A DNA stretch of 64,000 nt from a bacterium (GCA_022825065.1 JAJDYR010000011.1:42840-106839); one strand, 5' to 3'; shown: positions 1 to 64,000, numbered from the stretch's first letter. Notes: generated by a model from the letters alone, not told the origin. A program made the numbers and translations.

Positions 1-461
1 AGGTCCTCGACCTGAGCGCCCACCTTGTCGAGCGACTCCCGGATGGGAGTGACGAGGGTTTCCACCGCCTTCTGGCGCGCTTCGAGGTCGCCCCTGGCCT
101 CGCTCTGGAATTTCTCGAGCGTCGACTTGGCCAGATCGAGAAAGGAAGCGTTGTTGCTCTTTAAGGCGTCGGCGCTCAGCGCGCCGAAGCTCTCGCGCAT
201 CTCCTCGGTCGCGCGGCGAAGCAGGTCGATCTTCTCCTCAGCCGATTTCCGCTCGTGCGCCAGATCGGACTCGAGGCGCGCCACGTCCGACCTCAAGCCC
301 ATGTTCTTTTCAAGCTCCGCGGCGTGCGCCGCCTGCGCGTCCGCCTTTTCCATCTCGGCGTTGCGCAGCATCGTGGACAAGGCGGAAACCCGCGTCCTCA
401 CGACGAACCAGAAACACAAGACGAGAGCGGCGGCTCCCAAGGCGACGTGCCAGATTTCCAT
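1..461 (-). CDS. rmuC: DNA recombination protein RmuC, N-terminal part (gene continues beyond the left edge)
   Basis: The minus-strand frame from ATG (complement of 459-461) reads MEIWHVALGAAALVLCFWFV (TM helix) ...ESFGALSADALKSNNASFLDLAKSTLEKFQSEARGDLEARQ, the typical RmuC N-terminal region. It is absent from the ORF track because there is no stop inside the window. The + ORF 25..609 is its antisense shadow. Confidence 0.75.
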   Translation of the reverse strand, partial: MEIWHVALGAAALVLCFWFVVRTRVSALSTMLRNAEMEKADAQAAHAAELEKNMGLRSDVARLESDLAHERKSAEEKIDLLRRATEEMRESFGALSADALKSNNASFLDLAKSTLEKFQSEARGDLEARQKAVETLVTPIRESLDKVGAQVED

Positions 462-588
462 GCGGGGGATTCTCCCTGGAGCGGTAATTTCTCGTGGCGG
501 GCGATGTTCGGAAATTCTGCCCGGTAGTATATCAGGGTTCGCGGAAAAATGCGCACCGGGCGGAAGCGCGGCGCATCCAGGCTGCAAC

Positions 589-795
589 GGGGTGGTGAAA
601 ACGCCCTGATTATCAGGGGATGAAGGCAACCCCCCTAGCCCCCCTTGACAGGGGGGTAAAAAAAACCAATACACCGGCGAGGAGGGAACAAGAAAAAAAG
701 ATGGCCTCCCCCCGATAGGGGGGAACAACAAAAAGACCCGCCTTGTCAGGGGGGTAAGGGGTGTGCCCTTTGGAAAAGGCTTTTTCAACAATCCC
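589..795. repeat. TIR-bounded mosaic palindromic element E1 (degenerate left end; C-rich core variant)
   Basis: Left end ggtggtgaaaacgcc (degenerate), right end ggctttttcaacaatcc. The core caacccccctagccccccttgacagggggg ... ccttgtcagggggg encloses a CCCCCC-GATA-GGGGGG hairpin. On the minus strand, U-rich tracts follow the hairpins. Confidence 0.75.
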
Positions 796-863
796 TCGGC
801 GAAGCGCGCGGCTTTTCCGGACTACACGGAGCCAAGGTTCCATTGCTCCCCGCCTCCGGGAAA

Positions 864-1139
864 TCATTCTTCCTCGAGGCGCACGGCGGCGTCGATCAGG
901 ATGCGGTAGATCTGCTTGAGGACATCGGGCGGGCACGGACCCTCGTTGCCGTCCAGCACCCTGGCGAGCACCTCGCCCTCGCGCGCTTCGTCCTTGACGG
1001 CGATGCCGCGCGCGCTCTTGTATTCACCGACTTCGAGACAAATTTTGAGCCGATCGTTGATGAAGCGGACGATCTCCGCATCGCACGCATCAATCCGCTC
1101 CCTGAAACCGGACAACCCATCCGCCATGCCGCGCTCCAT
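864..1139 (-). CDS. Chorismate mutase (AroQ class, monofunctional)
   Basis: 91 aa. RERIDACDAEIVRFINDRLKICLEVGEYK...DEAREGEVLARV...LKQIYRILIDAAVRLE matches the helical AroQ chorismate mutase pattern. Confidence 0.75.
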   Translation of the reverse strand: MERGMADGLSGFRERIDACDAEIVRFINDRLKICLEVGEYKSARGIAVKDEAREGEVLARVLDGNEGPCPPDVLKQIYRILIDAAVRLEEE

Positions 1140-1376
1140 TTTTAAGAACGTAATCGAAACGGAAACGGCATTATACCACGATTCGCGGTGGTTTCATTCC
1201 CGCGGACCCGAATCTTGCGAAACACCCCCGGAAAGCCTTTCCCGATGCGCAAAGCGCTTGCGAGCGGCGCGTTTTTCATTGCCGCAGGCAGCGTGAATTT
1301 GGTATCTTGCCCCCATGCGACGCACGAATTTTTTCGCTATCGATGTACATTCTCTCCCGAAAAAGGAGTCCTTCAC

Positions 1377-3221
1377 ATGCTTCGTCATTTTCATCTGCTC
1401 CTCGTCATCGTTTTCGTTCTCACTCTGGGATTCGCCGGGAGCGCCTCGGCGCAGAGTTTCTCCGACGTCGTCGTGTTCGGCGACAGCCTGAGCGATTCGG
1501 GCAACGCGGCCCTGGCGAACGGGTTGCCCGCGGGCAACAGCTTCACTACGAACCCCGACCCCGTCTGGGCCGAGGTCGTCGCGGGGGCCTTCGGCGCGTC
1601 GGGGAACAACTCGCTCGCGGGCGGGCCGAACTACGCCTTCGCAGGCGCCTGCGTGAACCCGGCCACGCCCTGTACGCAAGACATCGTGCCGACGGTGACG
1701 GAGCAGATCGACTCGCACCTCTCCGCACGAGGCGGAAGCGCCGACCCGAACGCGCTCTACGCCGTCTGGGGCGGCGCGAACGACGTCGCCGACTCCGCGC
1801 TGAACGACACCCCCAACGCGCTGGGCCACGTTCTGGCGGCCGCGGACGCCGCCGTCGCGCAAGTCCAACGTCTGCGCGAAGCCGGCGCGCGTATCGTCGT
1901 CGTGTCCAACGTACCCGACATCTCCCTGGCACCCTACGCCGTCAACCAGGGCCCGCTCGCCCAGGGCGCGCTGGGCGCGCTGGCCGGCGAATACAACAGG
2001 AAACTCGACGCCGGCATCCGCGAGGGTGAAGACGGCGTCGTCCCCGTCAACCTCCACGCCCTGATCCGTGAAATCGCCGCAAACCCCGGTACGTACGGCT
2101 TCACCAGCGTCACCGGAACGGCCTGCGGGGCGCCGAACGCGGACAGCGCGGTCTCCATCCTGTGCGGACCCGAGGGTTCCCCCTCTCCCGTGACCTATGC
2201 GCCCGGCGCCAATCAAACGCACCTGTTCGCGGACCGCAGCCACCCGAGCGGCGCGGGGCACGCGATGATGGCGGCTCTGGCCACCTCCGCGCTCGCGGCC
2301 CCGCTGCAGGTTTCGCTCGCGGGCGAGGCGGGCGCGGAGGCCGCGGAGGCTCACCACGGCGTCATTTCGGCGGAGCGGGCCGCGGATTTCGCGCTGCCCG
2401 TCGGGAGCTGGCGCGGCTATGCGCGGGGCGGGTTCGGCGCGGGCGAGCCGGGCGCTTTCGCGCGTCTCGGGGAAATCGATTCCGGCATGACCGTCATTAC
2501 CCTGGGCGCGGGCCACCGCGCAGGGCCGAACCTCTCATGGGGCGCTGCGCTGAGCGTCGCCAGCCACGAGAACGAACTCACGGGCGCGAACCTGGATAGC
2601 GACGTGGCGCTCGGCTCGCTGCACGGCGCATGGCGCAGCGGCGGGCTCCAGGTGAGCATCGCCCTGAGCCTCGGCCAGACGTCGGTGGACGTAGAGCGTA
2701 CGGTCACCCTCGGAGCGTTGACGCGCGTCGAGCGCGGCTCCACCGAAGCCGCCCAGTTCGGGGGCGAATTCGAGCTGGCATGTACAATGGGAGCTTCCGG
2801 GACTCTCCGGCATGGGCCGTTTTTCGGTCTCTCGCTGCTCAATCAGGAGGTCAAGGGCTACCGGGAGAGCGGGAATTCCTCGACCGCGATGAATTTTTCG
2901 GACTTCTCGCGCAACTCGCTCATCGCGCGCGGCGGCTACCGCTTCGGCTGGAGCGTCGGTGGATTTCTCCCCTATGCCCGCATCGCCTATGAACGCGAAC
3001 TCGAGGACGAGCCCATCCGCGTCTCGGCGGGTTCGAACACCATGCCCGGGCGCTTCACGCTTCCCGGCTTCGAGCCTGCGGCCAGCGCCGTGAGCGCAGA
3101 CTTAGGGCTGAGCACGAAACTCGGCGAGCGCATGAGCGGCCACCTGGGCTACTCCGGACGCTTCGGCGAAGACTCGCGCCGCAGCCACCGTCTCTCGCTG
3201 GCTTTGCGGATGGTGTTTTGA
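1377..3221 (+). CDS. GDSL/SGNH esterase autotransporter (EstA-like)
   Basis: ATG at 1377 follows aaaggag. Signal peptide MLRHFHLLLVIVFVLTLGFAGSASA, GDSL block VVVFGDSLSDSGN, and a C-terminal beta-barrel region ending ...LSLALRMVF (terminal Phe). The track start at 1188 adds a non-coding-looking leader. Confidence 0.85.
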   Translation: MLRHFHLLLVIVFVLTLGFAGSASAQSFSDVVVFGDSLSDSGNAALANGLPAGNSFTTNPDPVWAEVVAGAFGASGNNSLAGGPNYAFAGACVNPATPCTQDIVPTVTEQIDSHLSARGGSADPNALYAVWGGANDVADSALNDTPNALGHVLAAADAAVAQVQRLREAGARIVVVSNVPDISLAPYAVNQGPLAQGALGALAGEYNRKLDAGIREGEDGVVPVNLHALIREIAANPGTYGFTSVTGTACGAPNADSAVSILCGPEGSPSPVTYAPGANQTHLFADRSHPSGAGHAMMAALATSALAAPLQVSLAGEAGAEAAEAHHGVISAERAADFALPVGSWRGYARGGFGAGEPGAFARLGEIDSGMTVITLGAGHRAGPNLSWGAALSVASHENELTGANLDSDVALGSLHGAWRSGGLQVSIALSLGQTSVDVERTVTLGALTRVERGSTEAAQFGGEFELACTMGASGTLRHGPFFGLSLLNQEVKGYRESGNSSTAMNFSDFSRNSLIARGGYRFGWSVGGFLPYARIAYERELEDEPIRVSAGSNTMPGRFTLPGFEPAASAVSADLGLSTKLGERMSGHLGYSGRFGEDSRRSHRLSLALRMVF

Positions 3222-3233
3222 GGGCGAAGAAAA

Positions 3234-4295
3234 TCAGGGAGCGCCGCCGAGGCAGGGAGAGACTTCGCGGATGAAGCGCTCGGCCACGGCGCGCCAGGTG
3301 TAAGCGGCTGCGCGCTCTATTCCGCGCCGGCCCAGTTCATCGCGCAACTCCTTGTTCTTCAGCAGGTTGATGAGCGCATCGGCAAGGGCGACCTCATCCC
3401 CCGGCGGCAGCAGGACGCCCGCGTCAGCCACGATCTCGGGCGCCGCCGCCACTTCGAGCGCCACCACGGGCAGTCCCGCCGCCATGGCTTCGAGATATGC
3501 GATGCCGAAACCCTCCTGAAGCGACGGCAGGCAGAAAACGTCCGCCGCAGCGTATTCCCGGCGCACGGCCTCATCGCCGGGCACCTCGCCCAGGAGCGTC
3601 ACGGCGTTCTCGAGGCCCAGCCTGCCCACCTGTTTTTCAAGGCGCTTCAAAGACGGCCCGCCACCCACGACGCGCAGCTTCGCACCGGGCGCGGCCTCAA
3701 GCACCCTCGGCATGGCCCCGATGAGGCTTTTGGTGTTCTTCCGGGGGTATTGACGCGCCACGGAGAGGATGGTGCGGCCAGTGGGACGCTTCGTCTCGCG
3801 GACATGCTCCCAATGGGCCGGATGGATCCCGTTGCCCACGACGCCGACTTTCTCCGCCGGCAGTCCATACGCCTCGCAGGCCACGCCCCGGCTGTATTCG
3901 CTGGTGACGATGACCCTGTCGGCGCGATGCGCGTTGGCGCGTTCGAGATGGGAGAGCGCGCGCAGGTACTGGCGCGGCGCGCCGCGTTCGAACCGCATCT
4001 CATCGGCCGAGATTCCGTGCAGATAGACGATGAAGGGGGTTTCCATGCTCAGATCGAAGCCGTCGATGTCGAAACCCACGATGAGGTCGAAGCCGTCGGG
4101 CGATACCCGATCTTTGAGCTCCAGGTTATACAGCAGCCTCTGGAGCAGGAGGCTCGATGCGCGCTCGTCCGGGCCGATGATCTCCACCGCGTGCCCGTTC
4201 GCTTCCAGCCCGCCCGCCAGGCCCGTGATGGCCGCCGCCGTGCCCGAGCCCTTCGCAACTTCGAGGGTCCAGGAGTTCAAAAAAGCGATCCGCAA
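3234..4295 (-). CDS. Glycosyltransferase family 4 (GT-B)
   Basis: TTG start preceded by GGGAGAGGAA. MRIAFLNSW..., with the C-terminal EX7E region LPSLQEGFGIAYLEAMAAGLPVVA. Confidence 0.8.
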   Translation of the reverse strand: MRIAFLNSWTLEVAKGSGTAAAITGLAGGLEANGHAVEIIGPDERASSLLLQRLLYNLELKDRVSPDGFDLIVGFDIDGFDLSMETPFIVYLHGISADEMRFERGAPRQYLRALSHLERANAHRADRVIVTSEYSRGVACEAYGLPAEKVGVVGNGIHPAHWEHVRETKRPTGRTILSVARQYPRKNTKSLIGAMPRVLEAAPGAKLRVVGGGPSLKRLEKQVGRLGLENAVTLLGEVPGDEAVRREYAAADVFCLPSLQEGFGIAYLEAMAAGLPVVALEVAAAPEIVADAGVLLPPGDEVALADALINLLKNKELRDELGRRGIERAAAYTWRAVAERFIREVSPCLGGAP

Positions 4296-4311
4296 GCCGT
4301 TCCTCTCCCGA

Positions 4312-4343
4312 TAAACAAAAGAGGGCGCAACCCCGCGCCCTCT
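4312..4343 (-). terminator. Intrinsic terminator-like hairpin downstream of the pterin dehydratase gene
   Basis: Minus strand: AGAGGGCGC-ggggtt-GCGCCCTCT followed by TTTGTTTAT. A perfect 9-bp GC stem plus a T-tract, 32 nt after the stop at 4375. Confidence 0.6.
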
Positions 4344-4374
4344 TCCATACGATTTCGTGAGGGGGATGCGCCCC

Positions 4375-4707
4375 TTACAACGCCTGGTCCGACTTGGCCG
4401 CGAAGACGAAATCGCTCTCCGTCAAGCCGTCTATCTTGTGCGTCCACACGGTGACCTTCACCTTCCCCCACGCCAGATAGATGTCGGGATGATGCCCCTG
4501 CTCCTCGGCCATCTCGCCCACCCGGTTCGTGAAATCGAGCGCCGACCGGAAATCGGGGAAGCCGTATTCCTTCTCCAGATGGTGCCCGTCCACCACCCGC
4601 CAATCGCCGCCCAGCTGCTCCTGCAGGGCGGAGAGGGCCTCTCCCTCAAGCGGGGGCACGCCGCCTTTGCAAGGCACGCATTCCTTGGCCGCAAGCTCGC
4701 TGCTCAT
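4375..4707 (-). CDS. phhB: Pterin-4-alpha-carbinolamine dehydratase (PCD/DCoH)
   Basis: 110 aa. CVPCKGG...L..W.....HLEKEYGFPDFRSALDFTNRVGEMAEEQGHHPDIYLAWGKVKVTVWTHKIDGLTESDF is the hallmark PCD sequence. Confidence 0.9.
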   Translation of the reverse strand: MSSELAAKECVPCKGGVPPLEGEALSALQEQLGGDWRVVDGHHLEKEYGFPDFRSALDFTNRVGEMAEEQGHHPDIYLAWGKVKVTVWTHKIDGLTESDFVFAAKSDQAL

Positions 4708-4900
4708 CGGTTTCCTGCTCCTCTATAGGGATGAAGATACAACCTGTCGATACGTCTTGAAAAAGGACGGCTCATCATCGCGTCTTTCCCAAAAAGCCGC
4801 AAGGCCGCGTCACGCGCTCCTGAGCGCGGGCTGCGCCCCGCAGAGGTTTCGCCGGTTACGAGAGCGCCGGAAACAGAGCCGGGCCTCCCGCCAACCCCTT

Positions 4901-5270
4901 GCGCAAATGCGGGAAGTTGCGGGCAAATGCGCGGGAGCCGGAAAACTTTTTTTGCCGCTGAATCTGAGTGCGCGACGCTCAGATTTATATGATAACTCTT
5001 TGTATTAAAATCAGTTAAATAATAAGAAATTTCCCGAAATTTATCGAAAAACCCCGTGAATTTATCGAATTTTATCGAAAATATCATTATTTTTATTATC
5101 GCCGTTATCCTCGAACCCATGAACATGATTTCTCTCCTCAAAACGATTTCCGCCCTTTCCCGATGACGGCGCGCGGGCGGCGATTGCCGCTTTCCTTCGC
5201 CGCGCGCACGATACCCGAGTCCGTGGTTTCAGGGAGTACGGCAATTGCGGGAAAATGCGGGGGAAATTTC
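4901..5270 (-). repeat. Iteron-bearing element, copy A (inverted relative to copy B at 60932-61387)
   Basis: Shares with copy B: phased GCGGG repeats (aaatGCGGGaagttGCGGGcaaatGCGcGGG; ttGCGGGaaaatGCGGGgg), an AT-rich block with three TTATCGAA(A) repeats (5041, 5062, 5072), the string aatttatcgaaaaaccccgtgaatttatc, and ggtatcgtgcgcgcggc. The middle is variable. Confidence 0.8.
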
Positions 5271-5280
5271 GGCCAATGTG

Positions 5281-5472
5281 GGTTTGTTGAAAAAGCCTCC
5301 CTCCTCAGGGGATAAAGGCAACCCCCCCTACCCCCCCTTGACAGGGGGGTATAAAAAGGCGATGCGTCCCCGCCGGGCTGAGGGGGTTTGCTTTTTCTTG
5401 CCCCCCTGACAAGGGGGGGTAGGGGGGGTTGGTTTTATGGGATTTCCCATTCAAGGACTTTTTCAACAGACC
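5281..5472. repeat. TIR-bounded mosaic element E2 (C7TAC7 core 5318-5432)
   Basis: ggtttgttgaaaaagcc ... ggactttttcaacagacc. The core arms gcaaCCCCCCCCTACCCCCCCCTTGACAGGGGGG / CCCCCCTGACAAGGGGGGGTAGGGGGGG enclose tataaaaaggcgatgcgtccccgccgggctgagggggtttgctttttcttg. Confidence 0.85.
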
Positions 5473-5981
5473 CTCAAGGGAGTGAATTTTTACCATCGAC
5501 AGAGGGCAGAGATTTCCGTAGGGGCGGACCTGCGTGTCCGCCCGCCAGGTTCGTCAATCGACCACCATCCCCCTTGCTTCTCCCCGCACATCGGGCGGAG
5601 CGACGGGCGACTCTCCTGCTACGCCGCCCTCGTCAACCTCCTGAACGCCGCCGGCGCGGCGCTTGAACCCAGGGCGTTCCGCGTCCCCGAACCCGGCCCG
5701 TAATGCCCCGCCTGCGGTGATGCTCCGCCGATCTCCCTTTGGGTGCGCCGCATCCGAAGCCCTTCGTTCAGGCGGATGGAACCCGGCGAGTCAAAAGGAT
5801 AGTCATGCGAAAATGAAGACGCCATACCGCTGGTTCATCGAAACGGTGTTGGTTCGGGAGGCATCCCGCGCGGCCCCGCTGAATCACCGGGGCGTACCGG
5901 TTCCCTCCCGCCCGGCGGGTCGAACCGGCCGCCGAAGAACGCATCCGGCCGGTCGGCGTTGACGGCGGATTGAAATGCCGA

Positions 5982-6009
5982 TTGAAAAAATGAGGCGCTC
6001 GATTATAAT
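5982..6009 (+). promoter_or_regulatory. Candidate sigma70 promoter for the MORN-repeat gene
   Basis: TTGAAA (5982-5987), a 16-nt spacer, then TATAAT (6004-6009), about 120 nt upstream of the ATG at 6129. Confidence 0.45.
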
Positions 6010-6128
6010 TGAACGCCTTGGAATCATCTTGAATGCGACACAGCCACGTGGAATGCGGCACAGCCACGCCATTCATCTCTCGCTCTGAACACGGTGCTCG
6101 CCGCGCCGACCGCCGGGAGGGACACGCC

Positions 6129-7934
6129 ATGAAAAAAGCCGTCCTGTTTTGCGCGCTCACCGTTTTTTCCCTAACGGTAAACACGGCATCGGCCGAAGAG
6201 TGCTACCTCGAACTGCGGGGAGGGGTAGGCGCGTGGAAGGGACCGTGCAAGGACGGCGAGGCGTACGGAACCGGCTTTGCAACCTTTCCCAATGGCACCT
6301 ACGCGGGCGAGGCGAAGGACGGCCGCGCGCACGGGCCGGGAAAATGGCGCATGGAGGACGGCCTGTATCTCGAGGGCGAATTCCGAAACGGCGACGTTCA
6401 CGGCCGACATGCGGGGAAAGACGCCCAGGGAAATCCCATCGTGGGCGAACTCCAAATGGGTCAGGACGGAAAGCGTCAGCTTATATTTCTCAGAGATGAC
6501 CGGCAGGCCGACGAGAAGAAGCCTTCGCAAGAAGCCGCATCAGGTGAGTCCCGGCCCGAAGACGCGGGCGAGGCGAAAGCCGCGGCCGGGGAAGCCGCAG
6601 CTTCGGGCGCGGCCGGTGGCGGCGAACCCGAGAGGCAGGTCGAATCCGCCGCCCCCGGTTCTTCGGACTCCCCGGTCGCGGCGACGAGCCCTCCCGGCGA
6701 CGCGGCCGCTACCGCCCCCGCCCCCGCGGCGCCCGCCGCCCGTGAGTGCAGGCTGGAAGCCGACGGCAAGTTCTTCGACTGGTCGGGGCCGTGCAAGGAC
6801 GGCAAGGCGCACGGAAACGGACGGGCGACGCTCTCCGGCGGAATGACCTACACCGGTTCGGCGGAAGACGGAAAACTGGAAGGCTACGGAACCGTTACGT
6901 CCGCGAGCGGACGAATGCTGTACCAGGGCGGCTACAGGGACGGGGCTCCGCACGGCAGGGGGACCTTCCTGGACGATGACGACAGGTATTACGTGTCGGA
7001 TTTCGACGATGGCCATGAGGTCGGCGAGAGGATACCCGCGCAAGACTTCGCCTCCGGCGAGTCTCCACCCGAAAATGCGGGCGATACGGACACCCTGGCC
7101 GGGGGAGACGCCCTTGCGGGTCTGGATGAGGACGGGGACCAGGAGGACGAGGACGGTTACGAGGCGGCCGTGAATGCTCTGGACGGCGGCGGCGGCGTGG
7201 TTCGCGCGGCGATGCCGGATGATGATTACGACGCCAAGCTGACGGAACTGGACAGGAGCGAGGCGCTCGAAATCGAAGCCCGTTTCCGCGAGAAGCAACT
7301 GGAGGCCGAGCGCCGGTCGGAAACCATCAAGGCCGGAATCCGCAAGGAGGAGGCGAAGGCCAAAGAAGCGGAGAAGCTGCGCCGCGACAGGGCGCACGCG
7401 GAAACTCTCAAGGCGTCGGGAATTTTCGAGGACGACTCGGCCTCGGGGCGTGAACAGGAGAGACGGGTGCGTACGCGGAGACGGCGTTCCGGCACGGCCC
7501 TGTTCGGCGGCAGCGGCGGCGCGCAAGGGTCGTTGGAGGATCTGTCTCGAAGGTTGCGCCGGCAGAGGGAAAATTTGGCGCGACAGCGCAGGATCGAACA
7601 ACAAAAGCGCCAGCGGCTTGAGCGGCAGCGCAGGATTGAACGGCAGAGGCGGGAGCGACTTGCGCGTCAGCGCAGGGCCGAACAGCAAAGGCGTGAGCAG
7701 CTCGAGCGGCAGCGAAGGGAACAACAAAAGGAAAGGGAACGACGGGAAAGGCTGGCGCGCCTGGCGCGCGAGCGCGACCGGAAAATCGCCAGTTTACGGA
7801 AAGCGCTCAACCGGGCGTTGGCCAGGTGCAACAGGCTGAAACACGGAAGGAGCGGGTGCAGAAACGGCCAAATACGCTTCTATAACGGAGAGATCCGGAA
7901 TGCGAGACGGAACTACGAAATTTTGTCCAGGTGA
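6129..7934 (+). CDS. Secreted MORN-repeat protein with acidic linker and Arg/Gln/Glu-rich coiled-coil tail
   Basis: ATG at 6129 follows gggaggga. Signal peptide MKKAVLFCALTVFSLTVNTASA. Two modules of CxLE...GPCKDG-AxGxG...YxGexkDGkxhG (MORN-like YxGxxxxGxxxGxG repeats). Tail LARQRRIEQQKRQRLERQRRIERQRRERLARQRRAEQQRREQLERQRREQQ. Confidence 0.7.
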   Translation: MKKAVLFCALTVFSLTVNTASAEECYLELRGGVGAWKGPCKDGEAYGTGFATFPNGTYAGEAKDGRAHGPGKWRMEDGLYLEGEFRNGDVHGRHAGKDAQGNPIVGELQMGQDGKRQLIFLRDDRQADEKKPSQEAASGESRPEDAGEAKAAAGEAAASGAAGGGEPERQVESAAPGSSDSPVAATSPPGDAAATAPAPAAPAARECRLEADGKFFDWSGPCKDGKAHGNGRATLSGGMTYTGSAEDGKLEGYGTVTSASGRMLYQGGYRDGAPHGRGTFLDDDDRYYVSDFDDGHEVGERIPAQDFASGESPPENAGDTDTLAGGDALAGLDEDGDQEDEDGYEAAVNALDGGGGVVRAAMPDDDYDAKLTELDRSEALEIEARFREKQLEAERRSETIKAGIRKEEAKAKEAEKLRRDRAHAETLKASGIFEDDSASGREQERRVRTRRRRSGTALFGGSGGAQGSLEDLSRRLRRQRENLARQRRIEQQKRQRLERQRRIERQRRERLARQRRAEQQRREQLERQRREQQKERERRERLARLARERDRKIASLRKALNRALARCNRLKHGRSGCRNGQIRFYNGEIRNARRNYEILSR

Positions 7935-7995
7935 GTCGCGCCCCGGATACGGAAAACCACGATGGGGATTTCTTTTTGAGAGGGAATAACCGGAA

Positions 7996-15891: not shown

Positions 15892-17000
15892 GACCGGGGG
15901 CCTGGTCTCGCGTCAACGGCGGAAGGCGCGCGGCGCTCCGGATCCGTATCGCTTCGGGGCGCTTCCAGGCACTCGACCAGATCGACCTCGCCCTTGCCTT
16001 TCAACGCCACCGGACCGCAAGCCCGTCCGCGGCAGCGGTCCTCAATTTGCATCCAAACCGCGGCGGTCATCACCACGCGGCCCGGATCCGCATACTCGGC
16101 GATACGGGCGGCGCACTCCACCGTTTCTCCCCACAGGTCGTAAGGAAACCGCAGGCCGCCCATGACGCCGGCGACCACGGGGCCGGAATGTATTCCAATC
16201 CGGGCCTGCAGGTGCGGTGCGGTTTCGGCCGTCCCGGCCGCCATCGCCAGGCCGCATCGCGCCGCTTGCAGGAGCGGATCGGCCACCGGATGCGGCAGTC
16301 CCGCGGTGGCGATAAAGGCGCTGCCGGCCGTCCTCGCCTTCTCCAGCCCGTGTTCGAGCGCGATTGTCTCGAGCCGTTCGAATTGGCCCTGCAGTTCCCC
16401 GACCGCCGCCTCCGGCGGGTGCCGGTCGCAATACCCGGCGAAGCCGGCCACGTCGCAGCACAGGACGGCGACGTCCTCGAAGCGCCGGGGCTTTACCCCG
16501 CCCGTCTCCTCGAACTCCTGCACCGCCCCGGCGGGCAAAATGGCGCGCAACAATCCACCGGAGCTTTCCTTTTCGCTCTCCGGCCTCTTCAGGTACGCGG
16601 TTTCCCGGTCCCTCAGCCTCTTTTTCTCCAGACAGGCCTCCACCCGGGCCCGCAGCAGGGTCGGGTTGAAAGGCTTGGGCAAATAGTCTTCGGCGCCAAG
16701 CTCGATGCAGCGAACGATGCTGTCGATCTCGTCCAGGGCGGAGATCATGATGACCGGAATGTCGCGCAGCTTCGGGTTCGCCTTGACCGCCTCCAGCACC
16801 TCGTAGCCGTCCATCTCCGGCATCATGATGTCGAGGAGGACCAGATCGAAGGAGCGCGCATCCAGCAGTTCCAGGGCCTTGCGTCCATCCTCGGCCGTCG
16901 CCACCTCGTCGTAGCCCTGCCGCTTCAGACGCCGGGTCAACGTGTAGCGGTTGTCCTCGTTGTCGTCGACGACGAGAATGGCGAGTGCATCGTCGTTCAT
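15888..17000 (-). CDS. Response regulator with class III adenylate/guanylate cyclase output domain
   Basis: Receiver (ILVVDDNEDNRYTL...DLVLLDIMMPEMDGYEVL...PVIMISA) plus cyclase (VAVLCCDVAGFAGY...ARIGIHSGPVVAGVMG..RFPYDLWGETVECAARI). 4-nt overlaps at both ends. Confidence 0.85.
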   Translation of the reverse strand: MNDDALAILVVDDNEDNRYTLTRRLKRQGYDEVATAEDGRKALELLDARSFDLVLLDIMMPEMDGYEVLEAVKANPKLRDIPVIMISALDEIDSIVRCIELGAEDYLPKPFNPTLLRARVEACLEKKRLRDRETAYLKRPESEKESSGGLLRAILPAGAVQEFEETGGVKPRRFEDVAVLCCDVAGFAGYCDRHPPEAAVGELQGQFERLETIALEHGLEKARTAGSAFIATAGLPHPVADPLLQAARCGLAMAAGTAETAPHLQARIGIHSGPVVAGVMGGLRFPYDLWGETVECAARIAEYADPGRVVMTAAVWMQIEDRCRGRACGPVALKGKGEVDLVECLEAPRSDTDPERRAPSAVDARPGPRS

Positions 17001-17377
17001 GTGGCATCTCCTTTCGCCAGCTGCGCTTCGATCTTTCCCAGCAGGCGGTCGAATTCGACCGGCTTGGTGTCGTAGTCGTCGCAGCCCGCGGCGAGGGCGC
17101 TCTCGCGGTCGTTTTCCATGGCGTGCGCCGAAAGGGCGATGATCGGGATGTGCCGCGTCTCCGGCGCGGCCTTGAGTTGTCGGGTCGCCTCCCAGCCGTC
17201 CAGTACCGGCAGGCTCAAATCCATCAGGATCAGGGACGGCGCATCGGTCCTGGCCATCTCGATCCCCTTCGCGCCGTCAGCCGCGACGACCACCTCGTAG
17301 CCCTTGCGCTTCAATCGCCGCACCAGCATGTAGACATTGTCCTCGTTGTCCTCGACGTACAGGATTCTGGTCTCCAT
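16997..17377 (-). CDS. Single-domain CheY-like response regulator
   Basis: 126 aa. METRILYVEDNEDNVYMLVRRLKRKGYEV...LILMDLSLPVLDGWEATRQLK...IPIIALSAHAM...GCDDYDTKP. Confidence 0.9.
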   Translation of the reverse strand: METRILYVEDNEDNVYMLVRRLKRKGYEVVVAADGAKGIEMARTDAPSLILMDLSLPVLDGWEATRQLKAAPETRHIPIIALSAHAMENDRESALAAGCDDYDTKPVEFDRLLGKIEAQLAKGDAT

Positions 17378-17380
17378 CGC

Positions 17381-20068
17381 TTACCGGCCTCCTGCCGTGG
17401 ACGCCGGCCGATCCGGGATTTCTTCGCAGACCGGATCCAATACCGCCGGCAAGCTTGCGGCAAACGTGCTGCCGACTCCCGGTTCACTGGTGAGCTTGAT
17501 GTCTCCGCCCATCATGCGGCACAGCCGCCGGCTGATCGCGAGTCCGAGACCCGTGCCGCCATACTCCCGGGTGGTCGAACTGTCCGCCTGAGAGAACTCC
17601 TCGAACACCTTGATCTGCTGCTCCGGCGTCATCCCGATGCCGGTATCGGCTACCTCGAACCGAATCCAGTCCCGGTCTTCGGCCGTGTGTCGCTCGACGC
17701 TCAGGCTGACCTCGCCCTCCCTGGTGAACTTGCAGGCGTTGCTCAGCAGGTTGAGAACGACCTGCCGCACCCGCGTCGCATCGGAGCGCATGACGCCCAC
17801 GTTGTCCGGGCAATGAACCGTCAACCGGTTGGAGTTCCTGTCGGCAAGCGGTTGTGAGGTGGCCGCCAGTTCCGCGGTCAGCCCACCGACGTCGATGTCC
17901 TCGCAGTGGAACTCGATTCGGCCCGCTTCGACCTTGGAAAGATCGAGGATTCCGTTGATCAGGTTCAAGAGGTGCCGGCCCGCGTTCGTGACCCGCCCCA
18001 GGGGCTCGATGTAGTCGTCCTGGCGGTCGTCCCTGGCGTCCTCCTCCAGCATCTCGGTGATGCCGATGACGGCGTTCAAGGGCGTGCGCAACTCGTGGCT
18101 CATGTTGGCGAGGAACCGGCTCTTGGCCCGGGTGGCTTCCATCGCCTGATCGCGCGCGACCGTCAGATGGTCGACCATCTCGGCGAGTTCGGCTTCTCGT
18201 TTCTTGATCTCGGTGATGTTGGTGTAGACGCCGACGATACCTGCTTCCTGGGACAGCATCTCCTCCACCTGGACATATATGCCGCTGCTGAAGCGGAATT
18301 CGACGGTGCTCAGCAGATTGTCCCGCCACCAGGCAAGGAACTCCTCGGTGGTTCCCTCCCTGTCCGGAAACATGCCGTGCTCGAACGCCGCCGCGAGGAT
18401 GGTCTCGCGGTCGGCGCCGGGTACGACCAGCCTGGCCACTTCTTCACCGACGGCGTCGATGAAGTACTGCCGATAGTTGCTGTTGCACAGGACGAGGCGG
18501 TCCTCGTCATCGAAGACGACGAAGCCCTCGGAGATTGCCTCGAGCGCCTCCCCGAGTTGGGCCCGCGCTTCCAACGCTTCGTCGCGGGTCGCGCCGAGTT
18601 CTTCGACGAGCTCGCTGAGCTGCCGCTCGCGCCGCTTCAATTCGGTGATGTCCAGATAGGTCAGCATGCGGTCGCCGCTCGGCAGCGCGATGCATTGATA
18701 CTGAAGAACCTTGCCGTTGGCGAGGGTCAACTCGCGGGGCACGATGGCCCCCAACCGGACCGCCGCGACGCGATCGCGAACATAGTCTTCCCATTGCTCG
18801 TCGGGAACGTCGTAAATCCCGGTTTGCCGGTTGTAGCTGATCAATTCCGCCATGGTGGGGCGGCCTGCAATGAAGTCGTCGGCGAAGCCCCACATGTCGC
18901 GAAAGGCGCGGTTGGCTATTCGCGCCCTGAGGTCGGGTCCCATGAAGCAGACCCCGTACTCGATGTTGTCGAGCACGGCGTTGAGCTCTTCCTCGCGCTG
19001 CTTGACTTCGGTGATGTCCAGGTAGGTCAGCATGCGGTCGCCGCTCGGCAGCGCGATACATTGATACTGAATGACTTTGCCGTTGGCGAGGGTCCACTCG
19101 AAGGACGGTATGGGGCCCGCCCGAACCGCCGCGACGCGGTCGCGAACATAGTCCTCCCATTGCTCGTCGGGAATGTCGTATATCCCGGTGTGCCGGTTGT
19201 AACTGATCATTTCCGCCAGGGTGGGGCGGCTGTCGAAGAAGTCGTCGGGGAAGCTCCACATGTCGCGAAAGGCGCGGTTGGCTATTCGCACCCTGAGGTC
19301 GGGCCCCATGAAGCAGACCCCGTACTCGATGGTGTCGAGCACGGCGTTGAGCTCTTCCTCGCGCCGTTTGACCTCGGTGATGTCCGTATGGACCATGAGC
19401 ACGTTGCCGTCGTGCGTGCGCGTTTCGACGATTTGCAGCCGGACCCCGCTGGACAGGCGAAGTTCGCCGGGGATCGCGGAATGCGCCTGCGGTTCGCGTT
19501 GCCGGCTCAGATAGCCGTCGAGATCGGAGGCGGCATCGGGGAACATGCCGCGCTCGATTCCGGCCCGCAGGATCTCCTCCAGCGAGGCGCCCGGCCGGAT
19601 CAGCTTGCCGATATCCTCCCCGCAGGCATCGGTGAAGTAGCGCCTGTAAGTCTCGTTGCAGAGAATCAGCCGATTGTCGGCATCGAACAACACGAAACCT
19701 TCGGAAACGGCGTTGACCGCATCGAAAAATTGTCTCCGGGCCTGCTCCGGGTTACCGCTTCGTCGGCTGCCCAGGAGCGAATATCCCACGAACAGCGCCA
19801 CCGGAACGCACGCCGTGACCGCCACCCACCGCTCCGGGTGGAAGACCGCGAGCAGGGCGAAGCCTGAGAGCCCGACGCGCGCCATGATGTCGAGGAACGG
19901 ATTCGATGCGAACCGGGCCTGCAGGCTGAAGGTCAGGCCGGCAGCGGCCGCGAGCACGAGCCCGGTGGCCGCGAGTTGCGCGAGCCCCGGCTCCGGCGCG
20001 ATCTCCGGCCGAAGGAACACCGCCGCCATCAGCACGAAAAGGCTTCCACAGAGTCCTATCCGGCGCAT
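17381..20068 (-). CDS. Membrane-anchored multi-PAS sensor histidine kinase
   Basis: Start chosen at [18 protein letters not shown] (ATG at complement of 20066-20068). Hydrophobic N-terminus, several PAS-like modules, His[21 protein letters not shown], and HATPase_c ([10 protein letters not shown]...DTGIGM...[11 protein letters not shown]). The upstream part of track ORF 17381..20263 looks non-coding. Confidence 0.85.
18641..19372 (-). repeat. Tandem 366-bp (122-codon) duplication of a PAS-like module inside the kinase gene
   Basis: ttcggtgatgtccagRtaggtcagcatgcggtcgccgctcggcagcgcgat recurs at 18641 and 19007, and the boundary motif recurs again at 19373. Protein copies: [42 protein letters not shown]... 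and [42 protein letters not shown]... Confidence 0.9.
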
Positions 20069-20272
20069 GAGAGTGCCCGGGAATGACGCACGCGCGACTT
20101 CGACGTGACCACCGCCACGAAAGGCGTGGGCGGGGCGAGCTTCCCCAACACCACGGGACGATTGGGGCGAGTTTCGACGGCAGGGGCGCTCATCCACGCT
20201 ACTCCGCTGGTTTCGACGGTCGGGACAACGGACCAGTCCGCTCCACTGTCGGTGCAACACCAACCGGGGCGG

Positions 20273-20485
20273 TCAGGCGAGGCGCCGGTCCACCTTCCGG
20301 GCGACGCGCAAATCCCGTTTCACGTCCCACGCGCCCCGCTCGCGCATATACTTCGCGAGGCCGGGGTGCAGCCCGTAGAAGAACGGCAACATCGACGAAC
20401 TCGCCGCCAGGTCTATTTTTTTCCGGGCATTGAAGGGCAAGCCCATGGGGAAAGGAAACTCTTGATGCCTGATGAGCCAAAACAT
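20273..20485 (-). CDS. Hypothetical small protein (70 aa)
   Basis: An ORF with GC-rich third codon positions in its 3' two-thirds. I recognise no motif, and it may be a gene remnant. Confidence 0.25.
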   Translation of the reverse strand: MFWLIRHQEFPFPMGLPFNARKKIDLAASSSMLPFFYGLHPGLAKYMRERGAWDVKRDLRVARKVDRRLA

Positions 20486-21011
20486 AGAAGACGATCAAAA
20501 CGGCAACAGAATACAACAGACCGAAATGTTCAATCCTCTTCCCAGCCGAGCGTGTCGCAACACCCCTCACTAAGCCTCACGGAATCAATAGAATGTTCAG
20601 AGTATAGCGTGCGGTATACAGTGGAACAACCGATAGTTGCCGGGAAATTTCGTTCGGCGCACATCGGCCCGGGGCTGCCCGAGGCCGTTTTCCGCCTCGT
20701 ATTTTTGCTCCGGGCTCCGGCGCCCTCCACCCCGCGGGGGTTTGGCGCGCCCCGTACGTGGCAATCCGGGTCAAACGCCCGTTTTCAGACAGGAGGGGAT
20801 TTCCATCGGCTGTGGAATCCTTGTATTTCATTGAAATTACGCAGGGTAGGCGATTCTCCCCGTCTTTTCCGAAAAACCTCCTTCGCAACATGCAATCAAG
20901 GCGAAAGCCGAAAAATTGCAGCTTCTGCGCATGCAGGGGAGGCGGTGTCGCCGTCTACCGGCGCCACAACCGCTCAGCCGGCTGGACAGACCGGTCACAA
21001 GGCCATCGGTT

Positions 21012-22562
21012 TCAGTCCCCGGCATCGGTGAACACTTCATGGTAAATCGTTTCGATTCGCGCCGCCTCGTCATCGGTCAGCGCGGCGAATTCCTTCTCCC
21101 TGCCTCGGCGGGAAAGGCTGCCGCCGTTGCGGCGCAGGAACCGGAACAGAAGGTCGGACAGCCTTTCCGGCATATCGACCACCAGGTTCAGTTCCCTGCG
21201 AAATTCATCGTAGCGCTTCAGGAAGGAGACTTCTCCCGGCAGGTCGTGCTCGACGGTCCGTTGCACGCATCCATACAGGAACTCGGTTTGCGGCGTCGCG
21301 TCGAAGAACCGGTAGAAATCGTCCGTATCGTTCAAGACTCGGACGTTGCCGCCCTCCGTCGGTTCCCAGTCCACGGCCGGCAGCAGACGCTGCGAATAGT
21401 CTTCGAGCGCGAGGCGGTAGTCGTCGACCCGCTCCAGGATGGCCGCCGATACGGGGAAGACGACGCCGGGCGGGTTGAAGCCGCGCCGGGCCAGGACATG
21501 GTGGACCAGATAGCGGTGCAGCCGTCCGTTTCCGTCCTCGAAAGGGTGGATGTAGACGAAGCCGAACGCGAGGACCGACGCCGCCACGACCGGGTCGAGC
21601 CGTTGCGCGGTCCCCCGGCCGAAATCGGTCATGCCCTCCACGAGCCGGGCCAGGCGATCCGGCCGGGCGCTGATGTGGACCGGTATCGGCATCCCCGATT
21701 CACGGTCCCGTTCACCGACGAAACCGCCCTCGGCCCGCAGACCGAGGCGGACGAACCGGGCGTCGCCGATCACGATGCTTTGCAAGCGCAGCAGTTCGTC
21801 GAGATCGAGCGCCTGCCGGCCGGCCTGGCCGATGGCGCGGCCCCACCGCTGGATGCGATCCTGGGGCGGATGCTCGCCCTCGATGGCGAAGCTGGACCTG
21901 GAGTCTTTCAGCAACAGGAAGGCCGCCGTGCGCGCCAGCAGATCGCGCGGGACCGCCGCGACGGCATCCGTCGCGCGCGCGCCCAGGTCCATGGCGATGA
22001 AACGCTCCAGCGCCTCGGTGCGGAACACCAGCGGACAGAATTCCGGCGTGCCGGGCAGGTTGTTCTTCATCCGGTGGCGCGTCGAGGTTTCCGCCTGGAC
22101 CGCATATTGCAGGTCCGGATCGACGACATGCGCATAGGCGCCGCGGTCGGCGTTCGGCAAATCGAGCCGCGCCCCGCTCAGCCATTCATAGAGGAACCAG
22201 ATACGCCTGGCGTAGGCGCCCGTCGGCTTGTTCTTGACGATGTTTTCGATGGGCGCGGGGCCGCTCGCAGCGAACAGGCGCTTGAGGACGGAGAGATGAA
22301 GCCCCTCGTGCTTCAGCGCGAAGGTGAGATGGCCTTCGAGGCTCGCATCCGGCGCATAGCGGGGCGAGTAGATGCGCCAGCCGCCATCCTCGATACGCCT
22401 GTGCCGCTCACCCGCGGCGCTCAGCAGGCGCGGGAGCGGCACGCGCAGCCCGTAGGCCCCAATGAGCGCGGCGTATCCGGCCGGTGTGGCTCTCTCCGGT
22501 AGCCGCCGTTCCTGAAAAACGGTAACGGGGCCTGAAAAACGTTTCTTTTCAGTGGCATTCAT
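21012..22562 (-). CDS. Fic-domain protein (AMPylase family) with intramolecular inhibitory helix
   Basis: Start MNATEKKRF (ATG at complement of 22560-22562). Fic motif HPFEDGNGRLHRYL, and an upstream (S/T)xxxE(G/N) motif in SSFAIEGE. Confidence 0.85.
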   Translation of the reverse strand: MNATEKKRFSGPVTVFQERRLPERATPAGYAALIGAYGLRVPLPRLLSAAGERHRRIEDGGWRIYSPRYAPDASLEGHLTFALKHEGLHLSVLKRLFAASGPAPIENIVKNKPTGAYARRIWFLYEWLSGARLDLPNADRGAYAHVVDPDLQYAVQAETSTRHRMKNNLPGTPEFCPLVFRTEALERFIAMDLGARATDAVAAVPRDLLARTAAFLLLKDSRSSFAIEGEHPPQDRIQRWGRAIGQAGRQALDLDELLRLQSIVIGDARFVRLGLRAEGGFVGERDRESGMPIPVHISARPDRLARLVEGMTDFGRGTAQRLDPVVAASVLAFGFVYIHPFEDGNGRLHRYLVHHVLARRGFNPPGVVFPVSAAILERVDDYRLALEDYSQRLLPAVDWEPTEGGNVRVLNDTDDFYRFFDATPQTEFLYGCVQRTVEHDLPGEVSFLKRYDEFRRELNLVVDMPERLSDLLFRFLRRNGGSLSRRGREKEFAALTDDEAARIETIYHEVFTDAGD

Positions 22563-22785
22563 CCCAAAATTGTTCCTCGTCCGTGAAAAACGATATTTTT
22601 CTATGAATATCAATAACACAAGCGGGATGAAATGAAAAACAATCATTTTCCTGGGCCCGAATCATACGGAGGTGTTCTGCTTGTATCGTCGCACTCCGGA
22701 AGACCCTGTCACGCCTCGGCGACGGATCCGGGGTTCCTGTCGTCCGAGAGGTTTACCGATATGGTTTTGACAAGCGGTCGAGAAA

Positions 22786-23091
22786 GGGGGTTGTTGAAAA
22801 AGCTCTCGCTTCGCTTGGGATTCACCTTCGCTTTTGTTCGTCATTCCGGCGAAAGCCGGAATCCATTTTCGCCTTTGTCTTTGGCCCTTCGCCCGGCCAT
22901 TCTCTCTCCCGACCGGGGAAGATACGGACACCGCCATATATATCCGCCTCATCCGTTTCGGATTCGGGCGTGGCGCTCCCTCCCGTGAGTCGGAATCAAA
23001 TACGAAAACGAAAGCAAAAATCATAAAATGGATTCCGGCTTTCGCCGGAATGAAGGTGGTTTTCCCACATGGAGGGGCTTTTTCAACAACC
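22786..23091. repeat. TIR-bounded mosaic element E3 (cargo: inverted pair of CATTCCGGCGAAAGCCGGAATG hairpins)
   Basis: gggggttgttgaaaaagc ... ggggctttttcaacaacc. Internal hairpins at 22840-22864 and 23030-23053 in opposite orientation. The element ends 9 nt before the stop at 23101. Confidence 0.85.
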
Positions 23092-23100
23092 TCTTGAGGG

Positions 23101-24405
23101 CTAGTCGACCGCGTCCTCGCCGCGGGCGTGGGCCAGCTCGCGCGCGCTCGGGTTGACCGACGGGCGGAAGGGGACCTCGCAGACCTGTGCGCGGTCGGGT
23201 CGGCCCGGTTCGCCGGCGTACTCGTCCGGCAGCCAGACCAGCAACTCGGTCCCGACCGCCGACTTGCCGATCGGCACGTAACCCAGGGCGATGTTGCACC
23301 CAAGCTCCGGAGCGTGCCAGGGCGAAGTCAGGTAGCCGATCGGGTCGCCTCCGCCGGCGTCCGAGACCAGCCAGAAGTCGGGCGCGTAGTCGTCGATCGG
23401 CTTGCCGCCCAGCTTCATCCCCACCATCACCATCGAGAACGGCGGACGCCCCGCTTCGATCTCGGCGCGCATCCGCTCAAGCGCCGCCCGGCCGATGTAG
23501 TCGCCCCGCTTTTTGCGCGGCACCTGGTAGGCCAGGTTGCACTGGAAAGGCGCCGTCTCGTGGTCGATGTCCTGCCCCCAGGAGAGGATGCCGGCCTGGA
23601 TGCGGCGCTGGTGGCCGGGGGCGGTGACCATGAGCCGGTGCGGCTCGCCTGCGTCGAGCACCGCGCGCCAGAGCTTCTCGGCGTGCAGGGTGGCGTCGCG
23701 CAGGTAGACCTCATAACCCTTCTCTCCCGAAAAGCCGGATTGGGTGACGACCACCGGGCAGCCTGCGACCTCGGCTTCGAGGATTCCGTAGTAGGGGATG
23801 TCCCGGACGCCTTCGCCCACCAGATCGACCATCAGCGCGAGCGACTTCGGCCCCTGGATCTGCAGCGGGCAGACGTCGATCTCGTTGATCTCCACGTCCA
23901 TCCGCTTCCCGACGTTGACGCCCTGCAGCCAGTAGAGCAGGTCGGAGTCCGCCAGCGAGAACCAGAATTCCTCCCCGGCCAAGCGCAGCAGGACCGGGTC
24001 GTTCAGAATCCCGCCCTTCTCGTTGCAGAGGATGACGTACTTCGCCTGCATCGGCCGGATGCGGGTCGCGTCGCGCGTGATGACGTAGTCGACGAACCGC
24101 TCCGCGTCCGGCCCCTTCACTTGAATCTGCCGCTCGACCGCGACGTTCCAGACCGTCACGTGGTTCGTCAGCGCCTCGTGCTCGACGGCCGCGCCGCCGT
24201 CTTCGGGCCTGACGTAGCCGCGCGGATGATAGACGCGGTTGTAGACCGTGGCCCGCCAGCAGCCCGCCTCGTGGGACAGGTGCCAGTAGGGCGACTTCCG
24301 CACCCGCGTGGAGATGAGCATCTCCACGGGCGTCCGGCCGCTCTGGCGCAGGTTGACGGGAACGATCCGGTCGGACTGGTCGACGCTTTGCGGCTGGCCG
24401 TTCAT
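23101..24405 (-). CDS. Aminomethyltransferase-family protein (GcvT/DmdA-like, folate-dependent)
   Basis: Start MNGQPQSV after AGGAGG (ATG at complement of 24403-24405). A GcvT-like fold is suggested by YHPRGY...VTVWNVAVERQIQVKGPDAERFVDYVITRD...CNEKGGILNDPVLLRL...GFSGEKGYEVY. The upstream part of the track ORF translates repeat E4. Confidence 0.75.
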   Translation of the reverse strand: MNGQPQSVDQSDRIVPVNLRQSGRTPVEMLISTRVRKSPYWHLSHEAGCWRATVYNRVYHPRGYVRPEDGGAAVEHEALTNHVTVWNVAVERQIQVKGPDAERFVDYVITRDATRIRPMQAKYVILCNEKGGILNDPVLLRLAGEEFWFSLADSDLLYWLQGVNVGKRMDVEINEIDVCPLQIQGPKSLALMVDLVGEGVRDIPYYGILEAEVAGCPVVVTQSGFSGEKGYEVYLRDATLHAEKLWRAVLDAGEPHRLMVTAPGHQRRIQAGILSWGQDIDHETAPFQCNLAYQVPRKKRGDYIGRAALERMRAEIEAGRPPFSMVMVGMKLGGKPIDDYAPDFWLVSDAGGGDPIGYLTSPWHAPELGCNIALGYVPIGKSAVGTELLVWLPDEYAGEPGRPDRAQVCEVPFRPSVNPSARELAHARGEDAVD

Positions 24406-24463
24406 GGCTCCTCCTGCTCCGCCGCGCTTCACGGCTTCCCGGCGCGGCAACCGCTCACTCCCC

Positions 24464-24667
24464 GGGGTTGTTGAAAAAACTGTCCTTGCTCGGAATTCAC
24501 CACTCAGCGGCATTTCAGCGTCATTGCCGCTCCTGTTGTAGGGGTCGCATATATGCGACCCGATTTTTTCCGCCACCCGACATGGGCCGCATATATGCGG
24601 CCCCTACAAAAACCGCCCCTCCCCGGTCGCGTGAAACCGTCGCTCATCAGGGCTTTTTCAATATCCC
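24464..24667. repeat. TIR-bounded mosaic element E4 (cargo: 72-bp GTAGGGG double hairpin 24537-24608); extra solo right end at 24731-24748
   Basis: ggggttgttgaaaaaac ... ggctttttcaatatccc, then the outer arm ccctcaaggggggagtgatttt. Cargo: tgtaggggtcgcatatatgcgaccc-gattttttccgccacccgacat-gggccgcatatatgcggcccctaca. Confidence 0.85.
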
Positions 24668-25091
24668 CCTCAAGGGGGGAGTGATTTTTCTCTCTCGCCG
24701 GTCGGTTACATACGACAAATCCAGAGTTCCAGGCTTTTTCAACAGCCCTCCCCGCTCGCGTTTGCCCCCTGAGTAACGCGGCGCCCCGATATCGACGACC
24801 CCGCGCGGTTCGAACTTGCCGCCCTTGCCAAGGTGCTCCCGGCCCCCGCGAAACTTGTAAACAGCGTGAATTATATGCCATATATGCCATGATTCAAGGC
24901 TGATATTTCGGTCGGGGCGTGATGTGGACGCCGACCCCGCTCACGGGGGCGAGACCGGAAACCGTCGCGACCGGGGCCTGTCGCCTCGCGAGCCGTGACC
25001 GCCATGCGCACCTGGGGGATCCATCCTGAAAGACGCCGTCACCAACCCAGCCGAAAACGCTTCGCCGACGCCCGCGCGGGCGACGATCGCC

Positions 25092-27578
25092 GTGATCGGC
25101 GCCGGCATCGTCGGGAATTGCCTGGTGGGGCACCTGGCGGAGCTGGGCTGGGAGGACCTGGTGCTGATCGAAAAAGGGCCGCTGCCCAACCCCGGCGGCT
25201 CGACCGGCCACGCGTCGAACTTCATCTTCCCCACCGATCACGACCGCGAAATCACGCTGCTGACGCTGGAGAGCCAGCGCCAGTACGCCGCGCTCGGCGT
25301 CAACACCACGTGCGGCGGCATCGAAGTGGCGCGCACGGAAGAGCGCATGGAAGAGCTGCGCCGGCGGATGACCTCGGCGCTGTGCCGGGGCATCGAGGCC
25401 GAGCTGCTCGATCCCGCAGGCGTGGTCGCAAAAGTGCCGTTCGTGAACGGCGACGTGATCCTGGGCGGCTTCTACACGCCGAGCGTATCGGTGGTCGACC
25501 CCGTCCGGGCGGGCGCCATCATGCGCGAGCGGGCGCAGGCCAGAGGAGCGCTGACCGTGCTGGAGGGCACCGAGGTCACGGGGCTCGAGGTGTCGCGCCC
25601 GCCGTTCGGCCGTCCGCGGGTCCGGGCCGTGGCGACGACGCGCGGCGAGATAGAAGTGGAGCAGGTGGTGATCGCGTGCGGCGTCTGGAGCCCGCGGGTC
25701 GCCGCGCTCGCCGGAGCGACCATCCCGCTCACCCCGGCGGTGCACCAGATGGCCGACATGGGCTCGATCGACCTGCTCCGAAGGACGGGAAACGAGATCG
25801 ACTATCCCATCGTCCGCGACATGGACACCTTCATGTACGAGCGGCAGAGCCACGAGGCGATGGAGATCGGCTCCTACGCCCACCGCCCCATCCTGGTGCG
25901 TCCCGACGACATCCCTTCCAATGCGGAGGCGGAGCGGACGCCCACCGAGCTGCCCTTCACCGGCGACGACTTCGCTCCGCAGCTCGAACACGCCCGGGCG
26001 ATCATGGGCGAGTTGCTCGCCGGCTCCGAGATGCAGTATTCGGTGAACGGACTGCTCTCCCTGACGCCGGATGCGCGGCAGGTGCTGGGCGAGACCGCCG
26101 AGGTGGAAAAGCTCTGGTCTGCGGCCGCCGTCTGGATCAAGGAGGGCCCCGGCACGGCGCGCCTGATCGCCGAGTGGATCACCCACGGCTATCCGCGCCT
26201 GTGCGACCCGCACGGCTCGGACATCACGCGGTTCTACCCGCACGAGCGGACCGAGCGGCACATCCGGCAGCGCTGCCGCGAACACTTCAACAAGACGTAC
26301 GGCATCGTGCACCCGCGCGAGCAGTGGGAGTCCGAGCGCGGCATGCACCGGGCGCCGTTCCACGACCGCACCGCGGAACTGGGCGCCGAATTCTTCGAAG
26401 CGCACGGCTGGGAGCGGCCCCAGTGGTACGCGTCGAACGAGGATTTGGTCGAGCGCTACGGCGTTCCGGACCGCCCGCACGAATGGGACCGCCGCTGGTG
26501 GTCGCCGATCATCAACGCGGAGCATCTCCACATGCGGGAGAAAGCCGGGATCGTGGATTTGAGCGCCTTCCAGATCTTCGACGTCTCGGGGCCCGGCGTC
26601 GTGCCCTACCTGGAGCGGCTGGCGGTCAACCCCTGCGACCGTCCGGTGGGTTCTTCGATCTACACCCCGCTGCTGACGACCGACGGCGGGATCCGCGCCG
26701 ACCTCACCATACAGAGGCTGGCGGACGACCGCTTCCGGGTCGTGACCGGCGTCTTCGACGGCGCGCGCGACGAGGTCTGGTTCCGCCGCCATCTACCCGG
26801 GGACGGCTCGGTCCAGTTCGAGAACCTCTCCTCAGCGCTCTGCACCATCGGGGTATGGGGGCCGGACGCCCGCGCGCTGCTCGCAGGGATTACCGACGCC
26901 CCGCTGACGCAGGAGGCGTTTCCCTACGGGACGGCGCAGGAGGTGATTATCGACGGCGTTCCGACGACGATGCTGCGCATTTCCTACGTGGGCGAGAGCG
27001 GATGGGAGATCTACGCGCGGGCGTCGCACGGCGCGCGCCTGTGGGACGCGATTCGGGAGGCGGGCCGCGCTTTCGACGCCCGGCCCGTCGGCATCGGCGT
27101 CTACGGCGCCACGGGACGCCTGGAAAAGGGATACGCGCTCATGGGCGCCGATCTCACTGCCGAATACTCGCCGGTGGAGGCGGGCCTGGCGCGGCCCCGC
27201 GTGAAGTCCGCGGATTTCATCGGGAAAGAAGCCTACCTGCAGGCGCGCGCAGATGGTCCGGCGGCGAAGCTGTGTACGCTGACGGTCGACGACCACGCCG
27301 GCGAATCAGGCGCGCCCCGGTTCCCCGCCGGCAGCAGCGAACCGATCCTGACGCTCGGGGGGGAGCGCCTCGTCGACGCCAAGGGAAGAGAGTCCTTCGT
27401 CACCTCGGCCGGCTCGGGACCCTCCCTCGGCCAATACCTCCTGCTGGCCTATCTGCCGGTCGAACACGCGGCGGTCGATAACAAGCTGCAGGTGCAATAC
27501 ATGAACGAGCGCCTCCCGGTGAGCGTGGCTCCGCGCTCGGCGATGTTCGACCCCGAGAACGCCCGCATGAAAGCATAG
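25092..27578 (+). CDS. FAD-dependent oxidoreductase fused to a GcvT-like domain (dimethylglycine/sarcosine dehydrogenase family)
   Basis: 828 aa. N-terminal DAO dinucleotide fold (I)AVIGAGIVGNCL and a C-terminal aminomethyltransferase-like region. The first canonical start (GTG 25092) lies inside the GxGxxG strand, so the true start is uncertain. Confidence 0.8.
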   Translation: MIGAGIVGNCLVGHLAELGWEDLVLIEKGPLPNPGGSTGHASNFIFPTDHDREITLLTLESQRQYAALGVNTTCGGIEVARTEERMEELRRRMTSALCRGIEAELLDPAGVVAKVPFVNGDVILGGFYTPSVSVVDPVRAGAIMRERAQARGALTVLEGTEVTGLEVSRPPFGRPRVRAVATTRGEIEVEQVVIACGVWSPRVAALAGATIPLTPAVHQMADMGSIDLLRRTGNEIDYPIVRDMDTFMYERQSHEAMEIGSYAHRPILVRPDDIPSNAEAERTPTELPFTGDDFAPQLEHARAIMGELLAGSEMQYSVNGLLSLTPDARQVLGETAEVEKLWSAAAVWIKEGPGTARLIAEWITHGYPRLCDPHGSDITRFYPHERTERHIRQRCREHFNKTYGIVHPREQWESERGMHRAPFHDRTAELGAEFFEAHGWERPQWYASNEDLVERYGVPDRPHEWDRRWWSPIINAEHLHMREKAGIVDLSAFQIFDVSGPGVVPYLERLAVNPCDRPVGSSIYTPLLTTDGGIRADLTIQRLADDRFRVVTGVFDGARDEVWFRRHLPGDGSVQFENLSSALCTIGVWGPDARALLAGITDAPLTQEAFPYGTAQEVIIDGVPTTMLRISYVGESGWEIYARASHGARLWDAIREAGRAFDARPVGIGVYGATGRLEKGYALMGADLTAEYSPVEAGLARPRVKSADFIGKEAYLQARADGPAAKLCTLTVDDHAGESGAPRFPAGSSEPILTLGGERLVDAKGRESFVTSAGSGPSLGQYLLLAYLPVEHAAVDNKLQVQYMNERLPVSVAPRSAMFDPENARMKA

Positions 27579-27637
27579 CCGGACGAGGCGCCGGACGGCC
27601 CGGCCAACCGACGGGAGAGAAGAGAACCATCCCTTGC

Positions 27638-28113
27638 GGGGGTTGTTGAAAAAGCCGGAGAGAGAAAATTAGCTTGTGTGTAGGGGTCGCATATATGCGA
27701 CCCTGATTTTTCCCACCCATTACAAGGGCCGCATATATGCGGCCCCTACAAAAACCGTCCCCTCCCGGGTCGTGTCAAACCCTCGTCTTGTATGGCCACC
27801 CTATCGACCTCATCCTGAGTAGGCGCGCAAGCGCCGTATCGAAGGATGGGAGACGCAAACGCTCCCTCCGTGGGGTTGTTGAAAAAGCCCCTGAGAAGGT
27901 AATGGCCCCCCTGAAAGGGAAACCCCATAAAGGCAACCCCCCCTACCCCCCCTTGTCAGGGGGGTATAAAAAGGCAACGCCCACCGCCGGTAGAAGGACT
28001 TTTTTTCTTGTCCCCCTGACAAGGGGGGGTGGGGGGGTTGGTTTTCGTACGAACCTCCCTCCCCGTTTGGTTCCATACGCCGCATCACGAAATCAGGCCT
28101 GTTTCAACGTCCC
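27638..28113. repeat. Composite mosaic element E5 (72-bp double hairpin 27679-27750, a further hairpin module, second left end 27872-27890, C7TAC7 core 27933-28041, degenerate right end)
   Basis: gggggttgttgaaaaagcc at 27638 and ggggttgttgaaaaagccc at 27872. The degenerate right end ggcctgtttcaacgtccc (28096-28113) overlaps the last codons of the convergent PrpD-family gene. Confidence 0.8.
27683..27712 (+). terminator. Terminator-like hairpin within E5, downstream of the dehydrogenase gene
   Basis: GGGGTCGCATATATGCGACCC followed by tgaTTTTTccc on the + strand, co-oriented with the gene ending at 27578. Confidence 0.5.
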
Positions 28114-29460
28114 CTGCGAAACCACCCCTCCCACCGCATTGTCGAAAACCACCACCGGATCGAAATCCGCGATATCCACCTCAGGCAACGAAACGCCGGC
28201 GTAAGCTCCCGCCGTGTGGAACTTCTCGAGCAGTTCCGCATCGCTCAGCGGCCTCTCCGGCATCCCGCGGGCCATACCGCAAAAGCCGGTGGCGGAGCGG
28301 CCGTCGCTCAGGGTCAGCGTGAGGCGGGTGCTTTCGGGGTATTTCGCGCGCATGGCGTCGGTGGAGAGATCAGGCGCGCGCTTCACGCTCACCCGCGCCA
28401 TGAGGGAGGACATCTGCGGGCTGACGGCGGCGCCGGGCGCCAGGTCTTCGAAGCGCACCCGGCCGTGGATCGCGGCGCAGGCCAGGGCGTAAGGCAGGCT
28501 GAACTGCATCTCCTGCGGCGTGGCCGGATTCGGGAAGACGAGGCTCTCATGGACGAGCTTCGGCACCTCGGCGTGAACCCCTGCGACCTCGTTCACGCTC
28601 GCGCCGAGTTCCGCCATGAGTTCGTTCATCTGCTCGATGGCCGCGAGCGCCGCCGAACATACCGGAGAGGTCTTGAACAGAAGGCCCGGCTCGCACAGGC
28701 GCCAGCGCCGGCCGATGGTGTCGAGCTCGGCCTCTACGGCCTCACCCCGGTTCAACAGCTTCAGGAAACCCCGGCTATCCTCGAACGCGTCTTCAGGCCC
28801 CGTAAGCCCGGCCCCGGCCGCCCGGGCGAGCGTAACGGCCCGGCGCGCGGTCTCCCCGACGAGCAGCGGCTTGGCGTCCGTGCCCAATACGGCCTTCCCG
28901 CCGCCTGTGGCGGCCGCGGCCAGGCCGATAGCGCTCGTCATCGCGTCCTCATCGAGACCGAGCAGACATCCTGCGGCAGCGGTCGCGCCCGTGAGGCCGA
29001 AAGTCACCGTACTCCACCAGCCGTCGAAATAGTGATCGTGCGTGCAAACCTCGGCGAGGGTGTACGCCACTTCCGAACCCGCGACGAAGGCGCGGCGAAG
29101 CGCGTCGGCGCCGGAGCCTGTTTCCTGCGCGAGGGCCATGGCGGCGGGCAGCACCACCGCCGAGCCGTGCATGATGCCCGTGTAGGAGGTATCGTCGAAA
29201 TCCCAGACGTGCGCCGCCGTTCCGTTCACGAGCGCGGCGGCTTCGGCGCCCGCGCGCCCGCCCGTCGTCAGCGTCGCCCTCCCCTCCCCGCGCGCCGTAG
29301 CCTGAGCCAGGGCGCGCACCGATGGATGGGCGCCCCCTGCGAGCATGACGCCCAGGGTGTCGAGCATGGCCCTGTCCGCAGCCGTCCTGACCTCGGGATC
29401 GGCCCGCTCCAGATCGCAGGCGAACGCCGCGAATCGTCTGGCGATTGACGGTGTTTTCAT
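28093..29460 (-). CDS. MmgE/PrpD-family protein (2-methylcitrate dehydratase-like)
   Basis: Start MKTPSIARRFAAFACDL (ATG at complement of 29458-29460). A typical PrpD N-terminal pattern (...MLDTLGVMLAGG.HPSV..L) over a 455-aa length. Confidence 0.8.
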   Translation of the reverse strand: MKTPSIARRFAAFACDLERADPEVRTAADRAMLDTLGVMLAGGAHPSVRALAQATARGEGRATLTTGGRAGAEAAALVNGTAAHVWDFDDTSYTGIMHGSAVVLPAAMALAQETGSGADALRRAFVAGSEVAYTLAEVCTHDHYFDGWWSTVTFGLTGATAAAGCLLGLDEDAMTSAIGLAAAATGGGKAVLGTDAKPLLVGETARRAVTLARAAGAGLTGPEDAFEDSRGFLKLLNRGEAVEAELDTIGRRWRLCEPGLLFKTSPVCSAALAAIEQMNELMAELGASVNEVAGVHAEVPKLVHESLVFPNPATPQEMQFSLPYALACAAIHGRVRFEDLAPGAAVSPQMSSLMARVSVKRAPDLSTDAMRAKYPESTRLTLTLSDGRSATGFCGMARGMPERPLSDAELLEKFHTAGAYAGVSLPEVDIADFDPVVVFDNAVGGVVSQGTLKQA

Positions 29461-29677
29461 GTGGCGATGCCGTTCCGGGGCGAGGGGAAACGAGGCCGTA
29501 ACGGAGATGACCGCTACGGGTTCCGGGAAGGATAAACCATTCGGGAAATTTCGGGAACCAAAAAACGGCAAGCGGTATCAGAATCGCCTGCATCCTGTGG
29601 ACGGCCATGCAGGATATATATCCACTCCCGCGGGGCGTTTACCCGACCGGGAGGACAATCCCGCATTATCTCCTGCA

Positions 29678-29986
29678 AGGGGTTGTTGAAAAAGTCCTTG
29701 CCCGACTTTCGGGATCGTTCGCCACAGGGACAGGTCGCGACCTGTCCCTACAAAGGCAACCCCCCTACCCCCCTTGTCAGGGGGGCAAGAAAGAACAAAA
29801 CCCCGGCGAGGAGGGAGCAAGAAAAAAAGAAGGCTCCCCCCGACAGGGGGGAACAACAAAAAGACCCCCCTGACAAGGGGGGGTAGGGGGGGTTGCTTTT
29901 GTCCCCTGACAAGAGGGGTTGGGGAGTTGATCGCGGCCACGCAGGGAGCGTTCGCTCCCTTGATAAAGGCCTTTTCAACAGGCCCT
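29678..29986. repeat. TIR-bounded mosaic element E6 (GGGACAGG hairpin plus C7TAC7 core 29756-29896, variant inner module)
   Basis: aaggggttgttgaaaaagtcc ... aggccttttcaacaggccc. Contains gggacaggtcgcgacctgtccctacaaagg. It ends 2 nt before the stop at 29989. Confidence 0.85.
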
Positions 29987-29988
29987 CC

Positions 29989-30408
29989 TCAGTCGAGCCC
30001 TCTCCTCCCCTTCACCCACAGCGCCGCGCGGCGCAATCTTTGGAACCACGGGTAGAACGCGCGGACGCGCGCGGGACTCGAGGCGAACCATTTGGAGAGC
30101 CCCCCGAACCAGCCGGCTCCGCTCGTCATCGCTTCGAGCGCCGTCATCGCCTCGGCGCCCTGGTAGCTCCGGCCTCCTGTGACGAGAACCATCCCCTCAT
30201 CGACCTCACAACCCTGTGCGCGCATCTCACTGATTAGATCGGGCGCACGGTTCGCATCGATGAGCGTCAGGGGCCGTCCCTCCGGCGTCTCGAACCCGGA
30301 TTTCCGCGCATAGAAGCTGCAGAACGGGCACTCGCCGTCATAGAGCAGAAAGTCGTCCTGCATGGATTCTTCAGCAGACTCGTTACGGTCGACTTCGGGT
30401 GAAGTCAT
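29989..30408 (-). CDS. DCC-family thiol-disulfide oxidoreductase (DUF393)
   Basis: Start MTSPEVD preceded by GGAGGAGG. The family signature LLYDGECPFCSFY (YDGxCxxC). Confidence 0.65.
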   Translation of the reverse strand: MTSPEVDRNESAEESMQDDFLLYDGECPFCSFYARKSGFETPEGRPLTLIDANRAPDLISEMRAQGCEVDEGMVLVTGGRSYQGAEAMTALEAMTSGAGWFGGLSKWFASSPARVRAFYPWFQRLRRAALWVKGRRGLD

Positions 30409-30465
30409 GGTCGCCTCCTCCGTTTCCACGTCCGCATTCTCCGCCAAAACAGGATGGACACTCAA

Positions 30466-30927
30466 TCACATGTTTTGGATATGCCTGAAGTTCACCGCGG
30501 TATCCTGATCTTTCGCCAAGGCCGCAAGGTAAAGGTCGAGGTCCACGGTAAGCAAAGGCGTCTCAACAGTGGCGACTTCCAGGAGTGCGGCGTCGGTCAG
30601 ACCGAGGCGCCTGAACTCCCTGTTTTGTGAGGCGACTTCGCTGATGACTTGTATTTCCCTGCTATCTTCAATGGTGAACCGTAGTTGATCGAAAAAGCGG
30701 GAACGCTCGGGCTCTCCGTGTTGAGCAAGCAGGTTGGATGTTTCAGTAAGTGTATTCGGGGTGACGAATGCCTGCTCGACACGGTCGAGCAGGTTGCGGA
30801 GGATCCGGTAATCTTCGACTACGAATTGCTGCAAGCGACTATGCTTGGTTATGAACTCCTCTCCCACTCGGCCCACTACGAGCAACACGAGAAGATTCGC
30901 GTCGATGAAAAACCCGGCCGGGGGCAT
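30466..30927 (-). CDS. PIN-domain protein (putative toxin nuclease)
   Basis: 153 aa. N-terminal FFIDANLLV (first acidic residue), TETSNL, LGLTDAALLEV and TVDLDLY give the PIN acidic quartet pattern. Lies in a lower-GC islet. Confidence 0.6.
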   Translation of the reverse strand: MPPAGFFIDANLLVLLVVGRVGEEFITKHSRLQQFVVEDYRILRNLLDRVEQAFVTPNTLTETSNLLAQHGEPERSRFFDQLRFTIEDSREIQVISEVASQNREFRRLGLTDAALLEVATVETPLLTVDLDLYLAALAKDQDTAVNFRHIQNM

Positions 30928-30931
30928 GCAA

Positions 30932-31216
30932 TTATTCAGAAACGGCAGGCAGAACGCGATCCGTTACTGATGTCACGTGACCGTTTTGCTTGTTAATACT
31001 TACGACTTTATAGGAGCGCGCTTCGTGCTCTTTGCCGAACACGGTGGTCAACGTGCCTCGCTGAGACAGTGGACGGTAAAAACCGATGGTTATCTTCCAT
31101 TCGCTTGACCCCAAGTCGAGATCAACTTCTTCAAGTCCGACACCCGTGATCGCCTCATCACCGAAGAGATCGGTAATGTATTCCTTCGCCGTTTGCACGG
31201 CTTCCCTGACTTCCAT
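30932..31216 (-). CDS. Small hypothetical protein upstream of and coupled to the PIN gene
   Basis: Start MEVREAVQTAKEYI after GGAGA (ATG at complement of 31214-31216). 94 aa, with 4 nt between its stop and the PIN start. I see no RHH, AbrB or Phd-like DNA-binding motif. Confidence 0.5.
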   Translation of the reverse strand: MEVREAVQTAKEYITDLFGDEAITGVGLEEVDLDLGSSEWKITIGFYRPLSQRGTLTTVFGKEHEARSYKVVSINKQNGHVTSVTDRVLPAVSE

Positions 31217-31307
31217 TGGAGTCTCCTTTTCGCTCTTTCGTTCTCGGGTCCTCCAAGGATAGGCATAATACGGCACTGAGGCAGGGACAAGCAAACCACC
31301 TGTTTTC

Positions 31308-31494
31308 GGGGTTGTTGAAAAAGCCTGCAATGCCGGCAATGGGATACCGCCTTGCCGAAGGGATTGTAGGGGCCGCATATATGCGGCCCGAGTTCCGCCG
31401 TCGAAAAACAGGGACGCATACTATGCGTCCCCTACAAAACCACCCCCTCCACGGTCGCGTCGAATCCTCGTTAATCGGGGCTTTTTCAACAACC
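31308..31494. repeat. TIR-bounded mosaic element E7 (cargo: 72-bp GTAGGGG double hairpin 31365-31436, opposite orientation)
   Basis: ggggttgttgaaaaagcc ... ggggctttttcaacaacc. Cargo: tgtaggggccgcatatatgcggccc-...-gggacgcatactatgcgtcccctaca. Confidence 0.85.
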
Positions 31495-31519
31495 TCTTTT
31501 CCTAGTGGATCGTCCCCCC

Positions 31520-33286
31520 CTACCACCCCACAGCGTAGGACTCGCGCCTCGGGTCGGCTCCTGCGAGCAGGAAACCCGTCCCGGGGTCTTTCACGATGGC
31601 GCAGACGCTGCCGGGCGGCCAACTGAAATCGGGCCACGAACCCATCTTGTAGCCCATCCCGGTGAGCGCGCCACCTGCGTCATTCAAGAGCCGCGCCTCC
31701 GCCCGCGCGCTCGCGGGTTCGTAGGCATGGGGCCAGAAGGAGTTGGGGAAATTGGCGGTGGCCGCCCTCGGCGCTTCGATCGCCATCTGCGGCGGCATTT
31801 CGAACAGGACGTGGTTCAGGAACACCTGCAGCATGGCCTGGGGCTGGACGTCGCCGCCCGGGGTGCCCAGCGTCATGTAGAACGCGCCGTCCTTGAGGGT
31901 GAGGGCGGGGTTCGGCGTAAGCCGGGGCCGCTTCCAGGGCGCCAGGCAGCTCGGGTGCGCCGGGTCGAGCCAGCTCTGGGAGCCGCGCCCCGAGACGGTC
32001 GCACCCACGCCGGGGACGAATGGCATGGAGTTCGCGGGGTCCGAAGGCGTGCAGGAGAAGGCGTTTCCCTCCGAATCCACCGCGGTGCAATAAGATGTGT
32101 CGTGCTGGTATTCGGCCCCTGAAACTTGCGGAACGCGGTGCGCGCCGTCATAGCGCCACGGATGAGCGCCCCCCTGTTGCGCCCAGGGGTCTCCGGGTTC
32201 GGGCATGTCGGGAAACGCCTTGGTCATATCGACGCGCGCCGCCTGCTTCGCGGCGTATTCCTTGGAGAGAAGGCCGTCTATCGGCACATCCACGAATTCG
32301 GGGTCGCCGATAAAGGCCTCCCTGTCCGCAAACGCAAGGTTGAGCGCGCTCATGAGGGCGTGGAGGTAGTCTGCGGAATTGTGGCCCAGGGCCTTGAGGT
32401 CGAAGTTGGCGAGGATGTTCATCGCCTCGAGCAGCGTCGGCCCCTGGCACCACGGGCCGCAGGCGTAGACCTCATGCCCCAGGTATTCCGTAACCACCGG
32501 TTCTTCTTCCAGGACATGGAAATCCGCCAGATCGTCCAACGTCATCAGGCCGCCCTCTCGCTGGATGAAGTCGATCATCAGGCGGGCCGTCTCGCCGGTG
32601 TAGACCTCATCGCGCGCCGCGCGCACGCCCCCGCCGCGACCGCCGCCCGCTCTTTGCTCCGCGCGCACCATGCGCAGCATCGTCTCGGCCAGATCGGGGA
32701 TCCTCACCCGCCCGCCCACGGGGATGAGCTCGCCGCCGGGGAAATAGACGGGCCGCGTCGATTCCCAGCGGTAATAATCTTGTTCGGCTGATTTGATGTG
32801 GTCGTACATGAAGTGGTGCATGGCGAAGCCGTCTTCGGCCAGGGAGATGGCGTCCTGAGCGACCTCCGCAAAGGTCATCGTGCCGTAGCGCGCAAGCGCC
32901 GTGAGCCAGGCGTCTATCGCCGCGGGCGTGACGGCGCGGCGAACGCCCGGGGGAATCTCGCCGCCGCAGTTTTTCTCGAACCACTCGATGGAGGCCGCCT
33001 TGGGCCAGCGGCCCAGGCCGCTGATGGTGAGGACGCGGCGCTCTTTCGCCAGGTAGATGATCGTGGGCGCGACGCCCAGGAACGACACCATGTCGGAGTG
33101 GAGGACGCTCAGGCAGATACCGGCGGCGACGCCTGCGTCTATTGCGTTGCCTCCCTTCTCCAAGATTCTCAGGCCCGCCTGGCTCGCGTAGTGATGGCCG
33201 GAGGCGACCATCGCCTCGCGCGCGGAAACCTGCGGCCTGTGGGAGATGTATTCGCGTCCCTCGGGGGTGGTGTGGCGAAACGCCAT
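31520..33286 (-). CDS. ggt: Gamma-glutamyltransferase family protein
   Basis: Start MAFRHTTPEG after GAGGAGG (ATG at complement of 33284-33286). GGT pattern MVASGHHYASQAG..IL.KGGNAIDA and the catalytic-Thr region HDTSYCTAVDSEGNAFSCTPS. Confidence 0.85.
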   Translation of the reverse strand: MAFRHTTPEGREYISHRPQVSAREAMVASGHHYASQAGLRILEKGGNAIDAGVAAGICLSVLHSDMVSFLGVAPTIIYLAKERRVLTISGLGRWPKAASIEWFEKNCGGEIPPGVRRAVTPAAIDAWLTALARYGTMTFAEVAQDAISLAEDGFAMHHFMYDHIKSAEQDYYRWESTRPVYFPGGELIPVGGRVRIPDLAETMLRMVRAEQRAGGGRGGGVRAARDEVYTGETARLMIDFIQREGGLMTLDDLADFHVLEEEPVVTEYLGHEVYACGPWCQGPTLLEAMNILANFDLKALGHNSADYLHALMSALNLAFADREAFIGDPEFVDVPIDGLLSKEYAAKQAARVDMTKAFPDMPEPGDPWAQQGGAHPWRYDGAHRVPQVSGAEYQHDTSYCTAVDSEGNAFSCTPSDPANSMPFVPGVGATVSGRGSQSWLDPAHPSCLAPWKRPRLTPNPALTLKDGAFYMTLGTPGGDVQPQAMLQVFLNHVLFEMPPQMAIEAPRAATANFPNSFWPHAYEPASARAEARLLNDAGGALTGMGYKMGSWPDFSWPPGSVCAIVKDPGTGFLLAGADPRRESYAVGW

Positions 33287-33440
33287 GGGGGTCCTCCTCA
33301 CATAAGAGGCAAGAGTCCCCGCCATCTTGCCAGATGTGTTCCGGGAAGCGCAAAGAGAGTCAAGTTTGATTGGGACCAACTTCGAATACGGGGTTAAGAA
33401 TTGCCCAAAATGTGGTGGGTAAAATCACTCCCCCCTTGAG

Positions 33441-33586
33441 GGGCCTGTTGAAAAGCCTTTGTAAAAGGAGCAACCCCCCCTACCCCCCCTTGTCAGGGGG
33501 GTAAGAAAAAGCAAAACCCCCTCGACCCGGAGGGGGCGCGTCGCCTTTTTATACCCCCCTGACAAGGGGGGGTAGGGGGGGTTGCC
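33441..33586. repeat. Mosaic element E8 (left end plus C7TAC7 core 33470-33586; no right TIR)
   Basis: aaaatcactccccccttgaggggcctgttgaaaagcc, then the core. It ends 15 nt before the stop at 33602. Confidence 0.8.
33502..33538 (-). terminator. Terminator-like module inside the E8 core
   Basis: Minus strand: CGCCCCCTC-cgggtc-GAGGGGG followed by TTTTGCTTTTTCTTA, co-oriented with the gene ending at 33602. Confidence 0.55.
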
Positions 33587-33601
33587 TTTCAAAGCGAGAG
33601 C

Positions 33602-34504
33602 TTACGCCGTGGCTTGCTCCACGAACCGCATATCCACGGCCTGCTCGTAGGAGACGCCCGTCTCTATCAGCCCGCCGCTCAGGCACGCGTCGCGCAGCCA
33701 ATCGAAGCTCGCTTGCGCGAGATATGGATTCCGGTTCCAGAGGCCGATGCTCTTGTAGCGCGCGATGGCCTGAGCCAGAAGATCGAAATCCATATCCTCG
33801 AACCAGGGCTTCACGAGGGAGGCGACGGCCTCCGCGTCGTTCTCCGCGAGCCAGCGCTCGGCCTTTGCCATGGCGCGCGTCATGCCGAGGGCGGATTCGG
33901 GATTCTCCCGCAGGAACGAGCCCGGCGCGTAGAACGCCGTGTAGGTCGTGAGTCCCCGCTCCGCCGCCTGATACCATACGTGGCCCGCGCCTTCCCGGAT
34001 CAACTCCTCGGCGAATGGTTGAAACACCTGGATGACGTCGGCATCGCCCGCGCGCAGAGCGTCCGCGTTCTCGCCCATCGTCCGGTCCGGGATTCTCTTC
34101 AGGGTTTGCGGATCCAGCCCCGCCAGGCGCAGGTCGTGCTGCAGGCACATCCAGGGGGTGGGCACCTCGCTCACCGTGGCGACTTTGGGACCCGCCAGAT
34201 CGCTCATCCGAAATCCTGCGTTCGGCTCGCGACCGATCAGGAAAAACGGGTCGCGGCAGACGACCTCGCAGAACACCTTGAGGCCGCAGTCGGGGTTTTT
34301 GTCGTACGCCACCAGGACGCGCATGGGGCCGCCCCAGCTCACCTGCGCCTCGCCGGACATGAGCAATTCCGCGTTCCGGGCGGGGTCGGGCGACGTCTCG
34401 ATGCGAACGTCGGCGCCCGCCTCCTCATAGGCCCCCAGCGAGAAAGCGGCATAAAACGGCGTGTAGAAAACGGCCCTGAAATTCTCCAGCAGCGTGATGC
34501 TCAC
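33602..34504 (-). CDS. NMT1/THI5-like (NitT/TauT-type) substrate-binding-fold protein, no signal peptide
   Basis: GTG start after GAGGAGG. 300 aa with a periplasmic-binding-protein type 2 pattern (FYTPFYAA..LG.YEE.G.DV...). No hydrophobic leader. Confidence 0.5.
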   Translation of the reverse strand: MSITLLENFRAVFYTPFYAAFSLGAYEEAGADVRIETSPDPARNAELLMSGEAQVSWGGPMRVLVAYDKNPDCGLKVFCEVVCRDPFFLIGREPNAGFRMSDLAGPKVATVSEVPTPWMCLQHDLRLAGLDPQTLKRIPDRTMGENADALRAGDADVIQVFQPFAEELIREGAGHVWYQAAERGLTTYTAFYAPGSFLRENPESALGMTRAMAKAERWLAENDAEAVASLVKPWFEDMDFDLLAQAIARYKSIGLWNRNPYLAQASFDWLRDACLSGGLIETGVSYEQAVDMRFVEQATA

Positions 34505-34514
34505 TTGAACCTCC

Positions 34515-35738
34515 TCAAAGAATCGGCGCGAGAGTTTTTGACATCAGTTCGCGCTCGTCGATTTCGAACACCCCGGCCAGCCAGTCGGCGAGTACCTCCT
34601 GGCCGATGGTGGGGTTGTCGTGCTGGCAGTGATCCGCGCCCGTCTCCTCCTCGTCGACGAGCCTGAGCGTAACGTCCACGCCCGTGTCTTTCGCGGCGTC
34701 ATACACCCTGCGCGCCTGCGCCACGCCGAGCACGTCGTAGCCCCCGTGGACGATGAGATAGGGGCACTTCATGCGTCCGATGTGGCCCTCCAGCGTGTAG
34801 GGCGTTAGCTTCTCGACGGCTTCTTTCATGCTCGCGGCGCCAAAGACCCACTTGATGGAATCGGCGAGGCGGTGACTCTCGTCCGCATCGCGCCATGTGT
34901 CATAAAGGCTCCACCCGGCGGTGTGGGAGAGCGCGGCGGCGAGCCTGTGCTCGTAGCAGGCCGCCCGGGCGGCGAAATGGCCGCCGATCCCCCCGCCGCA
35001 GACGGCGACGCGCGAGGCGTCCACGTCTCCCCTCGTCTCCAGGTAGTCGATGCAGCGGCCCACGGGAACCTCGTAGTCGTGGCGGCTGGTGATGCCCCCT
35101 CTCCTCAGCGTCCCGCCCTGGCCGGGGCCGTCGATCATCAAGACCGATATGCCGCGCTGCAGGAACCCCCGCCCCGCCATAAACCACATCTCGTCCTTAT
35201 ACGCGTCCAGGCCGCCGAAGCTGATGACGGCGGGCTGCCTTTCGACGCGGAAGGGCGCGGGCACGAAATAGGCGTCCAGGTGCGCGCCGTTCTCGTAGGG
35301 GACCTGCACCACCTCGCCCGGAGGGGTCAAGTGGCTCAAAAACGCCTTCGAGCACGCCTCCACCTTCTCGAAAGTCTCGAGCCTGCGCGGGTCGTCGGAC
35401 GCAAGCCAGAACTCAGCACTCCGGTAGTAATCCGCCGCGCGCAGCCAGCAGTTTCGCGCCGTCTGGACCCTTCCCGCGGCAGCGGCCTCATCGCCGCGCG
35501 CGCGGTTGCTGTCGCCCACGCGGGTCCATTCGACGTGCCAGCTCTCGTTGTCGCCGGGCGTCATGCGGCTCGCCGCCTGGAAGCACTCGCTGATGGAGCC
35601 GCCGCCCTCCTGGGTCTCGCCCAGGGCGCGCCTGAACTGGTAGGACATCCACGGATGCTCGGGCCAGTGGTGCCAGCCGTAGGGTTCGTAGTGCGGCCCC
35701 CGGGATTCGTCGATCCGGTCGATCGCCTTTTCTTCCAT
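34515..35738 (-). CDS. Alpha/beta-hydrolase-fold protein (FrsA/DUF1100-like), nucleophile position is Gly
   Basis: Start MEEKAIDRID (ATG at complement of 35736-35738). Aligns with the paralogue 58074..59225 (LMIDGPGQG vs LVMDGPGTG). At the nucleophile elbow it reads VCGGGIGGH where the paralogue has AFGISRGGH. Confidence 0.6.
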   Translation of the reverse strand: MEEKAIDRIDESRGPHYEPYGWHHWPEHPWMSYQFRRALGETQEGGGSISECFQAASRMTPGDNESWHVEWTRVGDSNRARGDEAAAAGRVQTARNCWLRAADYYRSAEFWLASDDPRRLETFEKVEACSKAFLSHLTPPGEVVQVPYENGAHLDAYFVPAPFRVERQPAVISFGGLDAYKDEMWFMAGRGFLQRGISVLMIDGPGQGGTLRRGGITSRHDYEVPVGRCIDYLETRGDVDASRVAVCGGGIGGHFAARAACYEHRLAAALSHTAGWSLYDTWRDADESHRLADSIKWVFGAASMKEAVEKLTPYTLEGHIGRMKCPYLIVHGGYDVLGVAQARRVYDAAKDTGVDVTLRLVDEEETGADHCQHDNPTIGQEVLADWLAGVFEIDERELMSKTLAPIL

Positions 35739-35893
35739 GAGAAAACCCTCCCCTGCGGTATGCCTGGAATGGTGGAGCGTCCGCCCGGTCGGCGGATGAG
35801 AGACGACCCCCGCGCGAGCGGAAGTGAAATCAGATGGTGAGCAATACTCCAGACGCCCTTGCACGAATCAAGCAGCCCCTGAAGCTGTCCAAT

Positions 35894-35944
35894 CCCCTAC
35901 GCGGAAGCGGCGCCTCCGGCCACGGGGGCGGGCGCGGGCTCTCC
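35894..35944. repeat. 51-bp direct repeat, copy A (orphan copy of the TRAP permease 3' end)
   Basis: cccctacgcggaagcggcgcctccggccacgggggcgggcgcgggCtctcc is identical, except for one base, to 37668-37718. Confidence 0.9.
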
Positions 35945-36125
35945 TCAAGCCATCACCTCTCAAAATCGGTGTCAGGCTCTTTGCTATCGGCTCCCACTCT
36001 TCGAGCCATCGGACGCAAGAGAAAGAAATCCGTCCTTCAACGAAACCCACACATCAGGACTCTCCCCAAGTATCCTGAGTCTTTGCAGCCGGAGGAAACG
36101 GCTGCGGCAATCATCCATGAGAACC

Positions 36126-37472
36126 TTAGTTCTCACCACCTACATCTTCCGTCTGCGTGTCTTCTTCTCTGTTGCCTGTTCCTTCCGATGGTCGTTTCCC
36201 CAGTTGAACTGAAAGACGGAAAGTCCAAGTCCCTTCCTCATCCCTCTGGCTCCCTACCAGTGTATTGCCCACCAGTTCCGGTGAGATGTTGTGCCTCTTT
36301 CCCCATTGCGATCTACAACTTATATTTATCTTTCCTCCTGTAATTCTCCATGACCCGGAGCAACTAGAATTTGTCCATGCGGAAGCGAGAAAACCCGTCA
36401 ACTTACCGGATGGAAAAAAGGTGTACGATTGCCGATGACCGCGAGAATTTAGACCACTGAATGTTTTCCCGGAAATTCGCGAGTTCATCGAGGCGTCTAG
36501 CCGCAAACGTACTTCTTTGCAGAACTTTCCTTCCGAACGCCTACACCATGCGCCCAGGTACTTTCTATATCCCTGCGGCGTATTTGACGATTTCGCCTGT
36601 TGAAACGCCTTGGAATCGCGTTTTGCACGCTCCGTTTCCTGCAGCATATTGAGGATTTTCGTATATCTTTTTGACTTCGCAAGTTCCATTACATTGATCC
36701 CTCTCGGTCCGCGAATCGAGAGGTCGGCCCCCGCCTCTAACAACAACCCGACAATCTCGGGATGTCTCCCACGTACCGCGATGAACAAGGCTGTCGCTCC
36801 GTTCAGGGCGCGTATATTCGGCCCCGCGCCTGCTTCCAGCAGCATCGGCACCATCACTACATAGCCTTTTTCCGCCGCATGCATGAGCCCCGTCCAACCA
36901 CGCCCGTCCCGGTCGCGCACATTGACATTCACCAATCTCGCAGACAACATCTTCTCTAGACCTATAATGTCTCCCTTCGTCACGAGCGCTGCTACTTTCG
37001 ACAGTTTCCGGGACATCACACGTTGCGCTTCGGCCTTGGATGAACCTGCCGGTACGCCCGTTTTTAGCTTCCGAGCCAGTTTTGGAGGAACTCTCAACCG
37101 CTTTCTCGAGGACCCCCACTCGCGCGCGCGTTTCTGCGCCAAAGCGAGTTGTTCGGATGTCATCTTCCCCCTCAGCGCATCGCGTTCTCTCAGGGCGACG
37201 GCATCTCCCCGGCTCGACGCCAGATTGAACCACATGTGCGCTTCCACATAATCCTGCACCACTCCCAAACCTTTCTTGTGCACCTGACCCAATTGCCGCA
37301 TCGAGAGGGTGTCCCCTTTCTCCGCTGCCCTCCGCCATTGCTCGATTCCCTCCGCATAACGTCCAGCATCCCAGGCGGTCTTTCCCAACCAATAATCCGC
37401 CCGGGCATCCGCAACGCTAGACAACATCAGCGCAACGCAAAGAACCATTTGCCATGTCAGTTTGCGATACAT
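36126..37472 (-). CDS. Secreted Sel1 / ankyrin repeat protein, paralogue 4 (distinct C-terminal domain)
   Basis: Start MYRKLTWQMVLCVALMLSSVADA (ATG at complement of 37470-37472). ADYWLGKTAWDAGRYAEGIEQWRRAAEKGD... parallels paralogues 1-3. ANK repeats (GWTGLMHAAEKGYVVMVPMLLEAGAGPNIR). Visibly lower GC than its neighbours. Confidence 0.8.
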   Translation of the reverse strand: MYRKLTWQMVLCVALMLSSVADARADYWLGKTAWDAGRYAEGIEQWRRAAEKGDTLSMRQLGQVHKKGLGVVQDYVEAHMWFNLASSRGDAVALRERDALRGKMTSEQLALAQKRAREWGSSRKRLRVPPKLARKLKTGVPAGSSKAEAQRVMSRKLSKVAALVTKGDIIGLEKMLSARLVNVNVRDRDGRGWTGLMHAAEKGYVVMVPMLLEAGAGPNIRALNGATALFIAVRGRHPEIVGLLLEAGADLSIRGPRGINVMELAKSKRYTKILNMLQETERAKRDSKAFQQAKSSNTPQGYRKYLGAWCRRSEGKFCKEVRLRLDASMNSRISGKTFSGLNSRGHRQSYTFFPSGKLTGFLASAWTNSSCSGSWRITGGKINISCRSQWGKRHNISPELVGNTLVGSQRDEEGTWTFRLSVQLGKRPSEGTGNREEDTQTEDVGGEN

Positions 37473-37667
37473 CTGGTTCCCTCCCCTCTGCGATAACACC
37501 ATGGGTCAGAATGTCCTCCAATTTTCGACACATTTACCATTCTTACGACATATCTATTCTCTTCTTGCTTCATCTCGCCTTCTTGCCGCTTCCGTTTTTT
37601 CGCTCCACGTAAACCAGGCGCAGGTTTCGTGCTCCTTGCCATGTCTTCGACTTGAGACCGACGACAT

Positions 37668-37718
37668 CCCCCTACGCGGAAGCGGCGCCTCCGGCCACGG
37701 GGGCGGGCGCGGGTTCTC
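37668..37718. repeat. 51-bp direct repeat, copy B (functional 3' end of the TRAP permease gene)
   Basis: Covers the last 15 codons plus the stop of 37672..39645 (…EPAPAPVAGGAASA*). Matches 35894-35944. Confidence 0.9.
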
Positions 37719-39645
37719 CCTCTTCGGCGAGGCGTCTTCTCTGCAGGATGAATACCGCGCCCAGCATGATCGCGCCCGCCAGGTGGTTCAGGTAGCCCGG
37801 CCAGAACAGAAGCCCCGCCGCCAGGAACAAAAACCCGCGCATCGGGGCCGAGAAGGGGAAATACATGAACCCGACCATGGCGGCGGCCAGGGCCTGGAAG
37901 CCGAGAAGCCCCGCGGCGAAAGTCTCGAGCGAAAGCCAGGGCTGCCGGATCAGCAGAATCGGTGTGAAGGCGAACATCAGGGGCACGATATACATGCCCT
38001 TCGCCGTACGGAAAGACGCCCAGGCGGCCTTCGCCGGGTTGGCGTCCGCTATGCCCGCCGCCGTATAGGCGGGCACGCATACAGGAGGCGTGAAGCAACT
38101 GTCCAGGCTGTACCAGAACACGATGAGATGCGCGCCGAGGAGCGAGAGCTTGAACGGCTCTCCGAGTTCCAGCAGCGCGGGCACGGCCATGACGGACAGG
38201 ACGATGTAGGCCGCGCTCGTCGGAAGCCCCATGCCCAGCACGAACGAGGCCACGCCCACCAGGAGTATGCCCAGGAACAGGCTGTCGTTCGCCATGTTCG
38301 TGACCAGGGAGGAGAACTTGAGGCCGAGACCCGTCTGGAACAGCGCCCCCATGATGATGCCCACCGCTCCAACCGCCGCGCAGATGGGCAGCGACTGAAT
38401 GGCGCCCTTCTCGAGCGCCAGGACGATGTTCCAAAGGCCGCGGCCTATTTCACCTGCCACTTCCGTGAGGCTCGTCCCCTCCCTTCTGGCCTTTTCCAGC
38501 AAGACGAGGGCGCCCTTGAGCCCCGCCAGGAACACGACGGAGAGGATGCCCGCGAGACCCGCCAGGGGGACGGTTCTGCCCGTCATGAGGATCCCCAGGA
38601 TCACGAGCGGAGGCAGGAGGTAGAACCAACCGTCCTTCATGATGGGTCCCAGAGGGGGTATCAACTCTCTGGGCATGCCGACCAGGCCCCCTTTTCTCGC
38701 TTCCAGATGCACGGTCGCGTAGACGGAGAAGAAATACAGAATGGCCGGCAGGACCGATACCTTCACGATCTCCCAATACGATATGCCCGTAAACTCCACG
38801 ATCAGGAACGCCGACGCCCCCATGACGGGCGGCATGATCTGCCCGCCCGTGGAGGCCGCCGTCTCGATGGCCGCCGCCGTCTCGGGCTTGAAGCCGGTGC
38901 GCTTCATCATCGGGATGGTGAACGAACCCGTGGTGACCACGTTCGCGTTCGCGCTGCCCATGATGGTGCCCGTCATGGCGCTGGCGAAAACAGCCGCCTT
39001 CGCCGGCCCGCCGCGCAGCCTGCCGGCGATCGACACGGAGAGCTTCACGTAGAAATCCGCAGCCCCCATGCGGTCGAGAAACGCGCCGAAGAGGATGAAC
39101 AGGAAGATGTAGACCGAAAAAACGCTTAAAGGAGCCGTCCACAGACCGTCGTAGGTAAAATACTGGTGATCGACGATGTGCATATAGGGGGCCCCTTTGT
39201 GCGCCAGATACCCTGGGAAATAGGGGCCGAAATACGAGTAGACGATAAACATGAACGATATAAACGGCAACGCCAGGTTGATGGTCCTTCGCGCGGCCTC
39301 CCACGTGAGTATCAGTACCGCCGTGCCCAGGAACAAATCCATGGGTTCGAGCGGGTCGACGTAATACAGGCGATCCAGAAAATAATCGGTATAGAGTATC
39401 GGATAGGCGATGGAGGTGACCGCCAGGAGGCAGATGGCGGCCGTCACGACGGCGCGCCACCAGCCTCCTGCGGGTTTTCGGTAGACGATGAATATCAGGG
39501 TCATCCCGAACAGATACGAGAGCGCCCTCTGGTACAGCGGCTCATACCCTCCCGTGTAGGCTATCTGAATATGATAGACGGACATCCCGACCGCTATCGC
39601 CAGGACGAGCCAATCCAGAGGAGTCCTTCCTTTGTTATCGTTCAC
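37672..39645 (-). CDS. TRAP transporter fused permease (4TM/12TM, TAXI-associated type)
   Basis: 657 aa polytopic membrane protein. GTG start. Sits immediately downstream of a TAXI-family receptor gene. Confidence 0.85.
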   Translation of the reverse strand: MNDNKGRTPLDWLVLAIAVGMSVYHIQIAYTGGYEPLYQRALSYLFGMTLIFIVYRKPAGGWWRAVVTAAICLLAVTSIAYPILYTDYFLDRLYYVDPLEPMDLFLGTAVLILTWEAARRTINLALPFISFMFIVYSYFGPYFPGYLAHKGAPYMHIVDHQYFTYDGLWTAPLSVFSVYIFLFILFGAFLDRMGAADFYVKLSVSIAGRLRGGPAKAAVFASAMTGTIMGSANANVVTTGSFTIPMMKRTGFKPETAAAIETAASTGGQIMPPVMGASAFLIVEFTGISYWEIVKVSVLPAILYFFSVYATVHLEARKGGLVGMPRELIPPLGPIMKDGWFYLLPPLVILGILMTGRTVPLAGLAGILSVVFLAGLKGALVLLEKARREGTSLTEVAGEIGRGLWNIVLALEKGAIQSLPICAAVGAVGIIMGALFQTGLGLKFSSLVTNMANDSLFLGILLVGVASFVLGMGLPTSAAYIVLSVMAVPALLELGEPFKLSLLGAHLIVFWYSLDSCFTPPVCVPAYTAAGIADANPAKAAWASFRTAKGMYIVPLMFAFTPILLIRQPWLSLETFAAGLLGFQALAAAMVGFMYFPFSAPMRGFLFLAAGLLFWPGYLNHLAGAIMLGAVFILQRRRLAEEGEPAPAPVAGGAASA

Positions 39646-39669
39646 GCTCTCGCCTCTTCCCCGGGATGG

Positions 39670-40653
39670 TTACATCATCCCCCCGATTTCCTTGTAGAAA
39701 CGCTTGGCGCCCTCATGCAGGGGTATCCCGACGTTCTTGCCCGCCTTCTTGGGGTCCCACCCCTTGTAGATCTTGTGGACGCCGCCGAGGAACTTCTGCT
39801 CGTCTTTCGCTATCTTGAGGATCGAATAGACCACGTCGGCGCTCATCTTGGTCGTGGTGAACAGGACGCCCGAAAGCCCCATCGAGTCCTTGGGATTGGG
39901 ATTGCCCTTATAGATGCCGCCGGGGATCTGGCAGGGCGTAAAGCCGTGGCCCGCCAGCAGCTTCTTCACGTCATCCGCCATGTCCAGGAACACGAGGTTC
40001 CGGCCCAGGGCCGCCTGGATGCCGGCGCCGTTGGGGTCGCCCGAATTGTGGAAGTAGAAATCGATCTGGCGCGCCCGGATCGCGCGCGACATGCCGCCCG
40101 CGCCCGGGAAGGTGAGTTTGTAGCCGCGCTTGGTGAGCTCCTTGTAGCTCGTCCCGTAATGCTTGACGATCATGCTCGCGATGTACTCCGTGCTGGTTCC
40201 CTTCTTGGCCGGGGCCAGCTTCATCGGCTTTTTCGACTTGATGATGTCGCCCCAGGTCTTGATGCCGGCGTCATAGAGCTCCTTGGCGGCGTACTGGTGG
40301 TAGCACGAATCCCAGAAAGCGGCCATCCCCCGGAGGTTCTTGTACGCCTTCTTGTAGGGCGTCTTTCCAGCCATCGCGGCGCCGGCGAAGTTCGAGAACG
40401 AGTAGCCGAAGTCGGCGCCTCCGCCTCCCACGCGCGCCGGGTTCGCGCGCCCGCCGCCGGGCGCCACGTTGAGGATGATCTTTTTCTGTTTCCTGTTGAC
40501 GATTTCGCTGAGGCCCGCGCCCAGCCTGCCCATGGTGCCGCCCAGGCTGCCGACCGCGAGGTCGTATTTCGCGGGCGCGGCGTAGGCGTCGCCCACCGCC
40601 AGGAACGGCAGGGTGAGGGCGAGAATTCCGAACATCATGACGATTCTCTTCAT
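39670..40653 (-). CDS. TAXI-family TRAP transporter solute receptor
   Basis: Start MKRIVMMFGILALTLPFLAVGDAYA (signal peptide; ATG at complement of 40651-40653). TAXI-like pattern ...GSLGGTMGRLGAGLSEIVN...NVAPGGGRANP.... Confidence 0.75.
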   Translation of the reverse strand: MKRIVMMFGILALTLPFLAVGDAYAAPAKYDLAVGSLGGTMGRLGAGLSEIVNRKQKKIILNVAPGGGRANPARVGGGGADFGYSFSNFAGAAMAGKTPYKKAYKNLRGMAAFWDSCYHQYAAKELYDAGIKTWGDIIKSKKPMKLAPAKKGTSTEYIASMIVKHYGTSYKELTKRGYKLTFPGAGGMSRAIRARQIDFYFHNSGDPNGAGIQAALGRNLVFLDMADDVKKLLAGHGFTPCQIPGGIYKGNPNPKDSMGLSGVLFTTTKMSADVVYSILKIAKDEQKFLGGVHKIYKGWDPKKAGKNVGIPLHEGAKRFYKEIGGMM

Positions 40654-40905
40654 TTTTCCTCTCCTTGAAGAAGTGACGTAAAACTCCGATGAAGCGGTTC
40701 GAAGACTCCTGCTCATCAAGAAGCGCCCCGGCGAGAACGAACCCTCTCGCCACGTTCTCAACGAGCGCTCTTTTCTGTATGCTTGGGCGTGAATCTTACA
40801 GACGGGAGCGTTTCGCTGTCAATGAAACTTGGGCGTCGAGCGAGCGTTTCCGTCTCGAATTCGGAACGACCCGAAAAACCGTTTTCTTCGACAAGGAGCC
40901 GCAAC

Positions 40906-41256
40906 ATGCCGTTTTACCGTTGGGACGAAATGAAGCGAAAAAACCTGGCGAGGCCGTCCGATTCAGAGGGCAGCATCATCATCGGCGAACACGTAACGCT
41001 CAACCGCTCGGTGAGCCAACCCGGCAAGCTGGCCCGCCCGCACACGCACGACTGCGAACAGCTCATCAACGTCGTCGAGGGAACCGCCTGGTTCCGCGTG
41101 GGGGACGAGGCGAAGACCGTCACGGCGGGCGACATCATCCACATCCCCGAGGGGACCGAGCACGAGTTCAAGAACGACGGAGACGGCGAGTTCATCTACC
41201 TCTCGTTCAAGAACAAATCAGAGGGCTGGCCCCCGCCGACGGCGACGATGGACTAG
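40906..41256 (+). CDS. Cupin-domain protein
   Basis: ATG at 40906 follows aaggag. Cupin motifs PHTHDCEQLINVVEG and GDIIHIPEGTEHEFKN. Confidence 0.8.
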   Translation: MPFYRWDEMKRKNLARPSDSEGSIIIGEHVTLNRSVSQPGKLARPHTHDCEQLINVVEGTAWFRVGDEAKTVTAGDIIHIPEGTEHEFKNDGDGEFIYLSFKNKSEGWPPPTATMD

Positions 41257-41334
41257 TTTCTCGCTTTTAACCCTGCGTGCAGCTCTTCGGGGTCAAACCC
41301 GACCGAGGAGCGATGAGACTTCACGGTTCCTTGA

Positions 41335-41671
41335 GGGGGTAGTTGAAAAAGCTATCCTCAAGGGGATACTGCCTGCGGCGCATTCGCCGCACTTGCCCGT
41401 AATACCCTCCTCATCCCGAGTAGGCGCGCTTGCGCGCCGTATCGAGGGAGCGCCCCTTCGATACGCGGCTTCGCCGCTACTCAGGGTGAGGGGTGTCGGG
41501 GAACAGCGGAGCCTGCCCCGAGCGAAGTCGAGGGGGCGGCTATTCAGGGTGAGGCAGACATCGGGGCGCGCAAGACGAGGGTTTGACGCGACCGGTGAGG
41601 TCAGTTCCGGCAGAGAAAGGAGGAACTGCTTCAAACGGGCACGCTTCCAGGATCGACTTTTTCAACATCGG
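41335..41671. repeat. TIR-bounded mosaic element E9 (cargo: several different hairpin modules)
   Basis: gggggtagttgaaaaagc ... cgactttttcaacatcgg. The internal module cctcatcccgagtaggcgcgcttgcgcgccgtatcgagggag is related to 27808-27851. Ends 6 nt before the stop at 41678. Confidence 0.8.
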
Positions 41672-41677
41672 GATGGA

Positions 41678-42832
41678 TCAGGTTCTCGCCTTAAGACCCG
41701 CTTCGAGTTCTTCGGCGTCGATGGGCAGCTTCACGGCTTCCTTCCGCTTGGCGGATAAATCGCACGCCATGCAGAGCATGAGGTTCCGGTGTCCCTCCGC
41801 GCCCGTTGCGTGGGGCATCTCGACACCCGTGTAGAGGTGCGATAGCCAGGCGATGGACTCATCGCGCATCGGCCCCCAGAACTGCCCCTTGGACATATCC
41901 CCCGCCGGATAGCTCTCGAGCAGGTGGACGTGGCGCTCCTCCCCACGGTGGGAGGCCAGCGGGTTTTCGGACGCCATGATGAAATCGGCGTGGGTGTCGT
42001 CGATGGTGAGCGCGCCCTCGGTCCCCACCACGCTGATGGTGACGCCGTAGGTCGAGGCGGGCCAGATGGTGGGCATCCCCCAGTTGCACTCCATGCTCCA
42101 GATGGTCCCGTCGTCGAAGGTGAAGATGCTGAAGGTGGCGTCCTGCGTGCCGATGCCCGTCATCACGCGCGATATGGAGCGCGAGACGACCTCCACGGGT
42201 TGTTTCTCCGGCCCCATCACGAACAGCATGACGTCGAGCGCATGGGTGCCGGATATCACCATCGGCGTGAGCATGGAGCGGTCCTCGTTCTTCGACAGCC
42301 GCGTGATGCCGACCTGGCGGTTCAGCAGCGCGCGCGTCGTGGCGGAGGTGACCTCGCCCAGAATTCCCGACTGCACGTGCTCGCGCGCCGTGAGCCAGCG
42401 CCTCCTGAAGCGCTGTGTGTAGCCTACGAGCAACTCAACGCCGGCCGTCTCCGCCGCCTCCACGATCCTGGCCGATTCCGCCACGCTCGTCGCCAGCGGC
42501 TTTTCCACCAGAATCCTGTGGCCCTGCCCTATCGCCTCCCAGAGCGGCTTCGCGTGCCATTCCTCGTCCGTGGCGATGATGACGGCGTTGACCTCGGGGC
42601 GCTTGATGAGTTCGGCGAAATCGGTCGTGAAGAAATCGGCATCGAACTCCCCGGCCATGGCCCTGCCCTTTTTCTCGTCGATGTCGCAGCAGCCCAGCCA
42701 CTCCGTGCCCGGGTACTCCCTGGCGCAGCGCGCGCGAATGCGCCCCACGCGGCCGCAGCCGACCACGGCCAGACCAATCGGATTTTTCCCGCCTCCCGAA
42801 ACCGCCATCATCCTCTCCCGTATAATCATCAA
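41678..42832 (-). CDS. Gfo/Idh/MocA-family oxidoreductase
   Basis: IGLAVVGCGRVGRIRA Rossmann N-terminus. Paralogous to 43208..44326. The start is uncertain (TTG 42832, or ATG 42829, 42811 or 42808). Confidence 0.8.
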   Translation of the reverse strand: MMIIRERMMAVSGGGKNPIGLAVVGCGRVGRIRARCAREYPGTEWLGCCDIDEKKGRAMAGEFDADFFTTDFAELIKRPEVNAVIIATDEEWHAKPLWEAIGQGHRILVEKPLATSVAESARIVEAAETAGVELLVGYTQRFRRRWLTAREHVQSGILGEVTSATTRALLNRQVGITRLSKNEDRSMLTPMVISGTHALDVMLFVMGPEKQPVEVVSRSISRVMTGIGTQDATFSIFTFDDGTIWSMECNWGMPTIWPASTYGVTISVVGTEGALTIDDTHADFIMASENPLASHRGEERHVHLLESYPAGDMSKGQFWGPMRDESIAWLSHLYTGVEMPHATGAEGHRNLMLCMACDLSAKRKEAVKLPIDAEELEAGLKART

Positions 42833-42948
42833 GACGCATGAAAAAACGCCGGAGTCTCATCCGACGCCGTTTGGATTCCCTTTCATACCAGCTTCGGGGA
42901 GCGGGCGCATCTTTTGTCGCCATGACGCAGATTGAATTTCGAATGAAT

Positions 42949-43188
42949 GGGGTTATTGAAAAAGTCCCCCTCCTCAGGGGATAAAAGCAACCCCCCCTAC
43001 CCCCCCTTGTCAGGGGGGCAAGAAAAAGCAAAACCCTTCAGCCCGGCGAAGGCGCATCGCCTTTTTATACCCCCCTGACAAGGGGGGTAGGGGGGGGTTG
43101 CTTTCAAAGAGGGGGGTCGGGGGTTCACGCGAAAGCGGCCTTCTCGCTAAAGACAATGTCCCCCGACTAGGGGTTTTTCAACAAGCCC
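42949..43188. repeat. TIR-bounded mosaic element E10 (C7TAC7 core 42987-43101)
   Basis: ggggttattgaaaaagtcc ... ggggtttttcaacaagccc. Confidence 0.85.
43019..43056 (-). terminator. Terminator-like module inside the E10 core
   Basis: Minus strand: GCGCCTTC-gccgggct-GAAGGG followed by TTTTGCTTTTTCTTG, co-oriented with the gene ending at 43208. Confidence 0.55.
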
Positions 43189-43207
43189 GCAAGCAGCGCA
43201 AATTCAC

Positions 43208-44326
43208 CTATTCCAAATCCTCGGGCTCAACCGGAAGCGACACCGCCCGTCCGGTCTTGGCCGAATGATCCATCGCGAGGCACAGCATGAGGTTCTCGTG
43301 CGCCTCGCGCGCGGTGGTGTGCGGCGTGGGGAGGCCCAGGTAGATTCTGTCGAACCACGAGCGCGTCTCTTCGCGCATGGGGCCCCAGAGCTGATCGAAA
43401 ACGAGATCGCCCGGCGGGTAGCTGGTCAAAAAACTCACGTTGCGCTCCTGCTTCAGGCGCGCGGATTCGTGCGGCTCCTCGGTGGCGAAGACGATGTCGC
43501 GATGCGTGTCGTCTATGGTGAGCACGCCCCCCGTCCCCACGATCCCCAGCTCAAGCGAATAGACCTCCGCCGGCCAGACGCGCGGCAGCGCCCAGCTCAC
43601 GTTCATGCTCCATATCGTCCCGTCCTCATAGGTGACGATGGCGAACGTGGAATCTTTCGTCAGATAGGGCGCCATCGCCTTGTCCACAGAGCGCGCATAC
43701 ACCTCGGCGGGGCGGTGACCCTCCAGGAGCCAGGAACACAGATCCACGCTGTGGGTGCCGGAGATGACCATGGGGGTGAATTTCGTCGGGAACTCGGTTT
43801 TGGTGGAATTCGCCACCGGGTTCATGCGGTTCAAAAAGGCGCGGCCGGTGACGGAGGAGACGTCGCCCAACTCGCCCGAGCGAACCTTCTCCTTCGCCAC
43901 CAGAAAGCGGCGGCGGAAACGCTGCGTGTAGCCCAGGACGGCGTCTATGTTTGCCTCGTCGACCGCGCGCGCCAGCCGCTCGGATACATCGGCGTCCACC
44001 GCCAGGGGTTTTTCGATCAGCATCCGGTGGCCGCGCTCCACCCCGATGAGGATGGGCTCGAGCCGCTCGTTGGCGTAGGTGGCCAGAACCGTGGCGTTCA
44101 CCTCATCGCGCTTCAGGAGTTCGCGGTAGTCCGCCGTGAAAAAATCAGCGGACACGTCTTCGGCCAGTTTCCGGCCTACTTTCTCGTCGATATCGCACAG
44201 CCCGATCCATTCGACTGCGGCGTTTTGCCGAGCGAACTCAGCACGGATGCGCCCGATCTTCCCGCATCCCACCACGGCCAGGCCGATGGGCTTTCTCGTC
44301 TCGTTCGTTGCGTTCATAGATGTCAC
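43208..44326 (-). CDS. Gfo/Idh/MocA-family oxidoreductase
   Basis: MTSMNATNETRKPIGLAVVGCGKIGRIRA... Collinear similarity with 41678..42832 throughout. Confidence 0.8.
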   Translation of the reverse strand: MTSMNATNETRKPIGLAVVGCGKIGRIRAEFARQNAAVEWIGLCDIDEKVGRKLAEDVSADFFTADYRELLKRDEVNATVLATYANERLEPILIGVERGHRMLIEKPLAVDADVSERLARAVDEANIDAVLGYTQRFRRRFLVAKEKVRSGELGDVSSVTGRAFLNRMNPVANSTKTEFPTKFTPMVISGTHSVDLCSWLLEGHRPAEVYARSVDKAMAPYLTKDSTFAIVTYEDGTIWSMNVSWALPRVWPAEVYSLELGIVGTGGVLTIDDTHRDIVFATEEPHESARLKQERNVSFLTSYPPGDLVFDQLWGPMREETRSWFDRIYLGLPTPHTTAREAHENLMLCLAMDHSAKTGRAVSLPVEPEDLE

Positions 44327-44400
44327 CTTGCTCAGGGCGTCGATTCAAAACGGGCGCATCTTCCCACCCGTGCCCGGCCAGACGCAAGCTGCGGCCCGCT

Positions 44401-44727
44401 TCAGGCCGAAACGCGGTAGATACTCTTTTGCAGGTTTCCGGACAAGACGGCGACTACTTCGGGGACGAGGGGCTGTAGCTCCTGCAGCCGATTCCGGTGA
44501 GCGATCATGATGATGACGGGAAGCGCCAGCCCGACGAGGTTCTGCTGGTATTCGATGCCCTGATCGACCGTGAGGAAGGCGTCGAATCCATGTTCGGCTG
44601 ACATTCGCAGCAAATCGCCGTTTTTAGCACCCGCCCAGCCCATCTGCTGTACGGTGCGCACTTCAAATGAATCGGAGAACGAAGAACCGAGCCGCCTGGG
44701 AACCGACTCGTCAAGCAGCAGTTTCAT
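44401..44727 (-). CDS. DUF5615-family PIN-like protein (putative toxin)
   Basis: MKLLLDESVPRRL... 108 aa, overlapping the upstream DUF433 gene by 17 nt. Confidence 0.7.
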   Translation of the reverse strand: MKLLLDESVPRRLGSSFSDSFEVRTVQQMGWAGAKNGDLLRMSAEHGFDAFLTVDQGIEYQQNLVGLALPVIIMIAHRNRLQELQPLVPEVVAVLSGNLQKSIYRVSA

Positions 44728-44935
44728 CGGCGCCGCTAGTGAGCATCCCCTTCGCGCGTTCGAGCGCTTCGAGCGCCTGCTCTCGCGACACCGTCGGGAA
44801 GTCTTCCAGAAAATCGTCGAGCCTGTCGCCCGCTTCGAGATGCTCCATCAGGGTGCGCACGGGAACCCTGGTGCCCGAGAAAACCGGCGTCCCGCCGAGG
44901 ATATCCGGGTTTCTCTCGATTAGCGTATCGGACAT
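44711..44935 (-). CDS. DUF433-domain protein (putative antitoxin)
   Basis: Start MSDTLIERNPDILGGTPVFSGTRVPVRTLMEHLEAG (ATG at complement of 44933-44935), the DUF433 signature. Confidence 0.7.
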   Translation of the reverse strand: MSDTLIERNPDILGGTPVFSGTRVPVRTLMEHLEAGDRLDDFLEDFPTVSREQALEALERAKGMLTSGADETAA

Positions 44936-45144
44936 CGCACACTCCTTGAACACCGCGCAAGAGTGAGAACCAAAAGGCGCTGACAATTTTTATTCTTCAC
45001 CAAACCTCCTCCCTGCACAACTGCCGCCAAAGAAAGACATCTAACGCGAGCAGCAGCTTGAAGGCCGTCGCGGTTCCAAAAATCCGCGTTTCATCGGAGA
45101 ATGGGCCATTCTCTCGAAACCCGAATCCCGAAAGGAGCGAAGCC

Positions 45145-45789
45145 GTGTCCCGCGTACCCATGCTCGAATCAGGCGCCGACGACCCCGTCGTGAACCACCT
45201 CTTCGACCACGCGAGCGTCCTGCTGAACCGAATCCCCAACGCCTGGCGCGTGATGGCGAACCAGCCGTTCATCACGAAATTCATGCTGCCGCTCACCTCA
45301 TCGCTCCTGCGCCAGGGGCTGGGCTCGGCCCTCGACACGAGGACGAAGGAGCTCGCCATCATCAACACCAGCCGCCTCAACAACTGCGCCTACTGACTGG
45401 CGCACAACACGCCGGTTGGTCAATCGGTGGGCATCACGGAGACGGATATCGCCGCCATCAGCGAGGGCGACTACAGCCCTTTCACCGAGAAAGAACGCGC
45501 CGTCCTGCTCTGGGCGGAACACGTGACTCTCAACACGGCCAGGGAGCGGGACGACGTTTTCGAGGAGGTGAAAAAACATTTCAGCGACACGGAAATCGTG
45601 GAACTCACCATGGTCATCACCTACTTCAACATGAGGAACAAGTTCAACGACGCGCTGGGGATTCCCATCGAGGCGCAAGATGAGATCGACAGGAACAAGA
45701 TTCGACAAAAAAATCCCGACGACCTGAAGGCGTATCTCGAAGCCCTGCTCGCCGACTGGCCCGATGAATTCCCCGAGGCGGGAAGCTGA
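45145..45789 (+). CDS. AhpD/carboxymuconolactone-decarboxylase-family protein with in-frame UGA (candidate selenocysteine at 45394-45396)
   Basis: GTG at 45145 follows aaaggag. Track ORFs 45058..45396 and 45427..45789 are in the same frame, separated only by TGA. Reading through gives ...KELAIINTSRLNNCAY[TGA]LAHNTPVGQSVGITETDIAAI..., so the TGA sits at the second Cys of the family's C-x-x-C motif. Confidence 0.65.
45410..45429 (+). promoter_or_regulatory. Candidate bacterial SECIS hairpin
   Basis: CGCCG-GUUGGUCAAU-CGGUG (5-bp stem including one G-U pair; the loop contains GGU), starting 13 nt after the UGA. A second possible stem, CUGGCG/CGCCGG, lies directly after the UGA. Not folded computationally. 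Confidence 0.3.
45765..45786. repeat. 22-bp direct repeat, copy A (3' end of the AhpD-like gene)
   Basis: tgaattccccgaggcgggaagc is identical to 46151-46172. Similarity extends about 7 nt further left, with mismatches. Confidence 0.85.
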
Positions 45790-45870
45790 GGCCGATCTTC
45801 GCAAATGGTGATAGAACACGTAATCTGTTACAAGATGGAGAATTACCTGAGGCGGCTATAAGGGCGGACT

Positions 45871-46086
45871 ATGAAACTTCATTATTATCCCGAAACCGAT
45901 AGCCTCTATATCGAGTTCAGAACCGAACCGGGGACAGAGACACGCGAAGTTTCCGACGGACTCAATGTGGACATCGCCGCCGATGGTGGCGTGGTCGGCT
46001 TCGACATTGACCACGCGTCGCGGCGGATCGACTTATCCACACTGGAAACCGAAGCACTGCCTCTTCACTCCATAAAAGCCGTCTGA
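45871..46086 (+). CDS. DUF2283-domain protein
   Basis: MKLHYYPETDSLYIEFRTEPG.ETREVSDGLNVDIAADGGVVGFDIDHAS matches the DUF2283 pattern. Lower-GC segment. Confidence 0.7.
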   Translation: MKLHYYPETDSLYIEFRTEPGTETREVSDGLNVDIAADGGVVGFDIDHASRRIDLSTLETEALPLHSIKAV

Positions 46087-46150
46087 TATATGGCGCGGAA
46101 ATCGAACACCCTCAAAATCACTGGTCCATGAAAAAGCCTTCCGGACCCGG

Positions 46151-46172
46151 TGAATTCCCCGAGGCGGGAAGC
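46151..46172. repeat. 22-bp direct repeat, copy B (immediately upstream of the amidohydrolase start)
   Basis: tgaattccccgaggcgggaagc followed by ggcgcATGAcg. Confidence 0.85.
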
Positions 46173-46177
46173 GGCGC

Positions 46178-47524
46178 ATGACGAAAACGCTCATCCGAGG
46201 CGCGACGATTCTCTCGATGGACCCCGACGTCGGGGAGATCGAGGGCGGCGACGTCCTGATCGAGAACGGGCTGATTTCCGCGGTGGGTGAAAACCTCCCG
46301 GAAGCGGACGCGGAAACCATCGACGCCGGCGGCATGATCCTCCTGCCCGGCCTCGTCAACGCCCACATGCACACCTGGCAGACCGCGCTTCGAGGCCTGG
46401 GCGGAGACTGGGGCGGTCGCAGCTATTTCGAGATCGCGCACGAAACCCTCGCCCCGCGCTACCGCCCCGAGGACGTCTACATCGCGACGCTGGTGGGCGC
46501 ATGGGCGCAGATCGAATCGGGAACCACGACGCTGTTCGACTGGTGCCACAACAACCCCACCCCCGAACACACCGACGCCGGCATCGACGCGCTGTTCGAC
46601 GCCGGCATCCGCGCCCTTTTCGGGCACGGAACGCCCAAGCCGAAGCCCAAAGAGGGCGAGCCCCACTATTCGCTAATCCCGCATCCGGCGAGCGAGATCA
46701 AGCGGCTGCGGACGGGACGCCTGGCTTCCGATGACGGCCTCATCACGCTGGCGATGGCCATTCTGGGCGCCGACTATTCCCCCCTCGAAGTGGCGCTTCA
46801 CGACATGCGCCTGGCGCGGGAATACGGGCTTTTATCGAGCGCCCACATCTGGGGCGACGCGAGCAGAAAGGTGAAGGGCGGCTATCAAACGCTGGCCGAA
46901 GAGGGCGTTCTCGGCCCCGATCACAACCTCGTGCACTGCAACTACGTGGACGATGTGGAGTTAAAGATCATCATCGACTCGGGCGCCTCCATCACGGCCA
47001 CCCCTTCGGCCGAGATGCAGACGAACCGGGGCGAGGCCGTCTGCGGGCGCGTGAGCGCGTTGGGCGGCAGGCCGTCTCTCGGCGTGGATCTCGAGACCTA
47101 CGTCAGCGGGAACATGCTCCACGCGATGCGCCACGCGCTTCAGGTACAGCGGATCTTCGACAACCGCCGCCTGGATGAGAACACCTACCGCGCTCCCGCG
47201 CTTTCTTTCTCGGCGCGCGACGCGCTCTCGTGGGCCACCATCAACAACGCGCACGCGATGGGCATGGCGGAGAGAATCGGCTCGGTCACGCCCGACAAGC
47301 AGGCCGACCTCATCCTCATCCGAAAAGACGGCCTCGCCATGACGCCCGCAGGAGACGCAGCCCGCGCCGTCGTCTTCTATGCCGAGCGCTCGGACGTGGA
47401 TACCGTCTTCATCGCCGGCGAGAAGGTGAAGGCGGGCGGTGAGCTGCTCGTCGAACCGGGTAAAATCGCCAGGGCGAAGGAGCGGCTCGCCGAATCCGCG
47501 CGCTGGATCACGGGAGGAGATTGA
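46178..47524 (+). CDS. Amidohydrolase-superfamily protein (chlorohydrolase/aminohydrolase subgroup)
   Basis: MTKTLIRGATILSMDP...GDVLIENGLISAVG....IDAGGMILLPGLVNAHMHTWQT (HxH metal motif). 448 aa. Confidence 0.85.
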   Translation: MTKTLIRGATILSMDPDVGEIEGGDVLIENGLISAVGENLPEADAETIDAGGMILLPGLVNAHMHTWQTALRGLGGDWGGRSYFEIAHETLAPRYRPEDVYIATLVGAWAQIESGTTTLFDWCHNNPTPEHTDAGIDALFDAGIRALFGHGTPKPKPKEGEPHYSLIPHPASEIKRLRTGRLASDDGLITLAMAILGADYSPLEVALHDMRLAREYGLLSSAHIWGDASRKVKGGYQTLAEEGVLGPDHNLVHCNYVDDVELKIIIDSGASITATPSAEMQTNRGEAVCGRVSALGGRPSLGVDLETYVSGNMLHAMRHALQVQRIFDNRRLDENTYRAPALSFSARDALSWATINNAHAMGMAERIGSVTPDKQADLILIRKDGLAMTPAGDAARAVVFYAERSDVDTVFIAGEKVKAGGELLVEPGKIARAKERLAESARWITGGD

Positions 47525-47770
47525 AGCGGAGATGGACGTCATTCCCGACCGCGGAAGAAGGATTGCGCAGGGACGGACCTCCGCGTGGTCCTGAACAAGA
47601 AGGTGCGGTCCGCGAACAGGCAGAACGTCGGGAGACAGACGCGGAGGCCGACCCTACGCAATGTTCACAACAGGATGGCCAAGAGCCGCTCTTCAAAGGC
47701 GGGTGGTAGGTGTCCCAGTGTCAACACCCCGAACTATCCTCATTTGAGTCATTCAAGAGTGGAATAAAAA

Positions 47771-48247
47771 TCACCCGCTCTTACACTTCTGCCGAACCGC
47801 TTGATTGGCCAGAGTTTGTAGTTTCGCCCATTCCTGACCTAACTTCGTTATTTGACTGATGTCTGGTAACCCTCGACTCTGAATCTGGCCATAAAGCGAT
47901 TTGCCACTCGTCATCATTCTTGAAATCTGTGTTTTGAGCTTCTTTTCCTCTCCACTCTGACCGAGTGTATTGTGCAGAATTGAGACTGATTTAGAGAACT
48001 CATCAAAAGCTTTTTGGGCTGTTTTTGCATCGGAGTTTTCGAGCGCGATGAGAGCTTGGAAGAAGTGAATGCCGACACGAGCATAAGAGGTTGCTATTTT
48101 CTTGCCTGTGATTTCCTCTTGTATGGATTTTTTTTCAGAGCAACATGGATCACATATCAACCAAGCGGACGTTATCCCAGGTGAAATCAGCATTCCGAAC
48201 ATCATTAAGATTGAAGACAGGACAATAATATGTTGGTGTAGTTTCAT
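47771..48247 (-). CDS. Hypothetical secreted helical protein
   Basis: Low-GC ORF. N-terminal hydrophobic leader MKLHQHIIVLSSILMMFGMLISPGITSA. No recognisable motif. Confidence 0.45.
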   Translation of the reverse strand: MKLHQHIIVLSSILMMFGMLISPGITSAWLICDPCCSEKKSIQEEITGKKIATSYARVGIHFFQALIALENSDAKTAQKAFDEFSKSVSILHNTLGQSGEEKKLKTQISRMMTSGKSLYGQIQSRGLPDISQITKLGQEWAKLQTLANQAVRQKCKSG

Positions 48248-48612
48248 TTGTTCTTATCCTCCGGTGAAGTTGAGATTGATATTGACCTCCCTTGAAACAT
48301 TGATTTAAAGTATATTACATTAAATCATAGTGAATGCAATTAAATCTTTCATTGCTCTCTAAATCGCATTTTTCCATGCAGACTTTAACGGAACTTGTGA
48401 GGAACAACTCGCCCGACAAATCTAGTCAGAGATGTGGGTTAAGTGAGGGTTATTGACGATATGGAACAACCGTGAATCAGTCGATTCTGCCCGTCCGAAA
48501 ACAAGCGCAACGGCCTGTATGTGCAGAAATTTCAGTCAGGACTTTCTATGAGATTTTAGAAGAGGTTAGAGAATCAGAGGGCGTGAAACCCCTTATCGTC
48601 GATGCTCAACCA

Positions 48613-48906
48613 TCACCCCCCGTTATTCCGGGCGCCGCGTCTGCGTCCATCGCCACTGCGTCCGCTGCGCCAGCGGGTGATGTGGATGACCAGAACGACG
48701 AGGGCGTCTTCCTGCACTTCATAAATCACACGGAATTCGCCGACGATGAGCCGCCTGAGCCCCCGCTCCTCTCCCTTGAGCGCACTGCCAAGCAAAGGGT
48801 TATCCGCCAGCCGATCGATAGCCTCGACAATTCGCGTGCGATCCGCCTGTTCGAGGCGTTTCAAGTCACTGACAGCGCTGCGTTTAATTTGTATCGAGAA
48901 ATTCAC
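48613..48906 (-). CDS. RelE/ParE-family toxin
   Basis: MNFSIQIKRSAVSDLKRLEQADRTRIVEAIDRLADNPLLGSALKGEERGLRRLIVGEFRVIYEVQEDALVVLVIHI... The C-terminal tail (TRWRSGRSGDGRRRGARNNGG) is atypical. Confidence 0.7.
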   Translation of the reverse strand: MNFSIQIKRSAVSDLKRLEQADRTRIVEAIDRLADNPLLGSALKGEERGLRRLIVGEFRVIYEVQEDALVVLVIHITRWRSGRSGDGRRRGARNNGG

Positions 48907-49105
48907 GCCTTACCTGATCCCAGTCGAGCACCGGATCGTTCGGGTCGCGCAGCCGATCCACGGCTACCGAAAGATCGTCGAATTCTTCTAGATAACGCTC
49001 GATCGCCTGACGGATGATTTCTGCCCGGCTCCGCTTGAGCCGGTTCGCCGCCTCATCCAGCGCATCGACCACCTCATTGGGCAAACGTGCGGTGATTTGA
49101 GTCAT
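48884..49105 (-). CDS. Ribbon-helix-helix (CopG-like) antitoxin
   Basis: MTQITARLPNEVVDALDEAANRLKRSRAEIIRQAIERYLEE. Overlaps the toxin start by 23 nt. Confidence 0.75.
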   Translation of the reverse strand: MTQITARLPNEVVDALDEAANRLKRSRAEIIRQAIERYLEEFDDLSVAVDRLRDPNDPVLDWDQVRREFLDTN

Positions 49106-49205
49106 GATGCTCCCACCTCAATGTGATGTCAAATACATTACATGCTGGCGGCTTTTGAGTCAACAATAAAATATGATCACTCTATCATCCTACCAGCCCA
49201 CCACT

Positions 49206-50666
49206 TCAATATCCATCATCCCCGTAATCGCCCGGCGTGGGGGTGGCGCCTGTCTGGGCGTTTTCGATGACGTGGTCGCGTCCGCCGAGGCGCTCGATGA
49301 GCGCCGCCTGATCGCGCTTGGCGCGCGCATCCACCTCTTCGGGGTCGAGAATATCGCGCAGGGCTCCTTCGAGTTCACGGATTGCCGCCTCACTCCCCGG
49401 CTTTCCGGCGAGGTCGTCCTGCTCCTCGGGGTCCGCTTCCAGATCGTACAACTCGGGCGGATAGTCCACGTAGTGGATGTATTTCTTCCTGCCCTTGCGG
49501 ATGAGGTAGGCCGCCGTCTCCGCACCCGAGGCGTGGTATTCGCTGAATACGACCCGTTCGGCGTCATAGGGCGCGCGGGCGACCCCGTAGAGCGAGCGGC
49601 CCTCGCGGCTCTTGTCCTCATCATCGGGCGCAACGCCCACCGATTCGAGGATGGTGGGATACAAATCGAGCAGGGATACGGGCGTATCCACCACCGCGCC
49701 CGCTTCTATATCCGGCCCGGCCATCATGAGCGGTACGGCGGCCGATTCCTGGTACATCGTGCCCTTGCCCCAGGTGCCCCGCGCGCCCAGGTTCTCGCCG
49801 TGATCGCTCGCGAAGACGACGCGGGTGGAATCCGCGAGGCCCGCGCGCTCAAGGCTCTCCAGCACGCGGCCCACCAGGTCGTCCAGGAACGTGCAGAGCC
49901 CGAAGTAAGAGGCGATGGCGACGCGCCTCTTTTCATCGTCGAAAAAGCTGTCCGAAGGCACGTATCTGCGGTACGCCTCTATCCACGGATGCGGCGGGCG
50001 GCCGTCGAGCGCGTGGGCTTTCGGCATGGGCACGGCGTCTGCCGGGTACATGTCGAAATACTTCTTCGGCGCCATGAGGGGGAAATGGGGCGAGACGAAG
50101 GAGACGAACGTCATCCAGGGTTTCCCGGGGCCGCCATGTTTTTCCGCCTCGTTCTCCAGCCACGCGCAGGCGTTCCCGGCGATGTCCAGGTCGTAGTTCG
50201 TATAGCTCGTCTCGCCGGGGCCTATCTCGCGCGCGAGCTTGTCCGCCTTCTGGACGATCAACTCATCGCGGATGGAAGCCACCGGGCCGCCCACCCCGCC
50301 GCGCGCGTGCATGGGAATGATTTGCTCGTCGAAGCCGGTGGGGTCGGACGGGTTTTTGAAGTGCAGCTTGCCGATAGAGGTAACGCGGTGACCCTCGGCC
50401 TGCAGACGATGCCCCCAGCCCTTCGGCTCGCCCGTATAGGGGCTCGCGTTGTCCCAACAGCCGATCTCGTGCACGTAGCGGCCCGTGGCGAAGCTCGCCC
50501 GGGCGGGAATGCAGATCGGAGAATTCGTATAGGCGCCCGTAAACCGCGCGCCCGAGGCCGCCAGGCGGTCGATGTTCGGCGTCTTCACTATCGGGTGGCC
50601 GTAGCAGCCGAGCGTCTTGACGCTGAGTTCATCCGCCATGATGACGAGCAGATTCATCGGTTTCAT
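49206..50666 (-). CDS. Sulfatase (Cys-type, formylglycine-dependent), no signal peptide
   Basis: MKPMNLLVIMADELS...NSPICIPARASFATGRY carries the C-x-P-x-R maturation motif. 486 aa. Confidence 0.85.
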   Translation of the reverse strand: MKPMNLLVIMADELSVKTLGCYGHPIVKTPNIDRLAASGARFTGAYTNSPICIPARASFATGRYVHEIGCWDNASPYTGEPKGWGHRLQAEGHRVTSIGKLHFKNPSDPTGFDEQIIPMHARGGVGGPVASIRDELIVQKADKLAREIGPGETSYTNYDLDIAGNACAWLENEAEKHGGPGKPWMTFVSFVSPHFPLMAPKKYFDMYPADAVPMPKAHALDGRPPHPWIEAYRRYVPSDSFFDDEKRRVAIASYFGLCTFLDDLVGRVLESLERAGLADSTRVVFASDHGENLGARGTWGKGTMYQESAAVPLMMAGPDIEAGAVVDTPVSLLDLYPTILESVGVAPDDEDKSREGRSLYGVARAPYDAERVVFSEYHASGAETAAYLIRKGRKKYIHYVDYPPELYDLEADPEEQDDLAGKPGSEAAIRELEGALRDILDPEEVDARAKRDQAALIERLGGRDHVIENAQTGATPTPGDYGDDGY

Positions 50667-50720
50667 CGCAAGGTCTCTCTCATTGCTTGGTGAATAAGTC
50701 AGATATAAGCGGTGTTCGCC

Positions 50721-51617
50721 TTACATATGCGGCCACACCGGGTCCGTCCGGTTGCTCAAGGGCCCCGAGGGGTGTTCTTCGAGATAATCGTAGATGTTGC
50801 CGAGCCCTCCTTTTCTGAGCATGGTGAGGCGCTCGCCCAGGTGATCCATGCTGCTGAGTTCGGTCTCGTACACCTCGAACACCTTGTCCTGCACCTCTTC
50901 GCGACTGAGGCCATCGTTCCTGAGAACCCTCACCTTATCTATAAGCTCATGGAGCTTCTCGCGCTGGCGGGGTATCTCGTCCTTCCGGCAAGGCCTGCCG
51001 TGCCCGGGCACGTACCAGTCCACGTCCAGGGCTTCGAGCACGCCCAGCGACTGGAACCAGCCCCACACGTCGGCGGAATGACAGGCCACGTTGAAGGCGG
51101 GCGTGAGGTTGTCCGCCGTGAAGGCGACGCGGTCCTCCACCGCGTGGACGACCGTCTGCCCGCGCGTGTGGCCGGGGGATTCGATGAGGATGAACGTCCT
51201 GCCGCCCAGGCGAATCGTCATACGCCCCTTGTAGGTGATCTCGGGGGGCCTGAGTTCGAAGCCCTCCAGCATGGCCTCGTTCTCGGGGTCGTACTTGAGC
51301 ATGCGCTCCTTGCCCTCTTCGGGCGTGGCGATGGAGGTGTAGAAATCCGCATAGGTGATCTCGCTCGAAATGATCCGCTCGGGCTCGAGGAACCAGTTCG
51401 CCGCGATGTGGTCCTGGTGGTGCTCCGTGTTGACGAGATAGCGAAGCGGGCCCCTCTCGGCGATGAAATCGCGCCATGCGATGGCTTCCGAGGGTCGCAT
51501 GGGGCCGTCTACCGCGATGACGCCGTCATCCGTCACCACCATGCCCACCGTGGGGTAGCAATCATAAAAAAAGACGTTTTCGCTTACCTGCTCCAATGGC
51601 TCATCCTCCAGAATCAC
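50721..51617 (-). CDS. MBL-fold metallo-hydrolase
   Basis: EHHQDH metal motif (LVNTEHHQDHIAANW). I trimmed the start to GTG at complement of 51615-51617, because the upstream part of track ORF 50721..52064 overlaps the next gene in another frame. The start is uncertain. Confidence 0.7.
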   Translation of the reverse strand: MILEDEPLEQVSENVFFYDCYPTVGMVVTDDGVIAVDGPMRPSEAIAWRDFIAERGPLRYLVNTEHHQDHIAANWFLEPERIISSEITYADFYTSIATPEEGKERMLKYDPENEAMLEGFELRPPEITYKGRMTIRLGGRTFILIESPGHTRGQTVVHAVEDRVAFTADNLTPAFNVACHSADVWGWFQSLGVLEALDVDWYVPGHGRPCRKDEIPRQREKLHELIDKVRVLRNDGLSREEVQDKVFEVYETELSSMDHLGERLTMLRKGGLGNIYDYLEEHPSGPLSNRTDPVWPHM

Positions 51618-51637
51618 ATTCGACAAGATAATCCCGC

Positions 51638-52522
51638 TTAATCGCTCAAGCCCGCCTCGCGCTCGAACCACTCGCGTATGACGCCCTGATCCAGATCGCC
51701 CAATCCCATATCCATCGCGCCCTGGTACGCCTTCCCGACCGCGTCGATCACCGGTGAGGGTGCGCCGTTCGAGCGGGCGAACTCGCGGATCAGCCCCAGG
51801 TCCTTGTGCATGAGGGAGAGCGCGAACTTGACGGGTTCGTATTCCTTGTTCCTCAGGCCCCGGCCGCGCGTGTTCATCACGCGAAAGACGGTGCTCGAAT
51901 AGAGGTATTCCATCATCTGGTCCGGGTCCAGGCCCGATTTCAACCCAAGGGTGAAGCCCTCCGCCAGGGCGCACAGCTGGGCCGAGACGAGATGGTTCGT
52001 GATGAGCTTCATCCGGAGTCCCGATCCGTTGGGGCCGAAATAATCGAGCAGCTCGCACGCGCAATCGAGCACCGCGCGGTGCGCGTCCAGAACCTCCTTA
52101 TCGCCCCCCACCATGAAGCCGATTTTCGCATCGCGCGCGATCATGGCGTTTCCGCTGATGGGGGCGTCCAGAAAATGAAAGCCGCGGGCTGAGGCCTCTT
52201 CGGCGACGGCGATGCTCTCCTCGGGCAGGATGGTGGAGAAATCGAAACACACCGCGCCTTCCTTTGCGGTGAGCAGCGCGCCCTTCTCGCCCAGATAGGC
52301 GTCGCGCACGTGCTCTCCCCTGGGCACCGAACTGCACACGTAGTCCGCCTCACGGGCCGCATCGGCGGGAGAACCGAAAACGGGGATGCCGGCCTCTCTC
52401 GCCGCCTCCTGCACCGCCGGATTCGGGTCGTAGCCCACGACCTCGAAGCCCGCTCTTTTCATATTCGCGGCGACGGCCCCGCCCATGTTGCCGAGTCCCA
52501 GGAATGCGATTTTCTTAGCCAA
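51638..52522 (-). CDS. NAD(P)-dependent beta-hydroxyacid dehydrogenase (3-hydroxyisobutyrate dehydrogenase family)
   Basis: MAKKIAFLGLGNMGGAVAANMKRAGFEVVGYDPNP... 294 aa. Confidence 0.9.
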   Translation of the reverse strand: MAKKIAFLGLGNMGGAVAANMKRAGFEVVGYDPNPAVQEAAREAGIPVFGSPADAAREADYVCSSVPRGEHVRDAYLGEKGALLTAKEGAVCFDFSTILPEESIAVAEEASARGFHFLDAPISGNAMIARDAKIGFMVGGDKEVLDAHRAVLDCACELLDYFGPNGSGLRMKLITNHLVSAQLCALAEGFTLGLKSGLDPDQMMEYLYSSTVFRVMNTRGRGLRNKEYEPVKFALSLMHKDLGLIREFARSNGAPSPVIDAVGKAYQGAMDMGLGDLDQGVIREWFEREAGLSD

Positions 52523-52610
52523 GCTACCTCCTCCTTAAGGGGCTGCCTGAAAAGTCCCATGGAGCGACTTTGATTGAGCGTACGCTTTTGAAGTTCACTT
52601 CCCCCTTGAG

Positions 52611-52868
52611 GGGGCCGTTGAAAAAGTCCTTCTCATCTCAAAGGAGCAACCCCCCCTACCCCCCCTTGTCAGGGGGGCAAGAAAAAGCAAAACCCCTCGG
52701 CCCGGTGGGGGCGCATCACCTTTTTATCCTCATGACAAGGGGAGCAAGAAAAAACAAACAAAAACCCCTCTACCGGCGGCGGGCGTCGCCTTTTTATACC
52801 CCCCTGACAAGGGGGGGGGTAGGGGGGGGGTGCCTTTATCCCCTGACGAGGACTTTTTCAACAACCCC
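52611..52868. repeat. TIR-bounded mosaic element E11 (C7TAC7 core 52646-52833 with two tandem inner modules)
   Basis: ggggccgttgaaaaagtcc ... gactttttcaacaacccc, with outer arm cacttcccccttgaggggg. Ends 1 nt before the stop at 52870. Confidence 0.85.
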
Positions 52869-52869
52869 C

Positions 52870-53955
52870 TCAAGCGCCATATCGCCGTATTGCTTCTTCG
52901 GTGAATTCCACCCCGTGCCCGGGGACGCGCGGAACCTCCATGCAGCCGTTCACCACGGGGAATTCCCGCGTGAGCGTCTCGGGAGGCAGCATCTCCACGT
53001 ACTCCACCATAAAGCCGCTCGGCGTCGCGGCGAGGAGGCTTAACGATACCTCCTGGAGCAAATGCGCGCACAACGAGAGATTATAAGCCTCCGCCAGATG
53101 AGCGATTTTACGAAACTCAGTCACACCCCCGCAGCGGCCCACGTCGGGCTGGAGAAACGCCGCCGCCCTTCTCTCGCAGATCTCGCGAAAGCCCCAGCGC
53201 ATGTATGCGTTTTCGCCCGCGGCGACGGGCACGGGACTCCTCTCGGCCACGTCCGCCAGATCGTCCACCGTATCGGCGAGCACGGGCTCCTCGAACCAGC
53301 GCACGTCGTATTCGGCGAGCATCGCGGCCACCTCGAGCGCTTCGCGGGGGTTGTATTTCTGGTTGGCGTCCGCGAACAGGATGACCGACTCGCCCGCCTC
53401 ACTTCTCAAAAGACGGATTCGCTCCTCATCCCGGTCGGTTCCCAATTTCAGCTTATACGCGCCGATTCCCTTCTCCATGAAGCCCATGCACTCATCGACC
53501 ATCTCCGCGTCGGTGAACGTGAGCCAGCCCCCGCTGCCGTACACGGGAACAGTATTCCTGAATCCGCCCAGTATCCTGTAAAGCGGCAATCCCGCCGCCC
53601 TTGCGAGGGCGTCCCAGCAGGCGGTGTCTATCGCCGAGAGCGCCTGAACGCCCAGCCCGCCGCGCATCCGGGGTTTATTCGGCCCCCACAAACGCGCCCA
53701 GAGCGCCTCGGGCGCCAGGGCGTCCTGCCCCATGGCCTGCGGCGCCAGCTCTTTTTCGATGTAGGGAACGAGCGTCGTCGAGGTCTCCCCGCCCAGGCCC
53801 ATCACGAAGCCGCAGCCCGTCGGGCCGTTTTCGGTATGGAGAAATACCACCAGATAATCGAGTTCCGACTTCGTGCTGTTCGCGCTCCCAATCGTGCGGG
53901 CGAGGGGCACCTTGAGCGATTTCGCCTCTACGCCTGATATCCTGAGTTCAGCCAC
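52870..53955 (-). CDS. Enolase-superfamily enzyme (mandelate racemase / muconate lactonizing enzyme family)
   Basis: AYKLKLG (KxK), FADANQKY, WFEEP and AAGEN blocks. 361 aa. Confidence 0.85.
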   Translation of the reverse strand: MAELRISGVEAKSLKVPLARTIGSANSTKSELDYLVVFLHTENGPTGCGFVMGLGGETSTTLVPYIEKELAPQAMGQDALAPEALWARLWGPNKPRMRGGLGVQALSAIDTACWDALARAAGLPLYRILGGFRNTVPVYGSGGWLTFTDAEMVDECMGFMEKGIGAYKLKLGTDRDEERIRLLRSEAGESVILFADANQKYNPREALEVAAMLAEYDVRWFEEPVLADTVDDLADVAERSPVPVAAGENAYMRWGFREICERRAAAFLQPDVGRCGGVTEFRKIAHLAEAYNLSLCAHLLQEVSLSLLAATPSGFMVEYVEMLPPETLTREFPVVNGCMEVPRVPGHGVEFTEEAIRRYGA

Positions 53956-54055
53956 CCGTCACACTCCGAAAAATCCCGCGCTTCGATACGGCAAAACAAA
54001 GGCTGCGGAGGCCCGATACACGCCCCCGCAGCCTTGAGATACGAACCGGAAAAAC

Positions 54056-55066
54056 CTAGTTCATCTTCATGCTGGCCAGCGCCTTCTCGAGCGGGCCTCT
54101 CTCGATGCCCTCGCCACCGGCGAAATCGGGCAGACGGCGAATCTTGCCGCGGCCCTTCTGCACCTTGGCGGTCGCGTTCAGCGCGTTGATGATGCGCGGC
54201 GTGATCTTATAGAGCGGCCGCACCACGTTGATGGAGCGCCTGGCGATGGAATAGTCCACCTTGCGGCCCTTCGAGATCAGCCACTTGTGATAGACCTTGG
54301 CGAACTTGTCGGGGTCTTTTTTCCAGAGGTTCGCGGACTTGAGATACGCCCGCAAATACTTCACCACGCCTTCGGGGTTGCTCTTGAGCGTCCGGGGATT
54401 CGCGAGTTCGATGAAGATCATCGCCGGCGGATTGTCGTATTTGCAGTAATCCACGATGGGCCTGCCCCATTTCTTGTCCGTGAGACGGAAAGACGTGGGC
54501 GCGCCGATGACCATCGCCTGAACCACCTTGGCCCGGAAGGCCGAGAGACGCTCCGCCGTGGTCGTGTTCATGATCTTGACGTCTTTGGGCTTCATGCCGA
54601 AGGCCGGCAGAATGCCGTTGTCAAAGACGAAGTGGGTGGACGTCCCCTTCTTCTCGGCCATGGTCTTGCCCTTGAGGTCGGCCACCGTCTTGATGGGAGA
54701 ATCGGGATGCACCCAGATCGAAATGGACTTGCACCAGGAGGAACTCGCGGAGACCATCACCAGCCCCGCCTTTTTCGCCACCCCGTCCACGTAGGGCCGC
54801 GTGGCGCCGTGGCCCACGTCGAGACTGCGCGAGAGCAGCGCCTCGATGACGAGCTTGCCTTGCGGGAACACCTTCACGCTCCAATTGCCCTTGCCGAACT
54901 CCTCGTCAAAATAGCCCATCCCCATGGCGACCGCCGTGAAGGAGCCGAACGTCTGGCGGTGCATGCCGATGCGGAACTTGGCCGCCTCGGCGTCGGTCGT
55001 CACGAAACCGACCGGCACGAGGCTCAGCGCGAGGATCAGACTTAAAAACCCGAACCACTTTCTCAT
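54056..55066 (-). CDS. Periplasmic substrate-binding protein (NMT1/SsuA-like), orphan
   Basis: Start MRKWFGFLSLILALSLVPVGFVTTDAEA (signal peptide; ATG at complement of 55064-55066, after GAGGAG). No adjacent permease or ATPase genes. Confidence 0.55.
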   Translation of the reverse strand: MRKWFGFLSLILALSLVPVGFVTTDAEAAKFRIGMHRQTFGSFTAVAMGMGYFDEEFGKGNWSVKVFPQGKLVIEALLSRSLDVGHGATRPYVDGVAKKAGLVMVSASSSWCKSISIWVHPDSPIKTVADLKGKTMAEKKGTSTHFVFDNGILPAFGMKPKDVKIMNTTTAERLSAFRAKVVQAMVIGAPTSFRLTDKKWGRPIVDYCKYDNPPAMIFIELANPRTLKSNPEGVVKYLRAYLKSANLWKKDPDKFAKVYHKWLISKGRKVDYSIARRSINVVRPLYKITPRIINALNATAKVQKGRGKIRRLPDFAGGEGIERGPLEKALASMKMN

Positions 55067-55195
55067 CTTGTTTCTCCTCTCGGAAAATGAAAATGGACAG
55101 TTTGCCTCACAAAATAGTGGACGCTTTTCTTGAACTGGATGGACAGAGTATGCCACAAGCGCCATTTCGTTGCATCCGGCGCAATGCGCCCTGCC

Positions 55196-55448
55196 GAGGG
55201 TTGTTGGAATAGTCCACACAGGTCCGGAACTGTCCACTGCCGTCATTCCGGCGAAAGCCGAAACCGGGCGGAGGCGCAGGCTCTCTCCTTGAAAACCAAC
55301 CCCCCCTACCCCCCCTTGACAGGGGGGCAAGAAAAACCAAAACCCCTAAGCCCGGCGAGGGCGCATCGCCTTTTTTTACCCCCCTGTCAAGGGGGGGTAG
55401 GGGGGGTTGCCTTTATCCCTTGAGGATGAGGGCTTTTTCAACAACCCC
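55196..55448. repeat. TIR-bounded mosaic element E12 (CATTCCGGCGAAAGCCG hairpin plus C7TAC7 core 55296-55410)
   Basis: gagggttgttggaatagtcc (degenerate) ... gggctttttcaacaacccc. Confidence 0.8.
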
Positions 55449-55515
55449 CGACAGGGAGTCAGAAAACCGATGCCCCCGACGGGGGTTTTCAAGAGACAAG
55501 GAGCGGACACCCATC

Positions 55516-56331
55516 TCAAAGCCGCATCAGATCCTCGCCGGCGACGATCTCGCCGTCGAAATAAGGGGCTATCGCCTCGCGCACCTTCTCATTCGGCGCC
55601 AGGGGCGGGACGACGTGCGAGAACACCAGTTTCCCGGCGCCTGCCTCGGCGGCCGTTCTCCCGACTTCTTCCGCCGTGGCGTGGTGGGCCGCCACAATCT
55701 TCGCCGTGGCCCGGAAACTCCCGTAATTCTCGTTGATCAGTTCCGGCAGGCAGGGGTGCATCACCAATACGTCCGCCCCCCGCGCGAGAGGAACCAGCTT
55801 GTCCGTGGGGCTGCCGTCGCTCGCGATGACGATCTTTCTCCCCTCCGCCTCGAACGCGTAGGAGACGATGTCGTCCACGTTGCCGTGATGCGTGCCCTTG
55901 TCCACGCGGACCCCGATGCCGTCCACCTCGAGCGCATCGCCGGGCGCAAGGACGGTCACCTCGATGTCGCTTCCCGCCCTGGGCTTCCCCTCCTCCGCCC
56001 TCAGATCGATGTCGTACTCGTAATAGCGGAGCATCCGCTCGACGATTTCCTTGACGGGCGGCGGCCCGTAGACCTGGAGCGGCGTCGATGCGCCCATGAT
56101 CCACCGCGAGATGAAGAACTCGCCGAAACCCGTGTAGTGATCGGAGTGGAAATGCGTGAAGAACAGGTGGTCCACCTTGCTGACCTGAAAGCCCGACTTC
56201 ATGATCTGGGTGGCGGCGTGCCGGGCGGCGTCGACGAGATAGAGCTTACCGCCCTTGACGAGCGCGTTGCACGGGCCGCTTTTTTCAGGAGTAGGCGGCG
56301 GCGCGCCCACGCCCAGGAGTATGAGTTCCAA
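55516..56331 (-). CDS. MBL-fold metallo-hydrolase (RNase Z / beta-lactamase-like)
   Basis: FFTHFHSDHY (HxHxDH). I chose the TTG start at complement of 56329-56331, after GGGGAGGA, giving MELILLGVG. The start is uncertain. Confidence 0.7.
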   Translation of the reverse strand: MELILLGVGAPPPTPEKSGPCNALVKGGKLYLVDAARHAATQIMKSGFQVSKVDHLFFTHFHSDHYTGFGEFFISRWIMGASTPLQVYGPPPVKEIVERMLRYYEYDIDLRAEEGKPRAGSDIEVTVLAPGDALEVDGIGVRVDKGTHHGNVDDIVSYAFEAEGRKIVIASDGSPTDKLVPLARGADVLVMHPCLPELINENYGSFRATAKIVAAHHATAEEVGRTAAEAGAGKLVFSHVVPPLAPNEKVREAIAPYFDGEIVAGEDLMRL

Positions 56332-56442
56332 AACGGGTTTCCTCCCCTTCACCAGAGTGTGTGAGCGTCTTGCCCGAACGGATTCCTGGGGGTATTCTTG
56401 CGCGAACATCCTCATTCACGTCAACCGGAAAGAGAGACAACC

Positions 56443-57303
56443 ATGAAGCGCCTGTCCGAACATCTATATGCAGAGACCGACTACGATTGGGCGAACGTGG
56501 GCGCCGCCGTTACCGATAACGGCGTCGTCCTCCTGGACTGCCCGGTGCGGCCGAGCGATTCGCGCAAATGGCAGGAAGAGGTCTCGGCCTTAAGCCCCCG
56601 GGGCGTGCGCTACCTCATCGCCACCGACTACCACGGCGACCACACCACGGGCTCCTCGTTCATCGAGGGAGACGTGGCGCTCATCGCCCCCCAGTACGTG
56701 TATGACGAAATATCGAAGGGCGACAACGCATTCTCCAAGGAAATCTTCGTGAATACGCTGCGGGACCTGGGCTTCACCGAGGAGGCGGACGAGATCACGA
56801 ACGCCGCCGTGCCGCTGCCCCAGTTCTGCTTCGAGGACAGCCTCACGCTGCACCTGCCGCCGCTCACGTTTGAGATTCACCGCAAGGGCGGCCATTCGCC
56901 TGCGTGCACCTCCGTCCTCGTGCCCGAGGAGGGCGTGCTCTTCTCAGGCGACGTCGTCATCAACGGCCCCTCGGCCGGGATGCGCGACGCCTTCGTGCAG
57001 GAATGGATAGACGCGCTCGCCTGGGTGGAGGGTCTGGACATCGAGACCATCGTCCCCGGCCACGGCGATATATGCGGGAAGGAAGTGGCCACAAAACTCA
57101 AAAATACCCTGAGCGGGATGATGGAGATCATGGTCGAGGTCGTCGCCGCCGGCAAAGAAAAAGCCGAAGCCGTCCAGGACCCGAAATTCCTCACCTATTT
57201 CCACGCCGACGAAACGCGCGGCGAATACTGGCTACAGCAGAGAAAAGACACCTTCCGCGATGGTCTCGAACGGCTTTATGACGAGGTCGTCGCGCAGCGC
57301 TAG
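56443..57303 (+). CDS. MBL-fold metallo-hydrolase
   Basis: ATG at 56443. VVLLDCPVRPSD...LIATDYHGDHTTG... Divergent from 55516..56331. Confidence 0.7.
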   Translation: MKRLSEHLYAETDYDWANVGAAVTDNGVVLLDCPVRPSDSRKWQEEVSALSPRGVRYLIATDYHGDHTTGSSFIEGDVALIAPQYVYDEISKGDNAFSKEIFVNTLRDLGFTEEADEITNAAVPLPQFCFEDSLTLHLPPLTFEIHRKGGHSPACTSVLVPEEGVLFSGDVVINGPSAGMRDAFVQEWIDALAWVEGLDIETIVPGHGDICGKEVATKLKNTLSGMMEIMVEVVAAGKEKAEAVQDPKFLTYFHADETRGEYWLQQRKDTFRDGLERLYDEVVAQR

Positions 57304-57339
57304 AAACCGGCTCCATCATTATCCGACAAGGAGGCGTAA

Positions 57340-57768
57340 ATGAGAGTAGAAGAGAAGAGAATCGGCCGCATCTTCCGCGTCACGCTCGAGGCCGGAGACA
57401 ATTTCTATACGAACCTGTGCGATCTCGTGAAGGAGAAGAACATCCGCGCGGGTTCGGTTTTCCTCATCGGCGCCCTCGCTGAGACGGACATGATATCGGG
57501 CTTCAAGAGCATGGACGGCTACGACGTCGACCGCCTGCACTTCGAAGGCTGGCGCGAACTCGTGGCGCTCGGCAACATCACCTGGCCGGACGAACCGCCC
57601 CTGGCGCTCGGCGACGTGACCTGGGACGAGCCCCAGCCCTACGTCCACGTGCACATGGCCATCAGCGGCGGGCCGGGCGAACCCGAGAAAGTCCTGGCGG
57701 GCCACCTGAGCGACGGCGTCATCAAAGGCGGGATGGTCGTCGAAATCTACGAACACCTCGACGCCTAG
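57340..57768 (+). CDS. PPC-domain (DUF296) protein
   Basis: 142 aa. GRIFRVTLEAGDNFYTNLCDLVKEKNIRAGSVFLIGAL...HVHMAISGG......LAGHLSDGVIKGGMVVEI. Confidence 0.55.
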   Translation: MRVEEKRIGRIFRVTLEAGDNFYTNLCDLVKEKNIRAGSVFLIGALAETDMISGFKSMDGYDVDRLHFEGWRELVALGNITWPDEPPLALGDVTWDEPQPYVHVHMAISGGPGEPEKVLAGHLSDGVIKGGMVVEIYEHLDA

Positions 57769-57793
57769 ATGCGTCCCTGATCCGCCACAGTGC

Positions 57794-58031
57794 GGGGCTG
57801 CGGGAAAAGCTCCCTTTTTCGGGGGTAGAGGGGATGCCCCTCTTGACGGGAAAACCAACCCCCCCTGCCCCCCCTTGTCAGGGGGGTATAAAAAGGCGAT
57901 GCGCCCCCGCTGGACTGAGGGGGTTTTGCTTTTTCTTGCCCCCCTGACAAGGGGGGGTAGGGGGGGTTGCATTTATATGGGGTTTCCCTTTCAGAGGGTT
58001 GCCATTCCCCTCTCAGGGGTTTTCAACAGCC
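57794..58031. repeat. Mosaic element E13 (C7TAC7 core 57855-57970; degenerate left end)
   Basis: Right end ggggttttcaacagcc. Left end ggggctgcgggaaaagctcc is only weakly TIR-like. Confidence 0.7.
57901..57937 (+). terminator. Terminator-like module inside the E13 core
   Basis: GCGCCCCC-gctggactga-GGGGG followed by TTTTGCTTTTTCTT on the + strand, co-oriented with the gene ending at 57768. Confidence 0.55.
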
Positions 58032-58073
58032 ACAACCATCGACGTTTGAAACAGTTTTGCAAGGAAAGAGACA

Positions 58074-59225
58074 ATGAACGAATCCTCACTCGATAACCTC
58101 CCCTTCGCGCCCAGCGAAGACCCCTTCGTCGTGGAGCACGGCGGCTTCTACCGCCGGTGGTTCTCCATGATCGAGGACATCGAGGAACTCAAAAGCGCCG
58201 TCGCGTCTCTTAAGGGCACGACCGACGATCTTTGGGTTCCCGTATGGCGCGAGATAGGCGCGCGCTATGAAGAACTGGCGGAGGAGTCCGCCGCAAGCGG
58301 CGATACGAGCGCCGCGCGGGAGAAATTCCTGCTCGCCAAAACCTACTACAGCCTCGCGCGTTTTCCCCGGCCCCTCACACCGCTCAAGGAACAGGCGAAC
58401 CGCGACTGTATCCGCGCGTATCTGAAATCATGCGAATTCCTCGACCCGCCGCTCGAAGTCGTCGGCGTAGAGTGCGGGAGCGAGCGCATCACCTCCCATT
58501 TCCGCGCACCGAAAGAAGCGAGCGCGGCAAACCCCGTCCCCGCCGTCCTCGTCATGTGCGGCGGGGACATGTTCAAGGAAGACCGCGGCTGGGCGGGCGA
58601 GATGGCCCTGGAACACGGCCTCGCCACCCTGGTGATGGACGGCCCCGGCACGGGGGAGAACCCCTTTCCATACGAACCCGAATCCGTCTCGGCGTGGAAG
58701 GCGGCGGTCGACTACCTCGCCGCCCGGCCCGAGGTGGACTCTGAGCGCATCGGCGCATTCGGCATCAGCCGGGGCGGGCATTCGGTGATGCTGCTCGCGG
58801 GCTCCTATCCCGAAAAGGTGCGCGCCGCCGTGGCGAGCGCGGGCCACCACTTCGGCTACCGCATGACCGAGGCCGAGATGGCGAACTACGTCGCCAACAG
58901 CAAAAGGCGCGCGGCTTATATCTTCGGCGCGCCCGGCGACGGCCCCTCGTTTCCGCCCACCACCGTCGAGAAAGAAGAGGCGCTCTTCAAGCGCTGGTCG
59001 CTGAGCGAACTCGGCCTCGTGGAGAAAATCGTCTGCCCCGTCCTGATGATCAACGGAAAACACGATCACCTGGCTCCTATCGGAAACATCTACTACATGC
59101 TCGAACACGGCCCCGTGACCGGCAGGGAGGCGCGGGTCTACCCGGATGACGGCCACTGCGCCTTCAAGCACTTCGCCGAATGGGCGCCCGAGTCCTTTCG
59201 GTGGTTGCGGGAGAGGTTGGGGTGA
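58074..59225 (+). CDS. Alpha/beta-hydrolase-fold protein (FrsA/DUF1100-like)
   Basis: 383 aa. LVMDGPGTGENP and nucleophile elbow GAFGISRGGH. A distant paralogue of 34515..35738. Confidence 0.65.
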   Translation: MNESSLDNLPFAPSEDPFVVEHGGFYRRWFSMIEDIEELKSAVASLKGTTDDLWVPVWREIGARYEELAEESAASGDTSAAREKFLLAKTYYSLARFPRPLTPLKEQANRDCIRAYLKSCEFLDPPLEVVGVECGSERITSHFRAPKEASAANPVPAVLVMCGGDMFKEDRGWAGEMALEHGLATLVMDGPGTGENPFPYEPESVSAWKAAVDYLAARPEVDSERIGAFGISRGGHSVMLLAGSYPEKVRAAVASAGHHFGYRMTEAEMANYVANSKRRAAYIFGAPGDGPSFPPTTVEKEEALFKRWSLSELGLVEKIVCPVLMINGKHDHLAPIGNIYYMLEHGPVTGREARVYPDDGHCAFKHFAEWAPESFRWLRERLG

Positions 59226-59395
59226 GGGCGTCGTGGATATCCAGCGTTGTCTGATCTTTGTTCGGATCGCAGATTCAATGCCTATCGAGCTTTGCAGAAA
59301 TGACTCTCCCCTTACGAGCGTGGTATACTAGCGAAAGTATTACAGAAGTAATTCCAAGCCGTCTTTTTCACCGCTGAGAGACAAGGAGTAGGTCC

Positions 59396-60055
59396 ATGTC
59401 AAAGGTGGCTGATTCCATCGAAGTTTTCCAGGACTTGTTCCTGACTTGTCCCGACGAGAGCTGTTCACGTCTTCGCGAAGCGCTCCTAGAACATACTCAG
59501 GCGCCCTGGCGGCATGTTGAAGAACTTGAAAAGAAAATCCAGCAAGACGGTCATGACGTTATGGCGTTCGAACGTGAGTCCGGGGACAGTCTTCCCCCTT
59601 CTCGTTTGGTGCTCTGGGAAGAAGCAGGTGGGTATAAAGTAACGAATATCGTGCCGCTGGAGAACGGTGAACTCGGGGTAACCGATTATAATGATGCCCT
59701 CAACGACTTCAAAGACCGAATCGTAACGCCCGCTTCAATGGATTCTAAGTTCAGTGTAAAAATTACTCCTCGCGAACAATCCATTGCCGATTGGACATCA
59801 AAAGAAGCAACTGATGCCCTTCACCGCTTTTCCGGGGGGGCGAACAAATTCACCGGGTCGGGCCATCCTTCGGACAGAAAACGGTGGCTTGAGTTCCTGA
59901 TGTCCGCCTACAAGTCCAAAACCAAGCTCGACCCGGAATTGCTGGAACGATGGCTGGTGGAAGTGGAGGAATGGCCGCCAGACGTCGCCTCCAGACTCGC
60001 CATTCAATATGAATTCGGACTGGACCTATTGAACGAATATGATTGTTCCTGCTGA
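59396..60055 (+). CDS. Hypothetical protein, first gene of a low-GC two-gene module
   Basis: 219 aa, RBS aaggag. I recognise no motif. Its stop lies 2 nt before the start of the next gene. Confidence 0.55.
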   Translation: MSKVADSIEVFQDLFLTCPDESCSRLREALLEHTQAPWRHVEELEKKIQQDGHDVMAFERESGDSLPPSRLVLWEEAGGYKVTNIVPLENGELGVTDYNDALNDFKDRIVTPASMDSKFSVKITPREQSIADWTSKEATDALHRFSGGANKFTGSGHPSDRKRWLEFLMSAYKSKTKLDPELLERWLVEVEEWPPDVASRLAIQYEFGLDLLNEYDCSC

Positions 60056-60057
60056 CG

Positions 60058-60747
60058 ATGCCGGTTCCACCGCCAAAAGATACTCCTGTCCTTTGTCTGG
60101 ACACATGCGCGATTTTGGACATCATGCGCGATCCTACACGGGAAACGATTCGCATACATGAACACGAAGCATCCCTGACTCTGCTCCGAGCGGCTGAATC
60201 GGACAAGAAGCTGATCGTCCTTGTTGCCGACCATGTGCGCGAAGAGTTCGGGGGAAATGCAGACAATGTCCAGGCGGAAGCCAAGCGCGCGATTGTGAAA
60301 TTTCAGAATCGGCTCGACGAGCTCAACGCTCTGACAGGATTGTATGGCTCGTCGCGCCAAATCGATGCAAGCCACTGGGAAGATCATGAACTTCGATGCC
60401 GTGAGGTGGCGGATCGTTGGCTGAAAGTCGGTGACTCGATATCTCATTCCGATCAGATTCTTTCGCGTGCATCTTCCCGGTCCATTCAGGCGCGCTCACC
60501 GGCTCGTAAGGGGAAAGATTCCATAAAAGACTGTGTAATCCTGGAAACCTATCTAGATCGAGTTCGTAAACTCCGAGAAGACGGTCTAACGGCTCCGATT
60601 GTGTTCGTATCATCCAATACCAGAGACTACGCGGAACTTTCCGAGGGGGAAGCTGAAGTCCGGAACGATATCAAGGACGAATTCGAATCACTGGAATTAG
60701 AATACGCTCCCAACATGGCAGCCGCCAAGCATTTCTTGAAATTTTAG
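60058..60747 (+). CDS. PIN-like domain protein (resembles DUF4935-type PIN_like nucleases)
   Basis: ATG at 60058 (MPVPPPKDTPVLCLDTCAILDIM...). Candidate acidic residues in LDTCAILD, HVREEF, KDCVILETY and FVSSNTRDY. The family assignment is from memory and needs an HMM search. Confidence 0.55.
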   Translation: MPVPPPKDTPVLCLDTCAILDIMRDPTRETIRIHEHEASLTLLRAAESDKKLIVLVADHVREEFGGNADNVQAEAKRAIVKFQNRLDELNALTGLYGSSRQIDASHWEDHELRCREVADRWLKVGDSISHSDQILSRASSRSIQARSPARKGKDSIKDCVILETYLDRVRKLREDGLTAPIVFVSSNTRDYAELSEGEAEVRNDIKDEFESLELEYAPNMAAAKHFLKF

Positions 60748-60931
60748 TCCGTTACTTTAGGAATATATCGAAAACGGACGTGAAAGTATCGGATTTTATC
60801 TAAAACTCCTGCGGGTCCGTGTCGGGTTCTCCGGCGGCCTCCCCTGAATTCGAACTTTCCCGCGTCAATCGAGTGCCATCCGTCAGGACAGGCGCAGGGG
60901 CCTGTCCCTACAAGCCGCAATCCTCGCCTCT

Positions 60932-61387
60932 CGAAATATGCCCGCAATTCCCCGCATTTGCCGTACGACTCGGAATCCGGCGCTGCGGTATCGTGCGCGC
61001 GGCACAGAAAGCCGGGCTCTCCCTTTGGGCCGGGTCCGGTCCCGCACCGGATGGAGTCGATACGAAAGGACGGGAGGTTTTCCATGGAACTGAATGAGGG
61101 GTCGAGAGCGAAGGCGGCGATCTTTTCCTCGCCGGGCGGAATCGAACCGCGCCGGGAGGGGAGCCGTTCCCTCGAAACAAGGACAACGGGAAAATGGAAA
61201 TAATGATATTTTCGATAAAATTGGATAAATTCACGGGGTTTTTCGATAAATTCCTGAAAAATTTTTTCCTCGTAACTTATTGTTACAAAAGGATTTCATA
61301 TCTTAATCTTAGTGTAATGGACTCAAATATAGCGATAAAAAAAGTTTTTCGCTTCCCCCGCATTTGCCCGCAACTGCCCGCATTTCC
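60932..61387 (+). repeat. Iteron-bearing element, copy B (inverted relative to copy A at 4901-5270)
   Basis: cccgcaattccccgcatttgccgtac..., ggtatcgtgcgcgcggc, an AT-rich block gatattttcgataaaattggataaattcacggggtttttcgataaatt, and a terminal cccccgcatttgcccgcaactgcccgcatttcc. Lies just upstream of the dienelactone hydrolase gene. Confidence 0.8.
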
Positions 61388-61496
61388 TCTCGCACCGCAT
61401 AGCCGCATCGCCTCGAAACGATGTATAATCCCGCCACCGCACCGGCCGCCTGGTGCCGATCGTCATTTCATTCATTCCCAAAACCAGGAGACCGTC

Positions 61497-62384
61497 ATGG
61501 AGCGCAGGCAAGCGAGTGATTTCGACCAGGAACTGCTGGACCTCTTCGACGAGTACGTGCACGGCATCATCGGGCGCAGGGAGTTTCTCGACAAGGCGGC
61601 CAAGTTCGCCGTGGGCGGCCTCACCGCCGCCGCCCTGCTCGACATGCTCTCGCCGGACTACGCGCTGGCGAAACAGGTCGATGAGAACGACGCGCGCATC
61701 AAGGGGAAAACGATTGAGTATTCCTCGCCCAAGGGGCACGGCAAGATCAAGGGCTATCTCGTGCGGCCCGCGGGCGGGGGCAGGCGCGGCGGCGTGGTCG
61801 TCGTGCACGAGAACAGGGGGCTGAACCCCTATATCGCGGACGTCGCCCGGCGCGTGGCCGTCGCCGGCTTCACCGCGCTCGCGCCCGACGGCCTCACGCC
61901 GCTTGGCGGATACCCCGGCAACGACCCGGACGGCAAGGTCATGCAACGAAAGCTGGACAAGGCGAAGCTGCTGCAGGATTTCTTCGCCGCCTTCGATCAC
62001 CTGAAGGCCGACGCGAGCGCGAACGGAAAAGTGGGCGTCGTGGGCTTTTGCTACGGGGGCGGCGTCTCGAACGCCATGGCCGTCCACAAGCCGGACCTCG
62101 CCGCCTCGGTTCCCTTCTACGGCCGCCAGCCAAAGACCGAAGCCGAGGTCGCCGGAATCAAGGCGCCCCTGCTACTCCACTTCGGCGAATTCGACAAGCG
62201 CATCAACAAGGGCTGGCCCGCCTATGAAGCCGCGCTCAAGAAACACGGCAAGGAATACACCGCGCACTTCTATCCCAAGGCCAACCACGGCTTTCACAAC
62301 GACACGACGCCGCGCTACGACAAGGCCGCGGCCGAACTCGCCTGGAAGCGCACGATAGACTTCTTCCGGGCGAAGCTGGGATGA
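61497..62384 (+). CDS. Dienelactone hydrolase-family protein with Tat-type signal
   Basis: ATG at 61497 follows caggag. [22 protein letters not shown] (twin-Arg leader). [29 protein letters not shown] and VGFCYGG nucleophile region. Confidence 0.85.
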
Positions 62385-62408
62385 TCAATTTCGACCGTGA
62401 AAGAACTC

Positions 62409-62436
62409 GTAGGGGCGGTTCGCGAACCGCCCCTAC
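62409..62436. repeat. REP-like perfect palindrome GTAGGGGCGGTTCGCGAACCGCCCCTAC
   Basis: A 28-bp perfect inverted repeat 25 nt after the hydrolase stop. Related GTAGGG-type hairpins occur at 5528-5553, 29727-29748 and 60886-60907. Confidence 0.85.
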
Positions 62437-62505
62437 GGTATGGTCGTACTCACGACGAAATGCCCGAGAACACCCGGCACTTAACCGACGAGATACAAGA
62501 TCACC

Positions 62506-62817
62506 TCAGGCGACCCGTCCTTTATACGGAGCAAGATCAATTTCATCTTCGCGCTTGCGCGTCTGGGTGATATCGTAACTGTTCTGCATCCGCATCAGCG
62601 TGTCCATCGAGACGCCGAACGCCTTCTCGACTCTGAGCGCCATCAAAGGCGAGAGATCCGCGCGCTCGTTAAGCAGCGCGGACAGCGCGGGACGCGTGAC
62701 TCCCAAAACCCGCGCCGCTTCGGTCACCGACAACCCAAGCGGTTCGATGATCTCGCTCTTCACGAACCCGCCCGGATGAGCCGGGTTCTTCATTCGTATG
62801 CCACCCGTCGCACTCAT
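62506..62817 (-). CDS. higA: HigA-family antitoxin (XRE-type HTH)
   Basis: ...MKNPAHPGGFVKSEIIEPLGLSVTEAARVLGVTRPALSALLNERADLSPLMALRVEKAFG. ATG at complement of 62815-62817, preceded by AGGAGG. Confidence 0.85.
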   Translation of the reverse strand: MSATGGIRMKNPAHPGGFVKSEIIEPLGLSVTEAARVLGVTRPALSALLNERADLSPLMALRVEKAFGVSMDTLMRMQNSYDITQTRKREDEIDLAPYKGRVA

Positions 62818-62826
62818 AATCGCCTC

Positions 62827-63117
62827 CTAGTGATAATCCTCAAAGTTCAACTCGACGATTTCCATCTCTGTTTGATCGATCCGGAAAGTGAGCCGCCAGT
62901 TTCTTGTAACCGACAGACTCCAAACACCTTTACGGTCGCCGACAAGCTGATGCGCCCTCCAAGCCGGAACGGTTCGTAGTTCTTCCTCCCGAGCCATGTC
63001 TTGCAGGAAAGAAATGATACGCCGCAACTTCGGCACGACCGCAGGTTGGAGACCAGCCGTATTATCATCCTCTATGAATCGGCGAAGTCCTTTGTGAACC
63101 ACGCTGCGAATCTTCAT
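62827..63117 (-). CDS. higB: HigB-family toxin (plasmid maintenance system killer protein)
   Basis: Start at internal MKIRSVVHKGLRRFIEDDNTAGL...KLRRIISFLQ......L...PAWRAHQLVGDRKGVWSLSVTRNWRLTFRID...EIVELNFEDYH (ATG at complement of 63115-63117). The upstream part of track ORF 62827..63321 looks non-coding. Confidence 0.85.
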   Translation of the reverse strand: MKIRSVVHKGLRRFIEDDNTAGLQPAVVPKLRRIISFLQDMAREEELRTVPAWRAHQLVGDRKGVWSLSVTRNWRLTFRIDQTEMEIVELNFEDYH

Positions 63118-63365
63118 AGCGCAAAATACCCAAATCATTTGTTGAGCGTCAAGCAACACATTACGATACCCTGAAAACACCAATTGTCTTGGCTGAAACC
63201 AATTTCCAAAACAGTTATCAAGCCGTGATGAGTCGATTCCTTTTTTCGGAACTGGCCCCTTCCCCCTGCCCCGATCATCTGACATAATGGACGGCCATGA
63301 GGACCCTGTTCGGGCGGACATCGCTTCCGCCCGCCGTTTTCAACGAGACAGGGATTCCAAACCTC

Positions 63366-64000
63366 ATGCGCGGCCTGCCGGGAAAATTTCTTGACTTCAA
63401 CAAATCACTCTCCAGGCGTTTTGATGGAATGCTTCCCGAAGTATTCCGTGTGGACGGGCAGGCGCATTTCCGGGAAGAATTCGCGCCGCCCCACATCCCC
63501 GAGGGTGCGCTGATCTTCGAAGTGGGCGGAGGGAAACATCCCCTCCACTCCAAAGAGGAGAAGGCGAGGCGGGACCTCCGGATCATCGGCCTCGATATCG
63601 ACGAAGGAGAACTGATGCGCGCGCCATGTGGGACCTACGATGTAACCATCCGCGCCGACATCACCGCATATCGGGGACGCGAAGACGCAGACGTGGTGAT
63701 TTGCCAGGCGCTGCTCGAGCACGTCACCGACACGAATTCCGCTTTCGCAGGCCTGGCGAGTATATTGAAAAAGGACGGCGTCGCCCTCCTGTTCACGCCG
63801 TCGGAAACCTCACTCTACGCGCGGGTGAACCTCATCTTGCCTGAGAAACTCAAGCGAATTCTGCTGAGGCTTCTCTATCCCGAACTCGCGGACAAGTCCG
63901 GCTTTCCGTGCCGCTACCATCGCTGCACGTTGTCCGAATTCGAAGAAATGGCGCGCGGGCAAGGCTTCGCCGTGCTTCAGAGAAGAGCCTATTATTACAG
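63366..64000 (+). CDS. Class I SAM-dependent methyltransferase, N-terminal part (runs off the right edge)
   Basis: ATG at 63366. ...ALIFEVGGGKHP... (motif I) ...IIGLDIDEGEL....DVVICQALLEHVTD...LASILKKDGVALLF. No stop before the window end. Confidence 0.7.
   Translation, partial: MRGLPGKFLDFNKSLSRRFDGMLPEVFRVDGQAHFREEFAPPHIPEGALIFEVGGGKHPLHSKEEKARRDLRIIGLDIDEGELMRAPCGTYDVTIRADITAYRGREDADVVICQALLEHVTDTNSAFAGLASILKKDGVALLFTPSETSLYARVNLILPEKLKRILLRLLYPELADKSGFPCRYHRCTLSEFEEMARGQGFAVLQRRAYYY

Follow-up and report, generated by a model that had tools for sequence, protein, structure and literature searches.

Thirteen loci in the 64-kb stretch of bacterial DNA analysed here (the window) are very probably MITEs mobilised in trans by the DDE transposase of an IS1182-family insertion sequence, a reading based on sequence comparisons. 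Under the original prediction, a simple MITE was a poorer match for these blocks than BIME-like mosaics or a cassette system. However, their shells showed every MITE feature that we tested, and we identify them as MITEs because they have inverted repeats, a 5-bp target-site duplication, a filled and an empty site, and an autonomous IS1182-family partner. The mosaic cargo that the shells enclose is rich, but as bacterial junk-DNA dynamics it is of an essentially ordinary kind. The elements are 146-476 bp in size and occur at a very high density of about one per 5 kb, and their predicted role as a major organiser of the intergenic space was confirmed by their dominance there. Their positions are given in Table 1.

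Table 1. Positions and main features of the thirteen elements (E1-E13) and of two standalone hairpins in the window.
Feature	Position	Description
E1	589-795	left end degenerate (GGGGTGGTGAAAACGCC, indel); right end 778-795
E1 cargo	within 589-795	C6TAGC6 palindrome; long centre shared with E6
E2, canonical 'A-type' MITE	5280-5473	ends 5280-5297 (+) and 5456-5473 (-)
E3	22787-23093	ends 22787 (+) and 23076 (-)
Nested hairpin-ended element in E3	22840-23054	GTCATTCCGGCGAAAGCCGGAATCC ... inverted copy
E4	24464-24748	left end 24464-24481; outer right end 24732-24748
E4 internal extra right end	24651-24668	followed by H-hairpin half and 63-nt spacer
E4 flanks	24459-24463, 24749-24753	TCCCC on both sides
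E4 REP-like GTAGGGG doublet	24538-24607	
E5, composite	27639-28113	end 27639 (+); second end 27872 (+); C7 palindrome
E5 GTAGGGG doublet	27680-27749	
E5 'D' hairpin	27809-27842	
E5 degenerate right end	28096-28113	encodes last six codons of PrpD-like ORF
E6	29679-29985	both ends; long-centre C7 palindrome and REP-like hairpin GGGACAGGTCGCGACCTGTCCCTAC
E7, 189-bp MITE	31308-31496	GTAGGGG doublet
E7 target-site duplication	31303-31307, 31497-31501	TTTTC
E8	33441-33586	degenerate left end (GGGCCTGTTGAAAAGCC); C7 palindrome; right end absent
E9	41336-41671	left end 41336; right end degenerate (GACTTTTTCAACATCGG)
E9 cargo	within 41336-41671	two inverted 'D' hairpins and GGTTTGACGCGACCGG motif
E10, A-type MITE	42949-43188	additional hairpins ahead of right end
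E11 with left extension	52539-52868	degenerate end 52539-52557
E11 proper	52611-52868	C7 palindrome, centre duplicated
E12	55197-55448	left end degenerate; right end 55431-55448; cargo includes C7 palindrome
E13	57794-58031	both ends degenerate (GGGGCTGCGGGAAAAGCT ... GGGGTTTTCAACAGCC); C7 palindrome
Standalone REP-like hairpin GTAGGGGCGGTTCGCGAACCGCCCCTAC	62409-62436	outside all terminal-repeat elements
Second standalone REP-like hairpin	60881-60911	

Ends, target-site duplications and the transposase partner

The predicted set of thirteen loci with common inverted ends was borne out by a search for the 18-nt end GGGGTTGTTGAAAAAGCC, which gave 21 matches in the 64-kb window when up to 3 mismatches were allowed, against 0.06 expected. 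All matches fall inside the listed loci, except for one extra end (24732-24749) that extends E4. The element proper runs from the GGGG to the CCCC of the 18-nt terminal inverted repeats, and facing ends in the window are separated by 150-450 bp. Left and right ends are paired beyond chance: in the window together with 115 related loci, 87 of 90 adjacent convergent ('+ then -') ends lie within 600 bp of each other, compared with 13 of 53 divergent ('- then +') ones. Six elements have degenerate terminal repeats or lack one of the two; E1, E8, E12 and E13 had been recognised as such, but that list was short, as E5 and E9 have degenerate right ends too. The termini recur outside the window, the same elements being present in independent assemblies. 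Their presence in complete MAG chromosomes of about 4 Mb and at orthologous loci excludes an assembly artefact. E2, for instance, has an identical copy in assembly L178; the whole unit is one long palindrome (folding -132.9 kcal/mol, z = -10.2), and E7 also folds stably (-86.8 kcal/mol, z = -5.9). The architecture of E3 is repeated at L020:6537-6884 and L078:2030-2336, and L102 holds a copy that is about 89% identical.

A perfect 5-bp target-site duplication was found for 13 of 80 end pairs (0.7 by shuffled pairing), and a match at 4 or more of the 5 positions for 22 of 80 (2.9 by shuffled pairing). The duplication is recognisable in only about one quarter of the end pairs; many flanks are unrelated or inverted. 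In the window, E7 has a clear duplication, as does E4 when its end is taken at 24748, whereas E11 has inverted flanks (TTGAG ... CTCAA) and no direct duplication. The proposed comparison of strains for presence/absence revealed that the E7 site is filled in the window and in L183, but that L185 and L186, two near-identical strains, have an empty site where GAAAA occurs once; the neighbouring protein is 100% identical among these assemblies.

As predicted, an ORF scan and tblastn with the partner transposase did not detect a transposase in the 64 kb, and the tblastn search over the window found no transposase coding capacity in the elements themselves. The autonomous partner is known from relatives, outside the window's own 64 kb. 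In L053, a genome with 88-94% DNA identity to the window over the syntenic stretch, region 1003-2448 encodes a 481-aa protein that reaches 347.7 bits with the NCBIfam model NF033551, 'IS1182 family transposase' (cut-off 270 bits), and also matches Pfam DUF772, DDE_Tnp_1 and DDE_Tnp_1_6. This transposase is bracketed by the elements' own ends, with the duplication CTCAA. Moreover, metagenomes contain 26 full-length copies (1466-1593 bp) with GGGGCTGTTGAARAAG ends, of which 12 have a perfect 5-bp duplication, and in Phycisphaerae and Alphaproteobacteria MAGs the same left end is located next to the start of the transposase. Parent-derived ('type I') interiors were found only in two relatives, as a 428-bp internal-deletion derivative of the insertion sequence (L090:4406-4833) and a 128-bp foldback with two right ends (L104:2757-2884). 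The window elements are 'type II' MITEs: their interiors show no similarity to the IS1182-type insertion sequence, and they are not simple deletion derivatives.

Insertion targets and turnover of the interiors

A second, outer arm had been considered part of the ends. As typed, its sequence has zero matches in the window at up to 3 mismatches; the true arm contains one more C (TCACTCCCCCCTTGAG) and is present at the right of E4 and the left of E8 and E11. It does not belong to the ends: a separate hairpin repeat served as insertion target, and the arm is that repeat's split stem. Its source is the terminal hairpin CACTCCCCCC-TTGAG-GGGGGAGT of another repeat of about 165 bp, with the element sitting in the loop. 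An H-hairpin half (at about 33421-33440) abuts the left end of E8, and in the left extension of E11 a 53-nt spacer ending in such a half follows the degenerate end.

Indeed, some insertions lie in loops of GC-rich hairpins. The L053 insertion is in the H hairpin, that of L001 in an H-like hairpin with a flanking TTGAAG repeat, and those of L038 and L042 are in the centres of REP palindromes. The C7TAC7 palindrome of the elements themselves contains C6-TTGWCA-G6 hairpins that are loop targets as well. The junction in L117 reads CCCCCCT[GACAA]/IS/[GACAA]GGGGGGG, and L007:5900-6900 provides a worked example of nesting. The flanks show 45-56% complementarity at positions -6 to -14 (baseline about 25%). 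The preference for hairpin loops was modest in a crude folding test (38% versus 24% in shuffles) and clear in individual cases; the E7 target has no obvious hairpin. Junction CACTCCCCCCTTGAG/GGGG is about 10 times commoner than the expected reciprocal CGACTCCCCCTCAA/GGGG (29 versus 3), a bias that is not predicted by simple insertion into the H loop.

The content between the constant ends is truly modular, and the predicted distribution of modules stood. The C7TAC7/G7TAG7 palindrome is present in nine loci (E1, E2, E5, E6, E8 and E10-E13), the GTAGGGG double hairpin, here 70 nt, in three (E4, E5 and E7), and the CATTCCGGCGAAAGCCGGAATG hairpin in two (E3 and E12). These interiors consist of other families of small hairpin-ended repeats nested in one another, namely GTAG-headed REP-like doublets, the C7TAC7 palindrome and the CATTCCGGCGAAAGCCGGAATG element, the last of which is complete in one strain. 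The nested element of E3 is complete in L171, and the half CATTCCGGCGAAAGCC hairpin in E12 is a deletion remnant of a nested element. The GTAG-headed hairpins are an independent repeat class because they also occur as the two standalone copies.

Orthologous sites showed the modules to be swappable in a strong sense. At E6, E12 and E13, strains share ends and junctions but differ in their interiors. For E6 and E12 the difference is confined to the palindrome centre: at E6, strain L184 shares the left junction and arms but has the standard centre. At E12, L171 has the complete nested element, L167 an oppositely oriented palindrome centre and L172 a different centre. The E13 site is polymorphic in strains with an identical neighbouring protein: some have a short spacer of 44 bp, and others the C7 palindrome, a palindrome whose centre differs, or a REP-like doublet flanked by the same ends. 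The C7 palindrome and the REP-like doublet alternate there with ends and junctions unchanged. Cargo also changed in place at E4 and E5 when compared with L008, in which the right half of E4 is different and the 'D' hairpin, second end and palindrome of E5 align to gaps only. The 31-nt palindrome arms are perfectly conserved.

We propose that an IS1182-type transposase encoded outside the window would act on the short elements via their common ends. Insertion into hairpin loops, including those of the elements themselves, would lead to self-targeted nesting and so build the mosaics. Homologous recombination or gene conversion among copies, anchored on the 31-nt palindrome arms and on the ends, may then swap, flip or delete segments, and the composites could go on transposing via their outermost ends.

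Alternative readings of the mosaics

It is quite unlikely that a RAYT (REP-associated tyrosine transposase) spread the blocks as REP/BIME-type clusters in which the ends are another REP-like unit. Palindromes with a 5' GTAG head do occur as inverted doublets in E4, E5 and E7 and as standalone copies, and the mosaic appearance resembles that of BIMEs, but the 18-nt end is not palindromic and the shells have inverted repeats, a 5-bp duplication and a DDE transposase partner. Moreover, no HUH/Y1 transposase was detected in the scanned window ORFs or, by a motif regex that constitutes a weak test, in 873 kb. REP-type imperfect palindromes of 20-40 nt with a 5' GTAG head are found only as cargo modules, not as the 18-nt ends, and a RAYT origin may be right for the GTAG-headed cargo alone. 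A dedicated, integron-like system in which a site-specific recombinase swaps hairpin cassettes between fixed ends would explain why, at orthologous sites of near-identical strains, identical ends and junctions enclose different cargo. We consider it very improbable: neither an integrase or recombinase in the scanned window ORFs nor anything attC-like was found, and the exchange boundaries are long perfect repeats (31-nt arms and ends) that are sufficient for homologous recombination, which in its general form also fits the deletion remnants and the oppositely oriented centre. An incoming element might instead substitute a resident hairpin or MITE interior in one step, by the 'IR-replacing' transposition described for IS1272; this IS1182-family element takes the place of its target stem-loops and generates no duplication (PMC5678879). 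Such replacement would account for the 29:3 excess of junctions keeping the outer H-hairpin half, and inverted instead of direct flanks are seen in many of the elements and in some full copies (E11, L119, L133 and L137; perfectly inverted over 12 nt in L133 and L137). It is nevertheless unlikely here, as clean 5-bp duplications are common, so that standard staggered insertion certainly occurs, and inversion between two copies in a repeated target also yields inverted flanks. In addition, a rare left-end variant is common to E13 alleles with different cargo, and therefore resident ends are kept, not replaced. In a broader version, to which we likewise give a low probability, the IS1182-type transposase would recognise inverted-repeat structures as such, mobilise otherwise unrelated hairpin-ended miniature elements and, in a single step, replace resident hairpins or the interiors of MITEs. 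The elements concerned are the terminal-repeat shell, the CACTCCCCCC hairpin element, the CATTCCGGCGAAAGCCGGAATG element and the GGTCAAAC element. If this were true, terminator-like hairpin cassettes at fixed positions downstream of genes would in effect be exchanged by the transposase.

The location of the elements bears on whether the hairpin modules are selfish passengers or whether host selection retains them at gene 3' ends primarily as terminators or regulatory sites. The predicted proximity to stop codons held, but the count of seven did not: 10 of the 13 elements end 25 nt or less from a stop codon or overlap one, as in E5, where the stop codon of the PrpD-like ORF (28093-28095) lies just inside the right end. 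Terminator-like sites, mostly within elements, number 36 versus 10.3 expected in the 22-34 kb region (3.5-fold), and on the right side, the left having been used for selection, palindrome arms diverge less than ends (6% versus 23%). Retention by host selection is still somewhat unlikely. E7 is absent from some strains and interiors are replaceable, and the sites tolerate loss and change; stop-codon adjacency is also expected from the targeting of terminator hairpins combined with purifying selection against other insertions, and the conservation gap stems in part from tolerated variant positions in the ends. Under the preferred reading of transposase-mobilised MITEs, modules with a hairpin and T-run just after stop codons probably act as bidirectional transcription terminators.

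Comparison with known systems

With a score above the equivalog cut-off of the NCBIfam IS1182 model, the partner transposase places the system with IS1272 of Staphylococcus and ISPse1 of Paracoccus; as in other members of this family, the partner has one ORF in about 1.5 kb and inverted ends of 16-20 nt. Short derivatives with the ends of the insertion sequence have a counterpart in the ISMac2-related MITEs of Methanosarcina acetivorans, and insertion into stem-loops just downstream of genes is shared with IS1272 (PMC5678879). However, the duplication is 5 bp here, whereas it is 4 bp for ISPse1 and for the ISMac2 MITEs (PMC3281130, PMC3852290) and lacking for IS1272. Also unlike in IS1182-family systems and their MITEs, the density is very high, and the interiors, which do not stem from the insertion sequence, consist of other hairpin repeats nested together.

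Enterobacterial BIMEs/REP are likewise intergenic mosaics of hairpin units in varied combinations at gene 3' ends, and IS1397 and ISKpn1 also land in hairpin loops (Tobes and Pareja 2006, PMC1525189). BIMEs, however, are composed of REP units only, which alternate in orientation and are joined by set linkers; they have neither terminal repeats nor a duplication and are linked to RAYTs. Here the shell is a DDE-type MITE that has terminal repeats and duplicates 5 bp of target, and among the cargo units only some are REP-like. The GTAGGGG...CCCCTAC inverted doublets of E4, E5 and E7 have the layout of REPINs in REPIN-RAYT systems (Bertels and Rainey), but they lie inside terminal-repeat-bounded elements beside a conserved flanking motif, and a RAYT was not found in the window ORFs scanned or by the motif regex over 873 kb. 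Unlike in integrons, the exchange boundaries are ordinary long repeats, and no recombinase was found in the scanned window ORFs. The Correia elements of Neisseria, RUP, ERIC and Nezha are 100-300 bp long, have terminal inverted repeats, a short duplication and long hairpin folds, are co-located with gene ends and can serve as terminators or promoters. Their interiors are fairly uniform, whereas here one end pair encloses many unrelated interiors, with 46 of 81 elements being singletons at 70% reciprocal coverage.

Transposon ends and their IS1182-family partner

The thirteen intergenic elements E1-E13 were predicted to share one pair of terminal inverted repeats. The 18-nt terminus GGGGTTGTTGAAAAAGCC (at most three mismatches) indeed recurs in the window, with 21 matches where 0.06 were expected, and all of them lie inside the thirteen loci except for one further end at 24732-24749. 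Among the matches listed, the window and the related loci (873 kb) contain 321 such ends. These are paired as proposed: a “+” end followed by a “-” end within 600 bp was found for 87 of 90 neighbours (median 242), compared with 13 of 53 for the order “- then +”.

A 5-bp direct repeat immediately flanks the 18-nt ends. Among the matches listed, it is perfect in 13 of 80 pairs (0.7 with shuffled pairing), and the flanking 5-mers agree at four or more of the five positions in 22 of 80 (2.9 with shuffled pairing); the duplication can be used to date only a quarter of the pairs. The decisive case in the window for these being transposon ends is E7, which has TTTTC on either side. Its 189 bp are missing from two assemblies with a 100% identical neighbouring protein, and the empty site contains a single copy of the 5-mer (CACGAG GAAAA CAGGTGG), which establishes a presence/absence polymorphism. 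If the right terminus of E4 is taken as the outer end at 24748, E4 has TCCCC on both sides; the inner right end would then belong to the cargo, and composites therefore still move as a unit.

As originally noted, no transposase was found when the ORFs of the window were scanned, and the window contains neither a copy nor a fragment of the partner transposase. In a ~94% relative, a 481-aa ORF is present between two ends 1.5 kb apart, and the duplication around this element is CTCAA. The ORF scores 347.7 bits on the NCBIfam model “IS1182 family transposase” (cut-off 270) and also matches Pfam DUF772, DDE_Tnp_1 and DDE_Tnp_1_6. A metagenome scan with the 481-aa protein gave 51 loci with 52-80% identity, 26 of which are full-length elements of 1466-1593 bp with ends GGGGCTGTTGAA(A/G)AAG and the complement; a perfect 5-bp duplication flanks 12 of these 26. 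In MAGs of Phycisphaerae and Alphaproteobacteria, too, the transposase start is immediately preceded by the exact 18-mer. Intermediates were also identified, namely a 428-bp internal-deletion derivative retaining both gene ends (L090:4406-4833) and a 128-bp foldback with two right ends (L104:2757-2884). By its transposase, the partner is an IS1182-family element, and the transposase-less shells bounded by the 18-nt ends are MITEs. Tn3-type and IS903-type ends, considered as look-alikes, were abandoned after the IS1182 partner turned up.

An exact scan for the ends, using one genome per species, returned at least 115 stretches. Among the matches listed, 15 related MAGs account for 89 stretches; five of these MAGs carry the label Nitrospinota, and several are complete chromosomes of ~4 Mb. 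MAG isolate 138114a6 is syntenic with positions 23.9-29.5 kb of the window (88-94% DNA identity). Because independent assemblies carry the same elements, the objection that these are assembly artefacts is excluded. In an AT-rich Bacteroidales MAG (MFD00905.bin.1.196), the identical 18-mer heads a different repeat (…GCCTTTTTTAACCGCAAAGCACGCTAAGAAGG…) whose upstream flank is conserved too, and a Zixibacteria MAG (L055, L099) contains another repeat bearing the 18-mer. Judged from these sequences, the same transposon ends may have given rise to unrelated short elements in distant phyla.

The window itself is an ordinary bacterial chromosome segment (63% GC) encoding glycosyltransferase, GcvT/DMGDH-like, PrpD-like, Fic, ankyrin/Sel1, PIN and HigB proteins; both scans for Rfam families and tRNAs in the window were negative. 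Low-GC ORFs that were considered as hidden transposases encode the ankyrin/Sel1, PIN and HigB proteins instead. Four successive same-strand ORFs of 520-646 aa lie in a stretch whose GC and AT skews are both positive and unusually strong; a weak match to MORN repeats is seen in the first, and the four may be tandemly arranged paralogues encoding a repeat protein. Distinct from the terminal-repeat elements is an AT-rich repeat of ~180 bp in which TTATCGAAA/TTTCGATAAA motifs recur. It lies upstream of the pterin-4a-carbinolamine dehydratase gene, where it is kept in 8/8 related strains, has further copies in L111, L029, L045 and L027, and may serve as a regulatory region or encode a small RNA. 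Adjoining the dehydratase gene on the E2 side (about 5.3-6 kb), comparison with L175-L182 revealed a strain-variable island with phage-type integrase, McrB-like, OLD-family nuclease, Fic or sulfate-transporter genes, depending on the strain. The three regions that were compared show no differences between the window and L178, L168 and L183 (sample ERZ23491646).

Positions of additional repeats and ORFs in the window and in related loci (L numbers)
Feature	Position or locus	Strand	Sequence
AT-rich ~180-bp repeat	4905-5087 and 61180-61385 (reverse strand)		
Four same-strand ORFs	6033-7934, 7996-9558, 9593-11485, 11520-13460		
Standalone GTAG-headed palindrome	62409-62436		GTAGGGGCGGTTCGCGAACCGCCCCTAC
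Standalone GTAG-headed palindrome	60881-60911	reverse	GTAGGGACAGGCCCCTGCGCCTGTCC
18-mer-headed repeat, MFD00905.bin.1.196	L035, L044, L046, L048, L066, L079, L087, L097		
~165-bp miniature element with hairpin-shaped ends	L053:830-990, L170, L169, others		TCACTCCCCCCTTGAGGGGGAGTCG…CGACTCCCCCTCAAGGGGGGAGTGA

Hairpin loops as insertion targets

Several ends were thought to extend outward into a second arm. The sequence originally typed for it has zero matches in the window; the true one is TCACTCCCCCCTTGAG, which adjoins three ends. That this arm forms part of a longer terminal repeat was ruled out: the 5-bp duplication starts immediately beyond GGGG, copies in other phyla are without the arm, and the arm belongs to the terminal hairpin, CACTCCCCCC-TTGAG-GGGGGAGT (H hairpin), of a different repeat of ~165 bp, a hairpin found intact 46 times in the sample among the matches listed. 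This miniature element is the source of the outer arm. The IS1182-family insertion sequence of L053, a related-genome locus, is located in the loop of such an H hairpin. As the arm is half of an H hairpin and the loops hold elements, the arm is a split target that lies outside the element. L053 and L112 did not form a clean filled/empty pair, since their gene content differs.

Other hairpins are used as well. A copy with 80% identity (L117) is inserted in CCCCCCT[GACAA]GGGGGGG, a small hairpin within the arms of the C7TAC7 palindrome, and short elements are present in this same loop, in the centres of REP-like palindromes and in a recurrent GTCAAACGCGAC...GCGTTT motif. At L007:5900-6900, both loop positions of one palindrome are occupied by elements. 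Past the duplication, the flanks are 45-56% complementary (baseline about 25%); a crude folding test for hairpin targets was weakly positive and weakly discriminating. In more distant IS relatives, insertion is specific to a GCGCTGCCGCGTCCACTTC-like site. Among the metagenome copies L121-L150, relatives with 55-62% identity target one conserved ~19-nt sequence, GCGCTGCCG(C/G)GT(C/G)CACTTC, in both orientations and with duplication of the central 5 bp; in four copies, the 12 nt on either side are perfect inverted repeats of each other.

Interiors of the elements and likely effects on the host

The window contains nine C7TAC7/G7TAG7 palindromes, three 70-nt GTAGGGG double hairpins and two CATTCCGGCGAAAGCCGGAATG hairpins, in line with the original counts. 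Among the matches listed, the 81 end-bounded units gave a largest cluster of 10 members and 46 singletons at 70% reciprocal coverage; hence, the interiors are truly heterogeneous. The modules are other small repeats. The hairpin-ended CATTCCGGCGAAAGCCGGAATG element, for instance, is present in full in E3 and strain L171, only its left half-hairpin is kept in E12 of the window, and in L167 the right terminal GGAATGAC alone is left. Standalone GTAG-headed perfect palindromes outside any terminal-repeat element, with many copies in relatives, are a REP-like repeat class. Whether modules are independent units could not be judged from their distance to an end, because ends are so dense in intergenic DNA.

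Interiors also change in place. With the same junctions, E13 alleles contain a 44-bp spacer, the C7 palindrome, a palindrome whose centre is different, or a REP-like doublet, and alleles with different cargo have the rare left-end variant GGGGCTGTGGAAAAAGC in common. Across strains, E12 has an oppositely oriented centre, another centre or a full nested element, and E6 keeps its ends and arms and differs in its centre. L172 and L174 contain a ~90-nt GGGGTCAAAC-ended unit in place of the palindrome centre, and the interiors of E4 and E5 differ from those of the 94% relative. Four-way alignments of orthologous nests were too rearranged to read. The ~52-nt centre between the 31-nt arms is in opposite orientation in L167 and at 55290-55400 (the E12 site) of the window, which could reflect a recombination flip between inverted arms or exchange with another copy.

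For ten of the thirteen elements, a stop codon is no more than 25 nt away or overlaps the element. The PrpD-like ORF (28093-29571, minus strand) derives its last six codons (GTLKQA) from the degenerate right end of E5 (28093-28113), and its stop codon is just inside this end; the insertion therefore rewrote the C-terminus. E2 is predicted to fold as a single long hairpin (-132.9 kcal/mol, z = -10.2), E7 has a predicted fold of -86.8 kcal/mol (z = -5.9), and sites with a hairpin plus T-run, mostly within elements, are 3.5-fold enriched at 22-34 kb. A putative role as bidirectional terminators is plausible. As E7 is missing from some strains, at least this copy is dispensable. Conservation differs between palindrome arms and ends; as a sign of selection this difference is confounded, since the ends tolerate variants at some positions.

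Proposed mechanism and comparison with known systems

The elements insert by a DDE-type reaction with a 5-bp duplication, and do so into hairpin loops, including those of their own family. Nesting followed by recombination or gene conversion would then produce the swaps, flips and deletions, with exchange probably anchored on the ends and on the 31-nt arms, which show 0-2 differences between copies. The inverted flanks of E11, L119, L133 and L137 probably arose by inversions between copies in repeated targets. Junctions retaining the outer half of the H hairpin are in excess (29:3). One possible cause is that elements inserted at the two ends of an H element and the stretch between them was deleted; another is a replacement reaction like that of IS1272.

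The original description of swappable cargo was right as a description, and conventional processes explain it. The BIME-like and cassette readings proposed with it fail on defining features, as does a RAYT reading of the shells; a RAYT motif regex over 873 kb, which is a weak test, gave no match. The cargo headed by GTAG, however, may represent a true REP class.

An uncultured lineage gains a concrete, well-delimited mobile-element system with defined ends, duplication, partner transposase and target types, together with population-level snapshots of one intergenic site being repeatedly rebuilt. For annotation, the repeats can be masked, which ends spurious ORF calls across them; for assembly, they account for contig breaks. 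The system also offers a natural test case for how hairpin-loop targeting leads transposons to nest in one another, how conserved palindrome arms lead to segment exchange, and whether such elements are co-opted as terminators. Stem-loop targeting just downstream of genes has been published for IS1272, also of the IS1182 family (PMC5678879). The elements reveal no new class of genetic system; they are an unusually dense and nested set of MITEs.
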